A DNA stretch of 60,298 nucleotides from positions 81,430-141,727 of the forward strand of contig JBBTVD010000009.1 in the NCBI GenBank assembly GCA_038063415.1. The letters are read 5' to 3'. The DNA is from Patescibacteria group bacterium (GTDB taxonomy: Bacteria > Patescibacteriota > Microgenomatia > Levybacterales > UBA12049). The stretch's first letter is position 1. Each line of letters starts with the position of its first letter. The notes under the pieces were generated by a model. The model saw only the letters and a program-made list of their open reading frames with translations. It made no database searches and had not been told where the DNA came from. This document shows, one piece after another, positions 1-60,298 of this stretch. The position numbers were made by a program, and so were the translations under genes.

Positions 1-37
1 GAAGAAGTCCTGCGAGTAGCAGAGGATTAGACGTTTT

Positions 38-96
38 GTCATTCCTAGCTTGATCAGGAATCCAGAGCTAGATTCCGGCTCGGAGGCCGGAATGAC
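38..96. repeat. hairpin-pair palindromic repeat, copy A (GTCAT...ATGAC family)
   Basis: GTC + attcct/aggaat hairpin + spacer + attccggc/gccggaat hairpin + GAC, just upstream of pilT. Confidence 0.7.
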
Positions 97-105
97 AGTA
101 TAAAT

Positions 106-1176
106 ATGACAATTCAAGATTTATTATCATTAACCATCAAAAATAAAGCATCAGATTTGCATCTACTAGTGAACATGCAACCGACACTTCGTATAGACGG
201 TATATTACGATATCTCACCAACTATCCCGCACTAACAGGAGAGATGATCGAAACAATGGTGTTTTCACTCCTTACTCCAGAACAGAAGGAGTTGCTCCTC
301 ACCAACAAAGAGCTTGATTTTTCCTTTGGCTATGGAGCAACGAGCACAACGGCCGAAACAGGAAGATTCCGTGTGAATGCTTATTTTCAAAGAGGTTATT
401 TGTCGGCGGCATTTCGTTTCCTTGCGCCACGGGTACTCAGTATTGAAGAGCTTGGTCTTCCCAGGATTTGTCACGACTTTGCCAATATGCGTCAGGGATT
501 TGTCCTGGTAACAGGTCCAACAGGTCATGGGAAATCAAGTACGTTGGCAGCAATTCTTAATGAAATTAACACCACGCGTTCTTCGCATATTTTGACCATT
601 GAAGATCCGATCGAATTTGTGTACCCCAGAGCAAATAGTATAGTCTCCCAGCGGGAAATGGGATCTGATACGCATTCTTGGACGATGGCCTTGCGTTCGG
701 CGCTTCGTGAAGATCCAAATGTCGTCCTGATTGGAGAAATGCGTGATCCTGAGACAATGCAGGCTGCTATTACGCTTGCTGAAACAGGTCATTTGGTTTT
801 CTCTACGCTTCACACAAATTCTGCTGCACAGAGCATCGATCGTATTGTTGATTCTTTTCCTTCAGACCAGCGGCCACAGGTACGAATCCAACTCGCTGCA
901 ACCTTAAAAGGCATCATCTCTCAAAGATTGCTTCCCAAGATTGGTGGCGGTCGAGTTGTTGCAGCTGAAATCCTCTTGGGAACACCTGCTATTGCCAGTA
1001 ACATTCGGGAAGGAAAGTCACATCTAATTGATTCTGTTATCCAAACGTCCAAAGACATCGGTATGATTACCATTGATGAAGCTCTTTCATCACTCGTCAA
1101 AAATGGTATTATCGCTCTTGATGATGCCAAGAGTTTTGCCTTGCGGGAAGGAGAGCTTGATCGGCTGGTTGGATAA
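106..1176 (+). CDS. pilT: type IV pilus retraction ATPase PilT
   Basis: 356-aa ORF with Walker A GPTGHGKSST and PilT-like N-terminus (KASDLHL). A pilC-like gene follows after 2 nt. Confidence 0.85.
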   Translation: MTIQDLLSLTIKNKASDLHLLVNMQPTLRIDGILRYLTNYPALTGEMIETMVFSLLTPEQKELLLTNKELDFSFGYGATSTTAETGRFRVNAYFQRGYLSAAFRFLAPRVLSIEELGLPRICHDFANMRQGFVLVTGPTGHGKSSTLAAILNEINTTRSSHILTIEDPIEFVYPRANSIVSQREMGSDTHSWTMALRSALREDPNVVLIGEMRDPETMQAAITLAETGHLVFSTLHTNSAAQSIDRIVDSFPSDQRPQVRIQLAATLKGIISQRLLPKIGGGRVVAAEILLGTPAIASNIREGKSHLIDSVIQTSKDIGMITIDEALSSLVKNGIIALDDAKSFALREGELDRLVG

Positions 1177-1178
1177 CT

Positions 1179-2387
1179 ATGAAAATTTACTATCGTGCTG
1201 TTACTCAGGACGGGAAGACGATCCGTGGGCTTATTGATGCCAAAAACGAAAAAGAAGCAGCAGAATACCTTCGAAATCATCAATTTCTTCCGATTAAAAT
1301 AGTGAGAGAAAAACCTGGTGGTATGTTGCGTTATTTCCCTTTTTTGCAGCGTTCTTCTCTCTCTGATGTTGTCTTTTTCACCCGACAGCTAGCATCGATT
1401 ATGGGTTCGGGATTGACACTTATGCAATCGTTGCAAATTTTGCATAATCAACTACAAAATAAAAATGCAGCACTACAAGGCATCGTCCAAAACCTTATTA
1501 ATGATGTGCAAGATGGAAAACGATTTTCAGACGCTCTTGAAAGGTATCCAAAAATGTTCTCTCCTATTTATATTGCTCTTATTCGGACGGCAGAGACATC
1601 GGGGTTACTCGATAAATCACTCCTTCGTCTTGCCGAAAATCTTGAAAAACAGCAAGAACTTCGTCGTACTATCCAGGGAGCACTGCTCTATCCGTTGATC
1701 GTTATTCTTATGATGATTGTTGTCATTATCATTATGATGATTTTTGTTATCCCGCAATTAAGTTCTTTGTATACAGAAATGGCCGTTGATTTGCCTGCAT
1801 CGACAGCAGTTGTTATTGGTCTTTCTAATTTTGCCGTTACCTTTTGGCCCTTTATTCTTGGTGGAGGGCTCTTTTTGACCTATGTTACCCGTGAATGGTA
1901 CAAAAAGCCTGTGGGGAGAAAACTTATTGATACCTATCTTTTAAAGATGCCAATCTTTGGCAAACTGATGAGTGAGACAATGATGGCTGAATTTACTCGT
2001 ACCTTTAGTGTCCTGATTAGTTCTGGTTCACTCGTTGTTGATTCGCTCAATAAAAGTTCGGCGGTTGTTGGTAATGTTCTTTATCAAGAAGCAATTGTAA
2101 CGGTTGGGATGCGGGTCGAGAAAGGGATTAGCATTGGTGATGCTATGGAAGCCAGTCCCCTCTTCCCGCCAATGGTAGTTGAAATGGTCAAAATTGGCGA
2201 GCAAACAGGAAAGCTTGACGAATCGCTCATGCGCGCATCTGATTATTATGAAAGAGAAGTTTCACAGACAGTAAAAACACTTACGACACTGCTTGAGCCT
2301 GCTATCATGATTCTACTCGCTTTGGGTGTTGGCTTCTTGATCTTTGCAGTAATTACACCAATTTATAGCCTGATCTCCTCTTTTTAA
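1179..2387 (+). CDS. pilC: type IV pilus platform protein PilC (T2SS-F family)
   Basis: 402-aa ORF with duplicated T2SS-F-like halves and TM segments, adjacent to pilT. Confidence 0.85.
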   Translation: MKIYYRAVTQDGKTIRGLIDAKNEKEAAEYLRNHQFLPIKIVREKPGGMLRYFPFLQRSSLSDVVFFTRQLASIMGSGLTLMQSLQILHNQLQNKNAALQGIVQNLINDVQDGKRFSDALERYPKMFSPIYIALIRTAETSGLLDKSLLRLAENLEKQQELRRTIQGALLYPLIVILMMIVVIIIMMIFVIPQLSSLYTEMAVDLPASTAVVIGLSNFAVTFWPFILGGGLFLTYVTREWYKKPVGRKLIDTYLLKMPIFGKLMSETMMAEFTRTFSVLISSGSLVVDSLNKSSAVVGNVLYQEAIVTVGMRVEKGISIGDAMEASPLFPPMVVEMVKIGEQTGKLDESLMRASDYYEREVSQTVKTLTTLLEPAIMILLALGVGFLIFAVITPIYSLISSF

Positions 2388-2395
2388 GAAGAAAT

Positions 2396-3106
2396 TTACT
2401 CAATTACTGTACCCAAAAATTTCTTTCCGGTAAAGTAATTTTTGATATTACCAAAATCACTGCCATCCATAACGACGACTTTAATACCCAAATCCTCAGC
2501 CTTTTTGGCAGCTATTGGATCAAAAGGAGCATTCATCCCTGGTATCCATGTATCTCCAACTATTTTTCGGAAGTTTTTCCAGTCTATTTTATCAATTGGT
2601 TTTGCATCTGGGTATTGATTGGGGTCTTTGTCGTATACTTGTTTGATATTACTGAGGTTGATAACGGTGTCGATGTGGTAATCTTCTGAGAGGAGCATCG
2701 CGCAGTAGTCGGTCGACCATCCTGGTTTCCATCCAGCGGCTACGACGACAGGCTCTTTCACTTTACGGATGATTTCATAGTTTCTAATGATATGATCACT
2801 AGCAATATCTCGGAAGACAGTTCTGATAAGATGCGCATTAAGTCTGGTCGCATGAACGCCTATCCAGTCCAGATCATCATTGGTAAGTTCATGGCCAATA
2901 ACATCTTTTCCAGCATCGCGGTATTTTCGTGCAGTGACTCCCCCACCAGCTACCAAAAAAAACTGACGTTCATAATCTTGCGCCAGTTGGTTGCGAATAA
3001 AGAAATTGAGGTTATTGAGGAAAGGGATATTGAGGCCAGCTTTGGGAACAATAAGGGAGCCACCAACAGAAATGACGACTCTCTTGTGCTTGTTCTTAGT
3101 ACTCAT
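2396..3106 (-). CDS. pyrH: UMP kinase, archaeal-type (amino-acid kinase fold)
   Basis: 236 aa with ISVGGSLIVP N-terminus, VAGGGVTARKY, GWKPGWSTDYCA and YDKDP..DAKP, as in archaeal/CPR-type PyrH. Confidence 0.65.
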   Translation of the reverse strand: MSTKNKHKRVVISVGGSLIVPKAGLNIPFLNNLNFFIRNQLAQDYERQFFLVAGGGVTARKYRDAGKDVIGHELTNDDLDWIGVHATRLNAHLIRTVFRDIASDHIIRNYEIIRKVKEPVVVAAGWKPGWSTDYCAMLLSEDYHIDTVINLSNIKQVYDKDPNQYPDAKPIDKIDWKNFRKIVGDTWIPGMNAPFDPIAAKKAEDLGIKVVVMDGSDFGNIKNYFTGKKFLGTVIE

Positions 3107-3278
3107 ACAAAATAATATTACGTTGATATAAGTTCGTACGTTGCATAGTTAATCCTTTCGACACTATAGTATAGTTGTTGTATTTCGTCAACTATAAAAA
3201 AACACTTGCTTACCAAAAGACAAACGCTTAGTTACTATCTTTCTTTATAAGTGTATCTGTACCACTCTTTTAAATCAA

Positions 3279-3292
3279 TGACAAATTTGTCA
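3279..3292. promoter_or_regulatory. perfect palindrome TGACAAATTTGTCA (TTGACA/TGTCAA half-site family)
   Basis: Read directly. Same half-sites recur at 3755, 4568, 6952 and 7022. Confidence 0.4.
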
Positions 3293-3337
3293 ATAATTTT
3301 GTCAGTATCTATTTAAGTATAGACTATCTCTCTATCT

Positions 3338-3706
3338 CTACATTTTCTTTAGTGATAACTGTGATTTTTGGATGAGTTTTCGAAATAGGCAAACTAGTTC
3401 TTCTAACAGTGTGACCATTGAATAAGTGATACTCATATCATAGAGTGGTTTGCCCTTCAAAAGTTGTAATTCCGTAATTTGTATTACAATCCGTCTCGTT
3501 TCTTGAGAAAAATGTTTGGAAGCTGTGATAATCAGAATATTGCAGATCACGAGAAACTCCGTTACCTGTATCTTTTTTTCCAAGTGGAAAACCATTGCTT
3601 CTGCAAGTAGTGCTATCCTCTCAATTTCTGATAGATCATGTTTCTTAACTTCTTCAATGCTTTTCTCAAACCAACGAAGGCTCTTATCTTTTTGTCTGTT
3701 CTTCAT
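3338..3706 (-). CDS. hypothetical protein (start placed at internal MKNRQKDK)
   Basis: ORF only, no recognisable motif. A competing plus-strand ORF (3516..3872) overlaps it. Confidence 0.25.
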   Translation of the reverse strand: MKNRQKDKSLRWFEKSIEEVKKHDLSEIERIALLAEAMVFHLEKKIQVTEFLVICNILIITASKHFSQETRRIVIQITELQLLKGKPLYDMSITYSMVTLLEELVCLFRKLIQKSQLSLKKM

Positions 3707-3754
3707 CTGTACTCTAATCGTAAGAAATATTGGAGTAAATGAACACGACAAATG

Positions 3755-3771
3755 TGTCAAGAATTTTGACA
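3755..3771. promoter_or_regulatory. inverted repeat TGTCAA-N5-TTGACA
   Basis: tgtcaagaattttgaca, lying upstream of the minus-strand hypothetical ORF. Confidence 0.4.
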
Positions 3772-3932
3772 AAGAGCATGGTATTGTTTTTCTAAAGGAA
3801 GATCCTTCCGTAAATCAAATCAATGACGCTCTATCAAGATTACGTGAAAAAGGGAGTATTAAAAGAGCTTGAAAAGAAATAGTTATATTAAAGATAAGAT
3901 TATTAAGAAAAAAATCTAAGTTATATTTGCTA

Positions 3933-4280
3933 CTATAATGACAAAAGTAACTTTACTGCTTTGATTACTTCTTCTAGTTTATCTCTCTCAAGAGATCCAA
4001 CTTTTTTCATAAGCCGCTTTTGATCAATACTGCGGATAAAAATGGGCAATAATACAGATTGTTTTTCCAGGCCTTCTTTTTCTCCAATAGTCACCATTTC
4101 CGGGCCAATTGTATGGGGAACTTGAGAACTTATTGGGATAACAATCACTGAAAAACTTTTTTGATTGATGACATTCTCAGAGAAAACAAGTGCAGGTCTT
4201 TTTTTGTGAAGTTCACGATGTGTGCCAGGTTCAAGGTCAACAATCCAGATATCACCTCGCTCTGCTATTTCGTCGGCCAT
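3933..4280 (-). CDS. PemK/MazF-family endoribonuclease toxin
   Basis: 115 aa with GDIWIVDLEPGTHRELHKKRPALVFS, typical of MazF/PemK. Overlaps the upstream antitoxin ORF by 16 nt. Confidence 0.75.
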   Translation of the reverse strand: MADEIAERGDIWIVDLEPGTHRELHKKRPALVFSENVINQKSFSVIVIPISSQVPHTIGPEMVTIGEKEGLEKQSVLLPIFIRSIDQKRLMKKVGSLERDKLEEVIKAVKLLLSL

Positions 4281-4501
4281 TGGTTTATTTCAGTCTCCTT
4301 CCACTCTTTTGCAATAGTTTTATAAAAGTGCTCGTTTTCCTTCAGACTTTTTTTGAGTTGTTTTTTTATATCTCCTGCATTCTCTAACTTCTCAGATATT
4401 GCATTAACAATAAATTGATTCCTTTTTTTGGAAGGGATGGTCAATTTAAGCTGTTCAAAAATTTCTTGAGGTAGTTGTATATTGGTTTGTTGAACGTTCA
4501 T
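4265..4501 (-). CDS. ribbon-helix-helix (CopG/MazE-like) antitoxin
   Basis: 78 aa from MNVQQTNIQLPQEIFEQLK...KKRNQFIVNAISEKL, an RHH-like pattern. Start chosen because the TTGACA-16-TATAAT promoter ends 6 nt upstream. Confidence 0.5.
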   Translation of the reverse strand: MNVQQTNIQLPQEIFEQLKLTIPSKKRNQFIVNAISEKLENAGDIKKQLKKSLKENEHFYKTIAKEWKETEINQWPTK

Positions 4502-4507
4502 AAACTT

Positions 4508-4535
4508 ATTATAGCTTACTTGCAATGCTTGTCAA
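4508..4535 (-). promoter_or_regulatory. sigma70-like promoter, TTGACA-16 nt-TATAAT (minus strand)
   Basis: -35 at 4530-4535 and -10 at 4508-4513, with ATG at 4501, so a leaderless geometry. Confidence 0.45.
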
Positions 4536-4567
4536 TATTAGATTGAGTGATTTTTCATAACGCAATT

Positions 4568-4586
4568 TTGTCAATAATCTTGACAA
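4568..4586. promoter_or_regulatory. inverted repeat TTGTCAA-N5-TTGACAA upstream of the STAND gene
   Basis: ttgtcaataatcttgacaa. An extended -10 (TGtTACAAT, 4593-4601) follows, and the GTG start is at 4611. Confidence 0.45.
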
Positions 4587-4610
4587 CTGATCTGTTACAA
4601 TACCGACAAT

Positions 4611-6908
4611 GTGAAAAAGTTTGGAGAGTTGTTCAAAAAATATCGTTTGCGTGCTGAGTTTGAGACGTTCCCCTCATTTGGCGAAGCTCTTTATGAGAAG
4701 GGATATCATCTGGAAAGTAGCATTTTTTCTCGGTGGCAAAATAATTCCCGTCTCCCCACTAGTCGTCAACTTATCCTTACTATCATTGGCATTTTTGTAG
4801 AAAAACGTGCTATTACTACGATTCACCAAGCAAATGAATTTCTTGCTGCGGCAGGACATGGATACATGACCGAAGAAGAAAAAGCTACTTTTTCCTTCCC
4901 GCAAGATCCCATTGTTCCCTTCCAAGTCCCACATGAAATTGCCAACTTTATTGGCAGAGAAAAGTTGATTACTGAGATAAAAAAAGACATTACTTCAGGC
5001 AAGATCATTATCCTTCACGGTCCGCCTGGTATAGGTAAAACAGCTCTCGCGATTAGACTAGGGCACCTCTTGCGAAGCGCGTACCCTGATGGCGTGCTCT
5101 GGTACAAAGTTGACTCTTCAAATGTGATAGATATTTTGCTTTCTCTTGCGCGACTCTTTGGTGAAGATATCCGCGCGATTAAAGATTTGGCCGTTCGCGC
5201 CTCTGTGGTGCGGACACTTCTCGAACATAAGAAACTTTTGCTTATTTTTGATAATGTTAGTAGTAAAGACAAAGCTCAGATATACGCATTGTTACCGAAC
5301 ACCCGCACTTGCGGGGTTATTTTTTCTTCACGAGAACAAAAGCTTGCGATTGCCTCCCCTACCGGCTTTTTTGCTGTGAAGCCTTTTGATGCCCTGGATG
5401 TGCTTTCTCTTTTTCAGCAGATTTTGGGAAGGTATTACGTGGTAAAGCACAAAAAGGAGATAGTAACCATTGGAGAAAAACTGGGGAATTTGCCATTAGC
5501 GGTTCACCTGGTGGCGACCAATGTTAGGCAGCACAAGCTTCGTTTGCAAGAGTATATAGATCAACTGAATACGGATTCTTTTGATCTTACGTCTCTCAAT
5601 TATGAGGATCGCAATTTGGCACGTGCGATAACAATGAGTTATGATGGTCTAACACATGAAGCAAAAGAGATATTTGTTTCATTAGGAGTCTTTGAAGGTA
5701 AAGATTTTTCTCTTGAAGCGGTTGCTTTTGTGAACAAGTTGTCACTTCGTAAAATTGAGTTGTTATTGCAAGAACTATCCAATCTTTCCCTTATTGAACA
5801 GTCACAATCTCATCGTTATCGAATACATCCCCTCCTTCGATCTTTTGCCCGTGAACAAATGAAAACTTCTTCTCCTTATTTACAAGCAGCTTTTTATTAT
5901 GAACAATTGCTCAATGAAGCTGATCAGAAAAACTCGTATAACCCTCTGACACATGAAGTTGATAATATTATTTACATCTTTAAAAAGTGTTACGATCTGG
6001 GTTACTGGGATCAAGTAATCACGCTCTGGAATCCTATTGAGAAGTTTCTTTCAGATATTAATGAGACGAAGAAACTTAAAAGTTTAACTCAGACAATTGA
6101 TACTGCACCAAGTGTAAATAATCTTCAAAAGATAATGACCGTTTATATGCTATTTTTGTTTTTATATTGGATTTTATTATCTCTTAGTGGTTTAAAGACA
6201 GGCTTTTGGAACTATTCTTCTTCTTTATTGAATAGTTTTATTCCCTTAATAGGAGGACTTGTTGGAATTTTTGGTTCAAGACATTGGGGGATGTTTAATA
6301 CAAATATTGGCAAAGCAATATTATTTATATCTATTGGTTTATCCTGTTGGGGTAGTGGTAATATCGTTTGGGGATATTATAATTTTTTTGCAAAAATTGA
6401 TATTCCTTATCCATCTTTTTCTGATATTGGATATCTCTCAGCAAGCATATTTTGGATATTTGGCAGTATATATCTTTCACGAGCAACAGGGGCAAAATTC
6501 TCTTTGAAAGCAAAGAAAAATAAACTTTTTCTTCTTCTGATTCCTTTTCTTATTATTTCTTTTTCCTGTTACATTTTGTTTTTTGTTATCAAACAAGGAA
6601 TCATTTTAGAACCTCCCTTAAAAATGTTTTTTGACCTTGCCTATCCAGTAGGAGATGTAATTATCTTGACTCTCGCTGTAATAATCTTTGGTCTTTCTGT
6701 TAATTTCTTTAGAAGAAAATATAGATTATCGTTGTTTATGATTCTTACTGGTTTTGTAGGAATGTATATATCTGATTTTATGTTCTCTTATACAACCTCA
6801 ATTGGGATTTACTATAATGGTAGCTTTACTGAGTTCATGTTCTGTATATCACTATTTTTTATTACTTGGGGCACACTTAGTTTCTATCTCACCCCAAAGA
6901 AGAAATGA
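4611..6908 (+). CDS. STAND NTPase: N-terminal XRE-like HTH + NB-ARC + short helical-repeat region + C-terminal polytopic membrane domain
   Basis: 765 aa with a GTG start. HTH-like residues 1-60, FIGRE, Walker A GPPGIGKTALA, Walker B LLLIFDNV, FSSREQ and GNLPLAV (GLPL-like). About 250 C-terminal residues form multiple hydrophobic helices. Confidence 0.75.
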   Translation: MKKFGELFKKYRLRAEFETFPSFGEALYEKGYHLESSIFSRWQNNSRLPTSRQLILTIIGIFVEKRAITTIHQANEFLAAAGHGYMTEEEKATFSFPQDPIVPFQVPHEIANFIGREKLITEIKKDITSGKIIILHGPPGIGKTALAIRLGHLLRSAYPDGVLWYKVDSSNVIDILLSLARLFGEDIRAIKDLAVRASVVRTLLEHKKLLLIFDNVSSKDKAQIYALLPNTRTCGVIFSSREQKLAIASPTGFFAVKPFDALDVLSLFQQILGRYYVVKHKKEIVTIGEKLGNLPLAVHLVATNVRQHKLRLQEYIDQLNTDSFDLTSLNYEDRNLARAITMSYDGLTHEAKEIFVSLGVFEGKDFSLEAVAFVNKLSLRKIELLLQELSNLSLIEQSQSHRYRIHPLLRSFAREQMKTSSPYLQAAFYYEQLLNEADQKNSYNPLTHEVDNIIYIFKKCYDLGYWDQVITLWNPIEKFLSDINETKKLKSLTQTIDTAPSVNNLQKIMTVYMLFLFLYWILLSLSGLKTGFWNYSSSLLNSFIPLIGGLVGIFGSRHWGMFNTNIGKAILFISIGLSCWGSGNIVWGYYNFFAKIDIPYPSFSDIGYLSASIFWIFGSIYLSRATGAKFSLKAKKNKLFLLLIPFLIISFSCYILFFVIKQGIILEPPLKMFFDLAYPVGDVIILTLAVIIFGLSVNFFRRKYRLSLFMILTGFVGMYISDFMFSYTTSIGIYYNGSFTEFMFCISLFFITWGTLSFYLTPKKK

Positions 6909-6951
6909 GAATTTAACTTTCAATAAAAAACCCATAGGATCATCTTTAATG

Positions 6952-6969
6952 ATTGACAATCTTGTCAAT
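6952..6969. promoter_or_regulatory. inverted repeat ATTGACAA-TC-TTGTCAAT
   Basis: Read directly, 44 nt after the STAND stop codon. Confidence 0.4.
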
Positions 6970-7021
6970 TAAGTGATACAAGTTAAGCATAGATCTGTTT
7001 GGCACAGGTTTTTCTTAGCTT

Positions 7022-7040
7022 CTGTCAAGAATCTTGACAG
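7022..7040. promoter_or_regulatory. perfect inverted repeat CTGTCAAG-AAT-CTTGACAG (TGTCAA-N5-TTGACA)
   Basis: Its right half is the -35 hexamer of the 7034-7062 promoter. Confidence 0.45.
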
Positions 7041-7062
7041 AATACTACAGGACATGTATAAT
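7034..7062 (+). promoter_or_regulatory. consensus sigma70-like promoter, TTGACA-17 nt-TATAAT
   Basis: Both hexamers match consensus perfectly. The first ATG downstream is at 7072, 9 nt after the -10. Confidence 0.55.
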
Positions 7063-7071
7063 TCAGTTAAT

Positions 7072-7608
7072 ATGTTGAATAAGCTTAGGATAAAGTTTTT
7101 ATCTGGCTTTAGACGTTCTGCTTCTGGGCAGAAGCATATTGATTCTGTTGAGAATACACCGACAAATCTTCCTCATCAGCAAACAACCACAAAAAGCACG
7201 TTAACGAAAGAAGAATATGAAAACCTTCCCTTTGGTATGCATCTCATGTTTGATGCGTATAACTGTGATCCTACTGTACTTGATGATTCAAATGTTCTTT
7301 ATACTCTGCTCGAAGGTCTTCCTGGCAAGCTTGGTATGAGACCGATGATTAAGCCATATATCGTCAGGACTCTCGGTAATGATAAACGAGATCCCGGAGG
7401 TTGGTCTGGGTTTGTCTTGATTGAAGAATCCCACATTAGTTTTCATACCTTTGTGAAGAGAAAATTTGTGACGGTTGATATTTATACATGCACCTTTTTT
7501 GATGCCGATAAAGCGACAAGGGAATTGAAGAAATTCTTTAAGACAGAAGATACGGAGACAATTGTAGAAACAAGGGGAAAAAGATATCCCAATGCAAATT
7601 TAATATAA
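7072..7608 (+). CDS. speH: pyruvoyl-dependent S-adenosylmethionine decarboxylase-like proenzyme (class 1, SpeH-like) with an N-terminal extension
   Basis: GMHLMFDAYNCD, GWSGFVLIEESHISFHTF (ES self-cleavage motif) and DIYTC match the SpeH pattern. Start moved to 7072 because the promoter lies inside the longer GTG-started ORF (6973). Confidence 0.6.
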   Translation: MLNKLRIKFLSGFRRSASGQKHIDSVENTPTNLPHQQTTTKSTLTKEEYENLPFGMHLMFDAYNCDPTVLDDSNVLYTLLEGLPGKLGMRPMIKPYIVRTLGNDKRDPGGWSGFVLIEESHISFHTFVKRKFVTVDIYTCTFFDADKATRELKKFFKTEDTETIVETRGKRYPNANLI

Positions 7609-7610
7609 AT

Positions 7611-8507
7611 ATGTTTAATGAGTGGTTCATTTTTGCTCTTTTAAGTCCCGCAATATTCGCAGTTGTAAATCTTCTTGATGATAATCTGTTAAAGCATTTG
7701 TACAGAACTCCATTCTTTGGTGCCATTATTTCTGGTTTTTTGGGTTTATTACCGCTTTTAGGATTATTCTTTTTTCCTTTTCAAATGCCACCTTTGTTTA
7801 TCATCTTTCTAGCACTGGGGAGTGGCTTCCTGACAATCATATATTATTTTTATTACTTTAAAGCGCTTGAAGTTGAAGTACCGTCAATTGTTGTTGCTCT
7901 GTTTGCATGGACTTCAGCGATAACACCATTTTTAGCCCACTTTCTCTTAGGTGAAAAACTTTCTGTAAATGAGATTGTAGGATTCATTATCGTTCTATCT
8001 GCTTCTATTGCATTATCTGTAACAGATATCAAGAGATTTCGTTTTTCAAAAGCTTTTTATTTAATCTTTTTTGCCTCCACAATTTATGCTATTGTTGCAA
8101 TTTTGCAAAAAACTGTCTATGAACAGGTTGATTTTTTTAGTGGGTATGTTTTTTTTGCGACAGGTTTGAGCCTAGGATCTCTTTTCCTTTCGATTGTGTT
8201 TAAAGAAGGAAGGAAGTTCTATGGAAATTTAAAAAAAATCTTTAAAAAGTGGTTTGGAGTTTTATTATTAGTAGAGATAGTTGGAATTGCTGCAGAATTA
8301 ACAAACAATTTAGCTATTAGTAAAGGTTCAGTCTCTTTAGTAAAGGTAGTTGAAGGCATTCAACCTATGATTGTCCTACTTTTTGCGCTCTTGTTATATC
8401 CTTTTTTGCCAAAGTATTTTCGAGAAGCAGCTGAAGGTGAAAAAATAAAAAAATTTATTCTCATGGGGATAATCGTTGTGGGACTTTATTTTATTCAAAT
8501 GGGATAG
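7611..8507 (+). CDS. DMT-superfamily (EamA-like) transporter
   Basis: 298 aa with about 10 hydrophobic helices in two halves. Starts 2 nt after the speH-like stop. Confidence 0.55.
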   Translation: MFNEWFIFALLSPAIFAVVNLLDDNLLKHLYRTPFFGAIISGFLGLLPLLGLFFFPFQMPPLFIIFLALGSGFLTIIYYFYYFKALEVEVPSIVVALFAWTSAITPFLAHFLLGEKLSVNEIVGFIIVLSASIALSVTDIKRFRFSKAFYLIFFASTIYAIVAILQKTVYEQVDFFSGYVFFATGLSLGSLFLSIVFKEGRKFYGNLKKIFKKWFGVLLLVEIVGIAAELTNNLAISKGSVSLVKVVEGIQPMIVLLFALLLYPFLPKYFREAAEGEKIKKFILMGIIVVGLYFIQMG

Positions 8508-8522
8508 GTTGCATTAGAAAAT

Positions 8523-9443
8523 ATGGATAAAATTCCAAAATTTCCAAAATTTAAAAATCTTAAGCTGTCAGACAAAGAAAAAATAGAATCTTTAGTAGCA
8601 GCCTTTTTGCCTTTTTCCGATTACAACTTCCTTAGTCTTTGGAGTTGGAATATTAGCGAGCAAACCCAAATTTCGATATTGAATAAAAACCTCGTTATAA
8701 AGTTTAATGATTACCTTACCAATGATACTTTTTATTCCTTATTTGGAGAGGACAAAATAGATAGTTCTATTGGTGCACTTTTTAAATATATAAAAAAAAA
8801 TCAAAAAACAAATATTCTCTTACGACTTGTCCCTGAATCGACAATTAAACATATAGTTAATAAAAAAAATTATCATTTTAATGAAGATAGAGATAATTTT
8901 GATTATATTTTTTCTGTCAATAAGATGTGTGATCTTAGAGGCGGTAGATATCGTGGGAAGAAAAATTTTATTAACAGATTTAAGAGAACATATGGTGAAA
9001 GAGCAGTAGTTAAAGAGTTAGATATTCAGAATAACAGTGTTCAGAATGATATAATTAAACTATTTGCTGATTGGAAAAAATCTAGAGGAAAAACAAGTAA
9101 AGAAATAAGGAACGAATTTTTTGCTGTCAAAAGATTATTAAAATATTGCAAGAGCTTCAATCTTGTCGTGGTAGGTATATTTATCGATTCAAAACTTAAA
9201 GCTGTATCAATTAATGAAGTTGTACAAAAAAATTATGGGATAGTTCATTTCCAGAAAGCTGATGCATCTTACACAGGTATTTTTCAATTTCTTACCCAAC
9301 AATCAGCAATAGCTTTTAAAAAATTGGGATGCAGACTTATTAATTACGAGCAGGATCTTGGCATAGAAGGGTTGAGAAATGCAAAATTAATGTGGCATCC
9401 AGTTAAATTTTTTAAAAAATATATAATATTAGAACAAATATAG
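8523..9443 (+). CDS. DUF2156 / MprF C-terminal (aminoacyl-phosphatidylglycerol synthase-like) domain protein
   Basis: 306 aa. PFSDYNFLSLWSW and RGGRYRGKKNFINRFKR resemble the stand-alone DUF2156 family as I recall it. Confidence 0.45.
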   Translation: MDKIPKFPKFKNLKLSDKEKIESLVAAFLPFSDYNFLSLWSWNISEQTQISILNKNLVIKFNDYLTNDTFYSLFGEDKIDSSIGALFKYIKKNQKTNILLRLVPESTIKHIVNKKNYHFNEDRDNFDYIFSVNKMCDLRGGRYRGKKNFINRFKRTYGERAVVKELDIQNNSVQNDIIKLFADWKKSRGKTSKEIRNEFFAVKRLLKYCKSFNLVVVGIFIDSKLKAVSINEVVQKNYGIVHFQKADASYTGIFQFLTQQSAIAFKKLGCRLINYEQDLGIEGLRNAKLMWHPVKFFKKYIILEQI

Positions 9444-9573
9444 ATTTATTACTAATCCTAAAGTTGTCTATGATATTAATGAATCCATCATCACATATGA
9501 AGTGAAAAAGTAACTTTTTGACTTTTAACAGAAGAGTATATAATCTTAAAATATAAGCTTAATTTTTTAATCT

Positions 9574-10389
9574 ATGTTAAACAATTTAAAAAAGAATTTT
9601 ACTTATCAGGCAGTCTTTGCATTATTCGTTTTTCTGACAATTTGGTGGCTTCTTCTTTATTTTTCTGAATCGAAAACGGGTTATCCCAATTATTTATTTG
9701 GAGTTGTCTATGGAACATTTATGGCTGGTGTTGGGACAATTATTGGATTTAAGACTGTAAAATATTGGGGTGGAATTCATAGTGTTATGGGAAGAGTTGT
9801 TCTTGCTCTTTCTCTTGGGCTTTTTGCGGAGTTTTTTGGTCAAGTAGTTTTTAGTTTTTACAATATTTTTCTTGGAATCGAAATTCCATATCCATCGTTA
9901 GCAGATATTGGTTTCTTTGGAAATATTCCATTTTATTTTATTGGTGCCCTTTTTCTTTTAAGAGCTTCAGGCGGTCATTTAAATCTTTCGTCTATTAAGT
10001 CACAAGCTCAGATTGTGCTTATCCCAGCTTGTGTATTATTCTTTTCTTATTATCTTTTTTTACAGAATTACACATTTGATTTGTCAAATTCTTTGTTGAT
10101 TTTTCTTGATTTTGGATATCCACTAGGACAAGCATTATATGTTTCTGTTGCAATTCTTACTTATGGATTGTCAAAAAATTCTTTAGGAGGAATAATGAGG
10201 AAAAAAATATTTTTAGTTTTACTTGCATTTGTTGCACAGTATTTTGCAGATTTTAATTTTCTATTTCAGAATAGTAGGGGTTCGTGGTACAACGGTGGAT
10301 ATGGTGACTATCTATACCTTGTTGCTTATTTTATTATGACTTTAGCCTTACTTCAACTAAATGTTAAATCATTAAAAAAAGAATCTTGA
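9574..10389 (+). CDS. polytopic membrane protein, paralog of the STAND C-terminal domain
   Basis: 271 aa. Shares KTGYPNY, IPYPSLADIGF, LRASGG, LDFGYPLGQ, FADFNF and WYNGG with residues ~515-765 of the 4611..6908 product. Confidence 0.6.
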   Translation: MLNNLKKNFTYQAVFALFVFLTIWWLLLYFSESKTGYPNYLFGVVYGTFMAGVGTIIGFKTVKYWGGIHSVMGRVVLALSLGLFAEFFGQVVFSFYNIFLGIEIPYPSLADIGFFGNIPFYFIGALFLLRASGGHLNLSSIKSQAQIVLIPACVLFFSYYLFLQNYTFDLSNSLLIFLDFGYPLGQALYVSVAILTYGLSKNSLGGIMRKKIFLVLLAFVAQYFADFNFLFQNSRGSWYNGGYGDYLYLVAYFIMTLALLQLNVKSLKKES

Positions 10390-10426
10390 TGGTAAAATAA
10401 AGTTAGAAAATTTTTATACCAATGGT

Positions 10427-10708
10427 ATGGACATATACACCCAACTAGCAAATAAGATAATAAAAGAACAAGAAACAATTATTGGTCCTATTGCCTGGGA
10501 ACAGGCTGCAAAAGTATCTGGCCTTTCAGTAGATGTCAAAAATCATCAATTCTCAATCGTCGGTACAAACAAAAAAGAAATCATTGAAAAACTGGTAGAA
10601 CAATATAAACTCCTCTTTGGCCAGACCTCGGTTGAGGTCTCCAAGGATGCTGTCAAAGATCTTATCTTGAGTACCTCACGAGACCAACTCCCTCAAATCC
10701 TCCTGTAA
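10427..10708 (+). CDS. hypothetical protein
   Basis: 93-aa ORF, no recognisable motif. Confidence 0.35.
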   Translation: MDIYTQLANKIIKEQETIIGPIAWEQAAKVSGLSVDVKNHQFSIVGTNKKEIIEKLVEQYKLLFGQTSVEVSKDAVKDLILSTSRDQLPQILL

Positions 10709-10750
10709 AAAACAATTGCTTTTTTAAAGAAAGCATAGTAGGATACAGAT

Positions 10751-10987
10751 ATGAACTCCATAAAAAAAGAATTGAAACATATTATTTATAAAGATAAAGA
10801 GATCTTAGGAGGAACGCCTTGTTTTGTTGGTACTCGGGTTCCTGTTGCTACAATTCTAGAGTATCTTTCTTTAGGATGGTCTATCAATGAGTTAAAGGAA
10901 TCTTACCCAACTGTTAAGACGGAGCATATTGCTCAATTATTATCAACGCTTTCGAGTGAATTCCAGGCACATGCAAAAGTCGCATAA
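10751..10987 (+). CDS. DUF433 domain protein (antitoxin-like)
   Basis: 78 aa with GGTPCFVGTRVPVATILEYL, characteristic of DUF433. Confidence 0.7.
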   Translation: MNSIKKELKHIIYKDKEILGGTPCFVGTRVPVATILEYLSLGWSINELKESYPTVKTEHIAQLLSTLSSEFQAHAKVA

Positions 10988-11312
10988 GGGCACAATTGTT
11001 ATAGACGAAGGAGCAAAAAGAGAATATGTTAAAATTGCTCAAGAAGAAGGCTCGAAAATTATCCTCATTCCTCCCTCCCAGAGAAATATTGGACTATCAG
11101 ATCGTGCTGTCGTTCAAAGATATACTAAAAATATTCATCCAATTTTTACCAATGATAAAACTTCATATAAAGAATCAGGTTTACTTACCTTAGGAAGAAA
11201 CGGTTATGTGGTCCATGAATTTGTAAGACGTGAAGAAGAAGATGCGTATCGAGAAAAAATTAAACTTTTTTTCAAGATGTATACTGAAAAACATACGCAT
11301 GGAGTAGTATAG
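10971..11312 (+). CDS. hypothetical protein, possible DUF5615/PIN-like partner of DUF433
   Basis: Overlaps the DUF433 stop. IVIDEG...ILIP...PIFTNDK loosely fits the PIN-like acidic pattern. Start uncertain (10929 or 10971). Confidence 0.3.
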   Translation: MQKSHKGTIVIDEGAKREYVKIAQEEGSKIILIPPSQRNIGLSDRAVVQRYTKNIHPIFTNDKTSYKESGLLTLGRNGYVVHEFVRREEEDAYREKIKLFFKMYTEKHTHGVV

Positions 11313-11399
11313 ACAATTAAAAAAATCGGAAAACCTGGAAAAAAGAAGCTTATGTTCTCACTGTAAAATTCTCTCAGAATTTGCTACAGTTAAATCAGT

Positions 11400-12878
11400 A
11401 TGAATATCTTAAAGGCGTTAGGTTTTGTCGAAGAAAAAGAACCAAAGAGTGACGTTGGGAATTCGCCAAATAATTCAGGAGAAGTTTCTCATATTAACCA
11501 GGAAGTGTACAAAAAAAGTGTCGAACTTTCTGTCCGCAATAAAACACTCTTACTTCTGCGTAAGATTGACGACATTATCTTAAATTCAGTTACCAACCAG
11601 CATGATATTGCCCAACAAGTAGCCTCACTTCTGGTACAGGATAGTGAGGTTCTCCTCGTTACTATCTTTATTACCAATCAAGAACAACGGATACTCGATG
11701 TTATCGCTTTTGCAGAGTCCTCAAATCAACAAGTACAAAAAATAGAATCGCTTCCTTTTACTCCTCGTGTCTCTTTTGATGATGTAAATAATATACTGAT
11801 TCAAGCAAGTACCCAGAGGACAGTAAAGTCTTCCAATACTATTAAGACTGTTCTCACTCCAATAGATACACAAACGTCGGCTCCATATGAAGAAATTAAA
11901 ACTGTCTTTGTCTTCCCATTACTTGCAAGGAACGAAGTGATTGGCACGATGGTTGTTGGCATGCGAGATGAAGAAGCACAAATATCTCCCGATGAACGTG
12001 ATTTGTTGCAACGACTTGTGGGCAGTGTTGGAATCGCTCTGTATAATGGCTTTTTGTACGACGAGCTCAAAAGAACCAACGATCGCCTCATTCAAGTCGA
12101 TAAACTAAAAGATGAATTTGTCTCACTCGCCTCTCATGAACTCAAGACTCCAATGTCTGCTATCAAGTCCTATCTTTGGATGGTTATGGATCCCCGTGAA
12201 GGAGCGCTCAATGAAAAGCAACTCACCTTTATTAAACGATCCTATATCTCTGTTGAACGTTTGATCAAAATGGTTGATGAGATGCTCAATATTTCCCGTA
12301 TCGAATCTGGCAGGATCAATATGAATCCTACCTCAATAGATATGATTAACCTTGTTGATGAAGTAAGAGACGAAGTGCTCCCTCGGGCAAATGAACTTGG
12401 TATAAACATTTTTATCCAGCCAAACGAGACTCTGCCTCCTGTTCTTGCTGATGCGAATAAGATTAAAGAAGTCCTTATTAATTTGATTGGGAATGCGCTT
12501 AAATTTACTCCGCGAGATGGTGCTATTACCATCTCCTTTAGTAAAGCCGGAGAAATGATTGAAACACATGTGCAAGATACGGGGGTTGGGATTGATCCTG
12601 CTGATTTATCTAAGCTCTTTCAAAAATTTAGTATGATTCCTACCTCCTACGAAGGGAACGAAGAATCCACAGGAACAGGGCTTGGGCTTTATATCTCCCG
12701 TTCTATTATTCAACTACATGGTGGGCAAATACGAGCCACTTCACAAGGAAAAGGAACAGGAACTACGTTTACCTTCTCACTGCAACCTTTTTCGGATGCT
12801 GCACTCACACAGTTTAAAGAACGATATAAAAATAGCCCTGATAAATCCGTTGAACTTATCCGCTCTAAAGTTGTTTGA
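11400..12878 (+). CDS. GAF-domain sensor histidine kinase (no adjacent response regulator)
   Basis: 492 aa with H-box SHELKTPMSAIKSY, N-box GNALKFTP, G1 DTGVGI and G2 GTGLGLYISRSI. Confidence 0.8.
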   Translation: MNILKALGFVEEKEPKSDVGNSPNNSGEVSHINQEVYKKSVELSVRNKTLLLLRKIDDIILNSVTNQHDIAQQVASLLVQDSEVLLVTIFITNQEQRILDVIAFAESSNQQVQKIESLPFTPRVSFDDVNNILIQASTQRTVKSSNTIKTVLTPIDTQTSAPYEEIKTVFVFPLLARNEVIGTMVVGMRDEEAQISPDERDLLQRLVGSVGIALYNGFLYDELKRTNDRLIQVDKLKDEFVSLASHELKTPMSAIKSYLWMVMDPREGALNEKQLTFIKRSYISVERLIKMVDEMLNISRIESGRINMNPTSIDMINLVDEVRDEVLPRANELGINIFIQPNETLPPVLADANKIKEVLINLIGNALKFTPRDGAITISFSKAGEMIETHVQDTGVGIDPADLSKLFQKFSMIPTSYEGNEESTGTGLGLYISRSIIQLHGGQIRATSQGKGTGTTFTFSLQPFSDAALTQFKERYKNSPDKSVELIRSKVV

Positions 12879-12917
12879 TAACTAGCTTTTCTTTTTGTTC
12901 TTCTGCATAATAATAGT

Positions 12918-13760
12918 ATGGAAATCTTTTTCTTCCTCTGCATTTTTATTTTCGGAACGTTTGTCGGGAGTTTTTTGGGAGTTCTGGTTGATCGGCTCCC
13001 TCGTGGTGAATCGGTGGTCTTTGGACGATCGTATTGTGAGAATTGCCAAAAAAAACTTACTGGTTGGGATCTCATTCCCCTCTTCTCATATCTTCTTTTG
13101 GGTGGTAAATGTCGACAGTGTCACAAAAAAATAAGTGCTTTTTACCCACTTATTGAATTTGTTACGGGGAGTATCTTTGTCTTGGTAACCTATGCTTTTG
13201 TTGGCAACGATCTTGCGCAATTGATCGAAACGTCACGGTATTCGGTTACGTATGTCTACTTTTTATCACTTTTTGCTACGCTTATTGGTATCTTTTTTAC
13301 GGACTTAAAATATGGCATTATCCCCTTCCCTATTGTTTTCTTCTCGTTATTAACAACGTTTCTGTGGTATTTCCTTTTTCCTGTCTTTTCTTTTACCCCA
13401 GCCGATCAGGTATTTTTCCCAACTGATGAGGCTTTTCTTTCAGGGGCTCTCTGGTCTGCACTTGGGACATTTCTTGCGTTTTTGCTCCTTTTTCTTGGAA
13501 CAAAAGGTAAGGGTATTGGTTTTGGTGATGTCGTGTATGTCTTCTTGATGGGACTTGTTCTTGGGTTTCCACGGATTATCTTGGGACTCTATATTGCTTT
13601 TCTTTCAGGTGCAATTATTTCTGTATTACTCGTTGCTACGGGTAAGAAAAAAATGCGGGGTGAGACAATTCCTTTTGGACCTTTTCTGGTAACTGGGACA
13701 GTGATAAGCTTACTGTGGGGAGAGAAAATTATTCAGTTTGTTGTAGGATATTTATTTTGA
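12918..13760 (+). CDS. pilD: prepilin peptidase (A24 family)
   Basis: 280 aa with CENCQKKL..GGKCRQCHKKIS zinc motif and multiple TM helices. Stop overlaps the next pilin ATG (ATGA). Confidence 0.85.
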   Translation: MEIFFFLCIFIFGTFVGSFLGVLVDRLPRGESVVFGRSYCENCQKKLTGWDLIPLFSYLLLGGKCRQCHKKISAFYPLIEFVTGSIFVLVTYAFVGNDLAQLIETSRYSVTYVYFLSLFATLIGIFFTDLKYGIIPFPIVFFSLLTTFLWYFLFPVFSFTPADQVFFPTDEAFLSGALWSALGTFLAFLLLFLGTKGKGIGFGDVVYVFLMGLVLGFPRIILGLYIAFLSGAIISVLLVATGKKKMRGETIPFGPFLVTGTVISLLWGEKIIQFVVGYLF

Positions 13761-14266
13761 TGAAAAAAGGATTTACGCTTATTGAAATATTGGTCATTAT
13801 TGCTGTGCTTGGAGTACTGGCAAGTGCGGTACTTTTTGTGCTCAATCCTATGGATCAGATACGTAAATCCAATGATGCCAAAAGAAAAGCCAGTCTGGGT
13901 CAAGTACAAAGTGCCTTAGAACTGTATTATCAGGATACAGGACGATATCCAGCTTCTTCTTCGAATTTTCAACTCTATATAAATAACGTAACGATCTCTT
14001 GGGGGAATAGCTGGATGCCTTATATGAGTAAACTACCAACAGATCCGACTTTTGGTAAGACATTTGTCTATTATTCTCCTGCAAGTTCAAATGGACAAAC
14101 GTACTATCTCTATGCCAATTTGGAACGTGGAGCAAAGGATGCACAGGTGTGTAACGCTGGCAATGCTTGTACGAGTATTACCAGTGGTGGTGCAGGTGCC
14201 CCTTCCGCTACAGCGTGTGGTGGGACGTGTAATTATGGTGTTTCCAGTCCAAATACTGTACCATAA
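13760..14266 (+). CDS. type IV pilin-like protein
   Basis: Prepilin leader MKKG|FTLIEILVIIAVLGVLA. Start reset from 13715 to the ATG that overlaps the pilD stop. Confidence 0.75.
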   Translation: MKKGFTLIEILVIIAVLGVLASAVLFVLNPMDQIRKSNDAKRKASLGQVQSALELYYQDTGRYPASSSNFQLYINNVTISWGNSWMPYMSKLPTDPTFGKTFVYYSPASSNGQTYYLYANLERGAKDAQVCNAGNACTSITSGGAGAPSATACGGTCNYGVSSPNTVP

Positions 14267-14275
14267 TACCTAGCT

Positions 14276-14716
14276 ATGAAAAAGAAAAGAAAAGGTTTTT
14301 TGAGAGGATTTACGCTGATTGAGTTACTCGTTGTGATCTCAATCATTGGTGTGTTATCGACCTTTCTGACGGTTAATTTCCTTGGAACGAGAGCTCGTAC
14401 TCGTGATGCTCAGCGAAAAGCAGATATGCAACAAATTCGTTCAGCGATTGAAATTTACCGATCTGATCAAGGAAGTTATCCAACCACACTTCCTGCTTGT
14501 AATAGTGCATTGCGTGTAGGAACGACAACCTATATGCAAAAAGTTCCTTGTGATCCAACAAATACCACACCACTTACCTATCGGTTTACCTCGACCGGAA
14601 CAACGTATACCTTAGCAGCTTGTCTTGAAAATATAAATGATGCACAAAAAGATGTGACGAATGTTACTCCTTGCAACGGAACTTCTAGTTGGTCTTATAC
14701 CCTTACGAATCCATGA
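14276..14716 (+). CDS. GspG/PulG-like pseudopilin
   Basis: Leader ...LRG|FTLIELLVVISIIGVLS, then RARTRDAQRKADMQQIRSAIEIY. Confidence 0.75.
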   Translation: MKKKRKGFLRGFTLIELLVVISIIGVLSTFLTVNFLGTRARTRDAQRKADMQQIRSAIEIYRSDQGSYPTTLPACNSALRVGTTTYMQKVPCDPTNTTPLTYRFTSTGTTYTLAACLENINDAQKDVTNVTPCNGTSSWSYTLTNP

Positions 14717-15174
14717 AGACACTGACGGGATTTACGCTGATTGAATTACTTATCGTTATTGCCACACTCGCTCTTGTGACGACGTTTAGTATTGCTTCAT
14801 ACTCTGACTATCAAAATGCACAAAAAGTTGAAACTTCTGCTTCAGAAGTAGTAACGCTTTTTCAAACTGCAAAATCTCGTGCTCTTTCACAAGTGAAGCC
14901 AACCGTATGCAATGGAAGAGTGCTTGAATCTTATCGGGTAACAATTACACCAGGGGCGCAGAATTATGTATTATCAGTTATTTGTAGTGGTGTTGTTACG
15001 CAGCTTGAAACAAAAAAACTGTCTCAAGATGTTCTCTTTACTACTGGATCAACGACAACTATTACTTTTTCTCTTTTGACAGGTGCCGCGACTTCGGGGA
15101 CAATAAACATAACTGGTTATGGTAAAACAAAAACAATTACTGTTAATACTGTTGGGAATATAGGAGTAAACTAA
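14713..15174 (+). CDS. prepilin-type N-terminal cleavage/methylation domain protein (minor pilin)
   Basis: MKTLTG|FTLIELLIVIATL. ATGA overlap with the upstream stop. Confidence 0.65.
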   Translation: MKTLTGFTLIELLIVIATLALVTTFSIASYSDYQNAQKVETSASEVVTLFQTAKSRALSQVKPTVCNGRVLESYRVTITPGAQNYVLSVICSGVVTQLETKKLSQDVLFTTGSTTTITFSLLTGAATSGTINITGYGKTKTITVNTVGNIGVN

Positions 15175-15189
15175 AAAACTAATATAAGT

Positions 15190-15672
15190 ATGAAAACAAA
15201 CAATCCAAAAATTATTAATCAATCTGGACAAACACTTATTGAGGTACTCGTATCTCTCAGTATTTTGGTTATGATTATGGGTGCTACTGCTATTGCCTTG
15301 ACTAATGCACTTGATAATGCACAATACGTCAAAAACCAGGCAACTGCTACGAAATATGCTCAAGAAGGTATTGAGATAGCTAGGGGTATACGAGATGCCA
15401 ATTACACACAATTCCGCAACTATAGCGGGACGTATTGTCTTGCCAAAGATCAAACTACTTTGGGTGCTCCATCAGCTTCCTGCACAACTGCCAATGTCGA
15501 TCAATTTGTGCGATCGGTAGTCGTTGAACAAACACCAGGATGTGCTACCGATGTAGCAAGAGCAACAATAACGGTAGCTTGGAGAGATGGCAAATGTTCT
15601 GGTGCTACCTACTGCCATACATCACAGCATGTTTCATGTCTTTCGACAGTTAATCCAATATCGGCACCATGA
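15190..15672 (+). CDS. prepilin-type minor pilin (non-canonical +1 Gln)
   Basis: ...NQSG|QTLIEVLVSLSILVMI. Confidence 0.55.
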   Translation: MKTNNPKIINQSGQTLIEVLVSLSILVMIMGATAIALTNALDNAQYVKNQATATKYAQEGIEIARGIRDANYTQFRNYSGTYCLAKDQTTLGAPSASCTTANVDQFVRSVVVEQTPGCATDVARATITVAWRDGKCSGATYCHTSQHVSCLSTVNPISAP

Positions 15673-16193
15673 AAGAAAATAAAATATCATCTGGTTTCAC
15701 CTTGGTTGAGGTGCTGGTTGCGATTAGTATCATCGCAATTATTGGCGTGTTAATTATTTCTGTTTTGACACTTAGTCTACGAGGAAGTAACAAAGCTGAA
15801 GTCTCTTCTGTAGTAAAACAACAAGGGAACACGGTGCTTACGCAAATTGCCAGAAAACTTCGTTACGCAAAGACCTTGGATAATCCTGCCAGCTGTGTGC
15901 CGTCAACTACGGTAGCTTCACTTACCATTACTGATGTCTCAAATACCCAAACGACCTACGCTTGTACGTCGGGAAGTATTACGGTATTATCTGCAAATGG
16001 CGTCCCATTGATTGATACGAATGCAGTTGCTATGAGTAACTGTTCTTTTGTTTGTAGTCAACAAACGCTTCTTGATCCTCCAACGGTACGGATACAATTC
16101 CTACTGACGGCAAAATCTACTAGTCAACTTGCCGAAACACAATCATCACTTCCTTTTCAGACAAGTATTACGCTACGAAACTATAATCGGTAA
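15669..16193 (+). CDS. prepilin-type minor pilin
   Basis: MKENKISSG|FTLVEVLVAISIIAIIG. 4-nt overlap with the upstream gene. Confidence 0.65.
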   Translation: MKENKISSGFTLVEVLVAISIIAIIGVLIISVLTLSLRGSNKAEVSSVVKQQGNTVLTQIARKLRYAKTLDNPASCVPSTTVASLTITDVSNTQTTYACTSGSITVLSANGVPLIDTNAVAMSNCSFVCSQQTLLDPPTVRIQFLLTAKSTSQLAETQSSLPFQTSITLRNYNR

Positions 16194-16272
16194 AGTGATT
16201 TTGTATACATAAGATGCCTTTTGAGACATTGACAGCGATATTCAGAATATGATGTACTAAGAAAGAATAGAT

Positions 16273-16821
16273 ATGAAAAAATTTCTTAGAGTTTCTGCAC
16301 AAAAAGGTTTTACCCTTATTGAACTATTAATTGTTATTGCTATCCTTGGCATTATGTCTGCGGCCTTAATTGCGAGTATTGATCCCCTTGAACAAATTAA
16401 AAAATCTCAAGATGCAGACCTTAAAGAGAAAGCTGTGGAGTTCTTTAATGCAAATGCTCGTTATTACACAAGTAAAGGTGCGATGCCTTGGGCTACTATC
16501 GCGACAGGTGGAGCAAACTGTTATAGTTCAGGCAATACATTAAGTGGTGTTGCAATCAGTGCTTTAACAGGTTGTCTTACTACACTATCGAGTGAAGGCG
16601 AACTCAAAACTTCTTTTTCAAGCGCAACTAACTTAAACCAGGTTTTTGTCAGTAATCCAAGTGCACAGACCGGTTCAACCTCAGATAACGTTGTTTGTTT
16701 CCAGCCAAAGTCTAAATCACAACAAAAAGATGCAAGCACCAAATATAGTATAACAGGAGCTACGCTTACTACCTGTAAATCTGGTGGAGGTTCTGTTGAC
16801 TGCTATTGGTGTGCCTTCTAA
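16273..16821 (+). CDS. type IV pilin (candidate major pilin)
   Basis: ...AQKG|FTLIELLIVIAILGIMSAA, with C-terminal Cys residues. Has its own intergenic region upstream. Confidence 0.7.
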   Translation: MKKFLRVSAQKGFTLIELLIVIAILGIMSAALIASIDPLEQIKKSQDADLKEKAVEFFNANARYYTSKGAMPWATIATGGANCYSSGNTLSGVAISALTGCLTTLSSEGELKTSFSSATNLNQVFVSNPSAQTGSTSDNVVCFQPKSKSQQKDASTKYSITGATLTTCKSGGGSVDCYWCAF

Positions 16822-16886
16822 CGGGAAAAAGTATATCCTCAGTACCTAGTTTATTATTCCTTACAGAGATGATCGCTACCTTTATG

Positions 16887-16915
16887 TTGACACGACTCAT
16901 AGAGGTTGTTACGAT
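16887..16915 (+). promoter_or_regulatory. sigma70-like promoter, TTGACA-17 nt-TACGAT
   Basis: Read directly, upstream of the PilX-like/pilMNO genes. Confidence 0.4.
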
Positions 16916-16938
16916 ACATACAGAAGCAAATTACGACT

Positions 16939-17775
16939 ATGCATGCATCTTTTGATAGACCAATGAATCCACAATTACAAAGTGGGCAAGTTCTTCTGAT
17001 TGTTATCCTCGTGATGGTTGTTGCGCTTACTGTCGGACTTTCAGTTGCCGCAAGAAGTATCACCAATGTACGAATTGCCAATGAGGAAGAGAGTTCTGAG
17101 CGAGCTTTTGCAGCCGCTGAAGCGGGGCTTGAGCGAGCTTTGGTAAGTAATGCAGCTACCACAGGGTCTCTATCAAATAGTGCGCTTTTTGAAACAACGC
17201 TCTCAACACTCTCTGGGCAAGAGTTTCTTTTGCAAGGAGGTACACCTATTCCTCAGGATGATGGTGTTGATCTTTGGCTTTCTACGTATCCTTCGTATAG
17301 TAATCCGTGGAGTGGAAATATAACTATTTATTGGGGTGTTTCAGGAGACGTCTGTAATGCCTCGGCAACCACAAATACTATGCCTGCACTTATGGTTTCG
17401 TTAATAACGGGTACTTCTGCTTTTCCCCGCATAACCTATTATGCTTTTGAGCCGTGTAACGCTCGGGCTGGAAACAATTTTGAAGTGATACCTACCAATG
17501 GAGGGACTATCACGGGCAAAACATTTTTGTATAGACGGACAATTGCCGTAAGCTCGGGTATTGTTGCCCGAATTGTTCCTTTATATGCACCCGCTGTTAT
17601 TGGTGTGCGGGGGTGTGATGGTGCAAATAATAATTGTAATGCACTTCCTACTCAAGGTACATTGATTCAATCGGTTGGTACGTCTGATACAACCAAAAGA
17701 AAAATTGTGAGTTTTCGAGGGTACCCAAAAGTCCCAAGCGAACTCTTTCCATATAATCTTTTTTCACCAAAATGA
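16939..17775 (+). CDS. PilX-like pilus assembly protein (hypothetical)
   Basis: N-terminal QSGQVLLIVILVMVVALTVGLSVAA hydrophobic segment and position before pilM. Start is 16939 or 16963. Confidence 0.4.
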   Translation: MHASFDRPMNPQLQSGQVLLIVILVMVVALTVGLSVAARSITNVRIANEEESSERAFAAAEAGLERALVSNAATTGSLSNSALFETTLSTLSGQEFLLQGGTPIPQDDGVDLWLSTYPSYSNPWSGNITIYWGVSGDVCNASATTNTMPALMVSLITGTSAFPRITYYAFEPCNARAGNNFEVIPTNGGTITGKTFLYRRTIAVSSGIVARIVPLYAPAVIGVRGCDGANNNCNALPTQGTLIQSVGTSDTTKRKIVSFRGYPKVPSELFPYNLFSPK

Positions 17776-18809
17776 AAAGTAATGCATTTGGTCTTGACAT
17801 TGGTACAGCGGGTATAAAACTCGTGTGGTTAGATAATGAAAAAAATGGCTTTGTCTATAACACGTCTTTACTTGGCGTAGCTCCTCGGCAAGGTATGCAA
17901 TCTGAGTCCCCTTTTGATCAGCAAGAAATGGCGCAACTCATTAATAAATTTGTTATAGATGCTAAGATTGGAACCAATAATGTCAATGTCTCACTACCGG
18001 AAAATCAGGTTTTTACAAAAGTCATTGATATGCCAGCCCTTTCGGATAAAGAAGTCTCCGATGCTATTTATTGGGAAGCAGAGCAATACATCCCAGCACC
18101 GTTAGATACGGTTACACTTGATTGGAGTGTCTTACGACGTCCTAAAACTTCAGGTCTTGATGCAAGGATGCAAGTGCTGCTTGTTGCTGCTCCAATTGCT
18201 TTGGTAAAGCGATATCAGTCAATTCTTGAGCTTGCAGGACTTACCGTTATGAGTGTTGAGCCAGAGATTTTGTCAACAATCCGTGGCATCTGGGGGAAGG
18301 GGCAATCACCAACCTGTCTGCTTATAAATATAGGTTCTATGAATACTTCTTTTGCCATTGTTCAAAATGGTGTTATTATTTTTAATTATATTATCGCATT
18401 GGGTGGTGTTGCCTTTACTCGTGCCATTACCGCTGATTTTGGATTTACCTTCCCTCAGGCTGAAGAATATAAGCGGACGTATGGTCTTTCAGACAAAAAC
18501 TTTGGTGGCAAGATTGCCCGAGCAATTGAGCCAATTTTGACTTCAATTGCTACTGAAATAAAAAAAGCGATTGCCTTTTATGCCACAAAATACAAAGGAG
18601 AATCTGCCATTTCACAAATAGTGCTTACTGGAGGGAGTGCTCTGCTTCCCGGAATTGAACTCTATTTTGCTGACCAGATTGGAATTGAGACAGTGATTGG
18701 TAATCCGTGGAGTATGCTTTCGATTGCCAATGTCCCCAAAGAAGTTCTTGCTCGCGGACCTGAATATACTGTTTCTGTAGGACTCGCCTTAAAAGAATAT
18801 GAGCAATAA
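17772..18809 (+). CDS. pilM: type IV pilus assembly ATPase-fold protein PilM
   Basis: 345 aa with actin-like GLDIGTAGIKLV N-terminus and LTGGSALLPG. Confidence 0.8.
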   Translation: MKSNAFGLDIGTAGIKLVWLDNEKNGFVYNTSLLGVAPRQGMQSESPFDQQEMAQLINKFVIDAKIGTNNVNVSLPENQVFTKVIDMPALSDKEVSDAIYWEAEQYIPAPLDTVTLDWSVLRRPKTSGLDARMQVLLVAAPIALVKRYQSILELAGLTVMSVEPEILSTIRGIWGKGQSPTCLLINIGSMNTSFAIVQNGVIIFNYIIALGGVAFTRAITADFGFTFPQAEEYKRTYGLSDKNFGGKIARAIEPILTSIATEIKKAIAFYATKYKGESAISQIVLTGGSALLPGIELYFADQIGIETVIGNPWSMLSIANVPKEVLARGPEYTVSVGLALKEYEQ

Positions 18810-19350
18810 TATCAATCTTATCGGGGATAAGAACCAGAAAATACGTTCTCCCTTGCTTAAACGTTTAAACGTGTTACGTTTTTTTGCGATGCTGTTTCTT
18901 TTTGCTGTTTCTATTACCTCAACGATTTTCTTTCTTCTTATCGCATTCTCTCCTCTTCCTGCCTTGCAACAACAAGAACAGCGACAACTGCAAGTCTTGT
19001 CTCAATTCCAGACAGATATGGGAAGAATTGAGCTTATTAATAATCGTGTAGAGAATATTGATCAGCTTCTTCAATCGCGAAGGTCTCTCGATCAATTACT
19101 GACACTGCTCCTGAGTAAAATCCCTTCCAACGTTTCACTTGAAGCCTATCAACTTATGCCTCCTATCGTTTCTCTCACGGTAAGAAGTGATTCTCTTTCC
19201 TCAATTCAAGAGCTAAGTAATCAAATCGTTGCAGAGGAAGGGAAATCTTTTTCACAAGTAACGCTTTCAAGTTTGGCAATCGATCCGGAATCGCAAGAAT
19301 TTTCGATGACTATTACTGCAAGTTTGATTAATACGCAAGGAGAAAAATAG
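18799..19350 (+). CDS. PilN-like bitopic pilus assembly protein
   Basis: 183 aa with a single N-terminal TM. Overlaps the pilM stop. Confidence 0.5.
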   Translation: MSNNINLIGDKNQKIRSPLLKRLNVLRFFAMLFLFAVSITSTIFFLLIAFSPLPALQQQEQRQLQVLSQFQTDMGRIELINNRVENIDQLLQSRRSLDQLLTLLLSKIPSNVSLEAYQLMPPIVSLTVRSDSLSSIQELSNQIVAEEGKSFSQVTLSSLAIDPESQEFSMTITASLINTQGEK

Positions 19351-20094
19351 ATGGAATATAAACGAGTTTTTTGGGGACAAAAAAGTTTGCGCTTTTGGTA
19401 TCTCCGCTACAAAGATTCACCTTTGTATGCAGGAGCAGTTTTTGGTGTTATTAGTACGGTTTCGCTCATTTTGCTTATCTTTCTTGTTATTCCACAGATC
19501 CAGAGTTGGTTTTCGCTTCGGGAACAAGTTGTCCAAATGGAACAAAAGATTGCGGTATTGAGGAACAATACAACCTATTTACAATCAGTAGATCGAGCAC
19601 AAGTACAGAAGCAATTGGATATTTCTCTTGCAGCATTACCTTGGGATAAACAAGTAGATAGCATTTTACAAGCAATTAATAATGCCTCGATTACTTCAGG
19701 AGTCGGTTTAGGTGATTTTGCTTTCCAAATTGGCAATGTAAGTACTCTCGCGGCCAGTGTCACTTCCGATCCTGAAACACGAGGACTTAACACGACACGG
19801 GTTAATATCAGTGTAACCGGGAGTCTTGCAAGAGTACAAAAATTCCTTGAGACACTACAAAAAAGCTTACCACTTTCAGAAGTAATTAGCGCGGAAGGAA
19901 CGAGTCAATCAACAAATATTCTTATGCAGTTTTATCAAAAGCCACTTCCCTCGCTCTCTTTTAAGCCAGATAAGCCGATCGTTCCTGTCTCAGCGCAAGA
20001 TACCGCGTTGCTTAATCAATTATCAGAATGGAAAGTGCCAATAGTACCAGATCAAGTTATCGAGTCTTCAAACGCAGCTATTCCGCTTTTTTGA
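19351..20094 (+). CDS. PilO-like bitopic pilus assembly protein
   Basis: 247 aa with a single TM, directly abutting the PilN-like gene. Confidence 0.4.
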   Translation: MEYKRVFWGQKSLRFWYLRYKDSPLYAGAVFGVISTVSLILLIFLVIPQIQSWFSLREQVVQMEQKIAVLRNNTTYLQSVDRAQVQKQLDISLAALPWDKQVDSILQAINNASITSGVGLGDFAFQIGNVSTLAASVTSDPETRGLNTTRVNISVTGSLARVQKFLETLQKSLPLSEVISAEGTSQSTNILMQFYQKPLPSLSFKPDKPIVPVSAQDTALLNQLSEWKVPIVPDQVIESSNAAIPLF

Positions 20095-20836
20095 GGAGGT
20101 CTGGACGGACTGTTTTCGTTATAAGACGTGATTGTTCTTTTTTCCAAGCGGCAATTTCTTTATGGTTGCCTCCGCGTAAAACTTCAGGTACTTCCATTCC
20201 GTTATACGCTGCAGGTTTGGTATAGTGAGGATATTCTAAATACGTTTCAGTTTCTTTTTCTCCGGACAGAGAGAAAGATTCATTATCCGTTGCTCCCTGC
20301 GGAAGTACTCCTGGGATAAGCCGAGTTACGGCATCAGTTATCAGCATGGTTGGGATTTCTCCACCAGTTAAGACAAAGTCTCCTATCGAAACCTCTTCAT
20401 CAATATATGCCCCAATTCGTGCATCAATGCCTTCATAATGCCCACAAATAAGAATCAAATGGTCTAAGCTCGCATATGCTTTTGCTGTTGGTTGTTCAAA
20501 AGGTGTTCCAGTTGCACTCATGAGGACTACCCTCGTCATTCTGGCTTGTCCAGAATCAGTGTTACTTAAGATTCTGGATGCGCTCGGTTCTCGCTTACCA
20601 GAATGACGCTGCTTTGCATACTCAATTGCCTGATGTACGACATCAACCTTAAGTACCATCCCAACTCCCCCGCCGTAGGGTGTATCATCGACCATTTTGT
20701 GTGAGCCTACACCGAAATCTCTTATATTTATCAATTCGATTTCTATTGCTCCTTTTTCTTGTGCGCGTTTCACGATCGAATGATCAAATGGTCCGACAAA
20801 CATTTCAGGAAAAAGTGTTAAGATACTTATTTTCAT
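20078..20836 (-). CDS. trmD: tRNA (guanine37-N1)-methyltransferase, carrying an internal repeat-derived segment
   Basis: LTLFPEMF, DDTPYGGG and CGHYEGIDARI. Residues HSGKREPSASRILSNTDSGQARMT are encoded by repeat copy B. Confidence 0.9.
   Translation of the reverse strand: MKISILTLFPEMFVGPFDHSIVKRAQEKGAIEIELINIRDFGVGSHKMVDDTPYGGGVGMVLKVDVVHQAIEYAKQRHSGKREPSASRILSNTDSGQARMTRVVLMSATGTPFEQPTAKAYASLDHLILICGHYEGIDARIGAYIDEEVSIGDFVLTGGEIPTMLITDAVTRLIPGVLPQGATDNESFSLSGEKETETYLEYPHYTKPAAYNGMEVPEVLRGGNHKEIAAWKKEQSRLITKTVRPDLLKKAE
20535..20607. repeat. hairpin-pair palindromic repeat, copy B (inside trmD)
   Basis: gtc-attctggCTTGTccagaat...attctggATGCGCTCGGTTCTCGCTTAccagaat-gac. Confidence 0.8.
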
Positions 20837-20877
20837 AGCTTTATTTTAACAGAAACGAGTAGGATATCGTTGCGGTA

Positions 20878-21114
20878 TTATTGCTGTTCAGCGAGGACGA
20901 CATTAATTCGTTGGTCGTGTTTCATTGCTTTAATCTTCATGATATTGCGGATACTTCGGATAACTTTGCCTTCTTTACCAATAACCTTACCCATATCATC
21001 TTTTGCTACGATCATAGTAAGGACAATCATTCCTTCTTCTTCGTGTTCATCAATAATAACTGCATCGGGTTCGTCGACAATAGCGGAAACAATAAAGTGT
21101 AACGTGTCTTTCAT
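20878..21114 (-). CDS. KH-domain RNA-binding protein (YlqC-like)
   Basis: 78 aa with GKVIGKEGKVIRSIRNIM, in the conserved position after rpsP. Confidence 0.75.
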   Translation of the reverse strand: MKDTLHFIVSAIVDEPDAVIIDEHEEEGMIVLTMIVAKDDMGKVIGKEGKVIRSIRNIMKIKAMKHDQRINVVLAEQQ

Positions 21115-21115
21115 G

Positions 21116-21343
21116 TTATTTTACAATACTCTGAACGGTTGCACTTGGCTGTGCACCCATCTTAATCCAATGTTCGTAGCGTTCCATATTAATCTTTTTG
21201 CTCTTGCCATCCTTAGATTTTTCGTACCAACCAAGCATGTCAGTAAAACCACCATCTCGGCGGCTTCTTTTTTCTTTGACAACAATGCGGAATTTCCGCT
21301 CACCCTTTTTACCTGTTTTTGCTAATCGTATAACTAGTGACAT
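21116..21343 (-). CDS. rpsP: 30S ribosomal protein S16
   Basis: MSLVIRLAKTGKKGERKFRIVV. Confidence 0.9.
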   Translation of the reverse strand: MSLVIRLAKTGKKGERKFRIVVKEKRSRRDGGFTDMLGWYEKSKDGKSKKINMERYEHWIKMGAQPSATVQSIVK

Positions 21344-21358
21344 ATATTCGCTATTCTA

Positions 21359-22024
21359 TCATGATTTGCCTATCTTCTCAAGTGCCTGTTGCGCTGCTTG
21401 TTCTTCAGCTTCTTGTTTGGATTTACCACGACCCTCACCTGTTTGGATATCTTCAATAAAGACGCCAATAGTAAATCGTTTTGCATGTGCAGGACCTTCT
21501 TCATGGAGTACTTTATAGACAGGAGAATTTTGCCTTTTGCTCTGTACATACTCTTGGAGTAAACTCTTAGGATCTTTAAAGACTCTTTTTTGCACAAATT
21601 CTTCAATTCGAGGGATAATAGTGTCACTTAAGAAGACTTTGACGGCATCAATACCTTGATCCAGGAATATTGCCCCAATCACTGCTTCAAAGGTATTTGC
21701 AAGGAGTGATTCATTTTCGCGTCCTCGAGAGTCTTCCTCTCCCTTTGAAAGCATCAGTCGTGAACCAAAATCAAGCGCGCGCGCTGCTTTGGCAAGGCTT
21801 TTGGTATTGACCACGAGTGAACGAAGGTTTGTCAGAATACCTTCATCAAACTGTGGATAGGTCTTAAAAAGATGCTCAGAAACGACAAATGACAAGATGC
21901 TATCTCCAAGGAACTCGAGTCTTTCGTTAGATTCGAGCTTCTTTTTGCTTTCGTTAAGATACGAGCGATGAATAAAGGCTTGTGCGAGGAGTTCTTTGTT
22001 GTTAAATGCTGAAATAGGATTCAT
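21359..22024 (-). CDS. rnc: ribonuclease III
   Basis: NERLEFLGDSIL signature plus a C-terminal dsRBD. Confidence 0.9.
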   Translation of the reverse strand: MNPISAFNNKELLAQAFIHRSYLNESKKKLESNERLEFLGDSILSFVVSEHLFKTYPQFDEGILTNLRSLVVNTKSLAKAARALDFGSRLMLSKGEEDSRGRENESLLANTFEAVIGAIFLDQGIDAVKVFLSDTIIPRIEEFVQKRVFKDPKSLLQEYVQSKRQNSPVYKVLHEEGPAHAKRFTIGVFIEDIQTGEGRGKSKQEAEEQAAQQALEKIGKS

Positions 22025-22368
22025 ATTTTTTGTAAATGTCCAAGAACTCCATTAATGAATCCTGGACTCGTCGCATTTGAAAATTCTTTTGCTAACTCAA
22101 CAGCTTCATCAATCACCACATTTGGTGGCTCTTTTTTGTCTATAAGTAGTTCATATATTGCAACTCGTAAGATTGCTAGATCTACACGGTTTATCTTTTT
22201 GACAGGGAAATCAGGTGCAACTTTCTGGATCTCTTTATCCAAAAACTCTCTTTGTTCCCATATGGCCAATGCGTCTTTGCTTAGTGTCTGTTGATGGAAC
22301 TCTATGCTAAATAACTCTTGAACTAATCGTTGCCTTTTTTTATGTCGTGGATCCTGAGAAGTCTTCAT
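22021..22368 (-). CDS. nusB: transcription antitermination factor NusB (short form)
   Basis: 115 aa with DLAILRVAIYELL...VVIDEAVELAKEF. Confidence 0.7.
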   Translation of the reverse strand: MKTSQDPRHKKRQRLVQELFSIEFHQQTLSKDALAIWEQREFLDKEIQKVAPDFPVKKINRVDLAILRVAIYELLIDKKEPPNVVIDEAVELAKEFSNATSPGFINGVLGHLQKI

Positions 22369-22437
22369 ACGATTAGTTGGATTCGTATCTTATCCTTAAT
22401 GATCCGCAAACTGGTGTCTGTCTCGTGAAGAATATCT

Positions 22438-22644
22438 TTACGCAGACGTTTGTACTGTCTTGGAACCATTCTTTTGTACAACTTGTTGTCCTTTGTAAAA
22501 ACCACAATTTTGGCAAATTGCGTGTGATGGGTGAAGCCCTCCACAGTTCTTGCAAATAACAGAATGAACTACCGTTAAACTGATACTTGCGCGTCGTTTT
22601 CCTTGACGTGCTCGTGAATGTCGTTTCTTTGGTTCGTGTGCCAT
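22438..22644 (-). CDS. rpmF: 50S ribosomal protein L32
   Basis: MAHEPKKRHSRARQGKRRA...CKNCGG..HAICQNCGFYKG. Start reset from 22764. Confidence 0.8.
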   Translation of the reverse strand: MAHEPKKRHSRARQGKRRASISLTVVHSVICKNCGGLHPSHAICQNCGFYKGQQVVQKNGSKTVQTSA

Positions 22645-22710
22645 ATATGCGTATTTTACTGTATTTGGCTTGAAGTTGCAAGAAGGAGTCGAATTTGCTA
22701 CTATGCAGCT

Positions 22711-22992
22711 ATGGATAATAAAACAATTACCATTCAAGAATATGAACTTCCGATTACGATTCAAGCAGAAGAGGAAGGTGGTTTTTTAGCTCATTGTCCT
22801 CTTTGGAAAGATTGCTACGCTCAGGGAGAAACTATTGAAGAAGCCATTACCGAAATAACATATGTAGCGTCTTCTCTTATTGAGATCTATAAAGAAGAAG
22901 ATATAAAGATTCCTTTAAAAGCCAAACATGCAGAGAAAAAAGCAAAGAAGGGATTTACGATTACTTTTCCTTTAATTGTTACTGCTTCATAG
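22711..22992 (+). CDS. hicB: HicB-family antitoxin
   Basis: ITIQAEEEGGFLAHCPLWKDCYAQGETIEEAITEI. Start reset to the ATG at 22711. Confidence 0.7.
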   Translation: MDNKTITIQEYELPITIQAEEEGGFLAHCPLWKDCYAQGETIEEAITEITYVASSLIEIYKEEDIKIPLKAKHAEKKAKKGFTITFPLIVTAS

Positions 22993-22995
22993 ATT

Positions 22996-23217
22996 ATGCC
23001 ACATATACCACCGATGTCATATCACAAAGTGATAAAGAAACTTCGTAAATTAGGCTTTGTATTTCGTCGGGCTACTGGAGGCTCTCATGAGGTATGGTGG
23101 AATGAACGAACGAGGAAAACTAGTATCGTTCCGTATCATAAAGAGGTTAAATCAGGGACGCTAAGGAGTATTATCGAGCAATGTGATATAAGTGAAAGGG
23201 AATTTTTGGAGGCGTAA
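22996..23217 (+). CDS. hicA: HicA-family mRNA interferase toxin
   Basis: 73 aa with YHKVIKKLRKLGFVFRRATGGSHEVWWN. Confidence 0.8.
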   Translation: MPHIPPMSYHKVIKKLRKLGFVFRRATGGSHEVWWNERTRKTSIVPYHKEVKSGTLRSIIEQCDISEREFLEA

Positions 23218-23221
23218 ACGT

Positions 23222-23914
23222 ATGCAGACAGCAAAAGTGAATTGGCCAGAGATTATTCATCTTCTGGCGGATATGGTCGTTTTTCATCATTATGAATTTG
23301 ATGATTTTTTAAAGAAGTTAGTTTCCGTTACCCTTTCAGTTGTTCCTGTTGACTCCTGTCTTATCTATTATTACGATACAGACAAAAAGACACTTAGCCT
23401 AATCGGCTCTAAACGATCTCATGAGGATCTTATTGGTAATATCATTATCAAAAAAGGAGAAGGAATTACCGGTTGGGTACTTGAAAATAAGCAGACGGTT
23501 GCCCTGACAAAAGAAGCATACAAAGATCCTCGTTTTAAGTTTTTTAAAGAACTTCCCGAAGATAATTATGAGGGATTTCTTTCCGTTCCAATTCTCAATG
23601 CTTCTGGAGCTATGGGTGTTATTAATTTACAGAGCAAGCTTCCCTATACCTTTACTAAAGAACAAATTGAATCGATCGAAGCCATCGTGCAGATTATTGC
23701 TGCTTGTTTTGAACAAATGATACTCAATCGTCAGTTAGATCGACTCGAAACCAAACTCAAAGAGCGACGGATTATTGAGGAAGCAAAGGGAATACTCATG
23801 AAGGTGAAAAAACTTGATGAAAGTGAAGCTCATCATTTCCTCCGTCGCGAGGCTATGTCCAAAAGAAAAACGATGGCAGAAATTGCAGAGGCAGTATTGT
23901 TAGTCTGGAAATAA
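23222..23914 (+). CDS. GAF + ANTAR RNA-binding antitermination regulator
   Basis: GAF-like N-terminal part and ANTAR-like IIEEAKGILMKVKKLDESEAHHFLRREAMSKRKTMAEIAEAVL. GGAGG lies 9 nt before the ATG at 23222. Confidence 0.75.
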   Translation: MQTAKVNWPEIIHLLADMVVFHHYEFDDFLKKLVSVTLSVVPVDSCLIYYYDTDKKTLSLIGSKRSHEDLIGNIIIKKGEGITGWVLENKQTVALTKEAYKDPRFKFFKELPEDNYEGFLSVPILNASGAMGVINLQSKLPYTFTKEQIESIEAIVQIIAACFEQMILNRQLDRLETKLKERRIIEEAKGILMKVKKLDESEAHHFLRREAMSKRKTMAEIAEAVLLVWK

Positions 23915-23932
23915 CCTTTTTACTATGAGTTA

Positions 23933-23961
23933 TTGACAGTGAAAATAGGATATTGTATAAA
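23933..23961 (+). promoter_or_regulatory. sigma70-like promoter, TTGACA-17 nt-TATAAA (glnA leader)
   Basis: Read directly. Implies a leader of roughly 155 nt before glnA. Confidence 0.45.
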
Positions 23962-24037
23962 CTCTATAACTCTTCAATGATGAAGACCCCGAAGACACAG
24001 ACGTCCTCAAAAGTTTAGATTTAGTTTTATTTTTATT

Positions 24038-24127
24038 GTCATGCTGAACTCGTTTCAGCATCCCAAAAAAGATTCTGGACAAGCCAGAATGACGGCTTAC
24101 AAGATCCTGAAACAAGTTCAGGATGAC
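24038..24127. repeat. hairpin repeat, copy C (one full unit plus an extra hairpin) in the glnA leader
   Basis: gtc-atgctgaaCTCGtttcagcat...attctggACAAGccagaat-gac, then atcctgaAACAAGttcaggat-gac. The last ATG is the annotated glnA start. Confidence 0.75.
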
Positions 24128-25535
24128 AGAAAATATGATAGAAGAACAAAAAGCACTACAACTTATTACATCAGGCGAGATCCTCTTTGTTGATCTTCGA
24201 TTTACTGACATCCGCGGCGCATGGCAGCATATGACTATGACCGCACATGAATTCACTCCCGAAAATATCAAAAAAGGTTTTGGTTTTGATGGCTCAAGTA
24301 TTAAAGGTTTTAACTCTATCTTTGAGAGTGACATGTTACTTATGCCTGATATGGAGACCCCTTTCCTGGATCCATTTTACGAAAAAACATTAATTGTTAT
24401 CTGTGATGTCTATGATCCTATTACACGTGAGCCTTTTGAAAGAGATCCTCGTTATACAGCCAAAAAAGCAGAAGCGTACCTCAAGAAGACAGGGGTGGGT
24501 ACTATTTCTTACTGGGGTCCTGAAATTGAATTTTTTGTCTTTGATAAGTTGGCTATTGGTCTTCATCCACATAACTCGTTTATAAATATTGAGAGTAGTG
24601 AGATCCCCGACTTTCCTCAGGAGGGACATGATGGCTACAAGATTATGACCAAGAGTGGGTACTTCCCTACCCCTCCTTTTGATAAATTACAAGCATTTCG
24701 TTCGGAAATGGTAACGATTCTTGAATCAATTGGGATAACCGTTGAAGTCCATCATCATGAAGTCGCAACAGGAGGACAGGTAGAAATAGATATGCGCTAT
24801 GGCACACTGGTTGCAACGGCTGATAACGTGATGAAGTATAAATACGTTGCCCGAAATGTTGCCAAGAAGTACGGTATGACGGCTACCTTTCTTCCAAAGC
24901 CAATTGCTGGAGATAATGGTTCAGGGATGCATACGCATCAGAGTATTTTTAAAGCGGGCAAAAATGTCTTCTTTGACCCCAAAGGCTATGCTGAGCTTTC
25001 AAAACCAGCTCTCTCTTATGCTGCTGGCCTTCTCTCTCATCTTCGGGCATTACTTGGTATTACCAATAGTACACTCAGCTCCTATCGTAGACTCGTCCCT
25101 CACTACGAAGCACCAACAGCTATTGCTTTCTCTAAGCGCAACCGAAGCGCTGCGGTACGAGTGCCAATGTATTTTATGAATGATGAAAAGTCGAAACGAT
25201 TGGAGCTTCGTTGCCCTGATCCAACTACTAATCCTTATCTATCATTCTCTGCACAGTTGGTATTTGGACTTGATGGCATTGCCAAAAAACTTGATCCAAC
25301 AAAAGAAGGATTTGGACCTTTTGAGGAGAATATTTGGGAAAAATCCCGAGTCAAACAGACTCCTCAATCTCTTGTCGAAACGCTTGGATTCCTCAGGAAA
25401 GATAAAACACTTGTCGAAAGTGGTGTCTTCGCACAAAGTTTGCTGACAAACTATCTCGATATCAAAACAACTGAAATGCGTGAATCCCTTCTCTATCCTA
25501 CTCCAGCAGATTTCTGGTTCAATGGAGACCTCTAG
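24123..25535 (+). CDS. glnA: glutamine synthetase, type I
   Basis: 470 aa with GSGMHTHQS and overall GSI layout. An alternative start is the ATG at 24135. Confidence 0.9.
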   Translation: MTENMIEEQKALQLITSGEILFVDLRFTDIRGAWQHMTMTAHEFTPENIKKGFGFDGSSIKGFNSIFESDMLLMPDMETPFLDPFYEKTLIVICDVYDPITREPFERDPRYTAKKAEAYLKKTGVGTISYWGPEIEFFVFDKLAIGLHPHNSFINIESSEIPDFPQEGHDGYKIMTKSGYFPTPPFDKLQAFRSEMVTILESIGITVEVHHHEVATGGQVEIDMRYGTLVATADNVMKYKYVARNVAKKYGMTATFLPKPIAGDNGSGMHTHQSIFKAGKNVFFDPKGYAELSKPALSYAAGLLSHLRALLGITNSTLSSYRRLVPHYEAPTAIAFSKRNRSAAVRVPMYFMNDEKSKRLELRCPDPTTNPYLSFSAQLVFGLDGIAKKLDPTKEGFGPFEENIWEKSRVKQTPQSLVETLGFLRKDKTLVESGVFAQSLLTNYLDIKTTEMRESLLYPTPADFWFNGDL

Positions 25536-25538
25536 CTT

Positions 25539-25620
25539 GTCATCCTGGAGAGGCAACGACCTCGATAGGATCTCATCCTATAAAGATTCTATCGCACAAC
25601 AAGTTACGTTCCAGAATGAC
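25539..25620. repeat. degenerate hairpin repeat, copy D
   Basis: gtcatcctgg...ataggatCTCatcctat...ccagaatgac, starting 4 nt after the glnA stop. Confidence 0.55.
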
Positions 25621-25635
25621 AAAAGGTTTAGGGAC

Positions 25636-25665
25636 TTGACAGAGCGAGTAAAAATTGTCTAATCT
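25636..25665 (+). promoter_or_regulatory. sigma70-like promoter, TTGACA-18 nt-TAATCT
   Basis: The -10 ends 6 nt before the ATG at 25672, a leaderless geometry. Confidence 0.4.
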
Positions 25666-25671
25666 AAAGAC

Positions 25672-26301
25672 ATGGATCAAAAGTCACCATCTGAGGTCGA
25701 TAAACAGCAAAACTCTTCACAAGGAGTACCTGGCTTTGGATCGACAACACCTCCGACAACTGGAACTCCTGCAGCTGAATCTACGACTACATCGGTAGCT
25801 CCTTCATCAGCATCACCCGCAGCAACAACTCCTCTGCCGTCTTTTGGCAGCATTGGGAACACTACCCCTTCAGAATCTGTCAGTTCTGCTTCTCCAACTG
25901 CTTCAGCTGGAAATGTATCGCCAACAGCAACACCACCTGCTTCTGGTTCACCGACTTCACCTTCACTTGATCATGCTCCTAAGCATGGCCCTAATGTTAT
26001 ATTGTTAGCGGGGATTGTTATCCTGGTAATTGCTGTGCTGGGAGGAGCTTTCTTCCTTGCTATGATGCAAAGCACTCCTACGCCTGCTCCTGTAGAAGTT
26101 CCACCAACGGTAACAGCTGCTCCTTCTCCTACATCGACAGAACCTTCTCCCACATCAGCCGTAAGTAGCACAACGGGTAATAGTAATGAACAGTTACAGA
26201 AAGATACTCAAACAATTGAAGCAAGTATTACCGGTGTAGCAAATGACGAATCCGCGATAGATGAAGGTCTTAATGATCAACAGGCTGAACTTACTCAATA
26301 A
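25672..26301 (+). CDS. hypothetical Pro/Thr/Ser-rich membrane-anchored protein
   Basis: 209 aa, low-complexity PTS-rich, with one central TM (VILLAGIVILVIAVLGGAFFLAMM). Confidence 0.5.
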   Translation: MDQKSPSEVDKQQNSSQGVPGFGSTTPPTTGTPAAESTTTSVAPSSASPAATTPLPSFGSIGNTTPSESVSSASPTASAGNVSPTATPPASGSPTSPSLDHAPKHGPNVILLAGIVILVIAVLGGAFFLAMMQSTPTPAPVEVPPTVTAAPSPTSTEPSPTSAVSSTTGNSNEQLQKDTQTIEASITGVANDESAIDEGLNDQQAELTQ

Positions 26302-26304
26302 TAT

Positions 26305-27132
26305 ATGCAAAGATTATTACAAAGTCTCGGTATAGCTTCAATTGCCTCCTTATGCGTTGTGGGGAGTGCTTTTGCTCAGTCACCTTCTGTTTCACAAGGA
26401 GAAAGCTCTGGTGCTATGATACGAGCTCGTGAACAAGCAAAGCAAATGAAACAAGATGCTTCAGCAAAAATTGCGGGAACTCTCCAGGAAAGAGCTGGTT
26501 ATGAAATTACCCGTCGAATTACTTCGCTGGAGACGCTGATTGAACGCATTAATGGATTTCGATTGCTTACTGCTGCACAAAAAAGTGAACTGATAGCACA
26601 AATACAAACTGAAATTGATGCATTAAAAGCTTTACAAAGCAAAATTGAAGCAAATGCTGACACAGCAACCCTTCGTGAAGATGTTAAATCAATAGTTACC
26701 TCTTATCGTATCTATGCCCTCTTTATGCCAAAGATTGCAATAATTGGTGCAGGGGAACGCATAATGACCTTGACTGATGAAATGAGCGTGTTAGCAGATA
26801 AGCTTGAAGCCCGTATTGCTGAGGCTGAAGCCGCAGGGCAAGATGTAACTGTTTGGGAAACACATCTGGATACGATGAATGCAAATATTACTGATGCAGA
26901 GACCAAAGCACAAGCAGCTATAGATGCTGTTCTTCCATTAAATCCAGAAGGGTATCCAGATAATAAAAAAACCCTACAAGAAGCAAGATTATTAATTCAG
27001 CAAGCTCATCAGAGCTTGGTAACAGCTGCTGCTTCAGCAAAAACAATTACGCAGGCACTGGAGAAGACTCCTCAAGCAGCTGGTGCAACAACATCACTCA
27101 CTTCCTCCCCAACTGTTGAAGTTCAACAGTGA
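26305..27132 (+). CDS. hypothetical secreted helical protein
   Basis: 275 aa with signal-peptide-like N-terminus (...VVGSAFAQS) and an Ala/Gln/Glu-rich helical body. Confidence 0.5.
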   Translation: MQRLLQSLGIASIASLCVVGSAFAQSPSVSQGESSGAMIRAREQAKQMKQDASAKIAGTLQERAGYEITRRITSLETLIERINGFRLLTAAQKSELIAQIQTEIDALKALQSKIEANADTATLREDVKSIVTSYRIYALFMPKIAIIGAGERIMTLTDEMSVLADKLEARIAEAEAAGQDVTVWETHLDTMNANITDAETKAQAAIDAVLPLNPEGYPDNKKTLQEARLLIQQAHQSLVTAAASAKTITQALEKTPQAAGATTSLTSSPTVEVQQ

Positions 27133-27160
27133 TCTTATAGCCTTTGTTAGGCAAGGCTCC

Positions 27161-27223
27161 GTCTCCTGTCCAGAATCCGCCATATGATCCTGGGTGTGCT
27201 CGTACCTCGCTTACCAGGATGAC
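27161..27223. repeat. hairpin repeat, copy E (left arm degraded)
   Basis: ...tgtccagaat...atcctggGTGTGCTCGTACCTCGCTTAccaggat-gac, between convergent genes. Confidence 0.55.
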
Positions 27224-27257
27224 GTTTGCGTAACGTGAATTGTTTATAAAGTCCGGC

Positions 27258-29315
27258 TTAGTCTTGTGAAACAGTATCAGTTGTTTTTTCAGTAAGTTTT
27301 TCAGTAAGCTTTTTGTACTGAGAAAGCTTTTGATACATACTATCTGCTGAGATTTTAGCCCGTTGAATCATGTCAGTATCTCCAAAAGAAGCAATTCTGA
27401 GCTTTTTCATCCCATGTTGACTTGTTCCATAGATGTCTCCTCCACCACGAAGCTTGAGATCCATTTCCGCAAGTTCTGCTCCAGAGTGAGTTGTTTCCAT
27501 TGATTTCAGGCGTTGTAGTGTCATTTCGTTAGTGCTTTCAGCAAAGAGCAAACAATAGGATTGTTTGTCCCCTCTCCCCACTCGTCCTCGCAACTGATGT
27601 AATTGTGCAAGTCCAAATCGTTCTGCAGCTTCAATCATAATAATGGTTGCATTGGGGATATCGATACCAACTTCAACGACTGGGGTTGCGACTAAAATAT
27701 CAAACTCACGGTTACGGAATTGCGCGAGAGTTGCGTCTTTTTCTTTTGCCTTTTGTTTGCCATGTAATAAGCCAAGCTTGAGACCTTGCCTGCCTGCCGG
27801 CAGGTCAGGAGCAAAGACTTCTTTTTGAAGCCGTTCGTACTCAACTGCTGCTGCTTTAACGGTTTGCATATTTTCGGAAGTTTCAATAAAAGGACAAATA
27901 ATAAATGCCTGTGAATCTGTCTCTTGCACTTGCTTGCGAATCCAGTCATACGCACCTTCTCGCTTCTCTGGTGGCACAAGCCAGGTTTTTATCTTTTTTC
28001 TTCCATGTGGCATTTCACGTAAGTACGAAACATCCAAATTGCCATACATAGTGAGCATAACCGTACGAGGAATTGGCGTTGCGGTCATCGTGAGTAAATG
28101 TGGATTAGTGCCTTTGTTTCGAATACTTCCCCTTTGTGCCACGCCAAATCGTTGTTGTTCATCAATGGCGATAAATCCAAGTTTATCAAACTGAATTTTG
28201 TCTGAAAGGACTGCATGGGTACCAACCAAAATAGAAAAGTCCGAAGCCTCTTTGGTTAGCTTTTTACTTCCCGTTACGAGTCTCACCTTTACTCCCAATG
28301 GCTCAAGGAGTCCTGTAAGTCCTGCATAATGTTGCTCGGCGAGAATCTCAGTTGGAGCCATAAGCACTGATTGGTAGCCATTGAGATGTGTTGCATACAT
28401 AGCTATAGCCGCGACAATAGTCTTACCACTACCAACATCTCCCTGGAGTAATCGATTCATCGCTTTGTCCTTTTCCAGATCTTTAAGAATATCATCAACT
28501 GCTGCTTGTTGTGCCTGTGTCAGCGTAAAGGGTAATTGTCCAATAAAGTGTTTAATTTTTGCTGCTGCTTGTTTATTGGTGAATGGGATGCTTTTTTGTT
28601 GCTGTTTCCAGCTTTCACGTCGTCTGCGCGCTGCTAGCTGTAGGAGAAAAAGCTCGTCAAAAGCAAGTCGTTCTCGAGCTTTGGCAGCTGTTTCATGAGA
28701 CACAGGAAAATGAATTTCCTTGATGGCTTCTGTTAATGATAGAAAACTATTTCGGGTAATAAGTTCCTCAGGTAAGTAGTCTTCTATGTTCTCCAGTTCT
28801 TGTAATAAGGTATAAATTTGTCTGCGAAGCCATTTGGAAGTAACCCCCTGTGTCTCAGGATACACAGGAATTAACCTTCCTGTATGGATAGCCTTTGTTT
28901 GTCCGTTAAAGAGGATTTCATAGGTTGGTGCCGTCATTTTGAGTGTTCTTCCTGATACTTCAACCTTTCCAGAAGCAGAAATAGTGGCATTTGCTTGAAT
29001 GGCTCTGGTGAGATATGTTTGATTAAACCAAGCTAGTTGGATAGTCCCCGTCTCATCCATAACCGTTGCCTTTTGGATTGATTTGATCCTTCTGCCGCGA
29101 AGATAGGTACTTTTCATTTCAATGACATTGCCTTGGATAGTTACCGTTTCTCCCGGTTGTATCTCTGCTATCTTGGAAGCTTGAGAAAAATCTTCATAAC
29201 GAGATGGAATATGAAAAAGAAAGTCTTCAAAAGTAGTAATGCCAAGTTTCTCAAGTCTGCTGGCATACATTTTGTAGGAACGGCTACCCTTGGTAATGTT
29301 ATCAGAAAGATTCAT
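27258..29315 (-). CDS. recG: ATP-dependent DNA helicase RecG
   Basis: 685 aa with GDVGSGKT, DEQQRFG, wedge domain and helicase C-terminal motifs. Confidence 0.9.
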   Translation of the reverse strand: MNLSDNITKGSRSYKMYASRLEKLGITTFEDFLFHIPSRYEDFSQASKIAEIQPGETVTIQGNVIEMKSTYLRGRRIKSIQKATVMDETGTIQLAWFNQTYLTRAIQANATISASGKVEVSGRTLKMTAPTYEILFNGQTKAIHTGRLIPVYPETQGVTSKWLRRQIYTLLQELENIEDYLPEELITRNSFLSLTEAIKEIHFPVSHETAAKARERLAFDELFLLQLAARRRRESWKQQQKSIPFTNKQAAAKIKHFIGQLPFTLTQAQQAAVDDILKDLEKDKAMNRLLQGDVGSGKTIVAAIAMYATHLNGYQSVLMAPTEILAEQHYAGLTGLLEPLGVKVRLVTGSKKLTKEASDFSILVGTHAVLSDKIQFDKLGFIAIDEQQRFGVAQRGSIRNKGTNPHLLTMTATPIPRTVMLTMYGNLDVSYLREMPHGRKKIKTWLVPPEKREGAYDWIRKQVQETDSQAFIICPFIETSENMQTVKAAAVEYERLQKEVFAPDLPAGRQGLKLGLLHGKQKAKEKDATLAQFRNREFDILVATPVVEVGIDIPNATIIMIEAAERFGLAQLHQLRGRVGRGDKQSYCLLFAESTNEMTLQRLKSMETTHSGAELAEMDLKLRGGGDIYGTSQHGMKKLRIASFGDTDMIQRAKISADSMYQKLSQYKKLTEKLTEKTTDTVSQD

Positions 29316-29340
29316 GAATTAATTATATACTATCCCCTTT

Positions 29341-30018
29341 TTATCTACTCCAGTCTTTCTCAGGAGGAAATGTCCCAACTCCATGAGTTGTCTTTACTCC
29401 CGCTCTTAAAAGTGCATTTATTGTATAGCCTACACATCCTTGAAAAGAGTTCCTTTCATAAATTCCTGGCATACCTGGCGTAAAGGAAAAATGATCTATC
29501 TTTGGACCATTAACCCAAAGATAGCTTCCAGATACGACTGCTCTTGCTAATCCAATATTCTGAAGATTTCTTGCAAGAGCTGTTAAATTTCCTTGAATCG
29601 GTTCAGGGGTAGAATCATGAGTTGGCACAACAAAAACATCTCCGCTATCCACTCCAATTCGGGACAGGTTAGTAGGTAGTTTATTTAGAACAATATCTTC
29701 TTCAAGAATAATCAATGGCAGTCCATTTTCTCTATGTCTTCGAGTTGATCTAGCCAATAAATCTATATAGTTTTCATAAGATGCTTTATATATTCTATCT
29801 GCAAATCTTGAAGGATTCCAATCAGGAAAGAATGGATGCACAACAATTGCGGCAGTTCCATTAGTCTGTGCTATCCTGCTCCCAAAAGTCTCTAATCCAG
29901 CTGGTGTCTGTAATTCAATCATCGTTACAGGTGGTTTTTCTTTGGGTGGCGGTACATCCTTTGAGCGTAATCCAGAAATTTTGTTGCGAAAAAACTCTCT
30001 CATTGGAGGAGTATACAA
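29341..30018 (-). CDS. hypothetical protein
   Basis: 225-aa ORF, no motif recognised. Confidence 0.4.
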   Translation of the reverse strand: MYTPPMREFFRNKISGLRSKDVPPPKEKPPVTMIELQTPAGLETFGSRIAQTNGTAAIVVHPFFPDWNPSRFADRIYKASYENYIDLLARSTRRHRENGLPLIILEEDIVLNKLPTNLSRIGVDSGDVFVVPTHDSTPEPIQGNLTALARNLQNIGLARAVVSGSYLWVNGPKIDHFSFTPGMPGIYERNSFQGCVGYTINALLRAGVKTTHGVGTFPPEKDWSR

Positions 30019-30212
30019 TAGATATCTCTCTAAGTCAAACTATAGGACTTGAATTGAACTACATCAAGAAGAAGTATGGGAGGAATGATGTCGCGATCAG
30101 TGAAATAGCTGCAATAATCATGACGATTTTCCAAAAAAGTTTATGTTTGTCAAAAATGTTCATAGATCTATTATAAGAAAAGCTTGCCGTAAGAATCAAG
30201 ATATGTTTTTCG

Positions 30213-30270
30213 GTCATCCCGGACTTTATCCGGGATCTACTTCTTGGATTCCTGCCTTCGCAGGAATGAC
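30213..30270. repeat. hairpin-pair repeat, copy F
   Basis: gtc-atcccggACTTTATccgggat...attcctgCCTTCGcaggaat-gac, ending 4 nt from the tyrS stop. Confidence 0.8.
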
Positions 30271-30273
30271 AAG

Positions 30274-31470
30274 CTATTTTTCTATCTCTATTTTAACAAT
30301 TCGTCTCTTCCCTACTTGTATAACTGTTCCTGAATCGCTAACAAATGCTTCAAATGGAGCATAGGGATCGGTTACTTGTTGATTATCAACGACTGTTCCT
30401 CCTTGAGTAATAACTCTTTTTGCTTCAGATTTGCTTTCGACAAGACCAGAATGTACAAGAGCATCACTCAGTGTGTTTGGTTCTTCAGTTAATCTGATAC
30501 TTGGGATATCCGCTGGAAGTTCTTTCTTCTGTACTCTGTGCAGAAATGCTTCAGCGGCTTTTTCTGCTTCTTTTTTGTCATAAAGCTCAGAAACGATCGC
30601 AAAAGCGAGTCTTTTTTTCAGCTGCATTGGGTGTTCTCCACTCTTGAGTGCTTCTTCAATAGTATCGATTTCTTCAAGTGGGAGATTGGTTCCAAGAGTG
30701 AAGTACTGTACGATAAGTTCATCTTTGATTGCCAGCACCTTGGCATACATATCTTCAGGAGTATCAGAAAGCCAGATGGCATTCCCCCACGATTTACTCA
30801 TTTTACGACCATCAGTACCATCCAGGAACGGATTGGTCATGACAAATGATTCTTTATTTCGTAGTACACGTTGGAGGGTGCGACCTGCTTGTAAATTAAA
30901 TGTCTGATCTGTCCCTCCCAGTTGTACGTCCGTATCAAGGTGATAACTGTCATAGCCTTGCATGATTGGGTACAGTACTTCGTCAAGTCTGATATGCTTG
31001 CCTGCTTTAAGGCGTTTGGCGATAAGCTCACGGGTAATAAAGTCATTAACTGAGAAATGTTGGGTAAGTTTGATGATGTCTTTAAAGGTAAGCTTTGATA
31101 ACCAGTCACCATTGTGTACTACTTTTATTTTCGAGAAATCAAGGATCTTGCTTGCTTGTTCTTTGTATGTCTGGAAATTCTGTTCGATTTCTTCCTCAGT
31201 CAGTATTGGTCGTTCTGACTCTTTATCTGAAGTATCCCCGATAAGTGTCGTGAAGTTTCCGATGAGAAGTGTTACGTTGTGTCCAAGTCCTGCCAGGAGT
31301 TGGAGCTTTCTGAGTGGTACCGCGTGTCCCAAGTGAATTCTTGGAGCTGTTGGATCGATACCAAGATAAATATTGAGTTTTTTTCCTGAACGAAGGGCTT
31401 TTGCTAATTCGTCTTTACCTGGGATGACGTTGGCTACGCCACGGGTGAGTACTTCATCGATCTTATCCAT
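30274..31470 (-). CDS. tyrS: tyrosyl-tRNA synthetase
   Basis: 398 aa with an HLGH (HIGH-type) motif, KMSKS and a C-terminal S4-like domain. Confidence 0.9.
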   Translation of the reverse strand: MDKIDEVLTRGVANVIPGKDELAKALRSGKKLNIYLGIDPTAPRIHLGHAVPLRKLQLLAGLGHNVTLLIGNFTTLIGDTSDKESERPILTEEEIEQNFQTYKEQASKILDFSKIKVVHNGDWLSKLTFKDIIKLTQHFSVNDFITRELIAKRLKAGKHIRLDEVLYPIMQGYDSYHLDTDVQLGGTDQTFNLQAGRTLQRVLRNKESFVMTNPFLDGTDGRKMSKSWGNAIWLSDTPEDMYAKVLAIKDELIVQYFTLGTNLPLEEIDTIEEALKSGEHPMQLKKRLAFAIVSELYDKKEAEKAAEAFLHRVQKKELPADIPSIRLTEEPNTLSDALVHSGLVESKSEAKRVITQGGTVVDNQQVTDPYAPFEAFVSDSGTVIQVGKRRIVKIEIEK

Positions 31471-31550
31471 AGGCTGAGTATAGCATAATTGCTTTGAGAC
31501 GTCAGGATCCTGCAGCGTTCACAGAGAGGTGTTGAATATGTAGAGTAAGT

Positions 31551-32030
31551 TCAGCGCTCAGCACCTTTTTGAGGACCACGTTCCCTTCCTTGGGCTGAAT
31601 GCCTAGCGTATGGAACGGTGTCTTTATTTCTATCAAATACGCTATCTTTCTGATGGGAGGAATCTGTTCCTCTCACATTACTTACAAGAGCATTTCTTTC
31701 TGCTGCATGCATACTAGCTGTTGCAACATTTTCATCTTGTTTATGTCCTGACGATGCAGCTACTTGATCTGTTCTGTCCGCTTCACCATTTCCCATCAAA
31801 GCCGCTGCAACTCCGATTCCAAAAGCAACTACAGCAGTTGTTCTCGATAAACTAGTCGGCGGTGATTGTTTTGTTGATGTCGGAGGAAGTGTATCTAAAT
31901 TTACTAAAATACTAGCTGAATCGGTTGGTCTTGGTCTACGAAGAATGGAGGGTTTATTCGTTGGATCAACAACTTTTAACCCATTTAAACGACGGGGAAT
32001 TATTTCAGTTCTTCCAGTTAATTCACTCAT
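31551..32030 (-). CDS. hypothetical, largely disordered protein with one TM
   Basis: 159-aa ORF with a consensus-like promoter directly upstream. Confidence 0.4.
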   Translation of the reverse strand: MSELTGRTEIIPRRLNGLKVVDPTNKPSILRRPRPTDSASILVNLDTLPPTSTKQSPPTSLSRTTAVVAFGIGVAAALMGNGEADRTDQVAASSGHKQDENVATASMHAAERNALVSNVRGTDSSHQKDSVFDRNKDTVPYARHSAQGRERGPQKGAER

Positions 32031-32039
32031 ATACTGTAT

Positions 32040-32068
32040 ATAGTAACTAGTATTTGGCTTATTGTCAA
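32040..32068 (-). promoter_or_regulatory. sigma70-like promoter, TTGACA-17 nt-TACTAT (minus strand)
   Basis: The -10 ends 9 nt before the ATG at 32030. Confidence 0.45.
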
Positions 32069-32117
32069 TTTTTTTTGCTCATGGATACCTCCTCGTGGTA
32101 TAATACAAGGTAATCCT

Positions 32118-34376
32118 ATGGACTACTCTGCTAGCAAAAGAAGGCGAAGGCGTGGAGGATTTAGACTCAACGCGTCAAAGATGTTTACCTTCAGCAAACT
32201 GCTTAAAATCGGATTTTTTGTGCTTCTTGCTCTTCTTATCTCTGTACCCTTAGTGTTTTTTTGGTTTAGTCGAGATTTACCAGCTCCAGGTACGCTTGTT
32301 ACGCTTAAGCAAGATGAAGCAACCCGTATTTATGACCGAAATAATACGCTGCTTTACTCTGTTTTTCAGGATGAAAATAGAACCTATGTAAAACTTTCAG
32401 AGATTCCCAAGCAACTTCAACGGGCAACCATTGCTATTGAGGATAAAGATTTTTATACCAACCAGGGCTTTTCACCTATGGCGTATTTGCGTGTCGCTCG
32501 TGATGCTCTGACGGGACAAGGAATAACTGGTGGATCGACTATTAGTCAACAGCTCGTTAAGAATGTGTTGCTGCAGGATAGTAGTCGTAGTCTTCCACGT
32601 AAAATTAAGGAGCTGATCCTGGCTATTCAGGTAAATCAAAAATACAGTAAAGATCAAATTCTTGAAATGTATCTCAATAATATCCCCTATGGTGGAACTG
32701 CTGTTGGAGTCGAATCTGCATCACAAATGTACTTTGGAAAAGAAGCAAAAGAACTGACCCTTGCTCAGTCAGCCTTCCTTGCAGGTCTTCCGCAGAGTCC
32801 AAGTCTCTACTCACCTTTTAGTGGTGAGAAATATTATCTCGATCGTGCCAAGTCCGTTCTCCGTCAGATGGTGGAAAATGATTATATTACCCAATCTGAA
32901 GCTGATAAAGCGTACAAGCAAGTCGAGAAGTTCAAATTTGTCCAGAAAGAAGATCATGCAATTAAAGCTCCACATTTTGTGATGTATGTCAAAGATAAAT
33001 TGACCGAGCAGTTTGGTCAGCAAAGGGTAACAACAGGTGGATTGCAAGTAACCACCACGCTTGATTATGACCTCCAGAAAGATGCAGAAAAGATCGTCAA
33101 AGATGAAATCGAGAGTCTAGAAAAATACGATGTGACCAACGGTGCAGCTATTATTGCTGACCCAAAGACTGGAGAAATTCTTTCGATGGTTGGAAGTAAA
33201 GATTACTTTGATGAAGCAAACGATGGCAATTTTAACGTCGCTATTTCCAATACCCGTCAGCCTGGTTCCTCCATGAAACCAATTGTCTATGCGACTGCTC
33301 TTGAAAAAGGATACACAGCTGCCACGATGCTTATGGATGTGAAGACTGAATTCCCAACAGATGATCCAACAGAACCTCTATACAATCCGGTAAACTATGA
33401 TGGCAAGTTCAGGGGGCCAGTACAAATGCGGTACTCATTGGCTAATTCATATAACATCCCGGCTGTAAAGATGCTGGCCAAAGTCGGTATTGAACCGGTG
33501 ATGAAGCAAGCCTATGATATGGGAATTAATAATTGGGAGCCTACCGCTGCCAATCGGGCAAGTGTCGGGCTTTCGTTGGTGCTTGGAGGACGCGAGACGT
33601 CACTTATGGATGAAGTAACCGCGTATAGTGTTTTTGCCAACGGCGGGATAAAGCATAATCCTATCACTATCTTAAAAATTACTGATAGCAAAGGGAAAGT
33701 ACTCTTTGAACGAGATGAACCAGATAAGAAACGAGTACTTTCAGAAGAAGTATCCTTTATTATTTCACATATGCTGCTTGATAACGCTGCCCGTACGGAA
33801 GCCTTTGGAGCAAGCTCTGCACTTGTTATTCCTGGTCATGAAGTCTCAGTAAAGACAGGTACAACTGATCAAAAGCGTGACAACTGGACAGTTGGCTATA
33901 CTCCTTCCTATGTCGTTGGTGTATGGGTAGGAAACAATGACAACTCACCTATGAATCCGGCCATTGCTTCGGGTGTTACTGGAGCTTCTCCTATATGGCA
34001 TGACCTAATGGTACTTTCTCTCAAAGGAAAACCAAGTGAAGAGATCAAAAAGCCTGAAAAAGTAGTTGCTCTTCAAATTGACGCTCTCGCTGGCGGACTT
34101 CCCCACGGTGGACAAGGACAACGTTCAGAGTATTTTGTCAAAGGTACAGAGCCCACAGCTGAAGCTTCTATTTACAAAAACAAAGATGGGCAAGATTATC
34201 TGATCTTCAAAGAAGATGACCCAGTCTCAAAAGATGGACAGAACCGTTGGCAAAAAGGCATCGAAGAGTGGATTGAGCAGGCGCATAAAGATGACAAGAT
34301 GTATCATCCACCAGATGAATTGAAGAATGAAGGTGGGAATCCTGAGCAGTCGCCTACTCCTACACTACAACCATAG
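32118..34376 (+). CDS. class A penicillin-binding protein (transglycosylase/transpeptidase, PBP1A-like)
   Basis: EDKDFYTNQG and STISQQLVKN (GT51). SSMKP (SxxK) and KTGTT (transpeptidase). Confidence 0.85.
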   Translation: MDYSASKRRRRRGGFRLNASKMFTFSKLLKIGFFVLLALLISVPLVFFWFSRDLPAPGTLVTLKQDEATRIYDRNNTLLYSVFQDENRTYVKLSEIPKQLQRATIAIEDKDFYTNQGFSPMAYLRVARDALTGQGITGGSTISQQLVKNVLLQDSSRSLPRKIKELILAIQVNQKYSKDQILEMYLNNIPYGGTAVGVESASQMYFGKEAKELTLAQSAFLAGLPQSPSLYSPFSGEKYYLDRAKSVLRQMVENDYITQSEADKAYKQVEKFKFVQKEDHAIKAPHFVMYVKDKLTEQFGQQRVTTGGLQVTTTLDYDLQKDAEKIVKDEIESLEKYDVTNGAAIIADPKTGEILSMVGSKDYFDEANDGNFNVAISNTRQPGSSMKPIVYATALEKGYTAATMLMDVKTEFPTDDPTEPLYNPVNYDGKFRGPVQMRYSLANSYNIPAVKMLAKVGIEPVMKQAYDMGINNWEPTAANRASVGLSLVLGGRETSLMDEVTAYSVFANGGIKHNPITILKITDSKGKVLFERDEPDKKRVLSEEVSFIISHMLLDNAARTEAFGASSALVIPGHEVSVKTGTTDQKRDNWTVGYTPSYVVGVWVGNNDNSPMNPAIASGVTGASPIWHDLMVLSLKGKPSEEIKKPEKVVALQIDALAGGLPHGGQGQRSEYFVKGTEPTAEASIYKNKDGQDYLIFKEDDPVSKDGQNRWQKGIEEWIEQAHKDDKMYHPPDELKNEGGNPEQSPTPTLQP

Positions 34377-34377
34377 C

Positions 34378-34452
34378 GTCATCCTGGTAAGCGAACCCCG
34401 ATTAGCGCATCCAGGATCTGATTCTGGGAAAGTCGGTGCTTTCCAGAATGAC
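34378..34452. repeat. hairpin-pair repeat, copy G (inverted orientation)
   Basis: gtc-atcctggTAAGCGAACCCCGATTAGCGCATccaggat...attctggGAAAGTCGGTGCTTTccagaat-gac, starting 2 nt after the PBP stop. Confidence 0.8.
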
Positions 34453-34458
34453 GGTACT

Positions 34459-34908
34459 TTACTGAATAAGTTCGAGTTTCTTATTAATAGCTTTTGCGTT
34501 AAGTGCAAGAATTTCTTCCTCAAACGGGTTACCCTTTTCGATTTGATTCCACAAGTAGATTTGTTTCTTTAGGTAATAGGCAATGGTTATTTCCATCAGT
34601 ACATTGCCTCCAATATAGCCTTTGATCCCCTTTTTTTCATTGTTAATGACCAGGATCGCGTCTCCTGTTGCAATTTTTTTGAAATGGTTATTGATAAGTC
34701 TACGTTTAATCTTATAATCCTCGGGGTTAGTAAACCAAGTCTTGTGATAGTCAGGATCAAAATTACCTGTTCGTTGCATGATTCGAAGGCTGTCTGGAAG
34801 TAATACTCGAAAACCTTTTTGACGAAGCTCTTTGGCAACTTCAGGAATTTCTTTGTAAAAGGAGACACTTGCGCAGATGGCTATGGTTTTTTTCACTTTT
34901 TTATCCAT
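34459..34908 (-). CDS. nucleoside 2-deoxyribosyltransferase-like protein (tentative)
   Basis: 149 aa. KTIAICASVSFYKE and GGNVLMEITIAYYLKKQIYLWN fit that fold family only loosely. Confidence 0.35.
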   Translation of the reverse strand: MDKKVKKTIAICASVSFYKEIPEVAKELRQKGFRVLLPDSLRIMQRTGNFDPDYHKTWFTNPEDYKIKRRLINNHFKKIATGDAILVINNEKKGIKGYIGGNVLMEITIAYYLKKQIYLWNQIEKGNPFEEEILALNAKAINKKLELIQ

Positions 34909-35170
34909 GATAGAGGTATTTCTGCCACAGATTCTTCAAAAAAGGAAGCGTCAAAGTAGATAGAAAAAACCCTAATGTAGGAATAATAGCATTAATCCAT
35001 GGATCAGGATTACCAAGACTCATAAAAGTAATTCCCATCAGAATATAGGTGACAAGAATAATAATAATCTTTCTCGAGAGGCTTGTTTCCCAGGCTTTAT
35101 TGGTTTCAACTCGTTTGTTACGCTCTTTAAGTTTCTCGATTTCTTGTTGAAGGCTCAGAATATCAGACAT
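34901..35170 (-). CDS. small membrane protein, hypothetical
   Basis: 89 aa with an N-terminal coiled-coil-like segment and two hydrophobic helices. Confidence 0.4.
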   Translation of the reverse strand: MSDILSLQQEIEKLKERNKRVETNKAWETSLSRKIIIILVTYILMGITFMSLGNPDPWINAIIPTLGFFLSTLTLPFLKNLWQKYLYHG

Positions 35171-35171
35171 A

Positions 35172-37298
35172 TTATTCCTTCAATCGTGCATTGTATTTTT
35201 CATGCAGTATTTTAAGCATGTTTTTTCGTATCTCCCCTACTTCCTCATCTGTCAGATTCTTTTCATAGCTTTGATAAATAATATGAAAGGTTCGGGTATC
35301 CTGATATTTGTCCAAAAGCGTAACAGACGCAATCAGTGGATTTTGCTTTGTAATTGTTTCAATAATAGTTCCTGTCAGTACGTCAGATGGAGCAATTAGT
35401 GCAAGATCTTCCACAATCGGTGGGAATTTACTGGTCGGTTTATAGATTTTTTTCAATGTGGCATGCTCAAGTAATCGACGAAAGTCTAGTTCAAAGCTAA
35501 TAAGATTCGAGTTTTCGATAGTGATCGTTCCAACAGACGTCATTCTGGCAAGTGAAGCGCGTCCAGAATCGATTCTGGAGTCCTCACGTTGTTTGTCCCC
35601 AGAATGACGAAGAGAAATTTCCGCACCATCGTTAGTTGCTGTATAGACTGCTTCATTGATACCAAGCTCGCGGAAAAGCTGCTCTATAATTCCTTTTACT
35701 TCATAAAAAGAGACCTTATCTTTTTTGACCACGCCGGCAAGCGTAAGTTTTTCTTCCGGCAGCGCATGTGCTTTTTTGACGTAGACATTTGCGATTTCAA
35801 AAATATGGACGGTATCATATTTTTTATTTTCTTTTATTACTTTGAGCAAGCTTGGGGTAAGGGTTCTTCGCATCACGACAAATTCTTCAGAAAGTGGGTT
35901 TTCAATCGTAACCGCATCTTCAATCTTGCCGTCATACAGTTCTTTGGGAACCATTGGGTAGGTATAGACTTCGGTGAAGCCCCAGTATTTGAGCATATCT
36001 TTGACCCTATCTTCCCAGAAGAATTCATTCTTTCCATAGGCTGTTGGTGCTGCTTGTTCTACTGCTGGAAGCTTATCCGGGATGTTTTGATAGCCATAAA
36101 TACGGGCTATTTCTTCAATAACGTCTTCTGGAATGGTAATATCTTTTGCCCGAAAAGATGGAGGAGTAACGGTCAAAATGTTTTTTGTCATGCTGGCTTG
36201 TCCAGCATCTTTTTTAGATTCTGGACGCGTTCTTTTATCGCTTGCCAGAATGACGTGAGATGAAATTTTTGTCGCAAATCCCAGACTTTGCATAATATGT
36301 GCAGATTCATTCACCGTAACCGGTACTCCCATAACGGATGCAATTTGTTCCTCCGTTACTGAGACGGTTTGGATCTGAGGCTTGTTTGAATATGTATCAA
36401 TAATCTCTGAAATGATCTTTCCGTCAGCTACTTCTTCAAAAAGTTTGACACCATAGGCAAATGCATCGGTTGCAAGTTCTGGATCAACTCCCTTTTCGTT
36501 AAGTACTGCGGCTTCTGAACGAATTCCCAGACCCATAGAAGTCTTTCTAATTTGCTGTGCATCATTATTGTCAATAAAGAAAAGAATCCGTTTGGTTTCG
36601 TTGGTTACCACACTGTTTTCAAGTCCCATGATAGCAAGTAAATCAATGATTCTTCCCGAATCATCTACTGCGATAATATCTCCATCTCGGAGGGTATGTA
36701 TTTTCTTATCGAGGGTTTCTATTTTTTCTCCTTTTTTGGCTCCTCGTATCGTCAGGCTTTTGGTTGCAAGCCGATCGTAGTCAAAGACGTGTGTTGGATG
36801 ACCGATCACCCGCATGACATAATTGGTAACATCGATAAGGTTGCTGAGACTTCTGATATCCGTTGCTTCCAAACGGTTTTTAATTAGCTCAGGAGAAGGC
36901 TTCACCGTTACTTCCATTACCACTGCCATAACTCGGTTAGTTAGTTTTTCGTTGGTATGAATCGTTAGCTTCACGTTGTCATCCCCGACTCCGATCGGGG
37001 ATCCAGTTCTCTTCTGGATTCCTGCCTTCGCAGGAATGACAGATAATGCTGGTGGAGTAAAGGTTGCCGAGATACCATTTTGGTTGAGTACTGCGGCTGT
37101 CTCCCGTGCCAGACCAAGGATGGACATCAGATCAGGTCTATTGGTCGTAATTTCAATATCATAGACATAGTCTTCGTTATACTTCTCAAGGCGTTCGACC
37201 GAGACACTTGCGAGTGACAAAAGCTCCGCAATTTTTTGCGGTTTTGCGGTTGTTTTGACGTATTCTTTGAGCCAAGAGTCTAAAATTTTGATATTCAT
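35172..37298 (-). CDS. pheT: phenylalanyl-tRNA synthetase beta subunit, carrying three internal repeat-derived segments
   Basis: 708 aa with SWLKEYV N-terminus, TNRPDLMSILGLARE (B3/4) and a C-terminal anticodon-binding-like domain. Repeat copies H, I and J lie in frame. Confidence 0.9.
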   Translation of the reverse strand: MNIKILDSWLKEYVKTTAKPQKIAELLSLASVSVERLEKYNEDYVYDIEITTNRPDLMSILGLARETAAVLNQNGISATFTPPALSVIPAKAGIQKRTGSPIGVGDDNVKLTIHTNEKLTNRVMAVVMEVTVKPSPELIKNRLEATDIRSLSNLIDVTNYVMRVIGHPTHVFDYDRLATKSLTIRGAKKGEKIETLDKKIHTLRDGDIIAVDDSGRIIDLLAIMGLENSVVTNETKRILFFIDNNDAQQIRKTSMGLGIRSEAAVLNEKGVDPELATDAFAYGVKLFEEVADGKIISEIIDTYSNKPQIQTVSVTEEQIASVMGVPVTVNESAHIMQSLGFATKISSHVILASDKRTRPESKKDAGQASMTKNILTVTPPSFRAKDITIPEDVIEEIARIYGYQNIPDKLPAVEQAAPTAYGKNEFFWEDRVKDMLKYWGFTEVYTYPMVPKELYDGKIEDAVTIENPLSEEFVVMRRTLTPSLLKVIKENKKYDTVHIFEIANVYVKKAHALPEEKLTLAGVVKKDKVSFYEVKGIIEQLFRELGINEAVYTATNDGAEISLRHSGDKQREDSRIDSGRASLARMTSVGTITIENSNLISFELDFRRLLEHATLKKIYKPTSKFPPIVEDLALIAPSDVLTGTIIETITKQNPLIASVTLLDKYQDTRTFHIIYQSYEKNLTDEEVGEIRKNMLKILHEKYNARLKE
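35539..35607. repeat. hairpin-pair repeat, copy H (inside pheT)
   Basis: gtc-attctggCAAGTGAAGCGCGTccagaat-cg-attctgg...ccagaat-gac. Encodes RHSGDKQREDSRIDSGRASLARMT. Confidence 0.8.
36187..36254. repeat. hairpin-pair repeat, copy I (inside pheT)
   Basis: gtc-atgctggCTTGTccagcat...attctggACGCGTTCTTTTATCGCTTGccagaat-gac. Encodes VILASDKRTRPESKKDAGQASMT. Confidence 0.8.
36978..37040. repeat. hairpin-pair repeat, copy J (inside pheT)
   Basis: gtc-atccccgACTCCGATcggggat...attcctgCCTTCGcaggaat-gac. Encodes SVIPAKAGIQKRTGSPIGVGDD. Confidence 0.8.
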
Positions 37299-37302
37299 AG
37301 TA

Positions 37303-37725
37303 TTATCTTAATAATCGTAAATTACCTGTTAGGCTGGTCACTAGTTTTGTTGGTCCTGCAAAAGCAATTCCTAAGAATGTTAACTCATCCAGCGTTTTGT
37401 CTTTGAGCTTTTCTTTATAATCAGCATACTCTTTTGATTTTTGAGCAACATCAGTAACGTCCACTGTGAATAAATCATCTTTATATTGCAAACTTTTCTT
37501 TTTTAATTCTCTGAGTCCATCCGTATTTTTTTTCAAGATGGGTACAGGTTGGCCAGTAAGTCCTGCGTGAACAATACCCTCTTTGTCTGTCAGGTCTTCA
37601 CCAATAAAATCTTTGACCTCTTTTCCCAAGCTTAACGCAAGCACGGCCGCTGTATTTGCTATCAGACCAAGCGGAAGTGCTTCATCAATAACCATAACGA
37701 TTTTAAAATCTTTTGTTGTTTGCAT
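37303..37725 (-). CDS. DUF2000 domain protein (PTH2-like fold family)
   Basis: 140 aa. KIVMVIDEALPLGLIANTAAVLALSLG matches my recollection of DUF2000. Sits between pheS and pheT. Confidence 0.55.
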   Translation of the reverse strand: MQTTKDFKIVMVIDEALPLGLIANTAAVLALSLGKEVKDFIGEDLTDKEGIVHAGLTGQPVPILKKNTDGLRELKKKSLQYKDDLFTVDVTDVAQKSKEYADYKEKLKDKTLDELTFLGIAFAGPTKLVTSLTGNLRLLR

Positions 37726-37733
37726 AATAATTA

Positions 37734-38786
37734 TTAGAACTGTTTGAGAAAATCTAAATCATTCCCATACAGTGTTCGTAAATCGTCAATTTGAATACCC
37801 TCTTTCATCATGAGTACCCGTTCTACTCCCCAACCGGAGGCAAAACCTGAGTATTTTGTGGGATCAATGCCTCCTGCACGAAGGACATTTGGATGGATCA
37901 TTCCCGCTCCTCCAAGCTCAAGCCATCCTTCTTTACACAAACGGCACTTTTCGTTGTTTGTAAGCCATCCTGTGCCATTACAGACCGCACATGAGACGTC
38001 TGTCTCAAAGGATGGTTCAGTAAATCGGAAATCGTACGGACGGATACGTGATTTTCTGTTGGGGCCAAAGTACGACTTTACAAAGTATTCAAGCGTTCCT
38101 TTGAGATGGGCAATGGAGATATTCTTATCAATAACCATCGTTTCGAACTGGTGAAAGACTGGGGTGTGTGAGACATCCATCTGACGGCGGTAAACTTTGG
38201 CAATATTGAGCATTCTAATTGGAAGTTCAGATTGCTCCATATGCTGGACTTGACCGGTTGAGGTATGGACATTGAGCATCATGCGGCCCTTTGCTTTGTT
38301 TGGTGTGGCGTCGATATAAAACGTTTCCAGATCATCGCGTGCTGGATGGTTCTCTGGGAAGTTAAGCGCAGTGAAGTTATACCAATCCCAGCTGATCTCT
38401 GGATAGCGTACTCTCTGTAGGCCAATCCGACTAAAAATCTCAGTAATTTCCCTGATTGCTTGCGTAGTCAGATGGAGACTGCCGAGTGGAGGTTTGAGAC
38501 CAGGTTCAGTAACATCAATTTTTTGACGATTTTGTTTGCTTTTCGAGTTTAATTCTTTTTTCCTCTGTGCAACAGTATCTTCGATGATCATCTTTACTTC
38601 ATTTGCCAGTCTTCCGACAGATGGCTTTTCTTCCTTACTCAGTGTGGGAAGCTGTCTCAGGAGTGTCGTGAGTGACCCACTTCTTCCCATAAGCTGCAAG
38701 GATAATTCTTCCAGTTCCTTAAGAGAACCAGCCTGTGAGATGAGATAGATAGCGTTATTTTTGAGTGAAAGAAGTTCTTCTTGCAT
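37734..38786 (-). CDS. pheS: phenylalanyl-tRNA synthetase alpha subunit
   Basis: 350 aa with FRFTEPSFE and GWLELGGAGMIHPNVL class II motifs. Confidence 0.9.
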   Translation of the reverse strand: MQEELLSLKNNAIYLISQAGSLKELEELSLQLMGRSGSLTTLLRQLPTLSKEEKPSVGRLANEVKMIIEDTVAQRKKELNSKSKQNRQKIDVTEPGLKPPLGSLHLTTQAIREITEIFSRIGLQRVRYPEISWDWYNFTALNFPENHPARDDLETFYIDATPNKAKGRMMLNVHTSTGQVQHMEQSELPIRMLNIAKVYRRQMDVSHTPVFHQFETMVIDKNISIAHLKGTLEYFVKSYFGPNRKSRIRPYDFRFTEPSFETDVSCAVCNGTGWLTNNEKCRLCKEGWLELGGAGMIHPNVLRAGGIDPTKYSGFASGWGVERVLMMKEGIQIDDLRTLYGNDLDFLKQF

Positions 38787-38812
38787 ATTACATTATATTT
38801 GCGCATTCCTGC

Positions 38813-38876
38813 GTCATTCTGGCTTGTCCAGAATCAGATGATTAGATCCTGGATGCGTTTCACTTACCAGGATGAC
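38813..38876. repeat. hairpin-pair repeat, copy K (best-preserved unit)
   Basis: gtc-attctggCTTGTccagaat...atcctggATGCGTTTCACTTAccaggat-gac, between the aminotransferase stop and the pheS start. Confidence 0.85.
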
Positions 38877-38889
38877 GTTAATAAGTACA

Positions 38890-40047
38890 TTATAATACAA
38901 ATCGTTTGATTCTTGTTACTGCTTCACGTAAATCTGCCTCTGATGCAGCAAAGCTCATACGTACATATCCCGGAGCAAGAAATGCTTCACCAGGTACGAC
39001 AGCTACTTTTTCTTGTTCAAGGAGGGCTTCACACCATGCAATAGAGGTGGGATACTTTTTGTTTAAGACTTTTTCGATAGAAATGAAGGCGTAGAACGCT
39101 CCCTCTGCTGGTGTCACACCCAGTCCTGGGATTGCCTGTAACAGTGGGAACAACATATTTCTTCTTTTGGTAAATTCCTCAACATATCTCTGTGGCTCAT
39201 CTTGGTTGCCGTTGAGTGCTTCAATGCCTGCCATTTGTGCAATAGACGAGGTGCAGCTTACCATTTGGCTTTGTAAGGCTTTCATGCCATTCATTATTTC
39301 TTGTGGCCCTGCCGCATAGCCAATCCTCCATCCTGTCATCGAGTACGTTTTCGAAAATCCGTTGGATGTAATCGTCCGTGCTTTGATATCCCCCCCCAGT
39401 GAAGCTATTGATGTATGTGGAGCAGTATGAACAATCTTTTCATAAATTTCATCGCTCAGTATCCAAAAGTCATGCTTTACGGCTAATTCTGCAATTTTTT
39501 CTAGCTCATCTCTGTCAATCATTGCACCAGTTGGATTAGATGGGGTATTGAGAAGGAGAGCTTTTGTTCTTTTGGTTATTGCTTGTGCCACGTCAGCTGC
39601 CGTGAGTTTAAATGGAGGACGCAAGGAAATAAAGACTGGTATTCCTCCAGCGAGTTTTACCTGTTCAGAAAACGTTGTCCAGGTAGGCGTTGCGATAAGT
39701 ACTTCGTCACCTGGGTTAATCAACACTTGAAAGGCATTATACAGTACTTCTTTACTACTTGGTCCGACAACAATTTGTGAAGGTGTATAGTCAATATGAT
39801 TATCTGTAGCAAGCTTCTTGGCAATTACTTCTCGAAGTGGAAGAATTCCTTCAGGAGCAGTATAGTAGGTGAAATTATCGTTAATTGCTTTAATTGCTGC
39901 ATCTTTGATATTTTGTGGTGTTGGAAAATCCGGTTCTCCGACTCCTGCATTAATGATTGGGATGCCCTTTTGCTTTAATGCCTTTGCTCTGACATCAACT
40001 GCTACGGTCGCAGAAGGTTCTAATTGTAGTATTCGTTTTGCTAGCAT
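38890..40047 (-). CDS. class I pyridoxal-phosphate aminotransferase (aspartate/aromatic)
   Basis: 385 aa with SKTYSMTGWRIGY (PLP lysine motif). Confidence 0.85.
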   Translation of the reverse strand: MLAKRILQLEPSATVAVDVRAKALKQKGIPIINAGVGEPDFPTPQNIKDAAIKAINDNFTYYTAPEGILPLREVIAKKLATDNHIDYTPSQIVVGPSSKEVLYNAFQVLINPGDEVLIATPTWTTFSEQVKLAGGIPVFISLRPPFKLTAADVAQAITKRTKALLLNTPSNPTGAMIDRDELEKIAELAVKHDFWILSDEIYEKIVHTAPHTSIASLGGDIKARTITSNGFSKTYSMTGWRIGYAAGPQEIMNGMKALQSQMVSCTSSIAQMAGIEALNGNQDEPQRYVEEFTKRRNMLFPLLQAIPGLGVTPAEGAFYAFISIEKVLNKKYPTSIAWCEALLEQEKVAVVPGEAFLAPGYVRMSFAASEADLREAVTRIKRFVL

Positions 40048-40056
40048 ATTTTGTGA

Positions 40057-41427
40057 TTATATCCTCTTTACCAGGAGAAAACTAGTATAATTCTCCGTGA
40101 GATCTTGCAAGTTTTCTTCAATTTTTTGTAAATCATAGATATCCGCAAGAATTTTACTCCCCAACGTTGCGATATGTTTGGGTAACTTCCCTTCGGCAAT
40201 ATGTTTGGCGACAAGGGCTGTATCAATAAGCTCTCCTTCCCCTGACGTTAATTCTAAATGAGGATATTTTTTCGCAAGGGTTTCTTTGCATTGTGCTAGT
40301 ACCTGTGGATGGCACATGATCGTTGTAACTTCCTCAAAAGGGATATCTTTTCGAGTCATTAACGTATGGGAGATAATGATCGCAAATTCCTCGATAATTG
40401 CAAATTTATGCCTGGCCATTGCCTCAACACTTTCCATAACGATGCCTCCTGTAGCATTGTGCATTGCAAATACTCCTTGGTCGATATTCCCTTCATGAAG
40501 TTCCCGTAGGACATTTTCTGTTGTGTAAAGATAGGTAATTTCTGCATTGACGATGTTATGTTGCTTAAGATAGTCTTCGATAGCTTCTTCATTAAAACTT
40601 CCTATGCCACCTTGGATACCTATGGTGAGTTTAGCTTTGTCGATACGTTCTGGAATCAGTTTATTAAAGAGTCCATCATAAATCTCTCCAAACTTTACCC
40701 GCATTTGCTTGGTGTAGGGATTATAATGCTGCATATCGGTAAAGAGTTCCCAGGTGTCATTGCATACCTGTTCTTTGACTTGCAGTAATCGTTTGGTACC
40801 CAGTGAGTCAATTGGTGTTTCTTTTAGCTTATACTCTCCGAGCATTCTTCCAATAAAGTGTGTCAGCCCAAGTGAATTTGCGGAAAGATGATCATGTTCT
40901 TCTGCTGACATTTCGATTACTTGGAGCTGTTTTGCCACAAAGTATTCTTTCCAAAAAGCATAGGTTCTCTCATTTGTACGGAATTGCTCGATGATGATCG
41001 GAAGCTCCTCAAATCCATCTTTGCTACTATCTGGACCAAACATTGGATGGGTGAGGAGTGCCTGTGTTTTTTTATTTTTTAGTATGTGAGTAAACACTTT
41101 TTTGGGATGGCACTTTACCGTAAGGACATCAATCAGTACATGATGATCAGTAATGTATGTCTCATGTTCTTTGAGGACTTCTTCGAAAGCAGACATAGGG
41201 ACAGCATAAAAGATAGTATCATTTTGATAGGCAGCGGTGAGACTATCGGTGAAGTTTATTTTAGATATGTCATGCTGAACTTGTTTCAGCATCTTTTCTT
41301 TTGATGCTTGAGTTCCCGAAACAAGTTCGGGATGACGAGTATAAATGGTAATCTCAAAATCATCTTGCAACAGACGAACCAACGTCTGTCCAAATCTTCC
41401 ATAACCGATGATTGTTATCTTTTTCAT
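40057..41427 (-). CDS. fused prephenate dehydrogenase (TyrA-like N-terminus) / prephenate dehydratase (PheA-like C-terminus), with an internal repeat-derived segment
   Basis: Rossmann KITIIGYGRFGQT. C-terminal half LTIGIQGGIGSFNEEA ... ENYTSFLLV (TRF-like). Repeat copy L encodes RHPELVSGTQASKEKMLKQVQHD. Confidence 0.7.
   Translation of the reverse strand: MKKITIIGYGRFGQTLVRLLQDDFEITIYTRHPELVSGTQASKEKMLKQVQHDISKINFTDSLTAAYQNDTIFYAVPMSAFEEVLKEHETYITDHHVLIDVLTVKCHPKKVFTHILKNKKTQALLTHPMFGPDSSKDGFEELPIIIEQFRTNERTYAFWKEYFVAKQLQVIEMSAEEHDHLSANSLGLTHFIGRMLGEYKLKETPIDSLGTKRLLQVKEQVCNDTWELFTDMQHYNPYTKQMRVKFGEIYDGLFNKLIPERIDKAKLTIGIQGGIGSFNEEAIEDYLKQHNIVNAEITYLYTTENVLRELHEGNIDQGVFAMHNATGGIVMESVEAMARHKFAIIEEFAIIISHTLMTRKDIPFEEVTTIMCHPQVLAQCKETLAKKYPHLELTSGEGELIDTALVAKHIAEGKLPKHIATLGSKILADIYDLQKIEENLQDLTENYTSFLLVKRI
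41269..41336. repeat. hairpin-pair repeat, copy L (inside the tyrA-pheA fusion)
   Basis: gtc-atgctgaACTTGTttcagcat...tcccgaaACAAGttcggga-tgac. Confidence 0.8.
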
Positions 41428-41711
41428 ACTTTTTCTTCGTGAAGGAGTGCATGGTGGTGAATTGTTTCATAAATATCACGAATCATGTCTTCTGAAAGCT
41501 TATGTTTCTTTGCCATTGCCAAACGCTTTTCCATAACTTGTTTCCAGCGTTTGGGATCGAGTGGTTGGATGTTTCGTTCCTTTTTGTATTTACCGATGTG
41601 TGCAATGGAGACCATACGCGCAGCAAGCAGATCAATGATTTGATCATCAATCTTGTCAAGTTGCTTTCGCCAGCCATCAATGTCTTCTGATTTTACTTTT
41701 TTAGTATTCAT
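41424..41711 (-). CDS. chorismate mutase (AroQ type)
   Basis: 95 aa from MNTKKVKSEDIDGWRKQLDKIDDQIIDLLAARM. The upstream 48 codons of the longer ORF are repeat copy M, so the start was reset to 41711. Confidence 0.7.
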   Translation of the reverse strand: MNTKKVKSEDIDGWRKQLDKIDDQIIDLLAARMVSIAHIGKYKKERNIQPLDPKRWKQVMEKRLAMAKKHKLSEDMIRDIYETIHHHALLHEEKV

Positions 41712-41723
41712 AATAATAAATGC

Positions 41724-41807
41724 GTCATTCTGGCTTGTCCACTCCGATTTAATCGGAGTCCAGAATCTATAATAAGATCCTGGATGCGCTTCGCTTACCA
41801 GGATGAC
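41724..41807. repeat. hairpin-pair repeat, copy M, with a nested extra hairpin
   Basis: As copy K, but the loop of hairpin 1 contains actccgaTTTAAtcggagt. Confidence 0.8.
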
Positions 41808-41814
41808 GTATACG

Positions 41815-42780
41815 TTAGGCCGCTTCTTTTGGTTTCCGTAACGTTCTGAAACCACTTAGTTCCTTAACGAGATGCTTTAACTCAGCAATACTGAGATGTT
41901 CACCAAAGTCTACTGGTGAGGAACTTCCTGCTTCCATCATGATGCCGTCGTACAGGAACTCATCCCCCACCTTCATTTTGGCAGACGCAATAACTTCATT
42001 AACAATCGTATGTCGCATGACTGGTCCGATACAATGTGTAGCATCAAAGAAGAGTTTTGCGTTTTTTGGAAGCTTCCGTTTTAAACGTCGCATAATTTCA
42101 TGCACCAACGCATTGCGATAGTCTCCTCTTCCCGGGACATCAACCCCACGATGAATAACGACAAGCTCGCCAGGTATCTCCTGGACATACGTTGTGAGCC
42201 CGAGGAGTACTTTCTCCAGTGACGTTTCTCCCTTATAGTCAGGATGGTTTGCCACTTCGAGTGGATCTTTGCCGAGGAATTTGCCATGCTTAATGCCTAC
42301 GTCCCAGCCATTTTTTCGTGCAAACTCAGCAAGCTCCAAGACATTCCATCCCAACTGCTCTACAGCAGGATTCCAAATCATGACATTGCCAGCAAGAGCC
42401 TTTTTCTTTTCCCAATACGGAAGTTGTAGATGTGGAATCATAATTTCTGTTGAGATAAGAAGCCCGGTAGCTTTTGCAATCTTTTCAGCAAGTTCGACAC
42501 TTGGCATCTTTACATTCATCCTGTCAGATGCAGGGAGATTCATCGCTTGTTGCATAGCTTGGGAATCCAACCCCATGCCATCTCCCGTGAAATCAAGCGC
42601 TGTTCGTGATTTGAGTCCGACAACCCGTGTGCCATAAATAGCTCGTTTGCCATCAGGTGTGGTAATGTTTGCCGTTTCGTTTATTACTTCCTGCGCATTC
42701 TCGGGTGTAATCGAACATGGTCCAGCAATGATTGTTAGGTCGTATTTTTTGTGTTGTTTATTATTCATAAGCTTGTTCAA
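41815..42780 (-). CDS. DAHP synthase / KDO8P synthase family (class I-beta) enzyme, probably DAHP synthase
   Basis: 321 aa with LTIIAGPCS and FDATHC. Context of chorismate mutase and tyrA/pheA favours DAHP synthase. Confidence 0.55.
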   Translation of the reverse strand: MNKLMNNKQHKKYDLTIIAGPCSITPENAQEVINETANITTPDGKRAIYGTRVVGLKSRTALDFTGDGMGLDSQAMQQAMNLPASDRMNVKMPSVELAEKIAKATGLLISTEIMIPHLQLPYWEKKKALAGNVMIWNPAVEQLGWNVLELAEFARKNGWDVGIKHGKFLGKDPLEVANHPDYKGETSLEKVLLGLTTYVQEIPGELVVIHRGVDVPGRGDYRNALVHEIMRRLKRKLPKNAKLFFDATHCIGPVMRHTIVNEVIASAKMKVGDEFLYDGIMMEAGSSSPVDFGEHLSIAELKHLVKELSGFRTLRKPKEAA

Positions 42781-43660
42781 GATATTCAGTTATCTTCTCC
42801 ATTTTTTGATCACGCAGCTGTTTTTGATATGCCATAATTGATTCTTTTGTCGGTAATGCTGATGCATTTCCAAGCTTCGTACAATGCAGTCCTGCGACCA
42901 TATTGGCAAAGGCTACTGCTTTTGGTATGTTCCATTGGTGTACGATACCATAAGCAAAGGCTCCTCGATAGACATCTCCTGCTCCTTGTACGTCGATCGC
43001 TTGTACTGGGATTGCTGGAATAACTTCAGGTACACCCTTTTCTAGAATGATACTGCCGAGTGCTCCAGCTGTAATGATGATTGGCTTACTAGTATATGTT
43101 TGCAGTTGCCTCAATGCTTGTACCAGATCTTTTTGCTTACTTAATTTGAGTACTGATTCGATTGGAATAATCGGATAGTCTGCATATTTTATCATATCCA
43201 GTGTGAAAGCAGAGATCTCGGTTGACGGATCAATAAGGATCTTGGCTGTTGGATTCTTCTTCTTAAGCACTTCATAGAATGCCTCATGTTCGTGTCTATC
43301 GATAATAATAAGATCAAATGTCTGTATGAAGGATTCTTCAAGATTACTGATTGGGGCATGTTTTATATTGCCACGAACTTTCTTTCGTGATCCATTCTGA
43401 GGATTAATATGGTAGGTGTTTACCTTTGTCTTTTTTGCAGGTGAAACGATAATGCGTACCCCTTCTTTGATAAGTGTTTGTTTGATCTGTTGACCTTCAG
43501 GATCGTTGCCTAGGGTTGTCATCATTGTTGTCTCTATTCCGAGTCTTGCCAAAAGCATCAATGCTATTGGGGAAGGTCCTCCAACATGGTTGGTTACCTT
43601 ATCGCTTGTGGCAATGTATGCTGTGTCTATGACTGATTCCCCGATTCCTAAGATTTTCAT
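42761..43660 (-). CDS. PfkB-family carbohydrate/nucleoside kinase
   Basis: 299 aa with VQGAGDVYRGAFAYG (PfkB signature 2). Confidence 0.7.
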   Translation of the reverse strand: MKILGIGESVIDTAYIATSDKVTNHVGGPSPIALMLLARLGIETTMMTTLGNDPEGQQIKQTLIKEGVRIIVSPAKKTKVNTYHINPQNGSRKKVRGNIKHAPISNLEESFIQTFDLIIIDRHEHEAFYEVLKKKNPTAKILIDPSTEISAFTLDMIKYADYPIIPIESVLKLSKQKDLVQALRQLQTYTSKPIIITAGALGSIILEKGVPEVIPAIPVQAIDVQGAGDVYRGAFAYGIVHQWNIPKAVAFANMVAGLHCTKLGNASALPTKESIMAYQKQLRDQKMEKITEYLEQAYE

Positions 43661-43671
43661 AATATATTGCT

Positions 43672-43847
43672 GTCATCCTGACCGAAGTGGAAGGATCTCT
43701 TTTCTGTCATTCCCGCGAAGGCGGGAATCTAATTATATTGATCCCCGGGTCAAGCCCGAGGATGACAGTTCTGTTTATGAGATTCTTCGACTACACGTTC
43801 TCCCGATTAAATCGAGATTCCTTCCGCTCAGAATGACATGGAACTTT
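43672..43847. repeat. composite cluster of about three hairpin-repeat units, copy N
   Basis: gtcatcctgaccgaagtggaaggat; gtc-attcccgcGAAGgcgggaat...atccccgggTCAAGcccgaggat-gac; ...ctcccgattaaatcgag...cagaatgac. Confidence 0.75.
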
Positions 43848-43853
43848 TTCCAT

Positions 43854-43877
43854 AAAAAAACCTCCCTTGTTGGGAGG
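43854..43877 (-). terminator. intrinsic terminator of the thrS-infC-rpmI-rplT operon
   Basis: Minus strand CCUCCCAACAAGGGAGG followed by 7 U. Confidence 0.6.
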
Positions 43878-43995
43878 CGTCGTGTGGTTTTACCCGTGCT
43901 GGTGAGTTCTTAGCTCAACAACGACTCCTCCCCGGAGGGAGTAAAGTAAAACCAGAAATAGTTGTTTGCCAATTGCTTCATGTATAAATATCTTA

Positions 43996-44346
43996 CTAGC
44001 TTTTTTTAACGGTGTCAACGATATGTTTGAACGCTGCTGGATCTTCAACAATCAATTTACTCATAATCTTTCGGTCAATAGTGATATTTGCTTTTTTGAG
44101 GAGATCGATAAATTTACTGTAAGAAATACCTTCCTTTTTGACTGCTTCACCAATTCTAGTAATCCAAAGTGTTCGGAAATCTCCTTTACGAAGCTTTCGG
44201 CCGTGGTATGCGTATTGTCCAGCATGAAGTGCTGCTTCTTTTGCAACCTTGACCAATTTACTTTTGGTACCTCGGTATCCCTTTGTCAGAGATAAGAGTT
44301 TATTGTGTTTTCGTCGTGATACGGTTCCCCGTGTTACTCTTGCCAT
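43996..44346 (-). CDS. rplT: 50S ribosomal protein L20
   Basis: MARVTRGTVSRRKHNKLLSLTKGYRG. Confidence 0.9.
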   Translation of the reverse strand: MARVTRGTVSRRKHNKLLSLTKGYRGTKSKLVKVAKEAALHAGQYAYHGRKLRKGDFRTLWITRIGEAVKKEGISYSKFIDLLKKANITIDRKIMSKLIVEDPAAFKHIVDTVKKS

Positions 44347-44347
44347 A

Positions 44348-44551
44348 TTATTTTACTCCCAACAATCTTTTAATCTTTTTTGCGAATCCGCCTTTTAGTT
44401 GTCCTGGTTCATTAAGACGTCGGATTCTTCGCTTTGATTTCTTAAGCATCAAATGCCCACCGTATTGGTGTTCAAACATTACTTTACCAGTTTTAGTAAC
44501 TTTAAATCGTCTTGAGACTGATTTTCTAATTTTCTGTTTTACTTTCTTCAT
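44348..44551 (-). CDS. rpmI: 50S ribosomal protein L35
   Basis: MKKVKQKIRKSVSRRFKVTKTGKV. Start reset from 44602. Confidence 0.85.
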   Translation of the reverse strand: MKKVKQKIRKSVSRRFKVTKTGKVMFEHQYGGHLMLKKSKRRIRRLNEPGQLKGGFAKKIKRLLGVK

Positions 44552-45113
44552 GTTTTTTACCTTTCTCAACCGATAGGAGAGAAACCATTTGTTTTCCTTC
44601 AAGTCGTGGTTCTCGATCTACCTTTGAGATATCACTCAAACTTTCAATAACCTTTTGAATTACTTGCTTTCCAAATTCCGAGCGAGTAATTTGTCTGCCT
44701 CGAAACTTGACTACCAAACGTAATTTATCTCCGTCTTCAAGAAATTCCCGTCCTCGTCTGATCATTACCTGAAGGTCATTATCAGACATAAAGGGCCCCA
44801 GACGTACTTCTTTTGTTTCGGAAACTTTTGCCTTTCGTTTCTCTTCTCGCTTCTTCTTCTGCTGTTGATAGAGAAACTTCTTAAAATCAATAATTTTGGC
44901 TACAGGAGGTTTGGCCAGTGGAGCAATTTCCACCAAATCAAGACCTTGTTCTTCAGCTAGCTTTAGGGCTTCACTCCGCGTGAGCACTCCTACTTGCTTA
45001 CCTTCATTATCAAGTATTCGCAGTTCCCCCGCAAAAATGCGTTGATTAATGCGATATCTTTTGTCCTGTTGATCTCGATTGAATCGAGACTTTTTGTTAC
45101 CTTTTCTTATCAA
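44526..45113 (-). CDS. infC: translation initiation factor IF-3
   Basis: INQRIFAGELRILDNEGKQVGVL. Non-ATG start (TTG at 45113, followed by ATA), as is usual for infC. Confidence 0.85.
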   Translation of the reverse strand: MIRKGNKKSRFNRDQQDKRYRINQRIFAGELRILDNEGKQVGVLTRSEALKLAEEQGLDLVEIAPLAKPPVAKIIDFKKFLYQQQKKKREEKRKAKVSETKEVRLGPFMSDNDLQVMIRRGREFLEDGDKLRLVVKFRGRQITRSEFGKQVIQKVIESLSDISKVDREPRLEGKQMVSLLSVEKGKKHEESKTEN

Positions 45114-46902
45114 TGTCGTTTCGTAATTGCGTGAGAAACGTAGTGGCAGCGAGTCTTCCTAGATCCTCTCCATTTCTCTTACGCACAGAAATAACCTCAT
45201 CGGCAATTTCTTTGTCCCCTATTATACCCATAAAAGGTACTTTTTGTAAAGTAGCGTCTCGTATCTTTGCCTGAAGACGTTCTGAACGGACATCTGCTTC
45301 TGCTCTGATACCTACGGCTTGCAGCTCTTTGGCTATTTTTTCTGCATACTCGTTGTGTCGATCGGCAATAGGAAGGAGGCTTACTTGTACTGGTGCAAGC
45401 CACAGAGGGAAGGCTCCTGCTGTGTGTTCGATGTACACAGAAAGAAATCGTTCTATCGATCCCATGAGTGCAAAGTGAATCATAACAGGTGTTTGTTCTT
45501 TGCCGTCTTGATCAATATAGGTAAGTCCAAAACGTTTTGGCTGGACAAAATCAAGCTGTGGTGTTGCCACTTGCCATTCGCGCCCCAATGCATCAATTGC
45601 CATAAAGTCTATTTTGGGTCCATAGAAAGCAGCCTCACCTTCTGCAGTGTAATAATCGAGCTTATTTTTCTTTGCGACCTTAAGGATAATTTCCTGCGCC
45701 TTTTCCCATAGTGCATCATCGCCAATATATTTTTCTGGAGTTTGTGGGTCTCGGAATGAAAGCCTTGCCCTTAGTTTCATCCCAATGGTTTTATAGAAGG
45801 TTTGCACAACTTCAATAAGTTCATCATAAATAGCATCAATTTGCTCAGGAGTACAAAAAGCATGACTATCATCTTGTGTAAGCGATCTTACTCGTGCAAG
45901 ACCCAAAAGCTCGCCTGCTTTTTCATCACGGTAATCAGTTGTTGTTTCCATATACTTGATAGGGAGATCACGATAGCTTCGTATGCGTGAGGCATAAATT
46001 TGCTGGTGATGTGGGCAGTTCATTGGCTTCATCACCATTTCATCAGTTGTCTCCTGGCTTTTTACCAGGAAAAGTTCTTTGCCAAACTTATCCCAATGTC
46101 CAGAAACCTTATACAAGTCATTTTTGGTAATATGGGGTGTCCATACTTTAGAAAAGCCCTTTTCTTCTCGTAGCCCTTGCGAGTAATCATTTAAAAGTTC
46201 CCGTAAGAGTGTCCCTTTGGGAGTAAAAAGTGGCAAACCCTTCCCAACAAGATCTGAAAGCACAAACAAATCAAGGTCTTTGCCCAATTTTCGGTGATCT
46301 CGCTTCTTGGCTTCTTCAAGCATTACTAGATGCTCTTCCAGTTCTTTTTTGCTTGCAAATGCTGTGCCATAGACACGAGTGAGCATCTTATTCTTTTCGT
46401 CACCTCTCCAGTAGGCTCCGGCAATAGAGAGTAGTTTAAATGCTCCAATGTCTTTCTTTGGTTCTTCACTATGTCCTCCACGACAAAGATCTTCAAAGTC
46501 CCCTACTTTATACAAAGTAATTTTTTCACCTTTCTTGATGATTCCTTCGATAAGTTCGAGTTTATACGGATTATCTTTATAGATGTCCTTTGCTTCTTTT
46601 TCGGTTACTTCCCGATGAGAAAATGCCCCCCATGTTTTGAGCAGTTCTGCCATTTTTTGTTCTATTCTTGCAAAAGCATTAGCATTTAACGTATCTATTT
46701 TTTCACTAACAGGTCGATTATCGTTATTTTTTTGTTTAAAAACTTTTTGAACTTCTTCTTTATTAAATTCAAAGTCATAATAAAAGCCATGTTCGATTGC
46801 TGGACCAATCGTAAGTTTTGTGTTAGGAAGTAATTCCAATATTGCTGCCGCAAGTAAATGGGCAGTAGAGTGTCTCATTGCTTGTAGGTGTTGGTCATTC
46901 AT
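45097..46902 (-). CDS. thrS: threonyl-tRNA synthetase (no N-terminal TGS domain)
   Basis: 601 aa. Begins at the editing-domain motif RHSTAHLLAAA. Class II core YRDEKAGELLGLARVRSLTQDDSH. Confidence 0.9.
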   Translation of the reverse strand: MNDQHLQAMRHSTAHLLAAAILELLPNTKLTIGPAIEHGFYYDFEFNKEEVQKVFKQKNNDNRPVSEKIDTLNANAFARIEQKMAELLKTWGAFSHREVTEKEAKDIYKDNPYKLELIEGIIKKGEKITLYKVGDFEDLCRGGHSEEPKKDIGAFKLLSIAGAYWRGDEKNKMLTRVYGTAFASKKELEEHLVMLEEAKKRDHRKLGKDLDLFVLSDLVGKGLPLFTPKGTLLRELLNDYSQGLREEKGFSKVWTPHITKNDLYKVSGHWDKFGKELFLVKSQETTDEMVMKPMNCPHHQQIYASRIRSYRDLPIKYMETTTDYRDEKAGELLGLARVRSLTQDDSHAFCTPEQIDAIYDELIEVVQTFYKTIGMKLRARLSFRDPQTPEKYIGDDALWEKAQEIILKVAKKNKLDYYTAEGEAAFYGPKIDFMAIDALGREWQVATPQLDFVQPKRFGLTYIDQDGKEQTPVMIHFALMGSIERFLSVYIEHTAGAFPLWLAPVQVSLLPIADRHNEYAEKIAKELQAVGIRAEADVRSERLQAKIRDATLQKVPFMGIIGDKEIADEVISVRKRNGEDLGRLAATTFLTQLRNDIDKKR

Positions 46903-46922
46903 GGGCTTTTACTCATTATAAC

Positions 46923-46947
46923 AAAAAACCCCGACTTAATCGGGGTT
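46923..46947 (-). terminator. intrinsic terminator-like hairpin 20 nt upstream of the thrS ATG (attenuator candidate)
   Basis: Minus strand AACCCCGA-UUAAG-UCGGGGUU followed by UUUUG. Confidence 0.5.
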
Positions 46948-47023
46948 GGTTTTCAGCACAACGAACCCCTCGTTAGAGGATGGTGGTAGTTGTGATGGTA
47001 ATTCCTTGCGACATATTGAGACA

Positions 47024-47052
47024 ATATTACTCTGTTGTGGGAGGGGTGTCAA
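47024..47052 (-). promoter_or_regulatory. sigma70-like promoter, TTGACA-17 nt-TAATAT (minus strand)
   Basis: Read directly. Would start a transcript of roughly 95 nt ending at the 46923-46947 hairpin. Confidence 0.5.
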
Positions 47053-47070
47053 GTAGTAAGCAGACACCTG

Positions 47071-47355
47071 TTATTTTCGAAGATCTTGATTATTGTTGAG
47101 GACAAACGTGGTAATATCAGAGACAAATGATCCAATAATCGGTACAAGATTTGCTTGATCTGCAATGATGCCTAGAATGGTAAAAAGGACAGAAATACCA
47201 ACGGTTGCTCCAAACCCCCAGGCAATACCACCAATAAAATTGTTAAAAAGGATCTCTTTTATGCTGATGCGGGTAATAGTCCGCTCAAAAGGTTGTTCTG
47301 GCACCACTTTTATATCCATTGGAGTCAGTATAACAAACGCAGATTTTTTTGTCAT
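47071..47355 (-). CDS. small membrane protein, hypothetical (DUF5665-like)
   Basis: 94 aa with two hydrophobic helices (GGIAWGFGATVGISVLFTILGII). Confidence 0.45.
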   Translation of the reverse strand: MTKKSAFVILTPMDIKVVPEQPFERTITRISIKEILFNNFIGGIAWGFGATVGISVLFTILGIIADQANLVPIIGSFVSDITTFVLNNNQDLRK

Positions 47356-47400
47356 TCGTAGAAGAAAGGTATAGAGATCCTGAAATAAATTCAGGATGAC
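47351..47400. repeat. partial hairpin repeat, copy O
   Basis: gtcattcg...atcctgaAATAAAttcaggat-gac. Its left GTCAT contains the start codon of the 47071..47355 ORF. Confidence 0.55.
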
Positions 47401-47407
47401 AATTTCT

Positions 47408-47989
47408 TTATAAACCTAAATCTTCATGAATGTCCTGCATAGCGGTGAGCGTGATCTTAATGAATTCAGGAAGTAGTATAGCTAGTTTTTCTTCGCATTT
47501 TTTGATCATTTCACGATCTGCTCCTGCAGCAAATGCTTTTTGGTTGAATTTCTTCATGACTGACTCTGGAGTGACTGATGCAAGCTTCTGATCAGGCCTT
47601 ACAAGGGCACAGGCTGTCACGAGACCCGTCAATTGGTCACAGGTCGTGATTGCCCAGTCCATAGGACTCTCAGGCATGATATGCGAGTACTCAAAGGCGT
47701 GTGCTTGAATACCATGCAGGATATCTGCTGGGATACTTTCTTTTTCTGGGACAAAATTTAATGTGCCGTGTTGCAGTACATCTCCTTTGTCCTGGCAAAC
47801 TTCATAATCAACATCATGAAGAAGTCCTGTGATTCCCCATGTTTCTTTCCCCCCCCCTGTTTGTTCGGCTTGTGGTGTAAGTCGTTTGTAGAGAGCCTTC
47901 ATACTCGCCTCAGTAGCAAGGGAATGCTTCATAAGGTTTTTGTTCGTAAGATATTTTGTCAGCAGTTGATATGCTTGTTCTCTATTCAT
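47408..47989 (-). CDS. HD-domain phosphohydrolase
   Basis: 193 aa with MKHSLATEA and GLLHDVDYE. Confidence 0.7.
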   Translation of the reverse strand: MNREQAYQLLTKYLTNKNLMKHSLATEASMKALYKRLTPQAEQTGGGKETWGITGLLHDVDYEVCQDKGDVLQHGTLNFVPEKESIPADILHGIQAHAFEYSHIMPESPMDWAITTCDQLTGLVTACALVRPDQKLASVTPESVMKKFNQKAFAAGADREMIKKCEEKLAILLPEFIKITLTAMQDIHEDLGL

Positions 47990-47991
47990 AG

Positions 47992-48065
47992 TGGGCCCAA
48001 GAAGAGTCGAACTTCTGACCTTTGCAATGTCAATGCAACGCTCTAACCAACTGAGCTATGAGCCC
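47992..48065 (-). tRNA. tRNA-Val (anticodon GAC), no encoded CCA
   Basis: Hand-folded cloverleaf: acceptor GGGCUCA/UGGGCCC, D arm GCUC-AGUUGGUUA-GAGC, anticodon arm UUGCA-UUGACAU-UGCAA, variable loop AGGUC, T arm AGAAG-UUCGACU-CUUCU, discriminator A. Confidence 0.85.
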
Positions 48066-48116
48066 CAATATCATCACATTGTAGCAAAATCCGTGCTTGA
48101 AAACAATCTAAGAAGC

Positions 48117-49223
48117 CTACTTATCTACGGAAAGTAAGAACTTTTTAAGAATAGCATAATAGGTGTCGAGACTTTTAATATTGACGTACTCTCCGTCTGT
48201 ATGTTGATTTGCTCCTATTGGTCCAAACTCTATTCCATCGACACCAATGCCACTATAGTGTCGTGCATCAGAGGTGGCATGTTGTTTAACCAGTGGAAGT
48301 TTTTCTTTATACACTTTGGTTACAATTTTATGAAGGGCTTGCACATGTTGATTATGCTCGTCTGTTTGGTGGGGTGCTGAGTTATGCAGAATCTCCATCG
48401 AAACTCCATCGATAAGAAGCGATTTAATTTGCGCCACAATGGTTTCTTTTTCGGTGGGGATGTATCGTACATCAATAATTGCTTCACAATAGTCTGGGGT
48501 ACGATTATAGGCGGTATCTCGCTTCTCTTTCCCTTGTGTTTCAATATGTGTTACGTTCACTGTCGTTTGATACAGAGCTTCGTCTGGTATTGGATATTTT
48601 TGCAAAATGTTATGAATAGCTTGTTGTAGTTTCCAGATGGCATTATCTCCTAGCCAAGGGTAAGCACTATGAGAGGTTTTTCCTGTTGCTATAAGCTTCA
48701 CGACAAGACGAGCTTTTGCTTCATGAATGATACGGAAATTGCTTCCACATTCTGTTGCGATGACAAAGTCTCCTCGGACACCATTCTCTATTTGATATTT
48801 TGTGCCATCTTCTCCTCCTACTTCTTCATCCGTTGTGATTTGCAGCGCAAGTGGGAAAGGTATCTTTGGAGCAAGCTCTTTAAATAGGAGCATCATTGTT
48901 GCGGCACCTGCTTTTGTATCATATGCGCCTCTTCCGTATAATTTGCCGTTTTTTACTTGTGGAGTAAATTGACTCGTGGTTCCAGGAACAACATCCAAAT
49001 GAGCATTTAGGATGAATTTAAAATTTCGAGTATCTTTATCCTTATTACTGTAGAGTAAACTGGGGAAACTGTTTGAAACAAACGGAGTAACCGTATGTCC
49101 TTCCATATATCTTTCAGTAAATTTGAGAATAGCAACAGCTTTTTCTATATCTCCGGTAACAGATGGGACAGAAATCAGTTTTTTTGCAAGTGGTATGATT
49201 TTATCTTGCATAGATATATGCAT
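48117..49223 (-). CDS. M20-family metallopeptidase (ArgE/DapE-like deacylase)
   Basis: 368 aa with NAHLDVVPG, GRGAYDTKAG and TTDEEVGG. Confidence 0.8.
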   Translation of the reverse strand: MHISMQDKIIPLAKKLISVPSVTGDIEKAVAILKFTERYMEGHTVTPFVSNSFPSLLYSNKDKDTRNFKFILNAHLDVVPGTTSQFTPQVKNGKLYGRGAYDTKAGAATMMLLFKELAPKIPFPLALQITTDEEVGGEDGTKYQIENGVRGDFVIATECGSNFRIIHEAKARLVVKLIATGKTSHSAYPWLGDNAIWKLQQAIHNILQKYPIPDEALYQTTVNVTHIETQGKEKRDTAYNRTPDYCEAIIDVRYIPTEKETIVAQIKSLLIDGVSMEILHNSAPHQTDEHNQHVQALHKIVTKVYKEKLPLVKQHATSDARHYSGIGVDGIEFGPIGANQHTDGEYVNIKSLDTYYAILKKFLLSVDK

Positions 49224-49229
49224 TATAGC

Positions 49230-49547
49230 TTATGCTGTGTATTGTTGGATACTCACCTGCGGATCTTTTGTAAGATTATTCGTTAGTAGTTTTTTGGATG
49301 CATAAAGTGCTTCATCCCAGTTCCCATAAAGCAGCGCGTTTTCTTTTTGACCGTCAGGCATAAGTATCACATAGATATATTGTTCGTACAGAACCGCTTT
49401 CTTATCTTTCCCCTTTGTGTCAGCTGCATTAAGAACTATACCGCAAGGAGTTTCATTTCCAGCTGCTTGTAGTTCTCCTTTTATCTTTTTTAGAAATTGT
49501 TTTGATTCTTTATAAAAATTTTCTATATTTTGTATTTGTTGTTTCAT
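49230..49547 (-). CDS. hypothetical protein
   Basis: 105-aa ORF with AAAGGAGAA 5 nt upstream of the ATG. Confidence 0.45.
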   Translation of the reverse strand: MKQQIQNIENFYKESKQFLKKIKGELQAAGNETPCGIVLNAADTKGKDKKAVLYEQYIYVILMPDGQKENALLYGNWDEALYASKKLLTNNLTKDPQVSIQQYTA

Positions 49548-49567
49548 ACTATTCTCCTTTTAAAAAC

Positions 49568-49593
49568 AAAAAAACCCGCTTACATTGGCGGGT
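49568..49593 (-). terminator. intrinsic terminator-like hairpin in the leader of the 49230..49547 ORF
   Basis: Minus strand ACCCGC-CAAUGUAA-GCGGGU followed by 7 U. Confidence 0.5.
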
Positions 49594-49690
49594 GTCATTC
49601 TGTTTTCCTATTCAACACAAGAACACACCCACTGTTACGGGGTAATGCATGAAATAATCTTGTGAAGGTTTCGCATGTATAACATAGTAC

Positions 49691-49720
49691 ATATTAAAGC
49701 ACTTTTTAAATAAGTTGTAA
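49691..49720 (-). promoter_or_regulatory. possible promoter, TTACAA-18 nt-TAATAT (minus strand)
   Basis: Read directly, weaker than the other promoters listed. Confidence 0.3.
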
Positions 49721-49741
49721 AGAGGTCATTCATAGACAAAC

Positions 49742-50191
49742 TTAATCAAGAGTAACTGTTTGCATAAGCTTTGTAATATAATCCGCAGGCAAGAGATCTT
49801 TAGATTCGGTTATTAATGCAATATATTCTTTGGTTGGTAAGAGATTTTCTTGTAGAGTAAATGGGGTGGCAACATATGTTGTAGCTTCTACTTTATCTCC
49901 CGAAGATAGTGTCACAAATACTTCTTCTCTCGTATATCCTATTGGATAATCTTCCGTTTTGTCAATAATCTTGACATCTTCGTCAGTAAGTTCGTAGAGA
50001 ATTCCATGAATGCCTGTCTTATTGTTGTCAGAAATAATTGTCGCAAAACCTTTTTGTGGATGTGACGCTGCCTGTTTAGTAAAAACAAGTGAGTATTTAG
50101 GCAAAAAAGCAGCTTGTCTTGTTGAAGGATCAACGCCGATATGCTTCATCCATGTCTGGCTCATGAGGGCTCCGTATGCGAAGAGTTTCAT
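49742..50191 (-). CDS. gamma-glutamylcyclotransferase (AIG2/GGACT-like)
   Basis: 149 aa with MKLFAYGALMS N-terminus and size typical of the family. Confidence 0.65.
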   Translation of the reverse strand: MKLFAYGALMSQTWMKHIGVDPSTRQAAFLPKYSLVFTKQAASHPQKGFATIISDNNKTGIHGILYELTDEDVKIIDKTEDYPIGYTREEVFVTLSSGDKVEATTYVATPFTLQENLLPTKEYIALITESKDLLPADYITKLMQTVTLD

Positions 50192-50207
50192 AGGAGTATT
50201 GTATCAT

Positions 50208-50885
50208 TTACCCTACTTGGGTGGCGACAGCACGTTCGTTAGAGAGAGTAACTTTTGCTCCTTGTTTTTGGAATTGCTTATTTTGGCGTTTACGGTTCTT
50301 ACTTCCTGTTGCTTGTACCCATGCACCAGCATCTTCAGCATTTTTTCGTGCCGTTTGAACAAGATCAAATAAGAGCTCAAAAAAGTTAAGATGGTACGTC
50401 CCGACATTTACCGGAGCATCTTCAACACCAATTTCTGCAAATTGCATCTGTAGTACTCGAGAGGTAGCAATCAGTTTTTTCAGCTCATCAAGAATTTGTT
50501 TAACTTTGTATGCAATTTCACGATTTTCTTGCGTGGCACCTTTCCTCGTGTTAAGAATTTCACTTGTATAATCATAGGCTGCTTTTTGTTCTGATTTTCT
50601 TCCTGTTTCAGCTGTCTGAGTAAACTTTTCTTGGCTCTTGGCAATTTTTTCAGCAATCCCTCCGTTATGCTTTTTGGCACTAAAGATAACCCCTGGTTCA
50701 TCGTCGGTAATTAGTTCAGGAATACCAGCTTTTTCGCTGTATCCTCCACTATCAAGGCCAAGTAGTTGGCTAAAAAAGTCACTTCCAAAGCCACTTACCT
50801 GGTCTTTTGCAGAAGCGATACTTGCCCGGAGGTGATCTTCGGATTCATGTGCAGCCGTATGTTGTGATGTTTTGGATTTCGCCAT
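50208..50885 (-). CDS. hypothetical protein
   Basis: 225-aa ORF, no motif recognised. Confidence 0.45.
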   Translation of the reverse strand: MAKSKTSQHTAAHESEDHLRASIASAKDQVSGFGSDFFSQLLGLDSGGYSEKAGIPELITDDEPGVIFSAKKHNGGIAEKIAKSQEKFTQTAETGRKSEQKAAYDYTSEILNTRKGATQENREIAYKVKQILDELKKLIATSRVLQMQFAEIGVEDAPVNVGTYHLNFFELLFDLVQTARKNAEDAGAWVQATGSKNRKRQNKQFQKQGAKVTLSNERAVATQVG

Positions 50886-50901
50886 AGTGTGGCGGACTCT
50901 A

Positions 50902-51741
50902 TCACAAATTCATCAAAAAATCAAGTGTTTTTTGTTGTCTCAAGATGCCCGCGATGACATATCTGTTGGATTCAAGGTTCTGTTTTTCCGCTGGACTTTG
51001 TGCTTTTTGGATAGCTTCTTCAATTTCCTTTTCTTCAACAGAGATCTTTTCAAGGTCAGCAATTTTTTGAAGGACAAATTCTACTTTGATATCTTCTTCT
51101 GCTCGTTTTGCGTATTCCGCACGAAGATCTTCTGAAGTTCTTTTCGTTGAAGCCAGATATTGGTCAAGACTAAGTCCAAGCCGTTTGATGTCATCAAGTA
51201 ATTGTGCAAGTAGCCTATCTGCTTCTTGCTCAACCAATACTGCTGGAATAGTAGCCTTGGTATCTTCAAGTACTGCTTTGATAATTTGTTCCATCGTTGG
51301 CTTCTCAGCCTTTTTTTCTTCTTTGCCAGGAACGATAATGGTTGCTTTCTTTGTTACTTTTTGGACATTGGTTTTGTATTTCCCTGGTGTTATTTCTGGC
51401 ATTTCGCAAGTCATTGCACTAAAGACCCAATCTTCTCCTTCATCAATCTTTTCGACACTAATCTTTGGGTTCATAATTGGACGAATAGCATTCTCTTGTA
51501 CGGCTTTCATATACGCTTCTGGAAGGAGTTTCTTGAGTACATCTTCTCGAATATGATCAGGATTCAATCGTCCAGCAGCCATATCTTTTGGTGCTTTACC
51601 CTTTCGGAAGCCTGGAACATTTACCTCTTTTACATGTTCCGTAAGTACTTCATCGCGAATCTTGGATACTTGTGCAAATGGAAGGCTAACAGTGAGCTTA
51701 ATCGTACCGTCGGGGAGTTTTTCGAGAGATGCTTTTGTCAT
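50902..51741 (-). CDS. tig: trigger factor, short form (apparently without a PPIase domain)
   Basis: 279 aa with the ribosome-binding motif GFRKGKAP in the N-terminal domain. Too short for the canonical three-domain protein. Confidence 0.7.
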   Translation of the reverse strand: MTKASLEKLPDGTIKLTVSLPFAQVSKIRDEVLTEHVKEVNVPGFRKGKAPKDMAAGRLNPDHIREDVLKKLLPEAYMKAVQENAIRPIMNPKISVEKIDEGEDWVFSAMTCEMPEITPGKYKTNVQKVTKKATIIVPGKEEKKAEKPTMEQIIKAVLEDTKATIPAVLVEQEADRLLAQLLDDIKRLGLSLDQYLASTKRTSEDLRAEYAKRAEEDIKVEFVLQKIADLEKISVEEKEIEEAIQKAQSPAEKQNLESNRYVIAGILRQQKTLDFLMNL

Positions 51742-51949
51742 AGATTAGCCACATTCTACCAAAATTATTATATGTAATCAATGGGTAATTATAAGAATGT
51801 TAAGCAAATCTTCTTTTCCAATGATAGCATATGTACTACAAAAGATTAGTTGAAAAAATCATATAAATATGTTATTTTATGGTTATGGAAAGGAACGAAT
51901 TTAGTAGAGATCTTTATAAAGATGGTGCTCCTCCATATCGGATATAATC

Positions 51950-52561
51950 CTATTTTTCTCCAGTAATCTTTTTACTCTTTAAGTCCTCATTCATCTTTTC
52001 CCACTCCTTATAAAAAGTTGAACTATTAGCATCTGCTCTTAATTTATCTATACAATCTTTCCCCTCATCATGAGCTGTTAATGCTATTGATTTGAAAAAA
52101 GATCGTATTAACTCTTTATTAAGAAGGTTCCTATTATAGAAAATTGCAAGATCCTCAAAAAAGTTAAAATAAAGTGTTACTATTGGTCTAATTTTTTTAT
52201 ATTGAGGATTTTTCATATTTGATATAATATCTAGTCTTGCATTTTTTGTTTTTCCTCCGTCTCGGAGAAAGACTAATGCTTCAGCTGTAGTCTCCTTAAA
52301 TGATTCATTATTATAACGAGCAAAGTATTCATAGCTTCTCTTTGCTTTCTCTTGCTCCACTGCCACTCGTATTTGTTCTGCTAGATAAACAACAGATATA
52401 GAGGCTAAGGCTCCTGTGATCAATATTACGCTATCAAAAAGTGACTTTTGTCCTGTAAAAAGCAAATAAAATCCGCTTACAATGAGAAATATACCAACAA
52501 AATAGATTATAATTACGCTATAGAGAAGTATTTTTGTCCAAATATTCTTAATTTTTTCCAC
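51950..52561 (-). CDS. hypothetical two-TM protein (possibly DUF4760-like)
   Basis: 203 aa with two N-terminal TM helices. NFFEDLAIFYNRNLLNKELIRSFF vaguely recalls DUF4760. AT-rich gene. Confidence 0.35.
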   Translation of the reverse strand: MEKIKNIWTKILLYSVIIIYFVGIFLIVSGFYLLFTGQKSLFDSVILITGALASISVVYLAEQIRVAVEQEKAKRSYEYFARYNNESFKETTAEALVFLRDGGKTKNARLDIISNMKNPQYKKIRPIVTLYFNFFEDLAIFYNRNLLNKELIRSFFKSIALTAHDEGKDCIDKLRADANSSTFYKEWEKMNEDLKSKKITGEK

Positions 52562-52629
52562 ATTTTTGATTTTACGCTCTCTCTATAAGTCTGTCAATCG
52601 ATAGAGAAACCTAATCAGTAGCAAGATGA

Positions 52630-53511
52630 TTATTGGGACTGTAACTGGCTATAGACAGTTGTCAGTGTCGGATACCAATAGGCAGCCATTTTGATATAGC
52701 CTGTTGTATTGGGATGTATCCCATCATACAAATCAGCTTCAGTTAGCCCCTGAGACATATCAACATACGATATCCTTCTTCCTTGCCCACGATAAATAGA
52801 GACAAGTCCCGGAATAGCCCCGTTATAATTTGCCCAGGCATTTTTGTCTCCTCTACTTGTTACAATGGTCGATACAATGACGAAAGTGTCCGGTTTTGCA
52901 GCAAAGATATTTGCTAGGAGCGTTGATAGGCTTCCGGTAATGGTTTCTCCTGGTGATCCATGGTCTAGATCATTCGTACCAATATGGAGCAGAATAATAT
53001 CTGGTTGAGCTGCTACGACGAGTGAGCTGCTGGCACCAGCAAGTGTTCCCGTATCCCAGCCAATATGTCCTTCATGATTCCAATCTCCCAGATCTGAACT
53101 GCCATTAGCAAGTGACCCTACAAAGTCAACGTTATAGCCGTTTTGTTGAAGCATACTCCAGAGATAGGTACGGTAACCCCCTGGGAAGAAGACGCCGTCC
53201 GTAATAGAGTCGCCCATAGGCATTATTTTTACTGTTGTTTTTGCTATGGCGATGGTGGGTGATGGTGTAGGGCTGGTTGAAATTGGGGTTGTTGTGGGAG
53301 TAATTTTTTTTGTGGGAACTACTGAGCCTGCGAGCGAAGGTGCGATGGTTGTTGTTGCCAGAGCTTTTGAATACAATCGTTCTGTCGGTTGGATAGCGTT
53401 TGTTTCTTTTACCCTTTTTTGTACTGGTGCAGGCATTCGTGCAAGTATAATTGCTGCGAGAAAGAAGAACGACGTAAGACACGCCAAGAGAATGATCAGG
53501 GGCCTGTTCAT
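52630..53511 (-). CDS. secreted SGNH/GDSL hydrolase
   Basis: 293 aa with a signal peptide, MGDSITDG (block I), GTNDL and DGIHPN (block V). Confidence 0.75.
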   Translation of the reverse strand: MNRPLIILLACLTSFFFLAAIILARMPAPVQKRVKETNAIQPTERLYSKALATTTIAPSLAGSVVPTKKITPTTTPISTSPTPSPTIAIAKTTVKIMPMGDSITDGVFFPGGYRTYLWSMLQQNGYNVDFVGSLANGSSDLGDWNHEGHIGWDTGTLAGASSSLVVAAQPDIILLHIGTNDLDHGSPGETITGSLSTLLANIFAAKPDTFVIVSTIVTSRGDKNAWANYNGAIPGLVSIYRGQGRRISYVDMSQGLTEADLYDGIHPNTTGYIKMAAYWYPTLTTVYSQLQSQ

Positions 53512-53561
53512 GATATTAATAGTAGCGAGAAGAAATCCACATCGTCAAGAGAGAAAATAGA

Positions 53562-53590
53562 TTGACAAAGAGTTCTGCCTCGAGTAATCT
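53562..53590 (+). promoter_or_regulatory. sigma70-like promoter, TTGACA-17 nt-TAATCT
   Basis: Read directly, about 21 nt upstream of the ATG at 53612. Confidence 0.45.
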
Positions 53591-53611
53591 AGCTATGGCT
53601 AGGATAAGCAT

Positions 53612-54745
53612 ATGGATACCAAAGAACAGAAATTTTTACTTAAAGATTATCTTTTTAACGAATCACGGGTAACGAAATTGGCTGAACAGATTGCCGTGGT
53701 CTATCCTGCTTTTGAAAAGAAAAAATTTATCAGAACAGTCGTCGATCGATTCCCCGAGCTTGAATTAACTCCACGAATTCGTTGGATGAGTGAACAGCTA
53801 AAAGTTTTTTTGCCTCAGGATTATCGTGAAGCTGTTGGTATTCTGCTTGCTTCACTTCCCTCTCCCAATGATCCCACCAAAACAGATAACGATTTTGGAG
53901 AGTTTATTTATGCTCCATACACTGATTTTGTGGCCAAAAATGGTTGCAATAAGAAAGACTTAGCTTTTTCACTTGAAGCACTTCGGCAGATGACGATGCG
54001 GTTCTCGGCTGAAGAATCAATCAGATATTTCATCAATGCTTTCCCAGAAGAAACGATGAAAACAATACTTACCTGGAGCAAGGATGATCATTATCATGTC
54101 AGAAGACTCACCAGTGAAGGAACCCGTCCCAAGCTCCCCTGGGCACAGAAAATTGTGATTGATCCCAAGGAAGCAGTCCCCATTCTTGATAATCTTTTCT
54201 TTGACAAAACTCGGTATGTTACCAGATCAGTAGCCAATCATGTCAACGATCTTTCCAAAATTGATCCATCACTTGTCTTCTCGCTCCTCAAGAAATGGCA
54301 AACATCAGAGAAGCAAGATCCCAAAGAAATGGAGTATATTATTAATCATTCTCTTCGGACGCTTGTTAAACGTGGTGATAAAGATGCCATCTCATTTCTG
54401 AATTTTTCTACTGACCCGCAGGTTTCAGTTTCAAATTTTCAGATAAAAGACGATCAAGTGGTGATTGGGACAGCTCTCGAATTCTCTTTTACCATTACAG
54501 CGCAGAAGGATGAACGATTACTGATTGACTACCTCATTCATTTCTATAATAAGGCAAGAAATGGTCACAATCAGAAGGTTTTTAAGCTCAAGAAAGTCGC
54601 ATTAAAGAAAGGTGAAAGTATTATCGTTACGAAGAAACATCCGCTCAAACAAATGTCGACAAGAACACTCTATCCAGGGAAACACAAACTGGAGCTACAG
54701 ATTAATGGGAATAAGGTAGCGGAAAAAGAATTTCTATTGAAGTAG
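53612..54745 (+). CDS. HEAT-repeat DNA alkylation repair protein (AlkC/AlkD-like, tentative)
   Basis: 377 aa. YHVRRLTSEGTRPKLPWAQKI resembles the AlkC-type motif as I recall it. Confidence 0.45.
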   Translation: MDTKEQKFLLKDYLFNESRVTKLAEQIAVVYPAFEKKKFIRTVVDRFPELELTPRIRWMSEQLKVFLPQDYREAVGILLASLPSPNDPTKTDNDFGEFIYAPYTDFVAKNGCNKKDLAFSLEALRQMTMRFSAEESIRYFINAFPEETMKTILTWSKDDHYHVRRLTSEGTRPKLPWAQKIVIDPKEAVPILDNLFFDKTRYVTRSVANHVNDLSKIDPSLVFSLLKKWQTSEKQDPKEMEYIINHSLRTLVKRGDKDAISFLNFSTDPQVSVSNFQIKDDQVVIGTALEFSFTITAQKDERLLIDYLIHFYNKARNGHNQKVFKLKKVALKKGESIIVTKKHPLKQMSTRTLYPGKHKLELQINGNKVAEKEFLLK

Positions 54746-55492
54746 TCATGCCGCTTGTGGCAATGTAAGCCTTGCCAACGGCGCTCCCCACTCCGCCATA
54801 CTATCATATTGACTTAAATCAAAATGATCCAAAGGAAAGCGAGGTACAACAAGCCTATCGTACTTATACGAATCTAGCACCTTTTTAATTTTTCGATAAT
54901 CATCAGGGGGAATTTTGTTTTGTGCAAGGTAGGCTAAGGTAATATGACCCACAAAATCTTCTGGTTTTCTATTGGCGATTTCATTATCCCCTCCTAATCT
55001 ATGTAGTCCATTATAATAAGCACTTCCTATCGAATGTACAGCGTCCCAGCTTGCATCATCAGTTGGTTCGACAAAGAGTACAATTGAGGTGTTGCCAACA
55101 AGCTTCGGTTGGCCGTGAATTTCAAACTGAGGAGCTACCAAGGGAGGCTGTTGTTCCAGTAATCGTTGGTTGACGCTTCTAGTGATACCGCGGATGTCGT
55201 CTTGCGTATCTTGACTCATGTCATGGCCTGCTTCAGTAATCGTAGCATGATGGGTATTCTCGGGAAGTACCTCTCCCAAATACTGATCTACTCTAGCAAC
55301 GGCAAGGCGATGCATGAGTCCTCTTGCAAGGTCTCCTGTTACCGCTTGCACTTCTGGAGAAGGGAAAGCAATGATTGAGGATCCCCGATACTCTTTTGCT
55401 GCTCCTCTTGGAGTATCGTATTTTTTTAGCGCACCTGGATTGACCACAAAATTCCCTTCATGATCCCATTTTTTCTGTCCCAAGCCATTCAA
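54746..55492 (-). CDS. 2H phosphoesterase superfamily protein (tentative)
   Basis: 248 aa with two HxT motifs (HHATI and GHITL) at appropriate spacing. Confidence 0.45.
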   Translation of the reverse strand: MNGLGQKKWDHEGNFVVNPGALKKYDTPRGAAKEYRGSSIIAFPSPEVQAVTGDLARGLMHRLAVARVDQYLGEVLPENTHHATITEAGHDMSQDTQDDIRGITRSVNQRLLEQQPPLVAPQFEIHGQPKLVGNTSIVLFVEPTDDASWDAVHSIGSAYYNGLHRLGGDNEIANRKPEDFVGHITLAYLAQNKIPPDDYRKIKKVLDSYKYDRLVVPRFPLDHFDLSQYDSMAEWGAPLARLTLPQAA

Positions 55493-55617
55493 GCTGTCGT
55501 CTGCGCATATGTCTTCTCCAGTCAGAAATGTGTGGACCTATTTCCCTTCTGTTCTCTACGTTTGGCATAGGGTAATATTATATTGCATGTATATTAAAAT
55601 TTATCTATCATATTTTT

Positions 55618-55713
55618 ATGACTGAAAGAGTTATCGATCCACAAGCGGTTGAAGCTAGTGAATATGCTCGTAAGAATGGCAGAGTAGTTATGGCAGCTGG
55701 TGAGAAATATTAG
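55618..55713 (+). CDS. small ORF, 31 aa (MTERVIDPQAVEASEYARKNGRVVMAAGEKY)
   Basis: TTGCAT-17 nt-TATCAT promoter (55583-55611) ends exactly 6 nt before the ATG. Confidence 0.3.
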   Translation: MTERVIDPQAVEASEYARKNGRVVMAAGEKY

Positions 55714-55748
55714 TATATTTTATCTTTCTTTTTTCCTATAATTTAAGA

Positions 55749-55820
55749 ATGAAACTTGCAAACAAAGCTATCTCTGTGGGTGTTTGGTCAGATGACTACA
55801 AAACGCTTGCCAAGTGGTAA
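55749..55820 (+). CDS. small ORF, 23 aa (MKLANKAISVGVWSDDYKTLAKW)
   Basis: TATAAT (55737-55742) ends exactly 6 nt before the ATG. Confidence 0.3.
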   Translation: MKLANKAISVGVWSDDYKTLAKW

Positions 55821-55824
55821 GTAA

Positions 55825-56592
55825 CTATCTTTTGAGAAACTTCTCAACAGCCTCATAAAATTCATTTGGTCTTTCCAAATGGGCAAAATGTGTCGCTTCT
55901 GGTATTTCTAGTAGTTGCGAGTTTTTTATCAGCCTATGTAGTCGTTTCCCCATGCTTGGTTCTCCCAGGTGGTCTTTTCTTCCGGAGATAATAAGAGTAT
56001 CTGTAGTAATCTTTTTTATCTGATCCGTTAGATCTTGTGGACCTTGGATGTATATATCTAGCATGCGTTGAGATTTTTGTTTGGTAATCTGTAGCTCGTT
56101 ACGGTACTGCTTTGGCCGAAAAAGAACTGTATGAAGTTTATATAACTGGTTTGGAAAAAGATGCTTGCCAATCCTGCTAAGCTGCCTAAATACATGTCGT
56201 GAAAGTTTCTTCTGTAGAGATTGCGGTGGCAGTCCTCCATTGCTATAGAGGATCAGTTTATCTACTGGATATTTCGAGGCATAGAATGCGGCAATTCGTC
56301 CACCAAATGAATGGCCAATTATGATTGGGTTTTGTATATTCAATTTTATAGCAAATGCATGGACAAAGTTTGCATAGTCCTCTATTTTCCACATCTTTGG
56401 TGGTTCATAACTCTGTCCAAATCCTGGCAGATCAAGTGTATAGATGTGATACTCTTTTTCAAATCTGTTAATAACATCTTCCCAGAAGGCATGTGACTGT
56501 CCCCAACCATGGAGTAAGAGCATATACTTCTCTCCTGTACCATTCTCTTGATAGAAGACTTTGATCTGATCAATTATTATTGCCTTATCCAT
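55825..56592 (-). CDS. alpha/beta-fold hydrolase
   Basis: 255 aa with HGWGQS and nucleophile elbow GHSFGG. Confidence 0.8.
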   Translation of the reverse strand: MDKAIIIDQIKVFYQENGTGEKYMLLLHGWGQSHAFWEDVINRFEKEYHIYTLDLPGFGQSYEPPKMWKIEDYANFVHAFAIKLNIQNPIIIGHSFGGRIAAFYASKYPVDKLILYSNGGLPPQSLQKKLSRHVFRQLSRIGKHLFPNQLYKLHTVLFRPKQYRNELQITKQKSQRMLDIYIQGPQDLTDQIKKITTDTLIISGRKDHLGEPSMGKRLHRLIKNSQLLEIPEATHFAHLERPNEFYEAVEKFLKR

Positions 56593-56645
56593 GGGTATAG
56601 TATACTAATTAAGTTATCTGTATGTCAGAATGACAATTTTTGAAT

Positions 56646-56942
56646 ATGAATATATTTTGGAGATCGATTTTTATTGTCTTGTTAGCCTTTTTTGTCGTTC
56701 ATTTACTGCGGGATATCCTCCAAATTTTTGATGTCAATACTCCTCTTGCAACGCTTATGCGAACCAACCATAGCTGGTGTCGGCCATTTTGTGATTTTGC
56801 CACACTTCCGCATGAAATATTTGGTATTATTGGCTCAAGTATTGTTTTGAGACGGAACAAAATGGGTATTCTAGGATGGCTTGTCCTCCTCTCCCTCCCC
56901 CTCTGGACGATTGGATTTGTGATGGAGGAATTTGTACCGTGA
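56646..56942 (+). CDS. small membrane protein, hypothetical
   Basis: About 98 aa with three hydrophobic helices. Overlaps the antisense gene fragment. Confidence 0.3.
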   Translation: MNIFWRSIFIVLLAFFVVHLLRDILQIFDVNTPLATLMRTNHSWCRPFCDFATLPHEIFGIIGSSIVLRRNKMGILGWLVLLSLPLWTIGFVMEEFVP

Positions 56943-57111
56943 GTATATCATGAAGCCATTTTGCTTTGTCTCCTCCTGTTGGGACAGAATTTACCTCAGA
57001 AAGTATCAGTGGCTTATCACTAATGGTTGTTAAGTTTTCATAGTCTCTTCGGAAGACTCCTGCAAAGTCCGACCATCCGCTCCATTCATGAATCCCCCCA
57101 GTTACGTGCAA
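56827..57111 (-). pseudogene. C-terminal fragment of a glycoside-hydrolase-like gene (GH26/GH5-like)
   Basis: PLILSEVNSVPTGGDKAKWLHD resembles the catalytic-nucleophile region of (beta/alpha)8 glycanases. No ATG and no N-terminal part. Abuts the R-M genes. Confidence 0.3.
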
Positions 57112-57190
57112 CCGTATAAGTCGTAATCTCTTATTAGAAATTGAAATTGAAGTATGTTATCATTAATTCACTCAATTGTATTCCTCAATT

Positions 57191-58234
57191 ATGAAAAAGT
57201 CTAATCTAAATATAGAAAATAAAGATAATTATAAATTCACTTTTATCGATTTGTTTGCTGGAATAGGCGGAACGAGACTTGGCTTTAAAGAAGCAGGTGG
57301 GAAATGTGTTTTCACATCCGAATGGGATGAATCTTGTAAAAAGACCTACGAAGCAAACTTTGGCGAAAACCCTCATGGCGATATCACGAAAATCAAAGCA
57401 GAAGAGATTCCTGAATTCGATATTCTTGTAGCTGGTTTTCCCTGTCAACCTTTTAGTTCAATCGGGAAGCGCCAAGGGTTTATGCATGCAACTCAGGGTA
57501 CTCTCTTCTATGATATTCTGCGCATTCTAAGAGATAAAAAAAGTCATCTCGGTCCAAAAGCTTTTCTGTTAGAAAATGTTCAAGGCTTAACGACACATGA
57601 TAAAGGCAATACGCTTAATACTATCCGTAAATCGTTAGATGAATTAGGCTATAAAGTATTCTATCAAGTTTTAGATTCGGCAAATTTTGGAGTCCCTCAG
57701 CATAGAAAGCGTATTTATATTGTAGGTTTTAGAAAAGATCTATTTGGTGAAGATATCGAGTTTAGATACCCGCAAACTAATAACAGAGAGTCTTATATAA
57801 ACGAATTTCTCGAAGAGAATGTGGATGGGTATTCTATCTCAAAGCGTCTACAAGAAACGTATTTATTTAAGCTCGATGATGGGAGACCACATCTTGTTAA
57901 TAAGGAGTCTAGGATTCAGATAAAAACACTTGTTGCGAGTTATCATAAAATTCAACGGTTAACGGGAACATTTGTTGAAGATGGGCCGACAGGAATACGA
58001 TTATTTACTCAGAATGAATGTAAGGCCATTATGGGTTTTCCAAAAGGTTTCAAAATTCCAGTATCACGTACGCAAATGTATAGACAAATGGGAAATTCTG
58101 TCGCAGTTCCTGTTGTTGAGGCGGTAGCCAAAGAAATGGTAAAAATCTTAGAGAAACAATCTATTAAAAACCCAAGTAACATGGTAAAATCTAAACTGGC
58201 TCAAATGAGTTTAAATGAATTTACACAAATATGA
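57191..58234 (+). CDS. DNA (cytosine-5)-methyltransferase
   Basis: Motif I FIDLFAGIGG, IV GFPCQPFS, VI ENVQGL, VIII QHRKRIYIVG, X GNSVAVPV. ATG at 57191 preferred over TTG at 57176. Confidence 0.9.
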   Translation: MKKSNLNIENKDNYKFTFIDLFAGIGGTRLGFKEAGGKCVFTSEWDESCKKTYEANFGENPHGDITKIKAEEIPEFDILVAGFPCQPFSSIGKRQGFMHATQGTLFYDILRILRDKKSHLGPKAFLLENVQGLTTHDKGNTLNTIRKSLDELGYKVFYQVLDSANFGVPQHRKRIYIVGFRKDLFGEDIEFRYPQTNNRESYINEFLEENVDGYSISKRLQETYLFKLDDGRPHLVNKESRIQIKTLVASYHKIQRLTGTFVEDGPTGIRLFTQNECKAIMGFPKGFKIPVSRTQMYRQMGNSVAVPVVEAVAKEMVKILEKQSIKNPSNMVKSKLAQMSLNEFTQI

Positions 58235-58857
58235 CAGATATTATCGTACCAACTGATGAATTAACCCCAGAAGAGAAGCAAACGGCAAAGCAAGTTATAA
58301 AAAAATTATTACCCGACATTCGCTCAGATTCAAAATTAAAGCCTCACGAGTTTATCAAAAAATATTGGAAAAATTATCAATCAAATTTTCAAAGCAATCA
58401 AAATATTAATGGCAAAGTACTCGAAGAACTAATTGCTATTACTTTAATACGGAAAAATATTCTGCCTTTCTATATGCAAGCACAGGTAGCATTTATCTCA
58501 TATATTAATTATGATTTCATTATCTATTCAAATGATATTGGACCAATTTCTATTAGTTCAAAAACTAGCCTACGTGAAAGATGGAAGCAAGCAGATCTTG
58601 AAGCAGTAGCTTTAAAATATATTCATCGTAAATCTAAGTCTTTTGTAGTAACATTAGATACTGAAGCCGTCAGGAGAAGACGTATTGATCCCAGTGCATC
58701 TATGGGTATAGACGAATTTATTCTTGCTGATACTGAGGAGTATGATAAAATGCTAGAAACAATTAAGCAGCATGATTTAAGCTTATCTCCAACAGTGGAA
58801 GTGGTAACTTCAAATTTTGTTATAACAGCTGAAAACTACCAAAACCGCTACGAATAA
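58231..58857 (+). CDS. putative type II restriction endonuclease
   Basis: 208 aa with ATGA overlap to the methyltransferase. Possible PD-(D/E)xK-like YDFIIY...ISISSKTSLRERWKQ. Confidence 0.45.
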   Translation: MTDIIVPTDELTPEEKQTAKQVIKKLLPDIRSDSKLKPHEFIKKYWKNYQSNFQSNQNINGKVLEELIAITLIRKNILPFYMQAQVAFISYINYDFIIYSNDIGPISISSKTSLRERWKQADLEAVALKYIHRKSKSFVVTLDTEAVRRRRIDPSASMGIDEFILADTEEYDKMLETIKQHDLSLSPTVEVVTSNFVITAENYQNRYE

Positions 58858-58942
58858 CGGAAACAGATTTTTTGCTATACTCTACCCATGGCCAGGAAAT
58901 ATTCAAATTTTTATGCTTCTCATGATTTTTATTTCTATCAAA

Positions 58943-60298
58943 TTATCTTCTAAGTCCTGCAAAATCGACATTTTCATCTTTGACTACATAGTTCTGCCAA
59001 ACTTTTTCTATATAATTTTTATCAACGATTCCTGGTCTTTTAAAACGGCTAAAACGATTTGCCCATGCTAGTAATTTAGGTTGGTACCGAGGGTGAGCAA
59101 TTGCTGTAAGGAGGAGTGCCCGTTGCTCTAAATCCATACCTTCAAGATTTATTGCACCAAATTCTGTAACAACCCATTGTGCTAGATTTCTTGGTGTTAC
59201 TACTCCTGCACCGTTTTGTAATGTTGGAGCAATCTTTGATTTTCGTATAATGCCTTTATTGATTTCAGAAGGGAGTACAACAATAGCTTTCCCACGTTCG
59301 CTTAACGTTGCCCCCTGCATGAAATTATATTGTCCGCCTGCCGCACTATAAATATCTGTTCCAATTGAATCGGCACAAATTTGTCCAGTAAGATCTATTT
59401 CTAAAGCTGCATTTATAGCAGTCATTTTCTCATTTTGAGCAATTTTAAAAGGGTCATTCATTATTTCAGTTCCATAAAATTCTACAAGTTCTGGATGTTG
59501 TCCAATCCAATCAAAAAATTGTTGGCTTCCAATGGCAAAAGAGGTTTTTATGGGACCTTCAATGACTCCAGCAGCAACTAATGGAGGTATCCCGCTTGAA
59601 AACATTTCGGTAAAAACATGCAAGCCTCGTTTAGTTGTTAATTGAGAGAGAATAGCATTCGGAATTTGGCCTACTCCTATTTGTATAGTCGCGCCATTAT
59701 CTACTAATTTTGCCACATGTTTTCCGATAGCAGATTCAATTGGCGTAAGTGGTTTCTCAGGAGTTTCAGGGTTACCTATAGGGTAGTCAGCTTGTACGGC
59801 AGCATCAAAATATTTATTGTGAATCATTGTATCTCCTGAAGTTCGAGGAACATAGTTGTTTACTTCAGCAATTACTTTAATTCTCTTTTTTTCCCCTCGT
59901 TCTCTTTGCGCAATCGCTATATCTAAAACTTTGCGTGTAGAACCAGATCCAGGGCCAATGGTGCAGACGCCGTTCATATCTGGTGGGCTAACACTTACAA
60001 AAACACAGTCAATAGGGTTACGGCCATTTTTTATCAATCGAGGAAGACTACCTAAATCTGTAGGAACAAATTCTACCCCTCCTTTTTGAGCAGCGGGACG
60101 AGTAGCAGATCCTACAAAAACTGTTCGAGTGTCTACCAATCCTGTAGCAAAAGGATCAGCGAGAATAGCTCCTGTTGGAGGAAAGAGCCCGTTGATTCTA
60201 ATGCTTCTCGGGTTGCCTGTGCCCAAAAGATCCTCTCTCTGTACTTCATTATCAGGGTTTAATGTTCCAGATGCAGCAGCATGATGAACTGCTCCAAG
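58943..60298 (-). CDS. acetyl-CoA hydrolase/transferase family protein (4-hydroxybutyrate CoA-transferase-like), 5-prime end outside the window
   Basis: GGQYNFMQGA and overall family pattern. The frame stays open from 60226 to the window edge, so the TTG start in the ORF track is probably not real. Confidence 0.8.
   Translation of the reverse strand, partial: LGAVHHAAASGTLNPDNEVQREDLLGTGNPRSIRINGLFPPTGAILADPFATGLVDTRTVFVGSATRPAAQKGGVEFVPTDLGSLPRLIKNGRNPIDCVFVSVSPPDMNGVCTIGPGSGSTRKVLDIAIAQRERGEKKRIKVIAEVNNYVPRTSGDTMIHNKYFDAAVQADYPIGNPETPEKPLTPIESAIGKHVAKLVDNGATIQIGVGQIPNAILSQLTTKRGLHVFTEMFSSGIPPLVAAGVIEGPIKTSFAIGSQQFFDWIGQHPELVEFYGTEIMNDPFKIAQNEKMTAINAALEIDLTGQICADSIGTDIYSAAGGQYNFMQGATLSERGKAIVVLPSEINKGIIRKSKIAPTLQNGAGVVTPRNLAQWVVTEFGAINLEGMDLEQRALLLTAIAHPRYQPKLLAWANRFSRFKRPGIVDKNYIEKVWQNYVVKDENVDFAGLRR

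Follow-up and report, generated by a model that had tools for sequence, protein, structure and literature searches.

Short palindromic repeats recur in a 60,298-nt stretch of DNA (hereafter, the window), and the question raised is to what family they belong and what could have spread them in their host, which is a Levybacteria-like CPR bacterium. The original prediction described 15 loci with one shared hairpin-pair architecture, likened them to elements of the MITE, REP or RPE type, and suggested that a RAYT/IS200-like or other trans-acting enzyme be sought.

The hairpin repeats of the window were confirmed as genuine and far above chance. It is apparent that every locus originally named exists, as do the inverted-repeat outer ends (GTCATYCTGG and CCAGRATGAC), the interchangeable stem types and the recurrent loops (CTTGT; TAAGCG..CGCAT) described at that time. 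Fifteen elements, or approximately 30 hairpin modules, were found within positions 38–47400, along with one stub, the decayed copy predicted at 56624 (Table 1). Their spread is uneven, with 14 of the 15 situated at 20.5–47.4 kb of the window. The motif GTCATYCTGG, with at most one mismatch, has 28 matches, compared with 6.1±2.3 in shuffled sequences, none of 100 shuffles reaching 28. A scan for oriented modules, defined as GTC followed by an AT-stem of at least 6 bp and a loop of 3–45 nt, returned 31 sites in the window, compared with 4.1±2.1 in Markov shuffles. Twenty-six of these sites fall within reported elements. A separate scan brought up a further element, P, which may already have been among copies A–O of the original prediction. 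Enrichment in the two shuffle comparisons is approximately 5- to 7-fold. A covariance model, as originally proposed, matched the known elements and nothing further. The similarity extends beyond generic palindromes: shared termini and modules exceed the shuffles, and the same modules and pair architecture were observed at more than 117 loci in other genomes. An exact 23-mer is shared by Patescibacteria, Nitrospirota, Gammaproteobacteria, Ignavibacteria and others, which is counted among the signs of mobility.

Table 1. Repeat elements of the window and the genes that contain them. Positions are those of the window.
Feature	Position	Strand	Description
Element A	38..96		Modules 38–62 forward, 71–96 reverse; intergenic, 10 nt upstream of PilB-like ATPase ORF 106–1176
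trmD	20078..20836	-	Pfam tRNA_m1G_MT, E 1.6e-50, match in two stretches; PDB alignment
Element B	20535..20607		CTTGT-loop module plus TAAGCG..CGCAT-loop module, in frame in trmD
Element C	24038..24127		Modules 24038–24062 forward, 24071–24093 reverse, 24103–24127 reverse; glnA leader, extends to first ATG of ORF
Element D	25539..25620		Decayed pair, canonical GTCATCCTGG / CCAGAATGAC ends; begins 3 nt past glnA stop
Element E	27160..27223		Left module truncated, right module intact (27186–27223); between convergent genes, ORF 26305–27132 and recG
Element F	30213..30270		Pair, stems ATCCCGGA and ATTCCTGC; end 3 nt from tyrS stop codon
Element G	34378..34452		Pair forming entire spacer between convergent PBP1 gene (stop 34376) and ORF 34459–34908
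pheT	35172..37298	-	Host of elements H, I and P
Element H	35539..35608		Pair, in frame in pheT, encodes HSGDKQREDSRIDSGRASLARMT, aa ~565–587
Element I	36187..36254		Pair, in frame in pheT, aa ~348–372
Element P	36978..37040		Pair, in frame in pheT, encodes VIPAKAGIQKRTGSPIGVGDD, aa ~87–107
Element J	38813..38876		Pair in spacer between pheS and aminotransferase gene
tyrA/pheA ORF	40057..41427	-	Prephenate dehydrogenase / prephenate dehydratase fusion; Pfam PDH_N and PDT; alignment with homologue from locus L122
Element K	41269..41334		Pair, right module imperfect; N-terminal region of TyrA/PheA ORF; encodes HPELVSGTQASKEKMLKQVQHD
Element L	41724..41807		Pair, left loop with extra CTCCGATTTAATCGGAG hairpin; intergenic, between stop at 41815 and likely chorismate mutase start near 41711
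Composite M	43672..43837		Outer pair M1/M4 (43672–43699, ~43782–43837), decayed; inner pair M2/M3 (43706–43766) nested in M1/M4 spacer
Element N	47350..47400		Decayed left end (GTCATTCG...), intact right module 47376–47400; 7 nt from stop of ORF 47408–47989
Stub	56624..56634		GTCAGAATGAC

The hairpin pair had been taken as the repeated unit. The basic unit is instead one oriented module of the NTS/Ssn-related-motif (SRM) hairpin type, composed of Y-GTC, a stem-loop whose stem begins and ends in AT, and a final C; an element consists of two such modules, inverted relative to each other with their GTC ends outward. The GTC-AT..AT-C frame was observed in all 26 intact window modules, each directly followed by C, and C or T precedes GTC in 25 of them. 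Stems are 7–9 bp long and start with AT. Stem variants in intact modules are fully compensated, but possession of a stem was itself the basis on which modules were chosen, which makes the covariation count partly circular. As single-stranded DNA, the elements fold far more strongly than shuffled controls, with z values of -2.9 to -7.5. Related loci were fetched by the 23-nt module pattern alone and, together with the window, contain 101 outward-facing, 2 inward-facing and 12 tandem arrangements of adjacent modules. Pair length has a median of 68 nt (range 55–127; 101 pairs), and the window elements span 51–176 nt. Flanking duplications, for which a tabulation had been proposed, did not appear: a flanking direct repeat of at least 2 nt was found in 0 of the 101 pairs from the window and fetched loci. 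The composite predicted at 24038–24127 was found as described, but that predicted at 43672–43847 ends at 43837 and is a pair nested within a pair, an insertion that is a sign of mobility. The stub is a possible deletion footprint joining both termini; its sequence has 3 copies in the 911 kb searched, compared with approximately 0.4 expected.

The presence of elements inside real coding genes had been overlooked originally. Five of the 15 lie in frame within genes: pheT contains three, and trmD and the tyrA/pheA fusion one each. Element B, identical in a second assembly, encodes residues ~73–97 of TrmD; in the PDB alignment, the solved structures of this enzyme lack them. PheT is 708 aa long, compared with ~650 aa in most homologues, and, when compared with PDB 2rhs_B, element I forms a clean insert of 25 aa. 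The pheT inserts are modelled, with low confidence, as coil between strands. At the three pheT loops, intact elements are present or absent according to lineage, and their module classes and lengths differ, a further sign of mobility. Ten further genes with in-frame copies were observed in other CPR loci; the hosts include DNA ligase, GMP synthase, the CCA-adding enzyme, CysRS, MurB, Ddl, PilD, FemAB and ArgRS. The peptides quoted in the original prediction were translated correctly, but they are not simply products of junk ORFs, as VIPAKAGIQ occurs in PheT and MLKQVQHD in TyrA/PheA. Several repeat-derived peptides are translated parts of essential proteins in the host genome.

The statement that no transposase is present holds within the window, according to a Pfam analysis of 72 ORFs that include nearly all non-nested ORFs of at least 100 aa. 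A partner of a different kind was found in related genomes. SsnA is a 94-aa GIY-YIG nuclease that cuts Neisseria NTS and SRM hairpins as single-stranded DNA (PMC11893778). The NTS sequence is CGTCATTCCCGCGMAVGCGGGAATCYRG; the 3 nt upstream are a mapped determinant of its cleavage, and the C after the palindrome is one of its binding (PMC11893778). The anatomy of the window modules agrees with this sequence and with the mapped cleavage and binding determinants. Six small GIY-YIG ORFs were present among the module-fetched loci, and ORFs of the Ssn type in related Patescibacteria are 91–99 aa long; Pfam identified the GIY-YIG domain (PF01541) in two (E 1.8e-10 and 5.4e-12). All five complete ssn ORFs (at loci L079, from Levyibacteriota, L075, L102, twice, and L047) are directly flanked by modules on both sides, GTC outward. 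In three of the five, the terminal ATGAC supplies the TGA stop codon; in a fourth, that of L079, the frame continues through the right module. The L079 protein is 46% identical to the gonococcal 94-aa SsnA ORF over 92 of 95 aa (E 1e-24); that ORF has Y6, Y17 and E64 and is located among NTS copies. The CPR proteins beside modules fit the Ssn nuclease family, taken (cd10448-like) as single-domain GIY-YIG proteins of ~90–100 aa with SsnA homology over at least 75% of their length at E < 1e-10. In all, 1794 homologues were found; the top ones, 64–80% identical, have names from Levy-, Davies-, Curtiss-, Blackburn- and Parcubacteria. An ssn gene was not found in the 60-kb window (tblastn and HMM), nor was a CPR-type Ssn found in the 44 Nitrospirota loci carrying the same module. 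The partner suggested by these data is not RAYT/IS200-like: in related genomes, the modules flank a ~95-aa GIY-YIG Ssn homologous to Neisseria SsnA.

Taken as a whole, these observations make it likely that the repeats are a CPR dialect of SRMs, and that the pairs are ssn-less derivatives of a module–ssn–module unit that spread without target duplications. The module would be an oriented hairpin that folds in single-stranded DNA, and a single-domain GIY-YIG nuclease of ~95 aa, by analogy with Neisseria SsnA, would bind the hairpin and nick that strand a few bases to its 5′ side, the 3′ C being involved in binding and the 5′ GTC in cutting. The cognate nuclease is presumably encoded elsewhere in the host genome. 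Since the outward-GTC arrangement is the one that brackets ssn in related Patescibacteria, the pairs would be MITE-like derivatives of that unit from which ssn is missing. Their targets would have been short spacers between genes, other copies of the elements, and permissive loops on the surface of essential proteins, the copies in genes simply being translated as 21–25 extra residues. The most likely copying route, on a speculative view, is nick-induced recombination or repair (homing-like copying or gene conversion), because a hydrolytic GIY-YIG nuclease cannot by itself rejoin DNA; copying might occur during replication or following uptake of single-stranded DNA. A bolder proposal, which we put forward tentatively and consider rather less than even in likelihood, is that module–ssn–module is an autonomous mobile element of a kind so far unrecognised in bacteria, and that the pairs are its MITEs. 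If so, a ~95-aa GIY-YIG single-strand nuclease alone would drive an element that makes no target duplication and crosses phyla. In CPR bacteria, the Ssn system would be a principal and still active origin of protein-length variation. It would settle repeatedly in the same permissive loops within essential enzymes, and copies would stay palindromic through continuing conversion from other copies.

Alternatively, the elements could be structural signals that serve the host as transcription terminators, mRNA stabilisers or regulatory hairpins, owe their retention to that function and are unrelated to any nuclease; we regard this as improbable, although an effect on transcripts could exist side by side with the main explanation. 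Many copies do lie just past stop codons or between convergent genes, and hairpins are intact at the same pheT loops across lineages in which PheT is only ~55–63% identical. Yet one third of the elements are situated within coding genes, in which termination would be lethal. A T-rich inner spacer gives three modules a terminator-like score, but they are on the wrong strand relative to the neighbouring genes, and a separate canonical terminator follows rplT, beside composite M. The orientation-specific GTC/C frame, moreover, corresponds to what the nuclease reads and not to a requirement of terminators.

Mobilisation as REP/BIME or REPIN sequences by a RAYT, an IS200/IS605-like Y1 transposase, is very improbable. 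It would account for short palindromic inverted pairs, situated mostly in intergenic spacers and devoid of target duplications, but the conserved 5′ motif is GTCAT rather than the REP-typical GTAG, a Y1_Tnp domain was detected by Pfam in no window ORF, and the gene bracketed by modules encodes a GIY-YIG nuclease in five of five complete cases. The stems of the two modules of a pair often differ, and each module therefore folds separately and not as one REPIN hairpin.

Hardly any weight is given to classical MITEs, which derive from a DDE-transposase IS by internal deletion and are moved in trans by cut-and-paste. The elements do have inverted repeats at their termini, are small, occur in many copies, one of them nested, and have no coding capacity but a full-length relative (module–ssn–module). 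That relative, however, encodes only a 95-aa GIY-YIG nuclease; a DDE transposase was not found in the window, and the lack of target-site duplications is likewise contrary to this explanation. Finally, palindromes of independent origin, arising by chance or from composition, which could supply only the ~4–5 background matches of the module scan, are virtually excluded, having been refuted by the enrichment over shuffles, the identical 23-mers, the shared loops and the recurrence at loci of other genomes.

The assignment to MITE/REP/RPE-type elements was thus partly correct: the family is dispersed and non-autonomous, its termini are inverted and its stems interchangeable and compensated, but neither a classical MITE nor a RAYT partner was observed. 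In comparison with known systems, the elements are like REP/BIME in their inverted hairpin pairs and like RPE in their in-frame coding insertions. Coxiella QMITE1 and QMITE2 are 300–400 bp and 150–190 bp long, with terminal direct repeats and a GTAG REP core (PMC5896051). Like the present elements, they are small, palindromic and non-autonomous, and in a reduced genome they overlap ORFs; identity with them was rejected, as lengths, direct-repeat ends, GTAG core and organism all differ.

With REP/BIME, the elements share a hairpin with a short oriented 5′ motif, closely spaced inverted pairs, the absence of target duplication and a single-copy enzyme gene flanked by repeats. REPs have a GTAG 5′ motif and an HUH/Y1 transposase and are extragenic by definition, whereas the present elements have 5′ GTCA and a GIY-YIG nuclease, and some copies are intragenic. 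Studies of REP/BIME/REPIN sequences with RAYT transposases include those of Nunvar (2010), Ton-Hoang (2012) and Bertels & Rainey (2011). Those studies are cited in PMC11893778.

The likeness to RPE, compared by description, lies in an in-frame insertion that is tolerated as an extra peptide. Rickettsia palindromic elements, said to have been described by Ogata et al. in 2000, are short palindromic selfish DNAs of ~100–150 bp, inserted in frame in essential genes of a small-genome bacterium and producing extra surface peptides. They are not known from genera other than Rickettsia, and no enzyme is known to be associated with them. They are longer than the window elements, and the host here is a CPR bacterium. 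RPE are mentioned in PMC1779305, and, as Rickettsia is listed among the SRM-rich genera (PMC11893778), RPE and SRMs may overlap.

NTS/SRM sequences and the SsnA-family single-stranded DNA nucleases, including the Neisseria dRS3 repeat, were described by Chenal et al. (Nat Commun 2025; PMC11893778). Common to them and to the present elements are an oriented hairpin with 5′ (C/T)GTCAT, a stem starting with ATTC or ATCC, a C past the stem, hundreds of dispersed copies, and a small single-domain GIY-YIG gene with flanking motifs, the catalytic Tyr/Tyr/Glu being kept in the CPR protein. The published SRM pattern, HGTCWYN(0-2)YYVSBRHN(0-5)WNVSBRGN(0-2)RNCYNB (PMC11893778), is matched by only one of the 26 modules, 36977–37006, the left module of element P; the dominant ATTCTGG stem is, therefore, assigned to a dialect of SRM and is a predicted Ssn target. 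The dominant window stem differs in being 7 bp long (ATTCTGG/ATCCTGG), with loops that are often long and structured, and Patescibacteria and Nitrospirota hosts are absent from the main text of PMC11893778. In-frame coding copies make up approximately 30% here, as against the 2% reported for N. meningitidis (PMC11893778). CPR copies are mainly tight, outward-facing pairs. In those CPR units that contain ssn, the modules directly adjoin its ORF or extend into it; at the gonococcal ssnA locus, by contrast, the closest NTS copies point inward.

The loci were read directly, and the architecture claimed in the original prediction, two hairpins between inverted GTC...GAC ends, was present at every one named there. 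It is apparent that these repeats exceed chance expectation. With up to one mismatch allowed, the terminal decamer GTCATYCTGG was found 28 times in the window, as compared with 6.1 ± 2.3 times in shuffles, and a scan for modules (GTC, a stem beginning AT and 6 bp or longer, a loop of 3–45 nt and the closing stem) returned 31 sites, as compared with 4.1 ± 2.1 in Markov shuffles. Twenty-six of the 31 sites fall in elements (inverted module pairs); C lies directly 3′ of all 26, and C or T lies 5′ of 25. A perfect-stem scan of the window recovered one extra element. A covariance model, trained on the 26 modules and applied to the whole window, recovered the decayed modules M1 and M4 (in element M), D1 (in D) and K2 (in K), and no further or decayed copies outside the known elements. 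In total, the window contains 15 elements, approximately 30 modules and one 11-nt stub, with 14 of the 15 elements situated between 20.5 and 47.4 kb. The sole match in an Rfam scan at the gathering threshold was a tRNA-Val.

The predicted pairs are real, but the basic unit is the single module and not the pair. A module is an oriented hairpin of 23–45 nt (e.g. CGTC ATTCTGG CTTGT CCAGAAT C), and a pair consists of two inverted modules with their GTC ends outside. Among neighbouring modules no more than 80 nt apart, in the window and all fetched loci of other genomes, 101 pairs were outward-facing, 2 inward-facing and 12 tandem; the median spacer between paired modules was 16 nt. Direct repeats of 2 nt or more flank none of the 101 pairs, i.e. 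there are no target-site duplications. The bases flanking the pairs are Y...R, and the lengths of all pairs showed no bias toward multiples of three. Several loop classes recur (CTTGT; TAAGCG..CGCAT; GGGGA..GACTCC; and a class with an additional CTCCGATTTAATCGGAG hairpin). Composites also occur: element C has three modules, and in element M one pair is nested in the spacer of another. Stem changes are always compensated, with T-A, C-G and G-C pairs at stem position 3 in 12, 9 and 3 cases, respectively. Double-change cells numbered 27 versus 6.8 in shuffles; this comparison is in part circular, given that possession of a stem was the criterion by which modules were selected. Folding of the elements as single-stranded DNA is much stronger than that of shuffles (z −2.9 to −7.5), and elements with two differing stems fold as two separate hairpins.

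The stub is an 11-mer, GTCAGAATGAC, that fuses both element termini. It was also observed at position 7537 of locus L048 and 3253 of locus L090, giving a count of 3 versus approximately 0.4 expected in the 911 kb searched. Such a sequence might be left behind when an element is deleted between CA microhomologies. A second widespread dialect was observed as well, with ATTGC...GCAAT stems in the same GTC...C frame (L026, L077, L113 and other loci) and peptides such as ...IASS and ...LAMT.

The exact 23-mer GTCATYCTGGCTTGTCCAGRATC was found in more than 117 stretches, as a minimum, among GTDB representative genomes. Its hosts, as given by the titles and labels of MAG records, include many Patescibacteria (Levy-, Shapiro-, Davies-, Gottesman-, Roizman-, Curtiss-, Peri-, Gracili- and Saccharibacteria, Berkelbacteria and Paceibacterota), many Nitrospirota/Thermodesulfovibrionia, uncultured Gammaproteobacteria, and Ignavibacteriaceae, Bacteroidetes, Desantisbacteria, Nitrospinota and LCP-89. 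In almost every stretch, it serves as the left-hand member of a pair facing outward; the partner module in Nitrospirota is ATTCCCGACAAGCGGGAATGAC.

Site-specific Ssn nucleases were first described in 2025 (Chenal et al. 2025, PMC11893778). As reported there, SsnA of Neisseria is a 94-aa single-domain GIY-YIG nuclease that cuts the Neisseria Transformation Sequence (NTS), CGTCATTCCCGCGMAVGCGGGAATCYRG, a hairpin repeat containing dRS3, solely as single-stranded DNA and on one strand only. Cleavage is controlled by three bases 5′ of the palindrome and binding by the 3′ C. The same study found ssn genes of several phyla flanked by 'Ssn-related motifs' (SRMs), reported the repeats to be nearly always extragenic, and left open whether ssn and its repeats are a mobile element.

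Six small GIY-YIG ORFs were found in loci fetched purely by module sequence (two with a GIY-YIG match in Pfam). Each of the five complete ORFs has a long-loop module on one side and a CTTGT module, inverted, on the other, both with GTC outside. In three of these units the terminal ATGAC supplies the ssn stop codon, TGA, and in a fourth, L079, a Levyibacteriota locus, the frame runs through the right module. The L079 protein, encoded at 4176-4460 of that locus, matches a 94-aa gonococcal ORF over its full length (46% identity, E 1e-24); that ORF has the catalytic residues Y6, Y17 and E64 named in PMC11893778 and lies amid NTS copies. In the gammaproteobacterial locus L077, the ssn gene is flanked by the ATTGC...GCAAT dialect. 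Homologues of the CPR Ssn are many in CPR bacteria. The best 120 show 64–80% identity, which exceeds that of PheT within one lineage, and the named ones among them come from several CPR lineages. Most lie on contigs that are very short, which is to be expected of multi-copy mobile DNA. No solved structure or NCBIfam model of the CPR Ssn was found. Ssn was absent from 50,697 phage records, and only three module matches were found in 2.9 million viral contigs. The hairpin pairs have the same ends as the ssn units, which suggests that they represent the two ends of such a unit minus the gene.

The genes of the window are those of a small CPR genome. Named homologues of its PheT derive from Candidatus Levyibacteriota and other Patescibacteria MAGs, with two from MAGs labelled Methylomirabilota and Candidatus Sulfotelmatobacter, and the closest non-self match has 63% identity. 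Pfam scans of the window ORFs bore out the original statement that no transposase is present, and a RAYT was likewise absent from them. A GIY-YIG/Ssn gene was also absent from the window by regular expression, tblastn, HMM and Pfam searches. Most elements occupy short spacers, often a few bases from a stop codon; element L is intergenic and lies shortly before the point where chorismate mutase probably starts. Coxiella QMITEs, suggested by the peptide motifs, were rejected on size and structure, the host being a CPR bacterium. A role as terminators was rejected as well, as just three modules are terminator-like, all on the wrong strand; the canonical terminator beside element M shows that genuine terminators in the window differ from the hairpin elements. 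The three-hairpin element C fills most of the glnA leader, beside a gene for an ANTAR regulator. Known ANTAR targets have hexaloops, whereas the loops of element C are pentaloops (5 nt); no link is apparent, and the proximity may be coincidence. Other features of the window are listed below. Aromatic biosynthetic genes of the kind found here are unusual in CPR bacteria; the prephenate dehydrogenase/prephenate dehydratase fusion is kept in another Levybacteria-like contig (L122, 975-2306).

Features of the window. Coordinates are those of the whole stretch.
Feature	Position	Observation
Type IV pilus/competence-like gene set, complete	106-2387 and 12918-20094	PilB-like ATPase, PilC, prepilin peptidase PilD, 5–6 pilin/pseudopilin genes with N-methylation motifs, PilM, PilO-like, PilX-like
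MazF/PemK region	3338-6908	Toxin gene (3933-4280, minus strand) adjoins 765-aa NB-ARC/STAND NTPase (4611-6908); possible defence island
Low-G+C stretch	8000-10400	29% G+C vs ~40% elsewhere, GC skew positive; EamA transporter, lysyl-phosphatidylglycerol-synthase C-terminal-like ORF, ORF without Pfam match; possibly foreign DNA
GAF-ANTAR RNA-binding regulator and glnA leader with element C	23192-24140	Regulator directly upstream of glnA
Element B		In trmD; residues ~73–97 without counterpart in solved TrmD structures
Elements H and I		In pheT; with the next element, three inserts of 21–25 aa
Extra element	36978-37040	In pheT
Aromatic amino-acid cluster	38890-42780	Aminotransferase, fused prephenate dehydrogenase/prephenate dehydratase ORF, chorismate mutase, weak DAHP-synthase-like ORF
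Element K		In the TyrA/PheA fusion
Composite element M	43672-43837	Inner pair at 43706-43766
Canonical intrinsic terminator	43854-43879 (minus strand)	CCTCCCAACAAGGGAGG then T7; downstream of infC-rpmI-rplT operon
ThrRS	45097-46902	Class II core domain spans 215 residues vs 179-position profile
Stub	56624-56634	11-mer
Likely restriction-modification pair	57176-58857	C-5 cytosine DNA methyltransferase (Pfam E 2e-99) overlaps downstream ORF with weak BsaWI-like endonuclease match

Five elements (B, H, I, K and the extra element) lie in frame within genes. The PheT of the window has 708 aa versus approximately 650 aa in most homologues, and alignment with PDB 2rhs_B shows one of its inserts as a clean insertion of 25 aa. 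In an AlphaFold model of moderate quality (mean pLDDT 69.8), all three PheT inserts are coil between strands, with pLDDT below 50. A second public assembly carries the trmD region, insert included, at 100% identity, and two of the PheT inserts are also present in a truncated PheT from another assembly. The length of the ThrRS core domain suggests another insertion, of ~36 aa, now unrecognisable as an element.

To survey coding copies elsewhere, modules sampled from 8-kb blocks were scored as embedded if they lay in a long open frame with at least 60 codons on both sides, with Pfam confirmation in ten cases only. Embedded modules made up 38 of 117 in Patescibacteria (32 of ~107 without L119–L122, the loci fetched for their pheT inserts), 5 of 112 in Nitrospirota, 5 of 33 in Gammaproteobacteria and 2 of 36 in others. 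Ten of the Patescibacteria ORFs are true housekeeping genes, encoding ATP-dependent DNA ligase, GMP synthase, CCA-adding enzyme, CysRS, MurB, Ddl, prepilin peptidase, FemAB (two) and ArgRS. The elements have not evolved to be stop-free: 33 of 90 frames are open, as compared with 34.5 ± 3.9 in random window segments, so that the coding copies are those that by chance are open and in frame, survivors of selection. In 10 of 12 cases (B, I, L027, L036, L050, L057, L075, L088, L090 and L096; exceptions L073 and L089), translation runs through the long-loop module before the inverted CTTGT module, giving peptides that end in ...GQARMT or ...SWTSQDD. This is the polarity of the ssn unit, and stop codons fail to account for the bias.

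In other Levybacteria-like lineages, the three pheT loops hold intact elements with canonical ends in some cases and are empty in others. The elements of different lineages belong to different module classes and differ in length, and those at site 1 are displaced by a few codons; at sites 2 and 3, all filled lineages read through the element in the same frame. These data fit an old insertion, the palindromes of which were kept or renewed, and also fit repeated insertion into permissive loops.

The proposed mechanism is as follows. A CPR Ssn, encoded elsewhere in the host genome, would bind and nick the hairpins in single-stranded DNA, and the pairs would derive from ssn units by gene loss. Their spread may, more speculatively, proceed by nick-induced recombination or repair, a route proposed because a hydrolytic GIY-YIG nuclease cannot rejoin DNA. 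By analogy with Neisseria, for which such a role has been shown, the system could possibly limit how far incoming single-stranded DNA recombines. The presence of a full type IV pilus set in the window may be relevant, since Ssn acts on such DNA in Neisseria; no hairpin elements are present inside the 7-kb pilus cluster.

Several observations bear on the mobility of ssn: the tight, IS-like unit with its stop codon within the terminal repeat; the many nuclease-less pairs with the same ends, their nesting and their presence or absence at orthologous sites; and the occurrence of the same 23-mer across unrelated phyla. Elements within aminoacyl-tRNA synthetases, TrmD, ligase and cell-wall enzymes affect gene calling, protein-length comparisons and homology models in CPR bacteria. 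The elements also account for a large class of 'junk' peptides in databases (…AGMT, …QARMT, VIPAKAGIQ, MLKQVQHD), and the new stem dialects may correspond to new specificities of site-specific single-stranded DNA nucleases. The genomes of CPR bacteria are approximately 1 Mb in size.

No account of these elements in CPR bacteria turned up in literature searches; one paper records that GIY-YIG genes have passed from Patescibacteria into other bacteria (PMC12455944). The closest known system is NTS/SRM-Ssn, the frame of which is exactly common to the window modules. There are clear differences: the published SRM search pattern fits only 1 of the 26 window modules, the hosts are CPR bacteria, unmentioned in the main text of PMC11893778, the copies are mostly tight pairs, and approximately 30% of them are coding, in contrast to the 2% reported for N. 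meningitidis. The CPR ssn unit is also more compact than the gonococcal locus, in which the nearest NTS copies face inward. REP/BIME elements share the pair architecture but differ in enzyme family, and the Rickettsia palindromic elements resemble those described here in their coding insertions.

Follow-up and report, generated by a model that had tools for sequence, protein, structure and literature searches.

AfsR, MalT and GutR are STAND transcription regulators (PMC10936776; PMC13581612, refs 26-28), and transmembrane transcription regulators are widespread (PMC10269533). Bacterial NACHT proteins with C-terminal transmembrane (TM) domains are also a recognised category (10.1101/2022.07.19.500537). 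The window analysed here, a stretch of 60,298 nucleotides from a Patescibacteria group bacterium, contains a gene (4611..6908, GTG start) for a 765-aa protein, P0026, which comprises, in order, an N-terminal helical domain (HTHn), an NB-ARC STAND core, an 80-aa helical linker, and an 8-TM module (TM8). We consider it reasonably probable that this protein regulates transcription as a one-component system, integral to the membrane and with a switch of the NLR type. Genes and domains described below are on the forward strand unless stated otherwise.

Architecture of the STAND-TM8 protein

The gene for the 765-aa protein is no artefact, and its family is conserved in the CPR. An N-terminal search and a local HMM scan found at least 60 clusters of proteins (at 90% identity) with this architecture, from independent assemblies of Microgenomates (CPR), and 18 further genomic loci carry STAND-TM8 as a continuous ORF. 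The family splits into a long class and a short class (~683 aa). Its sister proteins end in TPRs instead, and TM8 stands exactly at the position of their TPR sensor arm.

Judged by its sequence, the protein is a genuine NB-ARC STAND NTPase, and its nucleotide-binding motifs are intact. The stretches FIGRE, GPPGIGKTALA, LLLIFDNV, FSSREQ, and GNLPLAV, on which the preliminary description had based this assignment, are all present in the translation, and Pfam NB-ARC matches residues 122-345 with an E-value of 9.2e-16 (58.3 bits; cut-off 23.5). The nucleotide-binding oligomerisation module (residues ~101-420; 4911..5870) consists of the P-loop, ARC/helical, and winged-helix parts. Among solved structures, AfsR is closest in sequence (E=1.9e-29, residues 92-415) and Apaf-1 comes next; NCBIfam gives partial matches to AfsR, HaaT, and FxSxx_TPR over residues 87-421. 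Walker A Lys143, Walker B Asp214, Gly292 and Pro295 of the GxP motif, and His406 are invariant among 26 family members. In the TPR-ended sisters, the region after the WH domain aligns with the helical linker (residues ~426-500; 5886..6110); the alignment with one of these sisters (P0074) extends to residue 482, which is within the linker. Based on these alignments, the linker is what remains of the first part of the repeat arm. It is missing from the short class, and linker and TM8 are conserved together at locus L001, which shares the junction between them at 60% aa and 68% nt identity.

The ~95-aa HTHn (4611..4895) is predicted by AlphaFold2 (AF2) to form six helices (pLDDT 94). Its sensible Foldseek matches are XRE-type HTHs (SinR, EspR, PrgX, Stl, HigA2, and CI), every one with E≥0.5, and the superimposition on SinR gives an rmsd of 1.5 Å over 59 columns. 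In hhalign comparisons, HTHn is colinear with the N-termini of HTH_31 proteins at sub-threshold E-values of 0.057 and 0.006. Pfam gave no match for HTHn even at E=10, and no curated HTH model matches it. The XRE-like HTH proposed earlier for residues ~1-60 is the weakest part of that description; the sub-threshold hhalign and Foldseek matches and the operator evidence given below support it only indirectly. We regard HTHn as a probable divergent XRE/HTH_31-type DNA-binding domain. HTHn is a mobile module that is fused elsewhere with 1TM+SBP_bac_3 and directly with TM8 (L036 and L048), and the HTHn-1TM-SBP_bac_3 regulators are located 5' of the same gene cassette (described below) in other loci.

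The TM8 module and its free-standing paralogue

The preliminary description had noted a multi-pass C-terminus homologous, motif for motif, to a 271-aa ORF (9574..10389), and both ORFs were present as described. The last ~265 residues of the 765-aa protein align end to end with the 271-aa ORF (33% identity, 144 bits, E=1e-46), and all six previously listed motif pairs fall in this alignment; when the 271-aa ORF was shuffled 200 times, the scores averaged 15.9 bits and never exceeded 28.1 bits. The AF2 model of the fused module (6114..6905; subfamily A) has eight long TM helices (pLDDT 83.8, pTM 0.85). The loop charges are consistent with an N-in/C-in topology, which fits cytoplasmic partners at either end. 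Conserved acidic residues are located in TM4, TM6, and TM7, and the outer-face loops PYPSxAD and YYNG are conserved. TM8 has no match in Pfam, NCBIfam, or the PDB (best PDB structure E=0.012, TM≈0.4), and the 271-aa protein has none in Pfam or NCBIfam. A profile search yielded 5,396 representative relatives of TM8. Free-standing copies are the majority form.

The suggested search for this membrane domain on other signalling outputs found it with histidine kinases (TM8-PAS-HisKA-HATPase in P0187 and TM8-p93-GAF-HisKA-HATPase in P0279) and with wHTH proteins (TrmB-wHTH…TM8 in P0141 and P0177). In all, TM8 recurs with three different signalling outputs. Because TM8 is N-terminal to the PAS/GAF-HisKA-HATPase kinases and C-terminal to the wHTH domains, as expected of a sensory input, domain architecture alone suggests that it is a sensor/input module.

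The 271-aa protein belongs to subfamily B and, at 31% identity, is an ancient paralogue of a different subfamily and not a recent duplicate. It is followed by p93 (10427..10708), a 93-aa soluble partner domain that has no match in Pfam or the PDB. Residues 271-347 of P0279 and the C-terminal extension found on TM8 proteins of ~370-390 aa are homologous to p93 (E=1e-22 to 1e-9). p93 invariably comes after a free TM8; conversely, nearly every free TM8 has p93 behind it, in most cases together with a kinase. In the window, the kinase is a GAF-HisKA-HATPase histidine kinase (11400..12878; NCBIfam HK matches over residues ~220-470) with no convincing TM segment (maximum hydropathy 1.69), residues 23-458 of which align with residues 358-789 of P0279 (E=5.5e-36). 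Because free TM8, p93, and the GAF kinase all match the single fused protein P0279, we infer that they form a split sensor kinase, a parallel two-component sensor on the same TM8 module. A toxin-antitoxin-like pair (10751..11312), consisting of a DUF433 protein (Pfam E=2e-17) and a weakly DUF5615-like protein (E=0.014, below the cut-off), is inserted between p93 and the kinase, and other toxin-antitoxin types are found at the same junction in L009 and L010.

Operator-like palindromes and the decarboxylase cassette

A 17-bp palindrome with the consensus TGTCAR-N5-YTGACA recurs at this locus. The operator-like site TGTCAAtaatcTTGACA (4569..4585), an exact match, precedes the STAND start codon by 42 nt, and a related everted palindrome, TTGACAAtcTTGTCAA (6953..6968), can be read just past the STAND stop codon. 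A third, putative operator, TGTCAAgaatcTTGACA (7023-7039), overlaps a putative TTGACA-17-TATAAT promoter (7034-7062; 7023..7062 together, forward strand), in which the right half of the palindrome is the −35 element of a 12/12 consensus decarboxylase promoter. Five sites with ≤1 mismatch were observed in the window, compared with 0.37 expected, and none of 100 shuffles reached five. Most HTHn-domain genes in other genomes are preceded, at a distance of 40-70 nt, by the same palindrome. In a comparison over 872 kb of loci, the 200 nt upstream of HTHn genes contain its sites at a 32-79× higher density, and 33 of the 44 strict sites precede such genes by at most 350 nt; three of the remaining strict sites are upstream of Pfam-HTH_31 proteins, whose N-termini are colinear with HTHn. 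The right half of the palindrome resembles a −35 hexamer, and promoter sequence could give part of the motif signal. A −35 element alone leaves the upstream inverted half and the specificity for HTHn genes unexplained.

The promoter falls inside the listed ORF (6973..7608) of a pyruvoyl-type decarboxylase of the AdoMet_dc family (Pfam E=1e-23, residues 90-202). Homologous ORFs are ~125-137 aa long, and the true start is probably Met89 at 7237, downstream of the promoter. PvlArgDC or a PLP-dependent Orn/Arg decarboxylase takes this slot in other genomes, so that it is filled by three unrelated families. An EamA-family transporter (7611..8507; Pfam E=2e-12), which is kept in the cassette, and a soluble LPG_synthase_C (DUF2156)-like protein (8523..9443; Pfam E=2e-26; no TM segment) follow; the gene of the latter adjoins the free TM8 in 7 of the 18 STAND-TM8 loci. 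The STAND gene is syntenic with this decarboxylase/EamA transporter/DUF2156/free TM8/p93/GAF-kinase cassette. Free TM8 and p93 are found ≤10 kb downstream in 16 of 18 STAND-TM8 loci versus one of nine loci of TPR-ended sisters (Fisher p=1.7e-4); the cassette is absent from two STAND-TM8 loci (L007 and L035). The amine-decarboxylase/transporter cassette is the probable target of the regulator. Control of the cassette in other loci would depend on likely co-transcription, because most of them have no separate operator before the decarboxylase.

The locus had been described as an accessory stretch with toxin-antitoxin genes. This view is not supported: Microgenomates in general keep the decarboxylase/EamA/TM8/93-aa/kinase cassette, into which the toxin-antitoxin genes have been inserted. 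The MazF toxin gene (3933-4280; Pfam PemK_toxin E=4e-24) and its upstream antitoxin ORF (4265-4525), on the reverse strand (3933..4525), lie outside the system. The locus is flanked by pilus and housekeeping genes, and the GC content falls to 0.29-0.33 at 6-10 kb.

Possible mechanism and alternative explanations

In the proposed regulator, HTHn would bind the 17-bp palindrome as a dimer or oligomer, and TM8 would perceive a membrane or extracytoplasmic signal, for which our leading guess is a compound connected with the decarboxylase cassette, either a cationic amine or a basic amino acid. As modelled on MalT, GutR, and AfsR, perception of the signal would free the NB-ARC module from autoinhibition, leading to ADP/ATP exchange and self-association, which may alter how far the operators at its own promoter and at the decarboxylase/EamA operon are occupied. 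We slightly favour repression that the signal would lift, because the operator and the −35 element of a perfect consensus promoter overlap; activation of the class-II type, known from AfsR, would be an alternative mode. The membrane-tethered, ligand-switched transcription factor that the preliminary description had envisaged is supported by the sharing of TM8 with histidine kinases and wHTH proteins and by the conserved palindrome at the gene, its homologues, and the neighbouring promoter.

It is rather unlikely that TM8 acts mainly as a transporter or "transceptor" (for an amine such as arginine or agmatine) or as a membrane enzyme belonging to the cassette. In that case, transport would be under the control of the STAND part or would control it, and the kinase fusions would be trigger-transporter arrangements rather than dedicated sensors. 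Conserved charged residues within the TM8 helices (Asp605, Lys671, Asp675, Asp682, Asp722, and Glu741), a possible but weak 4+4 internal repeat (hhalign E=0.011), and the mostly free-standing occurrence of TM8 are in line with this role, as is its position as the sole membrane protein beside the decarboxylase in cassettes without EamA (L002-L005, L019, and L020). However, TM8 resembles no transporter family in Pfam, NCBIfam, or the PDB and is paired with three different signalling outputs, and the free form keeps its close association with p93 and the kinase, up to a single chain in P0279. Transport could also coexist with a sensing role for TM8.

Somewhat less probable still is that the fused TM8 serves only as a membrane anchor or docking site, perhaps pairing with the free copy, and that sensing falls to another part, such as the free TM8-p93-kinase system, or the NB-ARC module or linker with a cytoplasmic ligand. 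Fused and free TM8 occur together in the 16 loci mentioned above, the STAND core could bind small molecules itself, and the short class keeps TM8 although it has no linker. Nevertheless, eight helices with ~45 invariant or nearly invariant positions, including the outer-face loops, far exceed the needs of an anchor, and TM8 replaces exactly the sensor arm of the sister proteins. Moreover, fused and free copies at a locus belong to the same or different subfamilies without pattern, giving no sign of co-evolving pairs.

An antiviral (Avs-like or bNACHT-like) STAND protein, in which the membrane module is a cell-killing effector or phage sensor, is very improbable. STAND NTPases are common in defence, C-terminal TM domains are known in bacterial NACHT proteins (10.1101/2022.07.19.500537), and toxin-antitoxin genes and the GC dip are close by. 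PADLOC, however, gave only P-loop-level noise (best E=0.0013, 16 bits). The protein has no effector domain; where a nuclease, protease, TIR, or SIR2 domain might be expected, its N-terminus is helical and HTH-like and has an operator of its own. Ordinary histidine kinases are headed by the same TM8, the closest characterised relative, AfsR, is a transcription factor, and the locus is a conserved chromosomal metabolic/signalling cassette rather than a variable defence island.

Finally, assembly or gene calling might have joined a truncated STAND gene to a separate TM8 gene, a concern raised by a first word-indexed search with the TM8 part that returned only free-standing proteins, by homology that starts exactly at the N-termini of the free proteins, and by a stop codon 5' of the linker in L001. 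Such a fusion is refuted by the at least 60 independent clusters and 18 further loci with a continuous ORF; the same search missed even the window's own protein, and P0026 is recorded on 3 contigs.

Domain architecture of the 765-residue STAND protein

Both genes of the preliminary description are present as placed, one encoding a STAND protein of 765 residues (4611–6908 on the plus strand, with a GTG start) and the other a protein of 271 residues (9574–10389, plus strand). Residues 122–345 of the larger protein match the Pfam NB-ARC family (E = 9.2e-16) at 58.3 bits, where the gathering threshold is 23.5, covering positions 11–247 of the 248-position profile, whereas the NACHT family reaches 22.4 bits, which is below its cut-off of 26.7. 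Based on these scores, the protein is assigned to the NB-ARC (AP-ATPase) clade of STAND proteins rather than to NACHT. The Walker A (GPPGIGKT, with K143), Walker B (LLLIFDN, with D214) and GxP (GNLPLA, with G292 and P295) motifs and the RIHP motif, which places H406 at the MHD position, are invariant in an alignment of 26 family members. The NB-ARC-type module recognized in the preliminary description is thus confirmed.

Among proteins of solved structure, AfsR is the closest in sequence (E = 1.9e-29), followed by Apaf-1 (E = 3e-12) and NRC4. Matches to the NCBIfam models for AfsR, HaaT and the FxSxx-system TPR protein are confined to the NOD region (residues ~87–421, E = 1e-28 to 1e-37). The AfsR model aligns over residues 98–417 (E = 2e-36), and its 125 bits are far under the equivalog cut-off of 1430. 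Neither PF00486 (Trans_reg_C) nor PF03704 (BTAD), which make up the SARP unit, was matched, and Pfam detected no TPR family. Because the SARP unit and the TPR arm are missing and the score is so far under the cut-off, we rejected membership of the AfsR/large SARP regulators.

The N-terminal domain of ~95 residues (HTHn) shows a mean column identity of 60% over residues 1–95 and is mobile, as it also occurs in HTHn-1TM-SBP_bac_3 proteins (P0106–108, 65–66% identity; P-numbers denote protein clusters at 90% identity) and joined to the membrane module TM8 described below. It had been called an XRE-like HTH. A helical XRE-type fold is suggested by a confident AlphaFold2 model (pLDDT 94), in that those of its PDB matches with sensible geometry are XRE-type HTHs (SinR, EspR, PrgX, Stl, HigA2 and CI), all with E ≥ 0.5; the superposition on SinR has an rmsd of 1.5 Å across 59 columns in a statistically non-significant match. 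With three representatives as queries, no Pfam family was matched at E ≤ 10, HTH_3 and HTH_31 included. A profile search of PDB sequences with HTHn found nothing. With hhalign, HTHn gave colinear, weak alignments to two sets of HTH_31 N-termini (E = 0.057, and E = 0.006 over 83 columns), with an insertion within the helix-turn-helix region. This indirect evidence, to which the palindromic DNA sites described below add a stronger line, makes HTHn a putative DNA-binding HTH.

A search with residues 1–505 identified the protein as cluster P0026, which is on record in three contigs. Related proteins form a long class of about 46 clusters (760–813 residues, 44–59% identity), in which TM8 occupies residues ~500–765 (E = 1e-59 to 1e-100 with a local HMM), and a short class of at least 14 clusters (~673–700 residues), which lacks the 80-residue linker and has TM8 at ~423–680. 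A sister group of 727–747 residues carries TPR repeats at the C-terminus in place of TM8, with TPR families seen in P0074, P0077–79, P0082, P0090, P0091, P0093, P0096 and P0101. The locus survey, for which one genome was taken per GTDB species, comprised 51 loci. Those with specific names belong to Microgenomates (Roizman-, Levy-, Gottesman- and Daviesbacteria), except for one Methylomirabilota and one Weeksellaceae label; many locus titles read "uncultured Gammaproteobacteria", which we took as a placeholder in the taxon tally.

The preliminary description had also considered that the 765-residue ORF might be an assembly artefact joining two genes. In keeping with this, a word-indexed search with the TM8 segment returned 25 free-standing proteins, about as long as the query, whose homology to the segment starts exactly at their N-termini. 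That search missed about 60 long fusions, including the protein of the window itself, and the notion that the fusion is unique to the window was dropped when wider searches found its relatives. Because many clusters of both classes share the continuous architecture and P0026 occurs on three contigs, an artefact is refuted and its probability is virtually negligible.

One further locus, L001 (L-numbers denote genomic loci from other assemblies), encodes at 1–1260 a linker and TM8 with 60% amino acid identity to residues 426–765 of the window protein. A stop codon takes the place of residue ~425, and the 226 nt upstream have no NB-ARC similarity, so that L001 was rejected as a second complete fusion. 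Truncation of the gene, a rearrangement or a short chimeric contig would account for it, and it independently confirms the linker-TM8 junction only.

The membrane module TM8 and its partners

The last ~265 residues of the STAND protein align end to end with the 271-residue protein, the free TM8 (144 bits, E = 1e-46, 31–33% identity), whereas the maximum for 200 shuffled versions of the 271-residue ORF was 28 bits, which bears out the homology proposed earlier. The multi-pass character of this region is also upheld. The AlphaFold2 model, built from a 20-sequence alignment, contains eight long TM helices (pLDDT 83.8, pTM 0.85), and the counts of Lys and Arg per loop are those expected from the positive-inside rule if both termini lie inside (N-in/C-in). 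Hydropathy agrees with both in giving eight predicted TM helices.

The motif set of TM8 consists of W…N…WG…YN, PYPSxAD, K..D..YP.GD, DF.FSY.T and YYNG. In the predicted topology, the conserved PYPSxAD (TM3-4) and YYNG (TM7-8) loops are on the outer face, and D605, K671, D675, D682 and D722 are conserved intramembrane residues. The position of E741 is also conserved and is mostly Asp across the family.

Pfam gave nothing at E ≤ 10 among 20 TM8 members save scattered single-member noise, NCBIfam gave no match, and a PDB fold search gave no significant match (best E = 0.012, TM ≈ 0.4). Kinship with GPCRs or rhodopsins was rejected as a generic 7TM resemblance (E ≥ 0.012, TM 0.33–0.47, rmsd 7–15 Å), and MprF-like membrane domains are absent among the PDB fold matches listed. 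A 4+4 internal duplication is weak (TM3-4 vs TM7-8, E = 0.011) and was set aside. In an exhaustive profile search, 5,396 representative TM8 proteins passed E ≤ 1e-3, and 324 passed the stricter limit of E ≤ 1e-30. Most TM8 proteins are free-standing and ~265–290 residues long, and all named members are from the CPR. The basis of the system is a large but uncurated domain family.

TM8 is combined with several kinds of cytoplasmic partner. It precedes PAS-HisKA-HATPase in P0187, and in P0279 it occupies residues 17–262 and is followed by a p93-like segment (271–347) and by GAF-HisKA-HATPase. It follows a TrmB-type wHTH in P0141 and P0177, stands in tandem with HisKA_7TM in P0153, and is joined directly to a window-type HTHn in L036 and L048. 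The presence of cytoplasmic partners at either end agrees with the N-in/C-in topology of eight helices, and these architectures, as read from sequence, assign TM8 the role of a membrane input module.

Downstream of the free TM8, a 93-residue protein (p93, 10427–10708) shares homology with the C-terminal extension found in TM8 proteins of ~370–390 residues (E = 1e-22 to 1e-9) and also matches residues 271–347 of P0279. It has no Pfam match, and no PDB sequence was matched at E ≤ 10. The GAF-HisKA-HATPase kinase of the window (11400–12878), in which no convincing TM segment was found, aligns through its residues 23–458 with residues 358–789 of P0279 (E = 5.5e-36). Because the single P0279 chain spans all three window genes, the free TM8, p93 and the kinase appear to constitute a sensor histidine kinase in split form. 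The order TM8-p93-(kinase) is kept in every locus examined. No response regulator was found near the window kinase when the 60 kb were searched by tblastn with the receiver of L009 (E ≤ 1e-4); a single-domain receiver follows the kinase in L009, L015, L021, L029 and L048.

Each TM8 copy of the window represents a subfamily of its own: the fused one groups with the long-class fusions, the free one with the short-class fusions. Their low identity (31–33%) indicates that they are ancient paralogues. We also considered fused and free TM8 of one locus as matched pairs, and rejected this because no consistent subfamily pairing was seen.

The putative palindromic operator and the gene cassette

The palindrome TGTCAA-N5-TTGACA is located at 4569–4585, 42 nt ahead of the start codon of the STAND gene. 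A second copy at 7023–7039 provides with its right half the −35 element of a promoter upstream of the decarboxylase gene (TTGACA-17-TATAAT, 7034–7062), which matches the consensus at 12 of 12 positions. The window contains five matches to the palindrome with at most one mismatch, where 0.37 would be expected; not one of 100 shuffled sequences contained as many. Across 872 kb of loci, sites are 32–79 times as dense in the 200 nt preceding HTHn genes as elsewhere. The general form TGTCAR-N5-YTGACA has 33 of its 44 sites within 350 nt upstream of HTHn genes, and three of the remaining sites precede genes for ~270-residue proteins matching Pfam HTH_31. From its sequence and positions, we read the palindrome as a putative autoregulatory operator, which in the window would also control the adjacent operon.

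Tandem STAND-TM8 paralogues occur in L009 (4895–9310, short and long class) and L007 (4550–9403, two long-class genes), and in each only the first gene has an upstream operator. In the window, two operator-like palindromes (3288–3304 and 3755–3771), one with one mismatch and one exact, lie in ~800 nt of otherwise non-coding DNA upstream of MazEF. A 31-residue relic at 3765–3854 has 61% identity to the C-terminus of an HTHn-1TM-SBP_bac_3 regulator. In L008 the gene that immediately precedes the STAND gene is an intact HTHn-SBP3 gene, so its counterpart in the window seems to have decayed beside the toxin–antitoxin (TA) insertion. An exact copy of the STAND-gene operator, TGTCAATAATCTTGACA, is found at 49960–49976 within an ORF (49742–50191, minus strand, 149 residues) that is gamma-glutamylcyclotransferase/AIG2-like by eye.

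The first gene of the cassette downstream of the STAND gene encodes a pyruvoyl decarboxylase of the AdoMet_dc family (6973–7608). Its start is probably M89 (7237) because the annotated GTG at 6973 precedes the promoter. The leader of ~170 nt has no Rfam match at E ≤ 1 and a fold z-score of +0.6, giving no sign of a riboswitch or attenuator. The decarboxylase gene is followed by those of an EamA transporter, a soluble LPG_synthase_C/DUF2156 protein, the free TM8, p93, a DUF433 pair and the kinase. Orthologous loci keep the cassette, sometimes with an additional amine- or guanidino-methyltransferase-like gene. Of the 18 STAND-TM8 loci whose downstream sequence extends for 3 kb or more, 16 have the free TM8 and p93 within 10 kb, compared with one of nine TPR-ended sisters (Fisher p = 1.7e-4); the kinase is present in 13 of the 18 and a decarboxylase in nine. 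Three unrelated families fill the decarboxylase slot, namely AdoMet_dc-type pyruvoyl, PvlArgDC and PLP-dependent Orn/Arg/DAP decarboxylases; where the window has 6973–7608, the slot is at 9380–9889 in L009 and 10138–11313 in L010. HTHn-SBP_bac_3 regulators precede the cassette in L008, L010 and L040, and polar or basic amino acids are the typical ligands of SBP_bac_3 proteins. An amine or basic amino acid theme is suggested by the non-orthologous displacement of decarboxylases and by the acidic residues that TM8 carries within the membrane, and the ligand of TM8 may be such a compound.

Locus L036 contains at 7799–11578 three tandem HTHn-TM8 genes (~400–456 residues, without NB-ARC), which represent a simpler, BcrR-like form of the regulator; genes for an AdoMet_dc-type decarboxylase and a free TM8 come next. 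TA genes separate p93 from the kinase both in the window (a DUF433/DUF5615-like pair, 10751–11312) and in L009 (two MNT/HEPN pairs, 12886–14333). In L010, an MNT/HepT pair (15239–15753) lies ~3 kb past p93, and no kinase was seen in the locus. The TA types differ between genomes, and the stretch from p93 to the kinase seems to have received such insertions repeatedly within a conserved cassette. As the same cassette is present in orthologous loci and the TA genes are insertions, the earlier placement of the STAND gene in an accessory stretch is not supported.

On both flanks (106–2387 and 12918–16193), type IV pilus-like genes were recognized by eye, including those of a PilT-like ATPase, a PilC-like platform protein, a prepilin peptidase and several prepilin N-termini of the type GFTLIELLVV. 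Such genes would be housekeeping-type rather than island-type surroundings. The GC content is 0.33 and then 0.29 over 6001–10000 compared with ~0.40 in the remainder of the window, which may reflect Phe/Ile/Tyr-rich membrane proteins or a separate history of the cassette.

Proposed regulation and comparison with known systems

The input architecture of TM8, the operator and the synteny support the reading of the 765-residue protein as a membrane-tethered, ligand-switched transcription factor, which was one of two proposals in the preliminary description. We consider it probable that the protein is a STAND-switched transmembrane transcription regulator. In such a regulator, TM8 would perceive the signal, HTHn would bind DNA, and the NB-ARC module would undergo nucleotide exchange and oligomerisation, as in the NB-ARC/STAND transcription regulators MalT, GutR and AfsR (PMC10936776; PMC13581612). 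Repression would be slightly favored because the operator lies over the −35 element of a perfect promoter. With the operator, the promoter and the switch residues in hand, this model is directly testable, and the concrete operator and target operon (decarboxylase and EamA) make regulation in uncultivated CPR testable in heterologous hosts.

TM8 might instead be a transporter or transceptor, which seems unlikely, or serve as a mere anchor or docking partner, which is less likely still; its joining to HTH and kinase outputs is that of an input module. The other early proposal, an Avs-like defence STAND, is highly improbable. The protein does resemble antiviral NACHT/Avs STANDs in combining a STAND NTPase with a non-repeat, membrane-embedded C-terminus, and bacterial NACHT proteins with C-terminal TM domains are a noted category (10.1101/2022.07.19.500537). 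However, it belongs to the NB-ARC clade, has no effector domain and is found in conserved metabolic and signalling synteny rather than in a defence context, and the PADLOC run gave only P-loop-restricted matches at noise level (best E = 0.0013).

A more specific reading of the STAND-switched regulator, possible though doubtful, is that TM8 is an unrecognized receptor for a cationic amine, a basic amino acid or membrane charge state, confined largely or wholly to the CPR, used with three outputs and combining fused and free copies in one complex. The outputs would be an HTH directly, an HTH via an NLR-like ATP switch and a histidine kinase via the p93 adaptor, in small-genome, probably host-dependent bacteria. 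In the window, the fused and free TM8 would form one membrane signalling complex, through which an NLR-type switch would be linked to a two-component pathway that controls amine production and export. If this is true, it would provide the first demonstrated example of an integral membrane receptor domain that gates an NB-ARC protein.

To our knowledge, all mechanistically characterized STAND/NLR switches are gated by soluble arms (TPR, WD40, LRR or SUPR). Here, the soluble arm is replaced at the same position by an integral membrane module across a conserved family, which raises the structural question of how a helix bundle in the bilayer might hold NB-ARC closed and then release it. We found no description of an NB-ARC regulator with an integral-membrane sensor arm, of TM8 or of p93 in the open-access literature. 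In the text of a survey of transmembrane transcription regulators (TTRs), NB-ARC and XRE are absent and "stand" and "ATPase" are incidental matches only (PMC10269533), and a 2026 STAND phylogeny paper has "transmembrane" only as a figure-legend abbreviation. Each element has a precedent (NB-ARC regulators, TTRs, polytopic kinase sensors and TM-ended NACHTs), and the system combines known principles. TM8 (5,396 representative clusters) and p93, both outside Pfam and NCBIfam, together explain a recurrent "hypothetical" gene pair of CPR genomes.

AfsR of Streptomyces, like MalT and GutR functionally, has the order proposed here of a DNA-binding domain, NB-ARC/NOD and a C-terminal sensor arm. Its NOD is clearly homologous, and the MHD-like switch histidine is kept (H406 here; compare the His-Asp switch in 10.64898/2026.09.02.748808). 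In contrast, AfsR binds DNA through a SARP unit (OmpR-wHTH and BTAD), whereas the present family has a small HTH_31-like helical domain; the TPR sensor of AfsR is replaced by the 8-TM module, so that the regulator would have to act from the membrane; and the AfsR lineage is that of Actinomycetota rather than the CPR. The binding site of SARP activators overlaps the −35 region (PMC10936776), as does the putative operator here.

The TTRs (ToxR, CadC and TcpP, and the multi-pass BcrR) hold a DNA-binding domain and a membrane sensor in one polypeptide, as the present protein would with its putative HTH. Of these, we take BcrR (XRE-HTH and 4 TM) to be the simple regulator most like the direct HTHn-TM8 fusions of L036 and L048. 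ToxR, CadC and BcrR lack the STAND ATPase switch of ~400 residues that is present here between the putative DNA-binding part and the membrane part, and TM8 is unrelated in sequence to the membrane parts of ToxR/CadC or BcrR. The class is widespread and is defined by a DNA-binding domain and at least one TM region, where eight helices are predicted here; the 50,302 TTRs surveyed have HTH as the commonest DNA-binding domain, and 27% of them have at least three TM helices (PMC10269533). With the present protein, the TTR class would gain an ATP-driven member. CadC, which adjoins cadBA, is a close functional parallel in placing a regulator beside an operon for an amino acid decarboxylase and a transporter (PMC5430869).

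Among sensor modules, MASE1-5, HisKA_7TM, 5TMR-LYT and 7TMR-DISM resemble TM8 in having multiple helices with little extramembrane mass, in preceding PAS/GAF-HisKA-HATPase and in serving varied outputs. TM8 differs from them in its eight helices and its own motifs, with no Pfam match at E = 10, and, unlike them, it is usually free-standing with a dedicated 93-residue partner.

Follow-up and report, generated by a model that had tools for sequence, protein, structure and literature searches.

We found that positions 20534-20608 of the DNA analysed here very probably hold a REP-type repeat copy with CGTC tags. It occupies the part of trmD that encodes the surface loop joining helix 3 to the next strand of the protein; it would be read with the gene as a disordered loop of 25 residues, and the knotted catalytic core would remain intact. 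The window, to which all positions refer, is the whole stretch of 60,298 nt; its trmD gene and TrmD protein are called WIN where they are compared with those of relatives.

In-frame selfish palindromes are already known from Rickettsia and from a survey published in 2013; the CPR host and the trmD site appear to be new. A literature search retrieved no paper tying the CGTC repeat class to CPR/Patescibacteria or to the trmD site. With the copy described here, the Rickettsia-like carriage of selfish palindromes in essential genes extends to CPR/Patescibacteria, in this case to an ultra-small groundwater bacterium of the Levybacteria and to a knotted SPOUT enzyme. Such inserts account for many of the lineage-specific "extra loops" in CPR proteins, which would be of use to annotators and structure predictors.

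The repeat copy in trmD and its reading in the protein

Two hairpins in inverted orientation make up the element, each with a CGTC tag that faces outward. Positions 20535-20607 read GTCATTCTGG...CCAGAATGAC; together with the flanking C and G the copy spans 20534-20608, which amounts to 75 nt or 25 codons, and corresponds to TrmD residues 77-101 (RHSGKREPSASRILSNTDSGQARMT). On the forward strand the order is CGTC, ATTCTGG, a CTTGT loop, CCAGAAT and C, followed by a 12-nt spacer and then by G, ATTCTGG, a 20-nt loop, CCAGAAT and GACG. The short-loop unit (20534-20559, forward strand) thus consists of the tag CGTC, the stem ATTCTGG, the loop CTTGT, the returning stem CCAGAAT and the tail CAG, and is read by the gene as DSGQARMT. 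Two further units in the window, at 24069-24094 and 38812-38837, are identical to it. The long-loop unit (20568-20608, reverse strand) has the same tag and stem arms, encloses the 20-nt loop TAAGCGAGAACCGAGCGCAT, ends in the tail CTT and is read as RHSGKREPSASRI. Its loop type (TAAGCGA..GCGCAT) recurs in the window copies at 27184, 34377, 36215, 38843 and 41774. The spacer between both units (20558-20569) is AGTGTTACTTAA on the forward strand; spacers of 12 nt are also found in the relatives L083, L086 and L087, with a different sequence. For the sense-strand RNA of this stretch the folding energy is -34.4 kcal/mol (z = -4.4). At the gathering score no Rfam family matches the element, the sole match being a tRNA.

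The host gene trmD (20078-20836, reverse strand) is intact and encodes a tRNA (guanine37-N1)-methyltransferase of 252 aa. The ORF matches PF01746 with E = 1.6e-50 and 172 bits against a cut-off of 27.3, its product matches TrmD entries in the PDB down to 6e-62, and Foldseek gives TM scores of 0.70-0.79 to TrmD structures. WIN keeps all 47 of the columns that are invariant across an alignment of 114 sequences. A sequence-only reading of this DNA had held that a repeat copy is embedded in frame in trmD and that the ORF stays open through it. The translation of 20078-20836 bears this out, since it runs across the copy as ...AKQ-RHSGKREPSASRILSNTDSGQARMT-RVVLMSATG... We used the published list of G36, G37 and AdoMet residues of H. 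influenzae TrmD (PMC5372744) as the reference for a check of individual residues. D50, Y54, G59 and R172, the last corresponding to R154 of the H. influenzae enzyme, are present in the alignment of WIN against that list. SATG at residues 107-110 is the SPQG cover loop of the knot, and ESF at 186-188 probably stands for DSF 169-171, with the equivalence of E186 suggested by the motif.

The insert ends at T101, and only the five residues of the strand R102-M106 lie between it and the AdoMet cover loop. The HMMER match to S. aureus TrmD is split into residues 2-72 and 98-250, and the alignment with Anaplasma TrmD has a 20-residue gap exactly over the insert (GKREPSASRILSNTDSGQAR). Solved TrmD structures align on both flanks and are without some 20-24 residues at the insert, in agreement with the earlier proposal that the copy lengthens a short loop before the VIYLSPQG-type strand, here RVVLMSATG. 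In the AlphaFold2 model, built from 114 sequences and with a mean pLDDT of 84.8, helix 64-80 takes in the element-coded RHSG and is followed by a coil at 81-100 and a strand at 101-112. The pLDDT of the coil averages 58 over residues 81-90 and 51 over residues 91-100, and falls below 50 at 90-97. The comparison with orthologues and with structures, which had been proposed as a check, thus places a low-confidence coil that solved TrmDs do not have directly before the cover-loop strand. Judged by secondary structure and sequence alignment, on which the placement rests, the insert probably leaves the sheet at that end of the strand which lies farther from the AdoMet pocket, and it precedes the knotted segment on the N-terminal side. 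We infer that the protein is made with the insert as a disordered loop and is still active.

Two of the six readings of the trmD copy are without a stop. The frame used by the gene has a GRAVY of -1.32 versus -0.18 for the other open frame, in which Trp, Phe and Cys are frequent. The same pattern, two open frames of which the most hydrophilic is used, is seen in L083, in L086 and in a pheT copy. In any element of 3n length, the TGA of ..AATGAC closes one of the frames, and every intragenic copy in the window has a length of 3n and no stop in the frame of its host. Because the trmD copy is 3n long and read in one stop-free, hydrophilic frame, we suggest that it would be transcribed and translated with the gene, adding 25 disordered residues to the protein.

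The repeat family in the window

The Levybacteria genome from which the window comes is littered with a CGTC-tagged REP-type family. The pattern GTCATYCTGG-N40-70-CCAGRATGAC occurs six times in the window and was absent from 100 shuffles. A perfect hairpin of at least 6 bp follows 26 of the 113 GTCAT sites, where 50 dinucleotide shuffles gave an expectation of 1.7 and a maximum of 5. Among 25 tabulated units the tag is CGTC in 13, TGTC in 11 and GGTC in one. All 25 have A:T and T:A at stem positions 1-2, C:G at position 4 and a tail that starts with C, in some cases CCA. The stems are 6-8 bp long and represent 11 different sequences. Most units are arranged as inverted pairs, and some are single. 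It should be noted that covariation in the stems is partly circular, as the units were chosen for perfect pairing, and we therefore rely on the shuffle control and on the comparison of orthologues instead.

Three copies of the family lie within pheT, and pheT domains were confirmed for the host ORF. The copy at 35538-35609 (RHSGDKQREDSRIDSGRASLARMT) is in frame and reads RHSG...ARMT throughout. The copy at 36186-36255 (VILASDKRTRPESKKDAGQASMT) is likewise in frame, and the tail AGQASMT that the sequence-only reading had compared with that of TrmD is real. The third copy is located at 36977-37041; of all units in the window, its first one (36977-37006) alone fits the SRM search motif as published. 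The same element is thus read in the same frame in two unrelated proteins, TrmD and PheT, as had been claimed. The survival of stop-free, hydrophilic inserts of 3n length in tolerant loops would suffice to produce this, so the shared frame needs no special mechanism.

Elsewhere in the window, a single unit (41268-41295, forward strand) lies in a 456-aa ORF (40057-41427) and is read as KEKMLKQVQHD. The intergenic unit TGTCATTCCCGCGAAGGCGGGAATCTAA (43705-43731, forward strand) agrees with the Neisseria NTS consensus at 26 of 28 positions (PMC11893778). Three units in a row (24037-24128) are found immediately upstream of glnA and overlap its start at 24123. By our own tally about five of roughly 15 element loci in the window are intragenic, i.e. 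one in trmD, three in pheT and one in the 456-aa ORF. This share is far below what random insertion would give in DNA with so little intergenic sequence, and it fits a survival filter for stop-free, hydrophilic inserts. Hairpins with a CGTC-ATTCTGG head were also observed in high-GC viral contigs, and the stem type thus extends beyond CPR.

The TrmD loop in relatives and the alternatives considered

The nearest TrmDs are 60-70% identical to WIN over the full length and up to 75% identical with the loop masked, and several bear the name Levybacteria in the sources from which they come. We cut out the loop in 119 TrmD proteins, between the helix ending in ..AIEYAK and the strand ..VVLLSASG. It measures 7-19 residues in 90 of the 119, with modes at 9 and 15, and 7-15 residues in the relatives free of the insert. 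Peptides of the form RHSG...(A/S)RMT occupy the loop in 11 of the 119 proteins, and VIL/VIP...QDD peptides, which are the other open frame of the same termini, in four. Such repeats are present at this loop in at least 15 of 119 relatives, patchily distributed across the tree. The number of residues before RHSG varies by lineage from 0 to 6. Several TrmDs carry other repeat-like peptides in the loop, for example RGTxDT runs, and unrelated lineages (gut Firmicutes and others) enlarge it by 18-24 residues without CGTC hairpins. Across 114 sequences, variation in TrmD length is confined to both termini, this loop and the interdomain linker, and every RHSG lies in the loop.

In the DNA of L081, L083, L085, L086 and L087, CGTCATTCTGG...CCAGAATGACG dimers are found in the same orientation and in the same loop. 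Where relatives share the protein segment, they thus share the DNA repeat as well. The loop of L082 holds one hairpin, CGTCATTCTGG-ACAAG-CCAGAATGACG. A dimer that underwent a deletion from one direct ATTCTGG arm to the other would retain exactly this form, and the hairpin of L082 probably arose in that way. L088 and L001 have other or decayed variants, and the loop is empty in L084, L089, L002, L003, L090 and L091. As the segment is the same DNA repeat in some relatives and is missing from other close ones, its recurrence marks a hot spot, and its identification as a repeat stands.

We built a TrmD tree with the loop removed; its deep branches are weak. The RHSG..RMT state changes at least 10 times on this tree, and at least six of the changes are forced by the starred branches. 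Two well-supported sister pairs differ in the presence or absence of the insert at 88-89% protein identity. For P0012/P0057, the flanks align as a clean insertion of 32 residues. The variation in loop length, the patchy repeats and the unrelated expansions together show that the loop is generally permissive. It is a hot spot at which hairpin repeats have been gained, lost or exchanged many times in Levybacteria.

Based on these observations, we propose that the hairpin-dimer copy, situated where trmD encodes the surface loop that joins helix 3 to the strand leading to the AdoMet cover loop, persists because the loop tolerates almost any insert. The element itself may spread as a single-stranded hairpin with the help of a hairpin-specific enzyme. 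A GIY-YIG ssDNA nuclease of the Ssn type is the sole candidate in the literature, and its role in mobilisation is hypothetical. Selection on the structure of the DNA or RNA would keep the stems, or else they would be corrected against other copies.

The stems are the conserved part of the element. The trmD genes of WIN, L081, L083 and L086 are 68-72% identical, and invariant nucleotide columns make up 53% overall and 19% among third codon positions. Nevertheless, these four orthologues agree in every one of the 38 tag and stem bases of the element (P ~4e-11 at the gene-wide rate), while their loops and spacers differ, which places the conservation at the level of the hairpin and not of the peptide. 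The net charge of the insert peptide ranges from +2.9 to -1.1 across relatives, WIN being at about +3. This invariance of tag and stem probably reflects constraint or copy-correction acting on the nucleic acid.

The in-frame insertion was weighed against several other explanations. We regard it as highly improbable that the element owes its place in trmD to a chimeric join induced by the repeat. Assemblers can be misled by short repeats, and depth does rise over the element, where other copies are counted as well. However, the Logan contigs of four separately assembled runs, made from three groundwater samples of one study, span 20300-20800 including both junctions, and they show 0 differences. 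The frame and both trmD flanks are continuous, and independent assemblies of relatives have the same arrangement. No joint of an empty site, skipping the element, occurs in the contigs of the four runs. This support at the junctions, which the sequence-only reading had wished to see in reads, consists of contigs; the source sample may be among them, and they are compatible with a minority allele without the insert. The agreement of the contigs argues against chimeric assembly. It is similarly improbable that the element is lost from the RNA or skipped in translation, so that the protein lacks the 25 residues. The very stable double hairpin that the segment forms in the mRNA would favour such a bypass, but 3n length and an open frame, which intragenic copies always have, would be needless if the element were removed. 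To our knowledge there is no precedent for removal at either level in the CGTC repeat class, which also counts against it. No RNA run containing the stretch was found. Just as little probability attaches to an ancestral, lineage-specific TrmD loop that merely resembles the repeat. Similar peptides do occur at the same place in some relatives, yet the same DNA is found between genes, in pheT and in other ORFs, and many close relatives as well as the solved TrmDs are without the segment. Slightly less improbable, and still unlikely, is that the extra basic loop now serves TrmD, for instance in binding tRNA or a partner. The insert is kept in several lineages, its peptide is positively charged in WIN, and the ends of the modelled insert join helix 64-80 and strand 101-112. 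Against this, the charge varies freely among relatives, sister TrmDs at 88-89% identity do without the insert, the segment is predicted to be disordered, and what is conserved is the DNA stem and not the residues encoded by the loops.

A further alternative concerns the history of the copy alone and leaves the nature of the element unchanged. The TrmD loop may long have held a hairpin dimer whose long-loop hairpin was overwritten in this lineage by another copy from the genome, so that the present copy would not be a new insertion; either gene conversion or an enzyme specific for hairpins would have brought this about. WIN, L083 and L086 share the exact architecture, i.e. 75 nt with a 20-nt loop, a 12-nt spacer and a 5-nt loop in the same orientation, and the tags and stems are invariant despite the divergence of the genes. 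The long loops of L083 and L086 agree at 14 of 20 positions and are thus about as alike as the genes, whereas WIN agrees with either at 6-7 of 20. The long-loop type of WIN is that of other copies in the genome, and a near-identical twin of its long-loop unit (1 mismatch and 1 indel over 41 nt) is present at equal depth on another contig of the same runs; the twin is absent from the window, and the equal depth suggests an origin in the same genome. Conversely, the loop type of the relatives (GGAGGA..GACT) is present in a pheT copy of the window, where 35569-35609 matches the loop of L087 at 18 of 20 positions by our own count. Since the loop of WIN is unlike those of L083 and L086 and like those of other genomic copies, it was either acquired independently or written over a resident long-loop hairpin. 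The same data are also explained if a common dimer was inserted independently at a permissive loop and the hydrophilic orientation was then selected. In addition, the residues flanking the insert vary in number (0-6 before RHSG), and the deep branches of the tree are weak. We therefore consider turnover in place a possible history, though a doubtful one.

More tentatively still, we speculate that intragenic hairpins are not dead passengers. Their stems would be kept base-perfect and whole modules swapped with genomic copies, and a hairpin-specific copy or repair activity, perhaps that of an Ssn-type ssDNA nuclease, would repeatedly rewrite a few permissive loops, that of TrmD among them, as standing landing pads. 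Base-perfect stems in a weakly constrained protein segment offer a clean natural test of selection versus copy-correction. The hot-spot loop and the invariant stems within a coding region are, in our opinion, the parts most worth following.

Relation to known repeat families

CGTC-tagged REPs were described as the families CGTC-1 to -4 by Di Nocera, De Gregorio and Rocco (2013, BMC Genomics 14:522, PMC3733652). The class takes in the Neisseria dRS3/NTS repeats and RPE-4 and RPE-6 of Rickettsia conorii. In brief, the units described there have the tag CGTC (with the variants TGTC and CCTC), a stem of 8-9 bp in which the first and second pairs are A-T, a loop of 4-5 nt, with other lengths in some species, and a short unpaired tail, mostly CCA. 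They occur in many copies, mostly as inverted dimers and usually just past stop codons, and no dedicated transposase is known for them. Dimers inside ORFs encode 20-30 residues (PMC3733652).

Measured against that description, the units of the window have, with one exception, the CGTC or TGTC tag, stems starting with AT and short tails starting with C, and one of the two trmD loops is 5 nt long. The family is also high in copy number, with 26 units in 60 kb, and consists mostly of inverted dimers, of which the one in trmD encodes 25 aa. It shares, too, the usual placement directly behind stop codons. The trmD copy differs from the described units in its stems of 7 bp instead of 8-9 bp, in its one loop of 20 nt and in its tails CAG and CTT, which are not CCA. 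The host differs as well, as CPR/Patescibacteria lie outside the survey, and the section of it drawn on here makes no mention of trmD (PMC3733652).

The second system is that of the Ssn nucleases with their NTS and SRM sites (Chenal et al. 2025, Nat Commun 16:2388, PMC11893778). Ssn is a small GIY-YIG nuclease that binds ssDNA and cuts it beside hairpins; an effect on transformation was shown, and mobilisation was not. The NTS is CGTCATTCCCGCGMAVGCGGGAATCYRG, the SRM motif is HGTCWYN(0-2)YYVSBRHN(0-5)WNVSBRGN(0-2)RNCYNB, and a genome of this system would have copies on both sides of its small GIY-YIG ssn gene (PMC11893778). The window family has the same CGTCAT head and hairpin plan, with the unit at 43705-43731 matching NTS as given above and the unit at 36977 fitting SRM. 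In contrast, neither trmD unit fits the SRM motif, and the unit at 43705 fails it at the first base and in the tail. A six-frame motif scan and Pfam scans of 20 ORFs gave no GIY-YIG (ssn) gene within the window. Patescibacteria and intragenic copies are unmentioned in PMC11893778. As the anatomy fits the CGTC REPs and the trmD units fail SRM, we file the trmD copy, on its sequence features, as a putative CGTC-tagged REP, broadly defined. With respect to SRM we treat it as related, and not as a proven member.

In being small, non-coding and present in many copies with an 11-nt terminal inverted repeat (CGTCATTCTGG / CCAGAATGACG), the element resembles MITEs. It differs from them in lacking a parent insertion sequence and in its modular hairpins, which also occur singly. 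Target-site duplications, a further mark of MITEs, flank none of the repeat copies inspected, the trmD copy included.

A parallel in genomic behaviour is found in the RPEs of Rickettsia (Ogata et al. 2000, in the summary given by PMC10969869), palindromic repeats that unrelated housekeeping genes carry in frame where the fold of the protein allows it. Of the RPEs, RPE-4 and RPE-6 alone are members of the CGTC class (PMC3733652). As first described, RPEs are about 150 bp long and encode a conserved peptide, whereas the trmD element is 75 nt long and modular (PMC10969869). By description, both are palindromes carried in frame by unrelated housekeeping genes.

Insertions and a possible duplication in the TrmD loop of relatives and unrelated contigs

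The TrmD proteins P0030, P0042, P0061, P0084, P0089 and P0118 of relatives carry RGTxDT or GTLDT runs at the loop that holds the element. The runs look like translated short tandem repeats of the heptamer type; they are a repeat family distinct from the CGTC hairpins, at the same permissive site. The loop is also enlarged, by 18-24 additional residues, in seven unrelated contigs, mostly gut or Firmicutes-like (L098, L099, L127, L140, L161, L170 and L171), where no CGTC hairpins were found at this position.

The trmD element of relative L087 has a compensated stem, ATGCTG/CAGCAT, in its second hairpin (L087 2394-2440). The loop of that hairpin is split by another small hairpin, GATCCCGTCTAGCGGGGC, which is thus a nested insertion inside the intragenic copy. 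The TrmD of another relative (P0007, 278 aa) has the helix end twice, ..AIEFAK.. and then ..VIEYAK-RHSG, and since the second copy sits in the loop, this suggests a local duplication adjoining the element.

Genes around trmD and elsewhere in the window

The gene for the KH protein is separated from trmD by only 41 nt (20837-20877). This slot is occupied by a 130-174-aa ORF without a Pfam match in relatives L081, L082 and L084, and by a 484-586-aa ORF in L083 and L087. In the window, rplS is not the next gene after trmD, and the end of trmD is overlapped by a convergent pilO-like ORF.

Three loci of toxin-antitoxin type are present in the window: MazF/PemK (3933-4280, E = 4e-24), DUF433 (10751-10987, E = 2e-17), and a third at 22618-23217, where HicA (E = 4e-17) has a weakly HicB-like partner.

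Hairpins outside trmD

Three consecutive family hairpins (24037-24128) occupy the leader of a 470-aa ORF starting at 24123, and the ..GGATGAC of the last one provides its ATG. An 86-nt family copy (41723-41808) lies within the first 44 codons of the called chorismate mutase ORF. As the CM_2 domain begins only at residue 62, the true start is probably downstream of the called one, and the copy probably belongs to the leader rather than to the coding part.

In IMG/VR contig L172 (3996-4719), a 221-aa ORF is flanked by two CGTC-ATTCTGG hairpins that point the same way. The same arrangement is seen in the related contigs L175 and L178, all three being of high GC (62%), and the enclosed ORF had no Pfam match in any of them.

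A cluster in the window (43672-43837) consists of several different hairpins. Among them is the intergenic unit TGTCATTCCCGCGAAGGCGGGAATCTAA (43705-43731). It stands in a CPR genome of 39% G+C, and 26 of 28 positions agree with the consensus for NTS of Neisseria.
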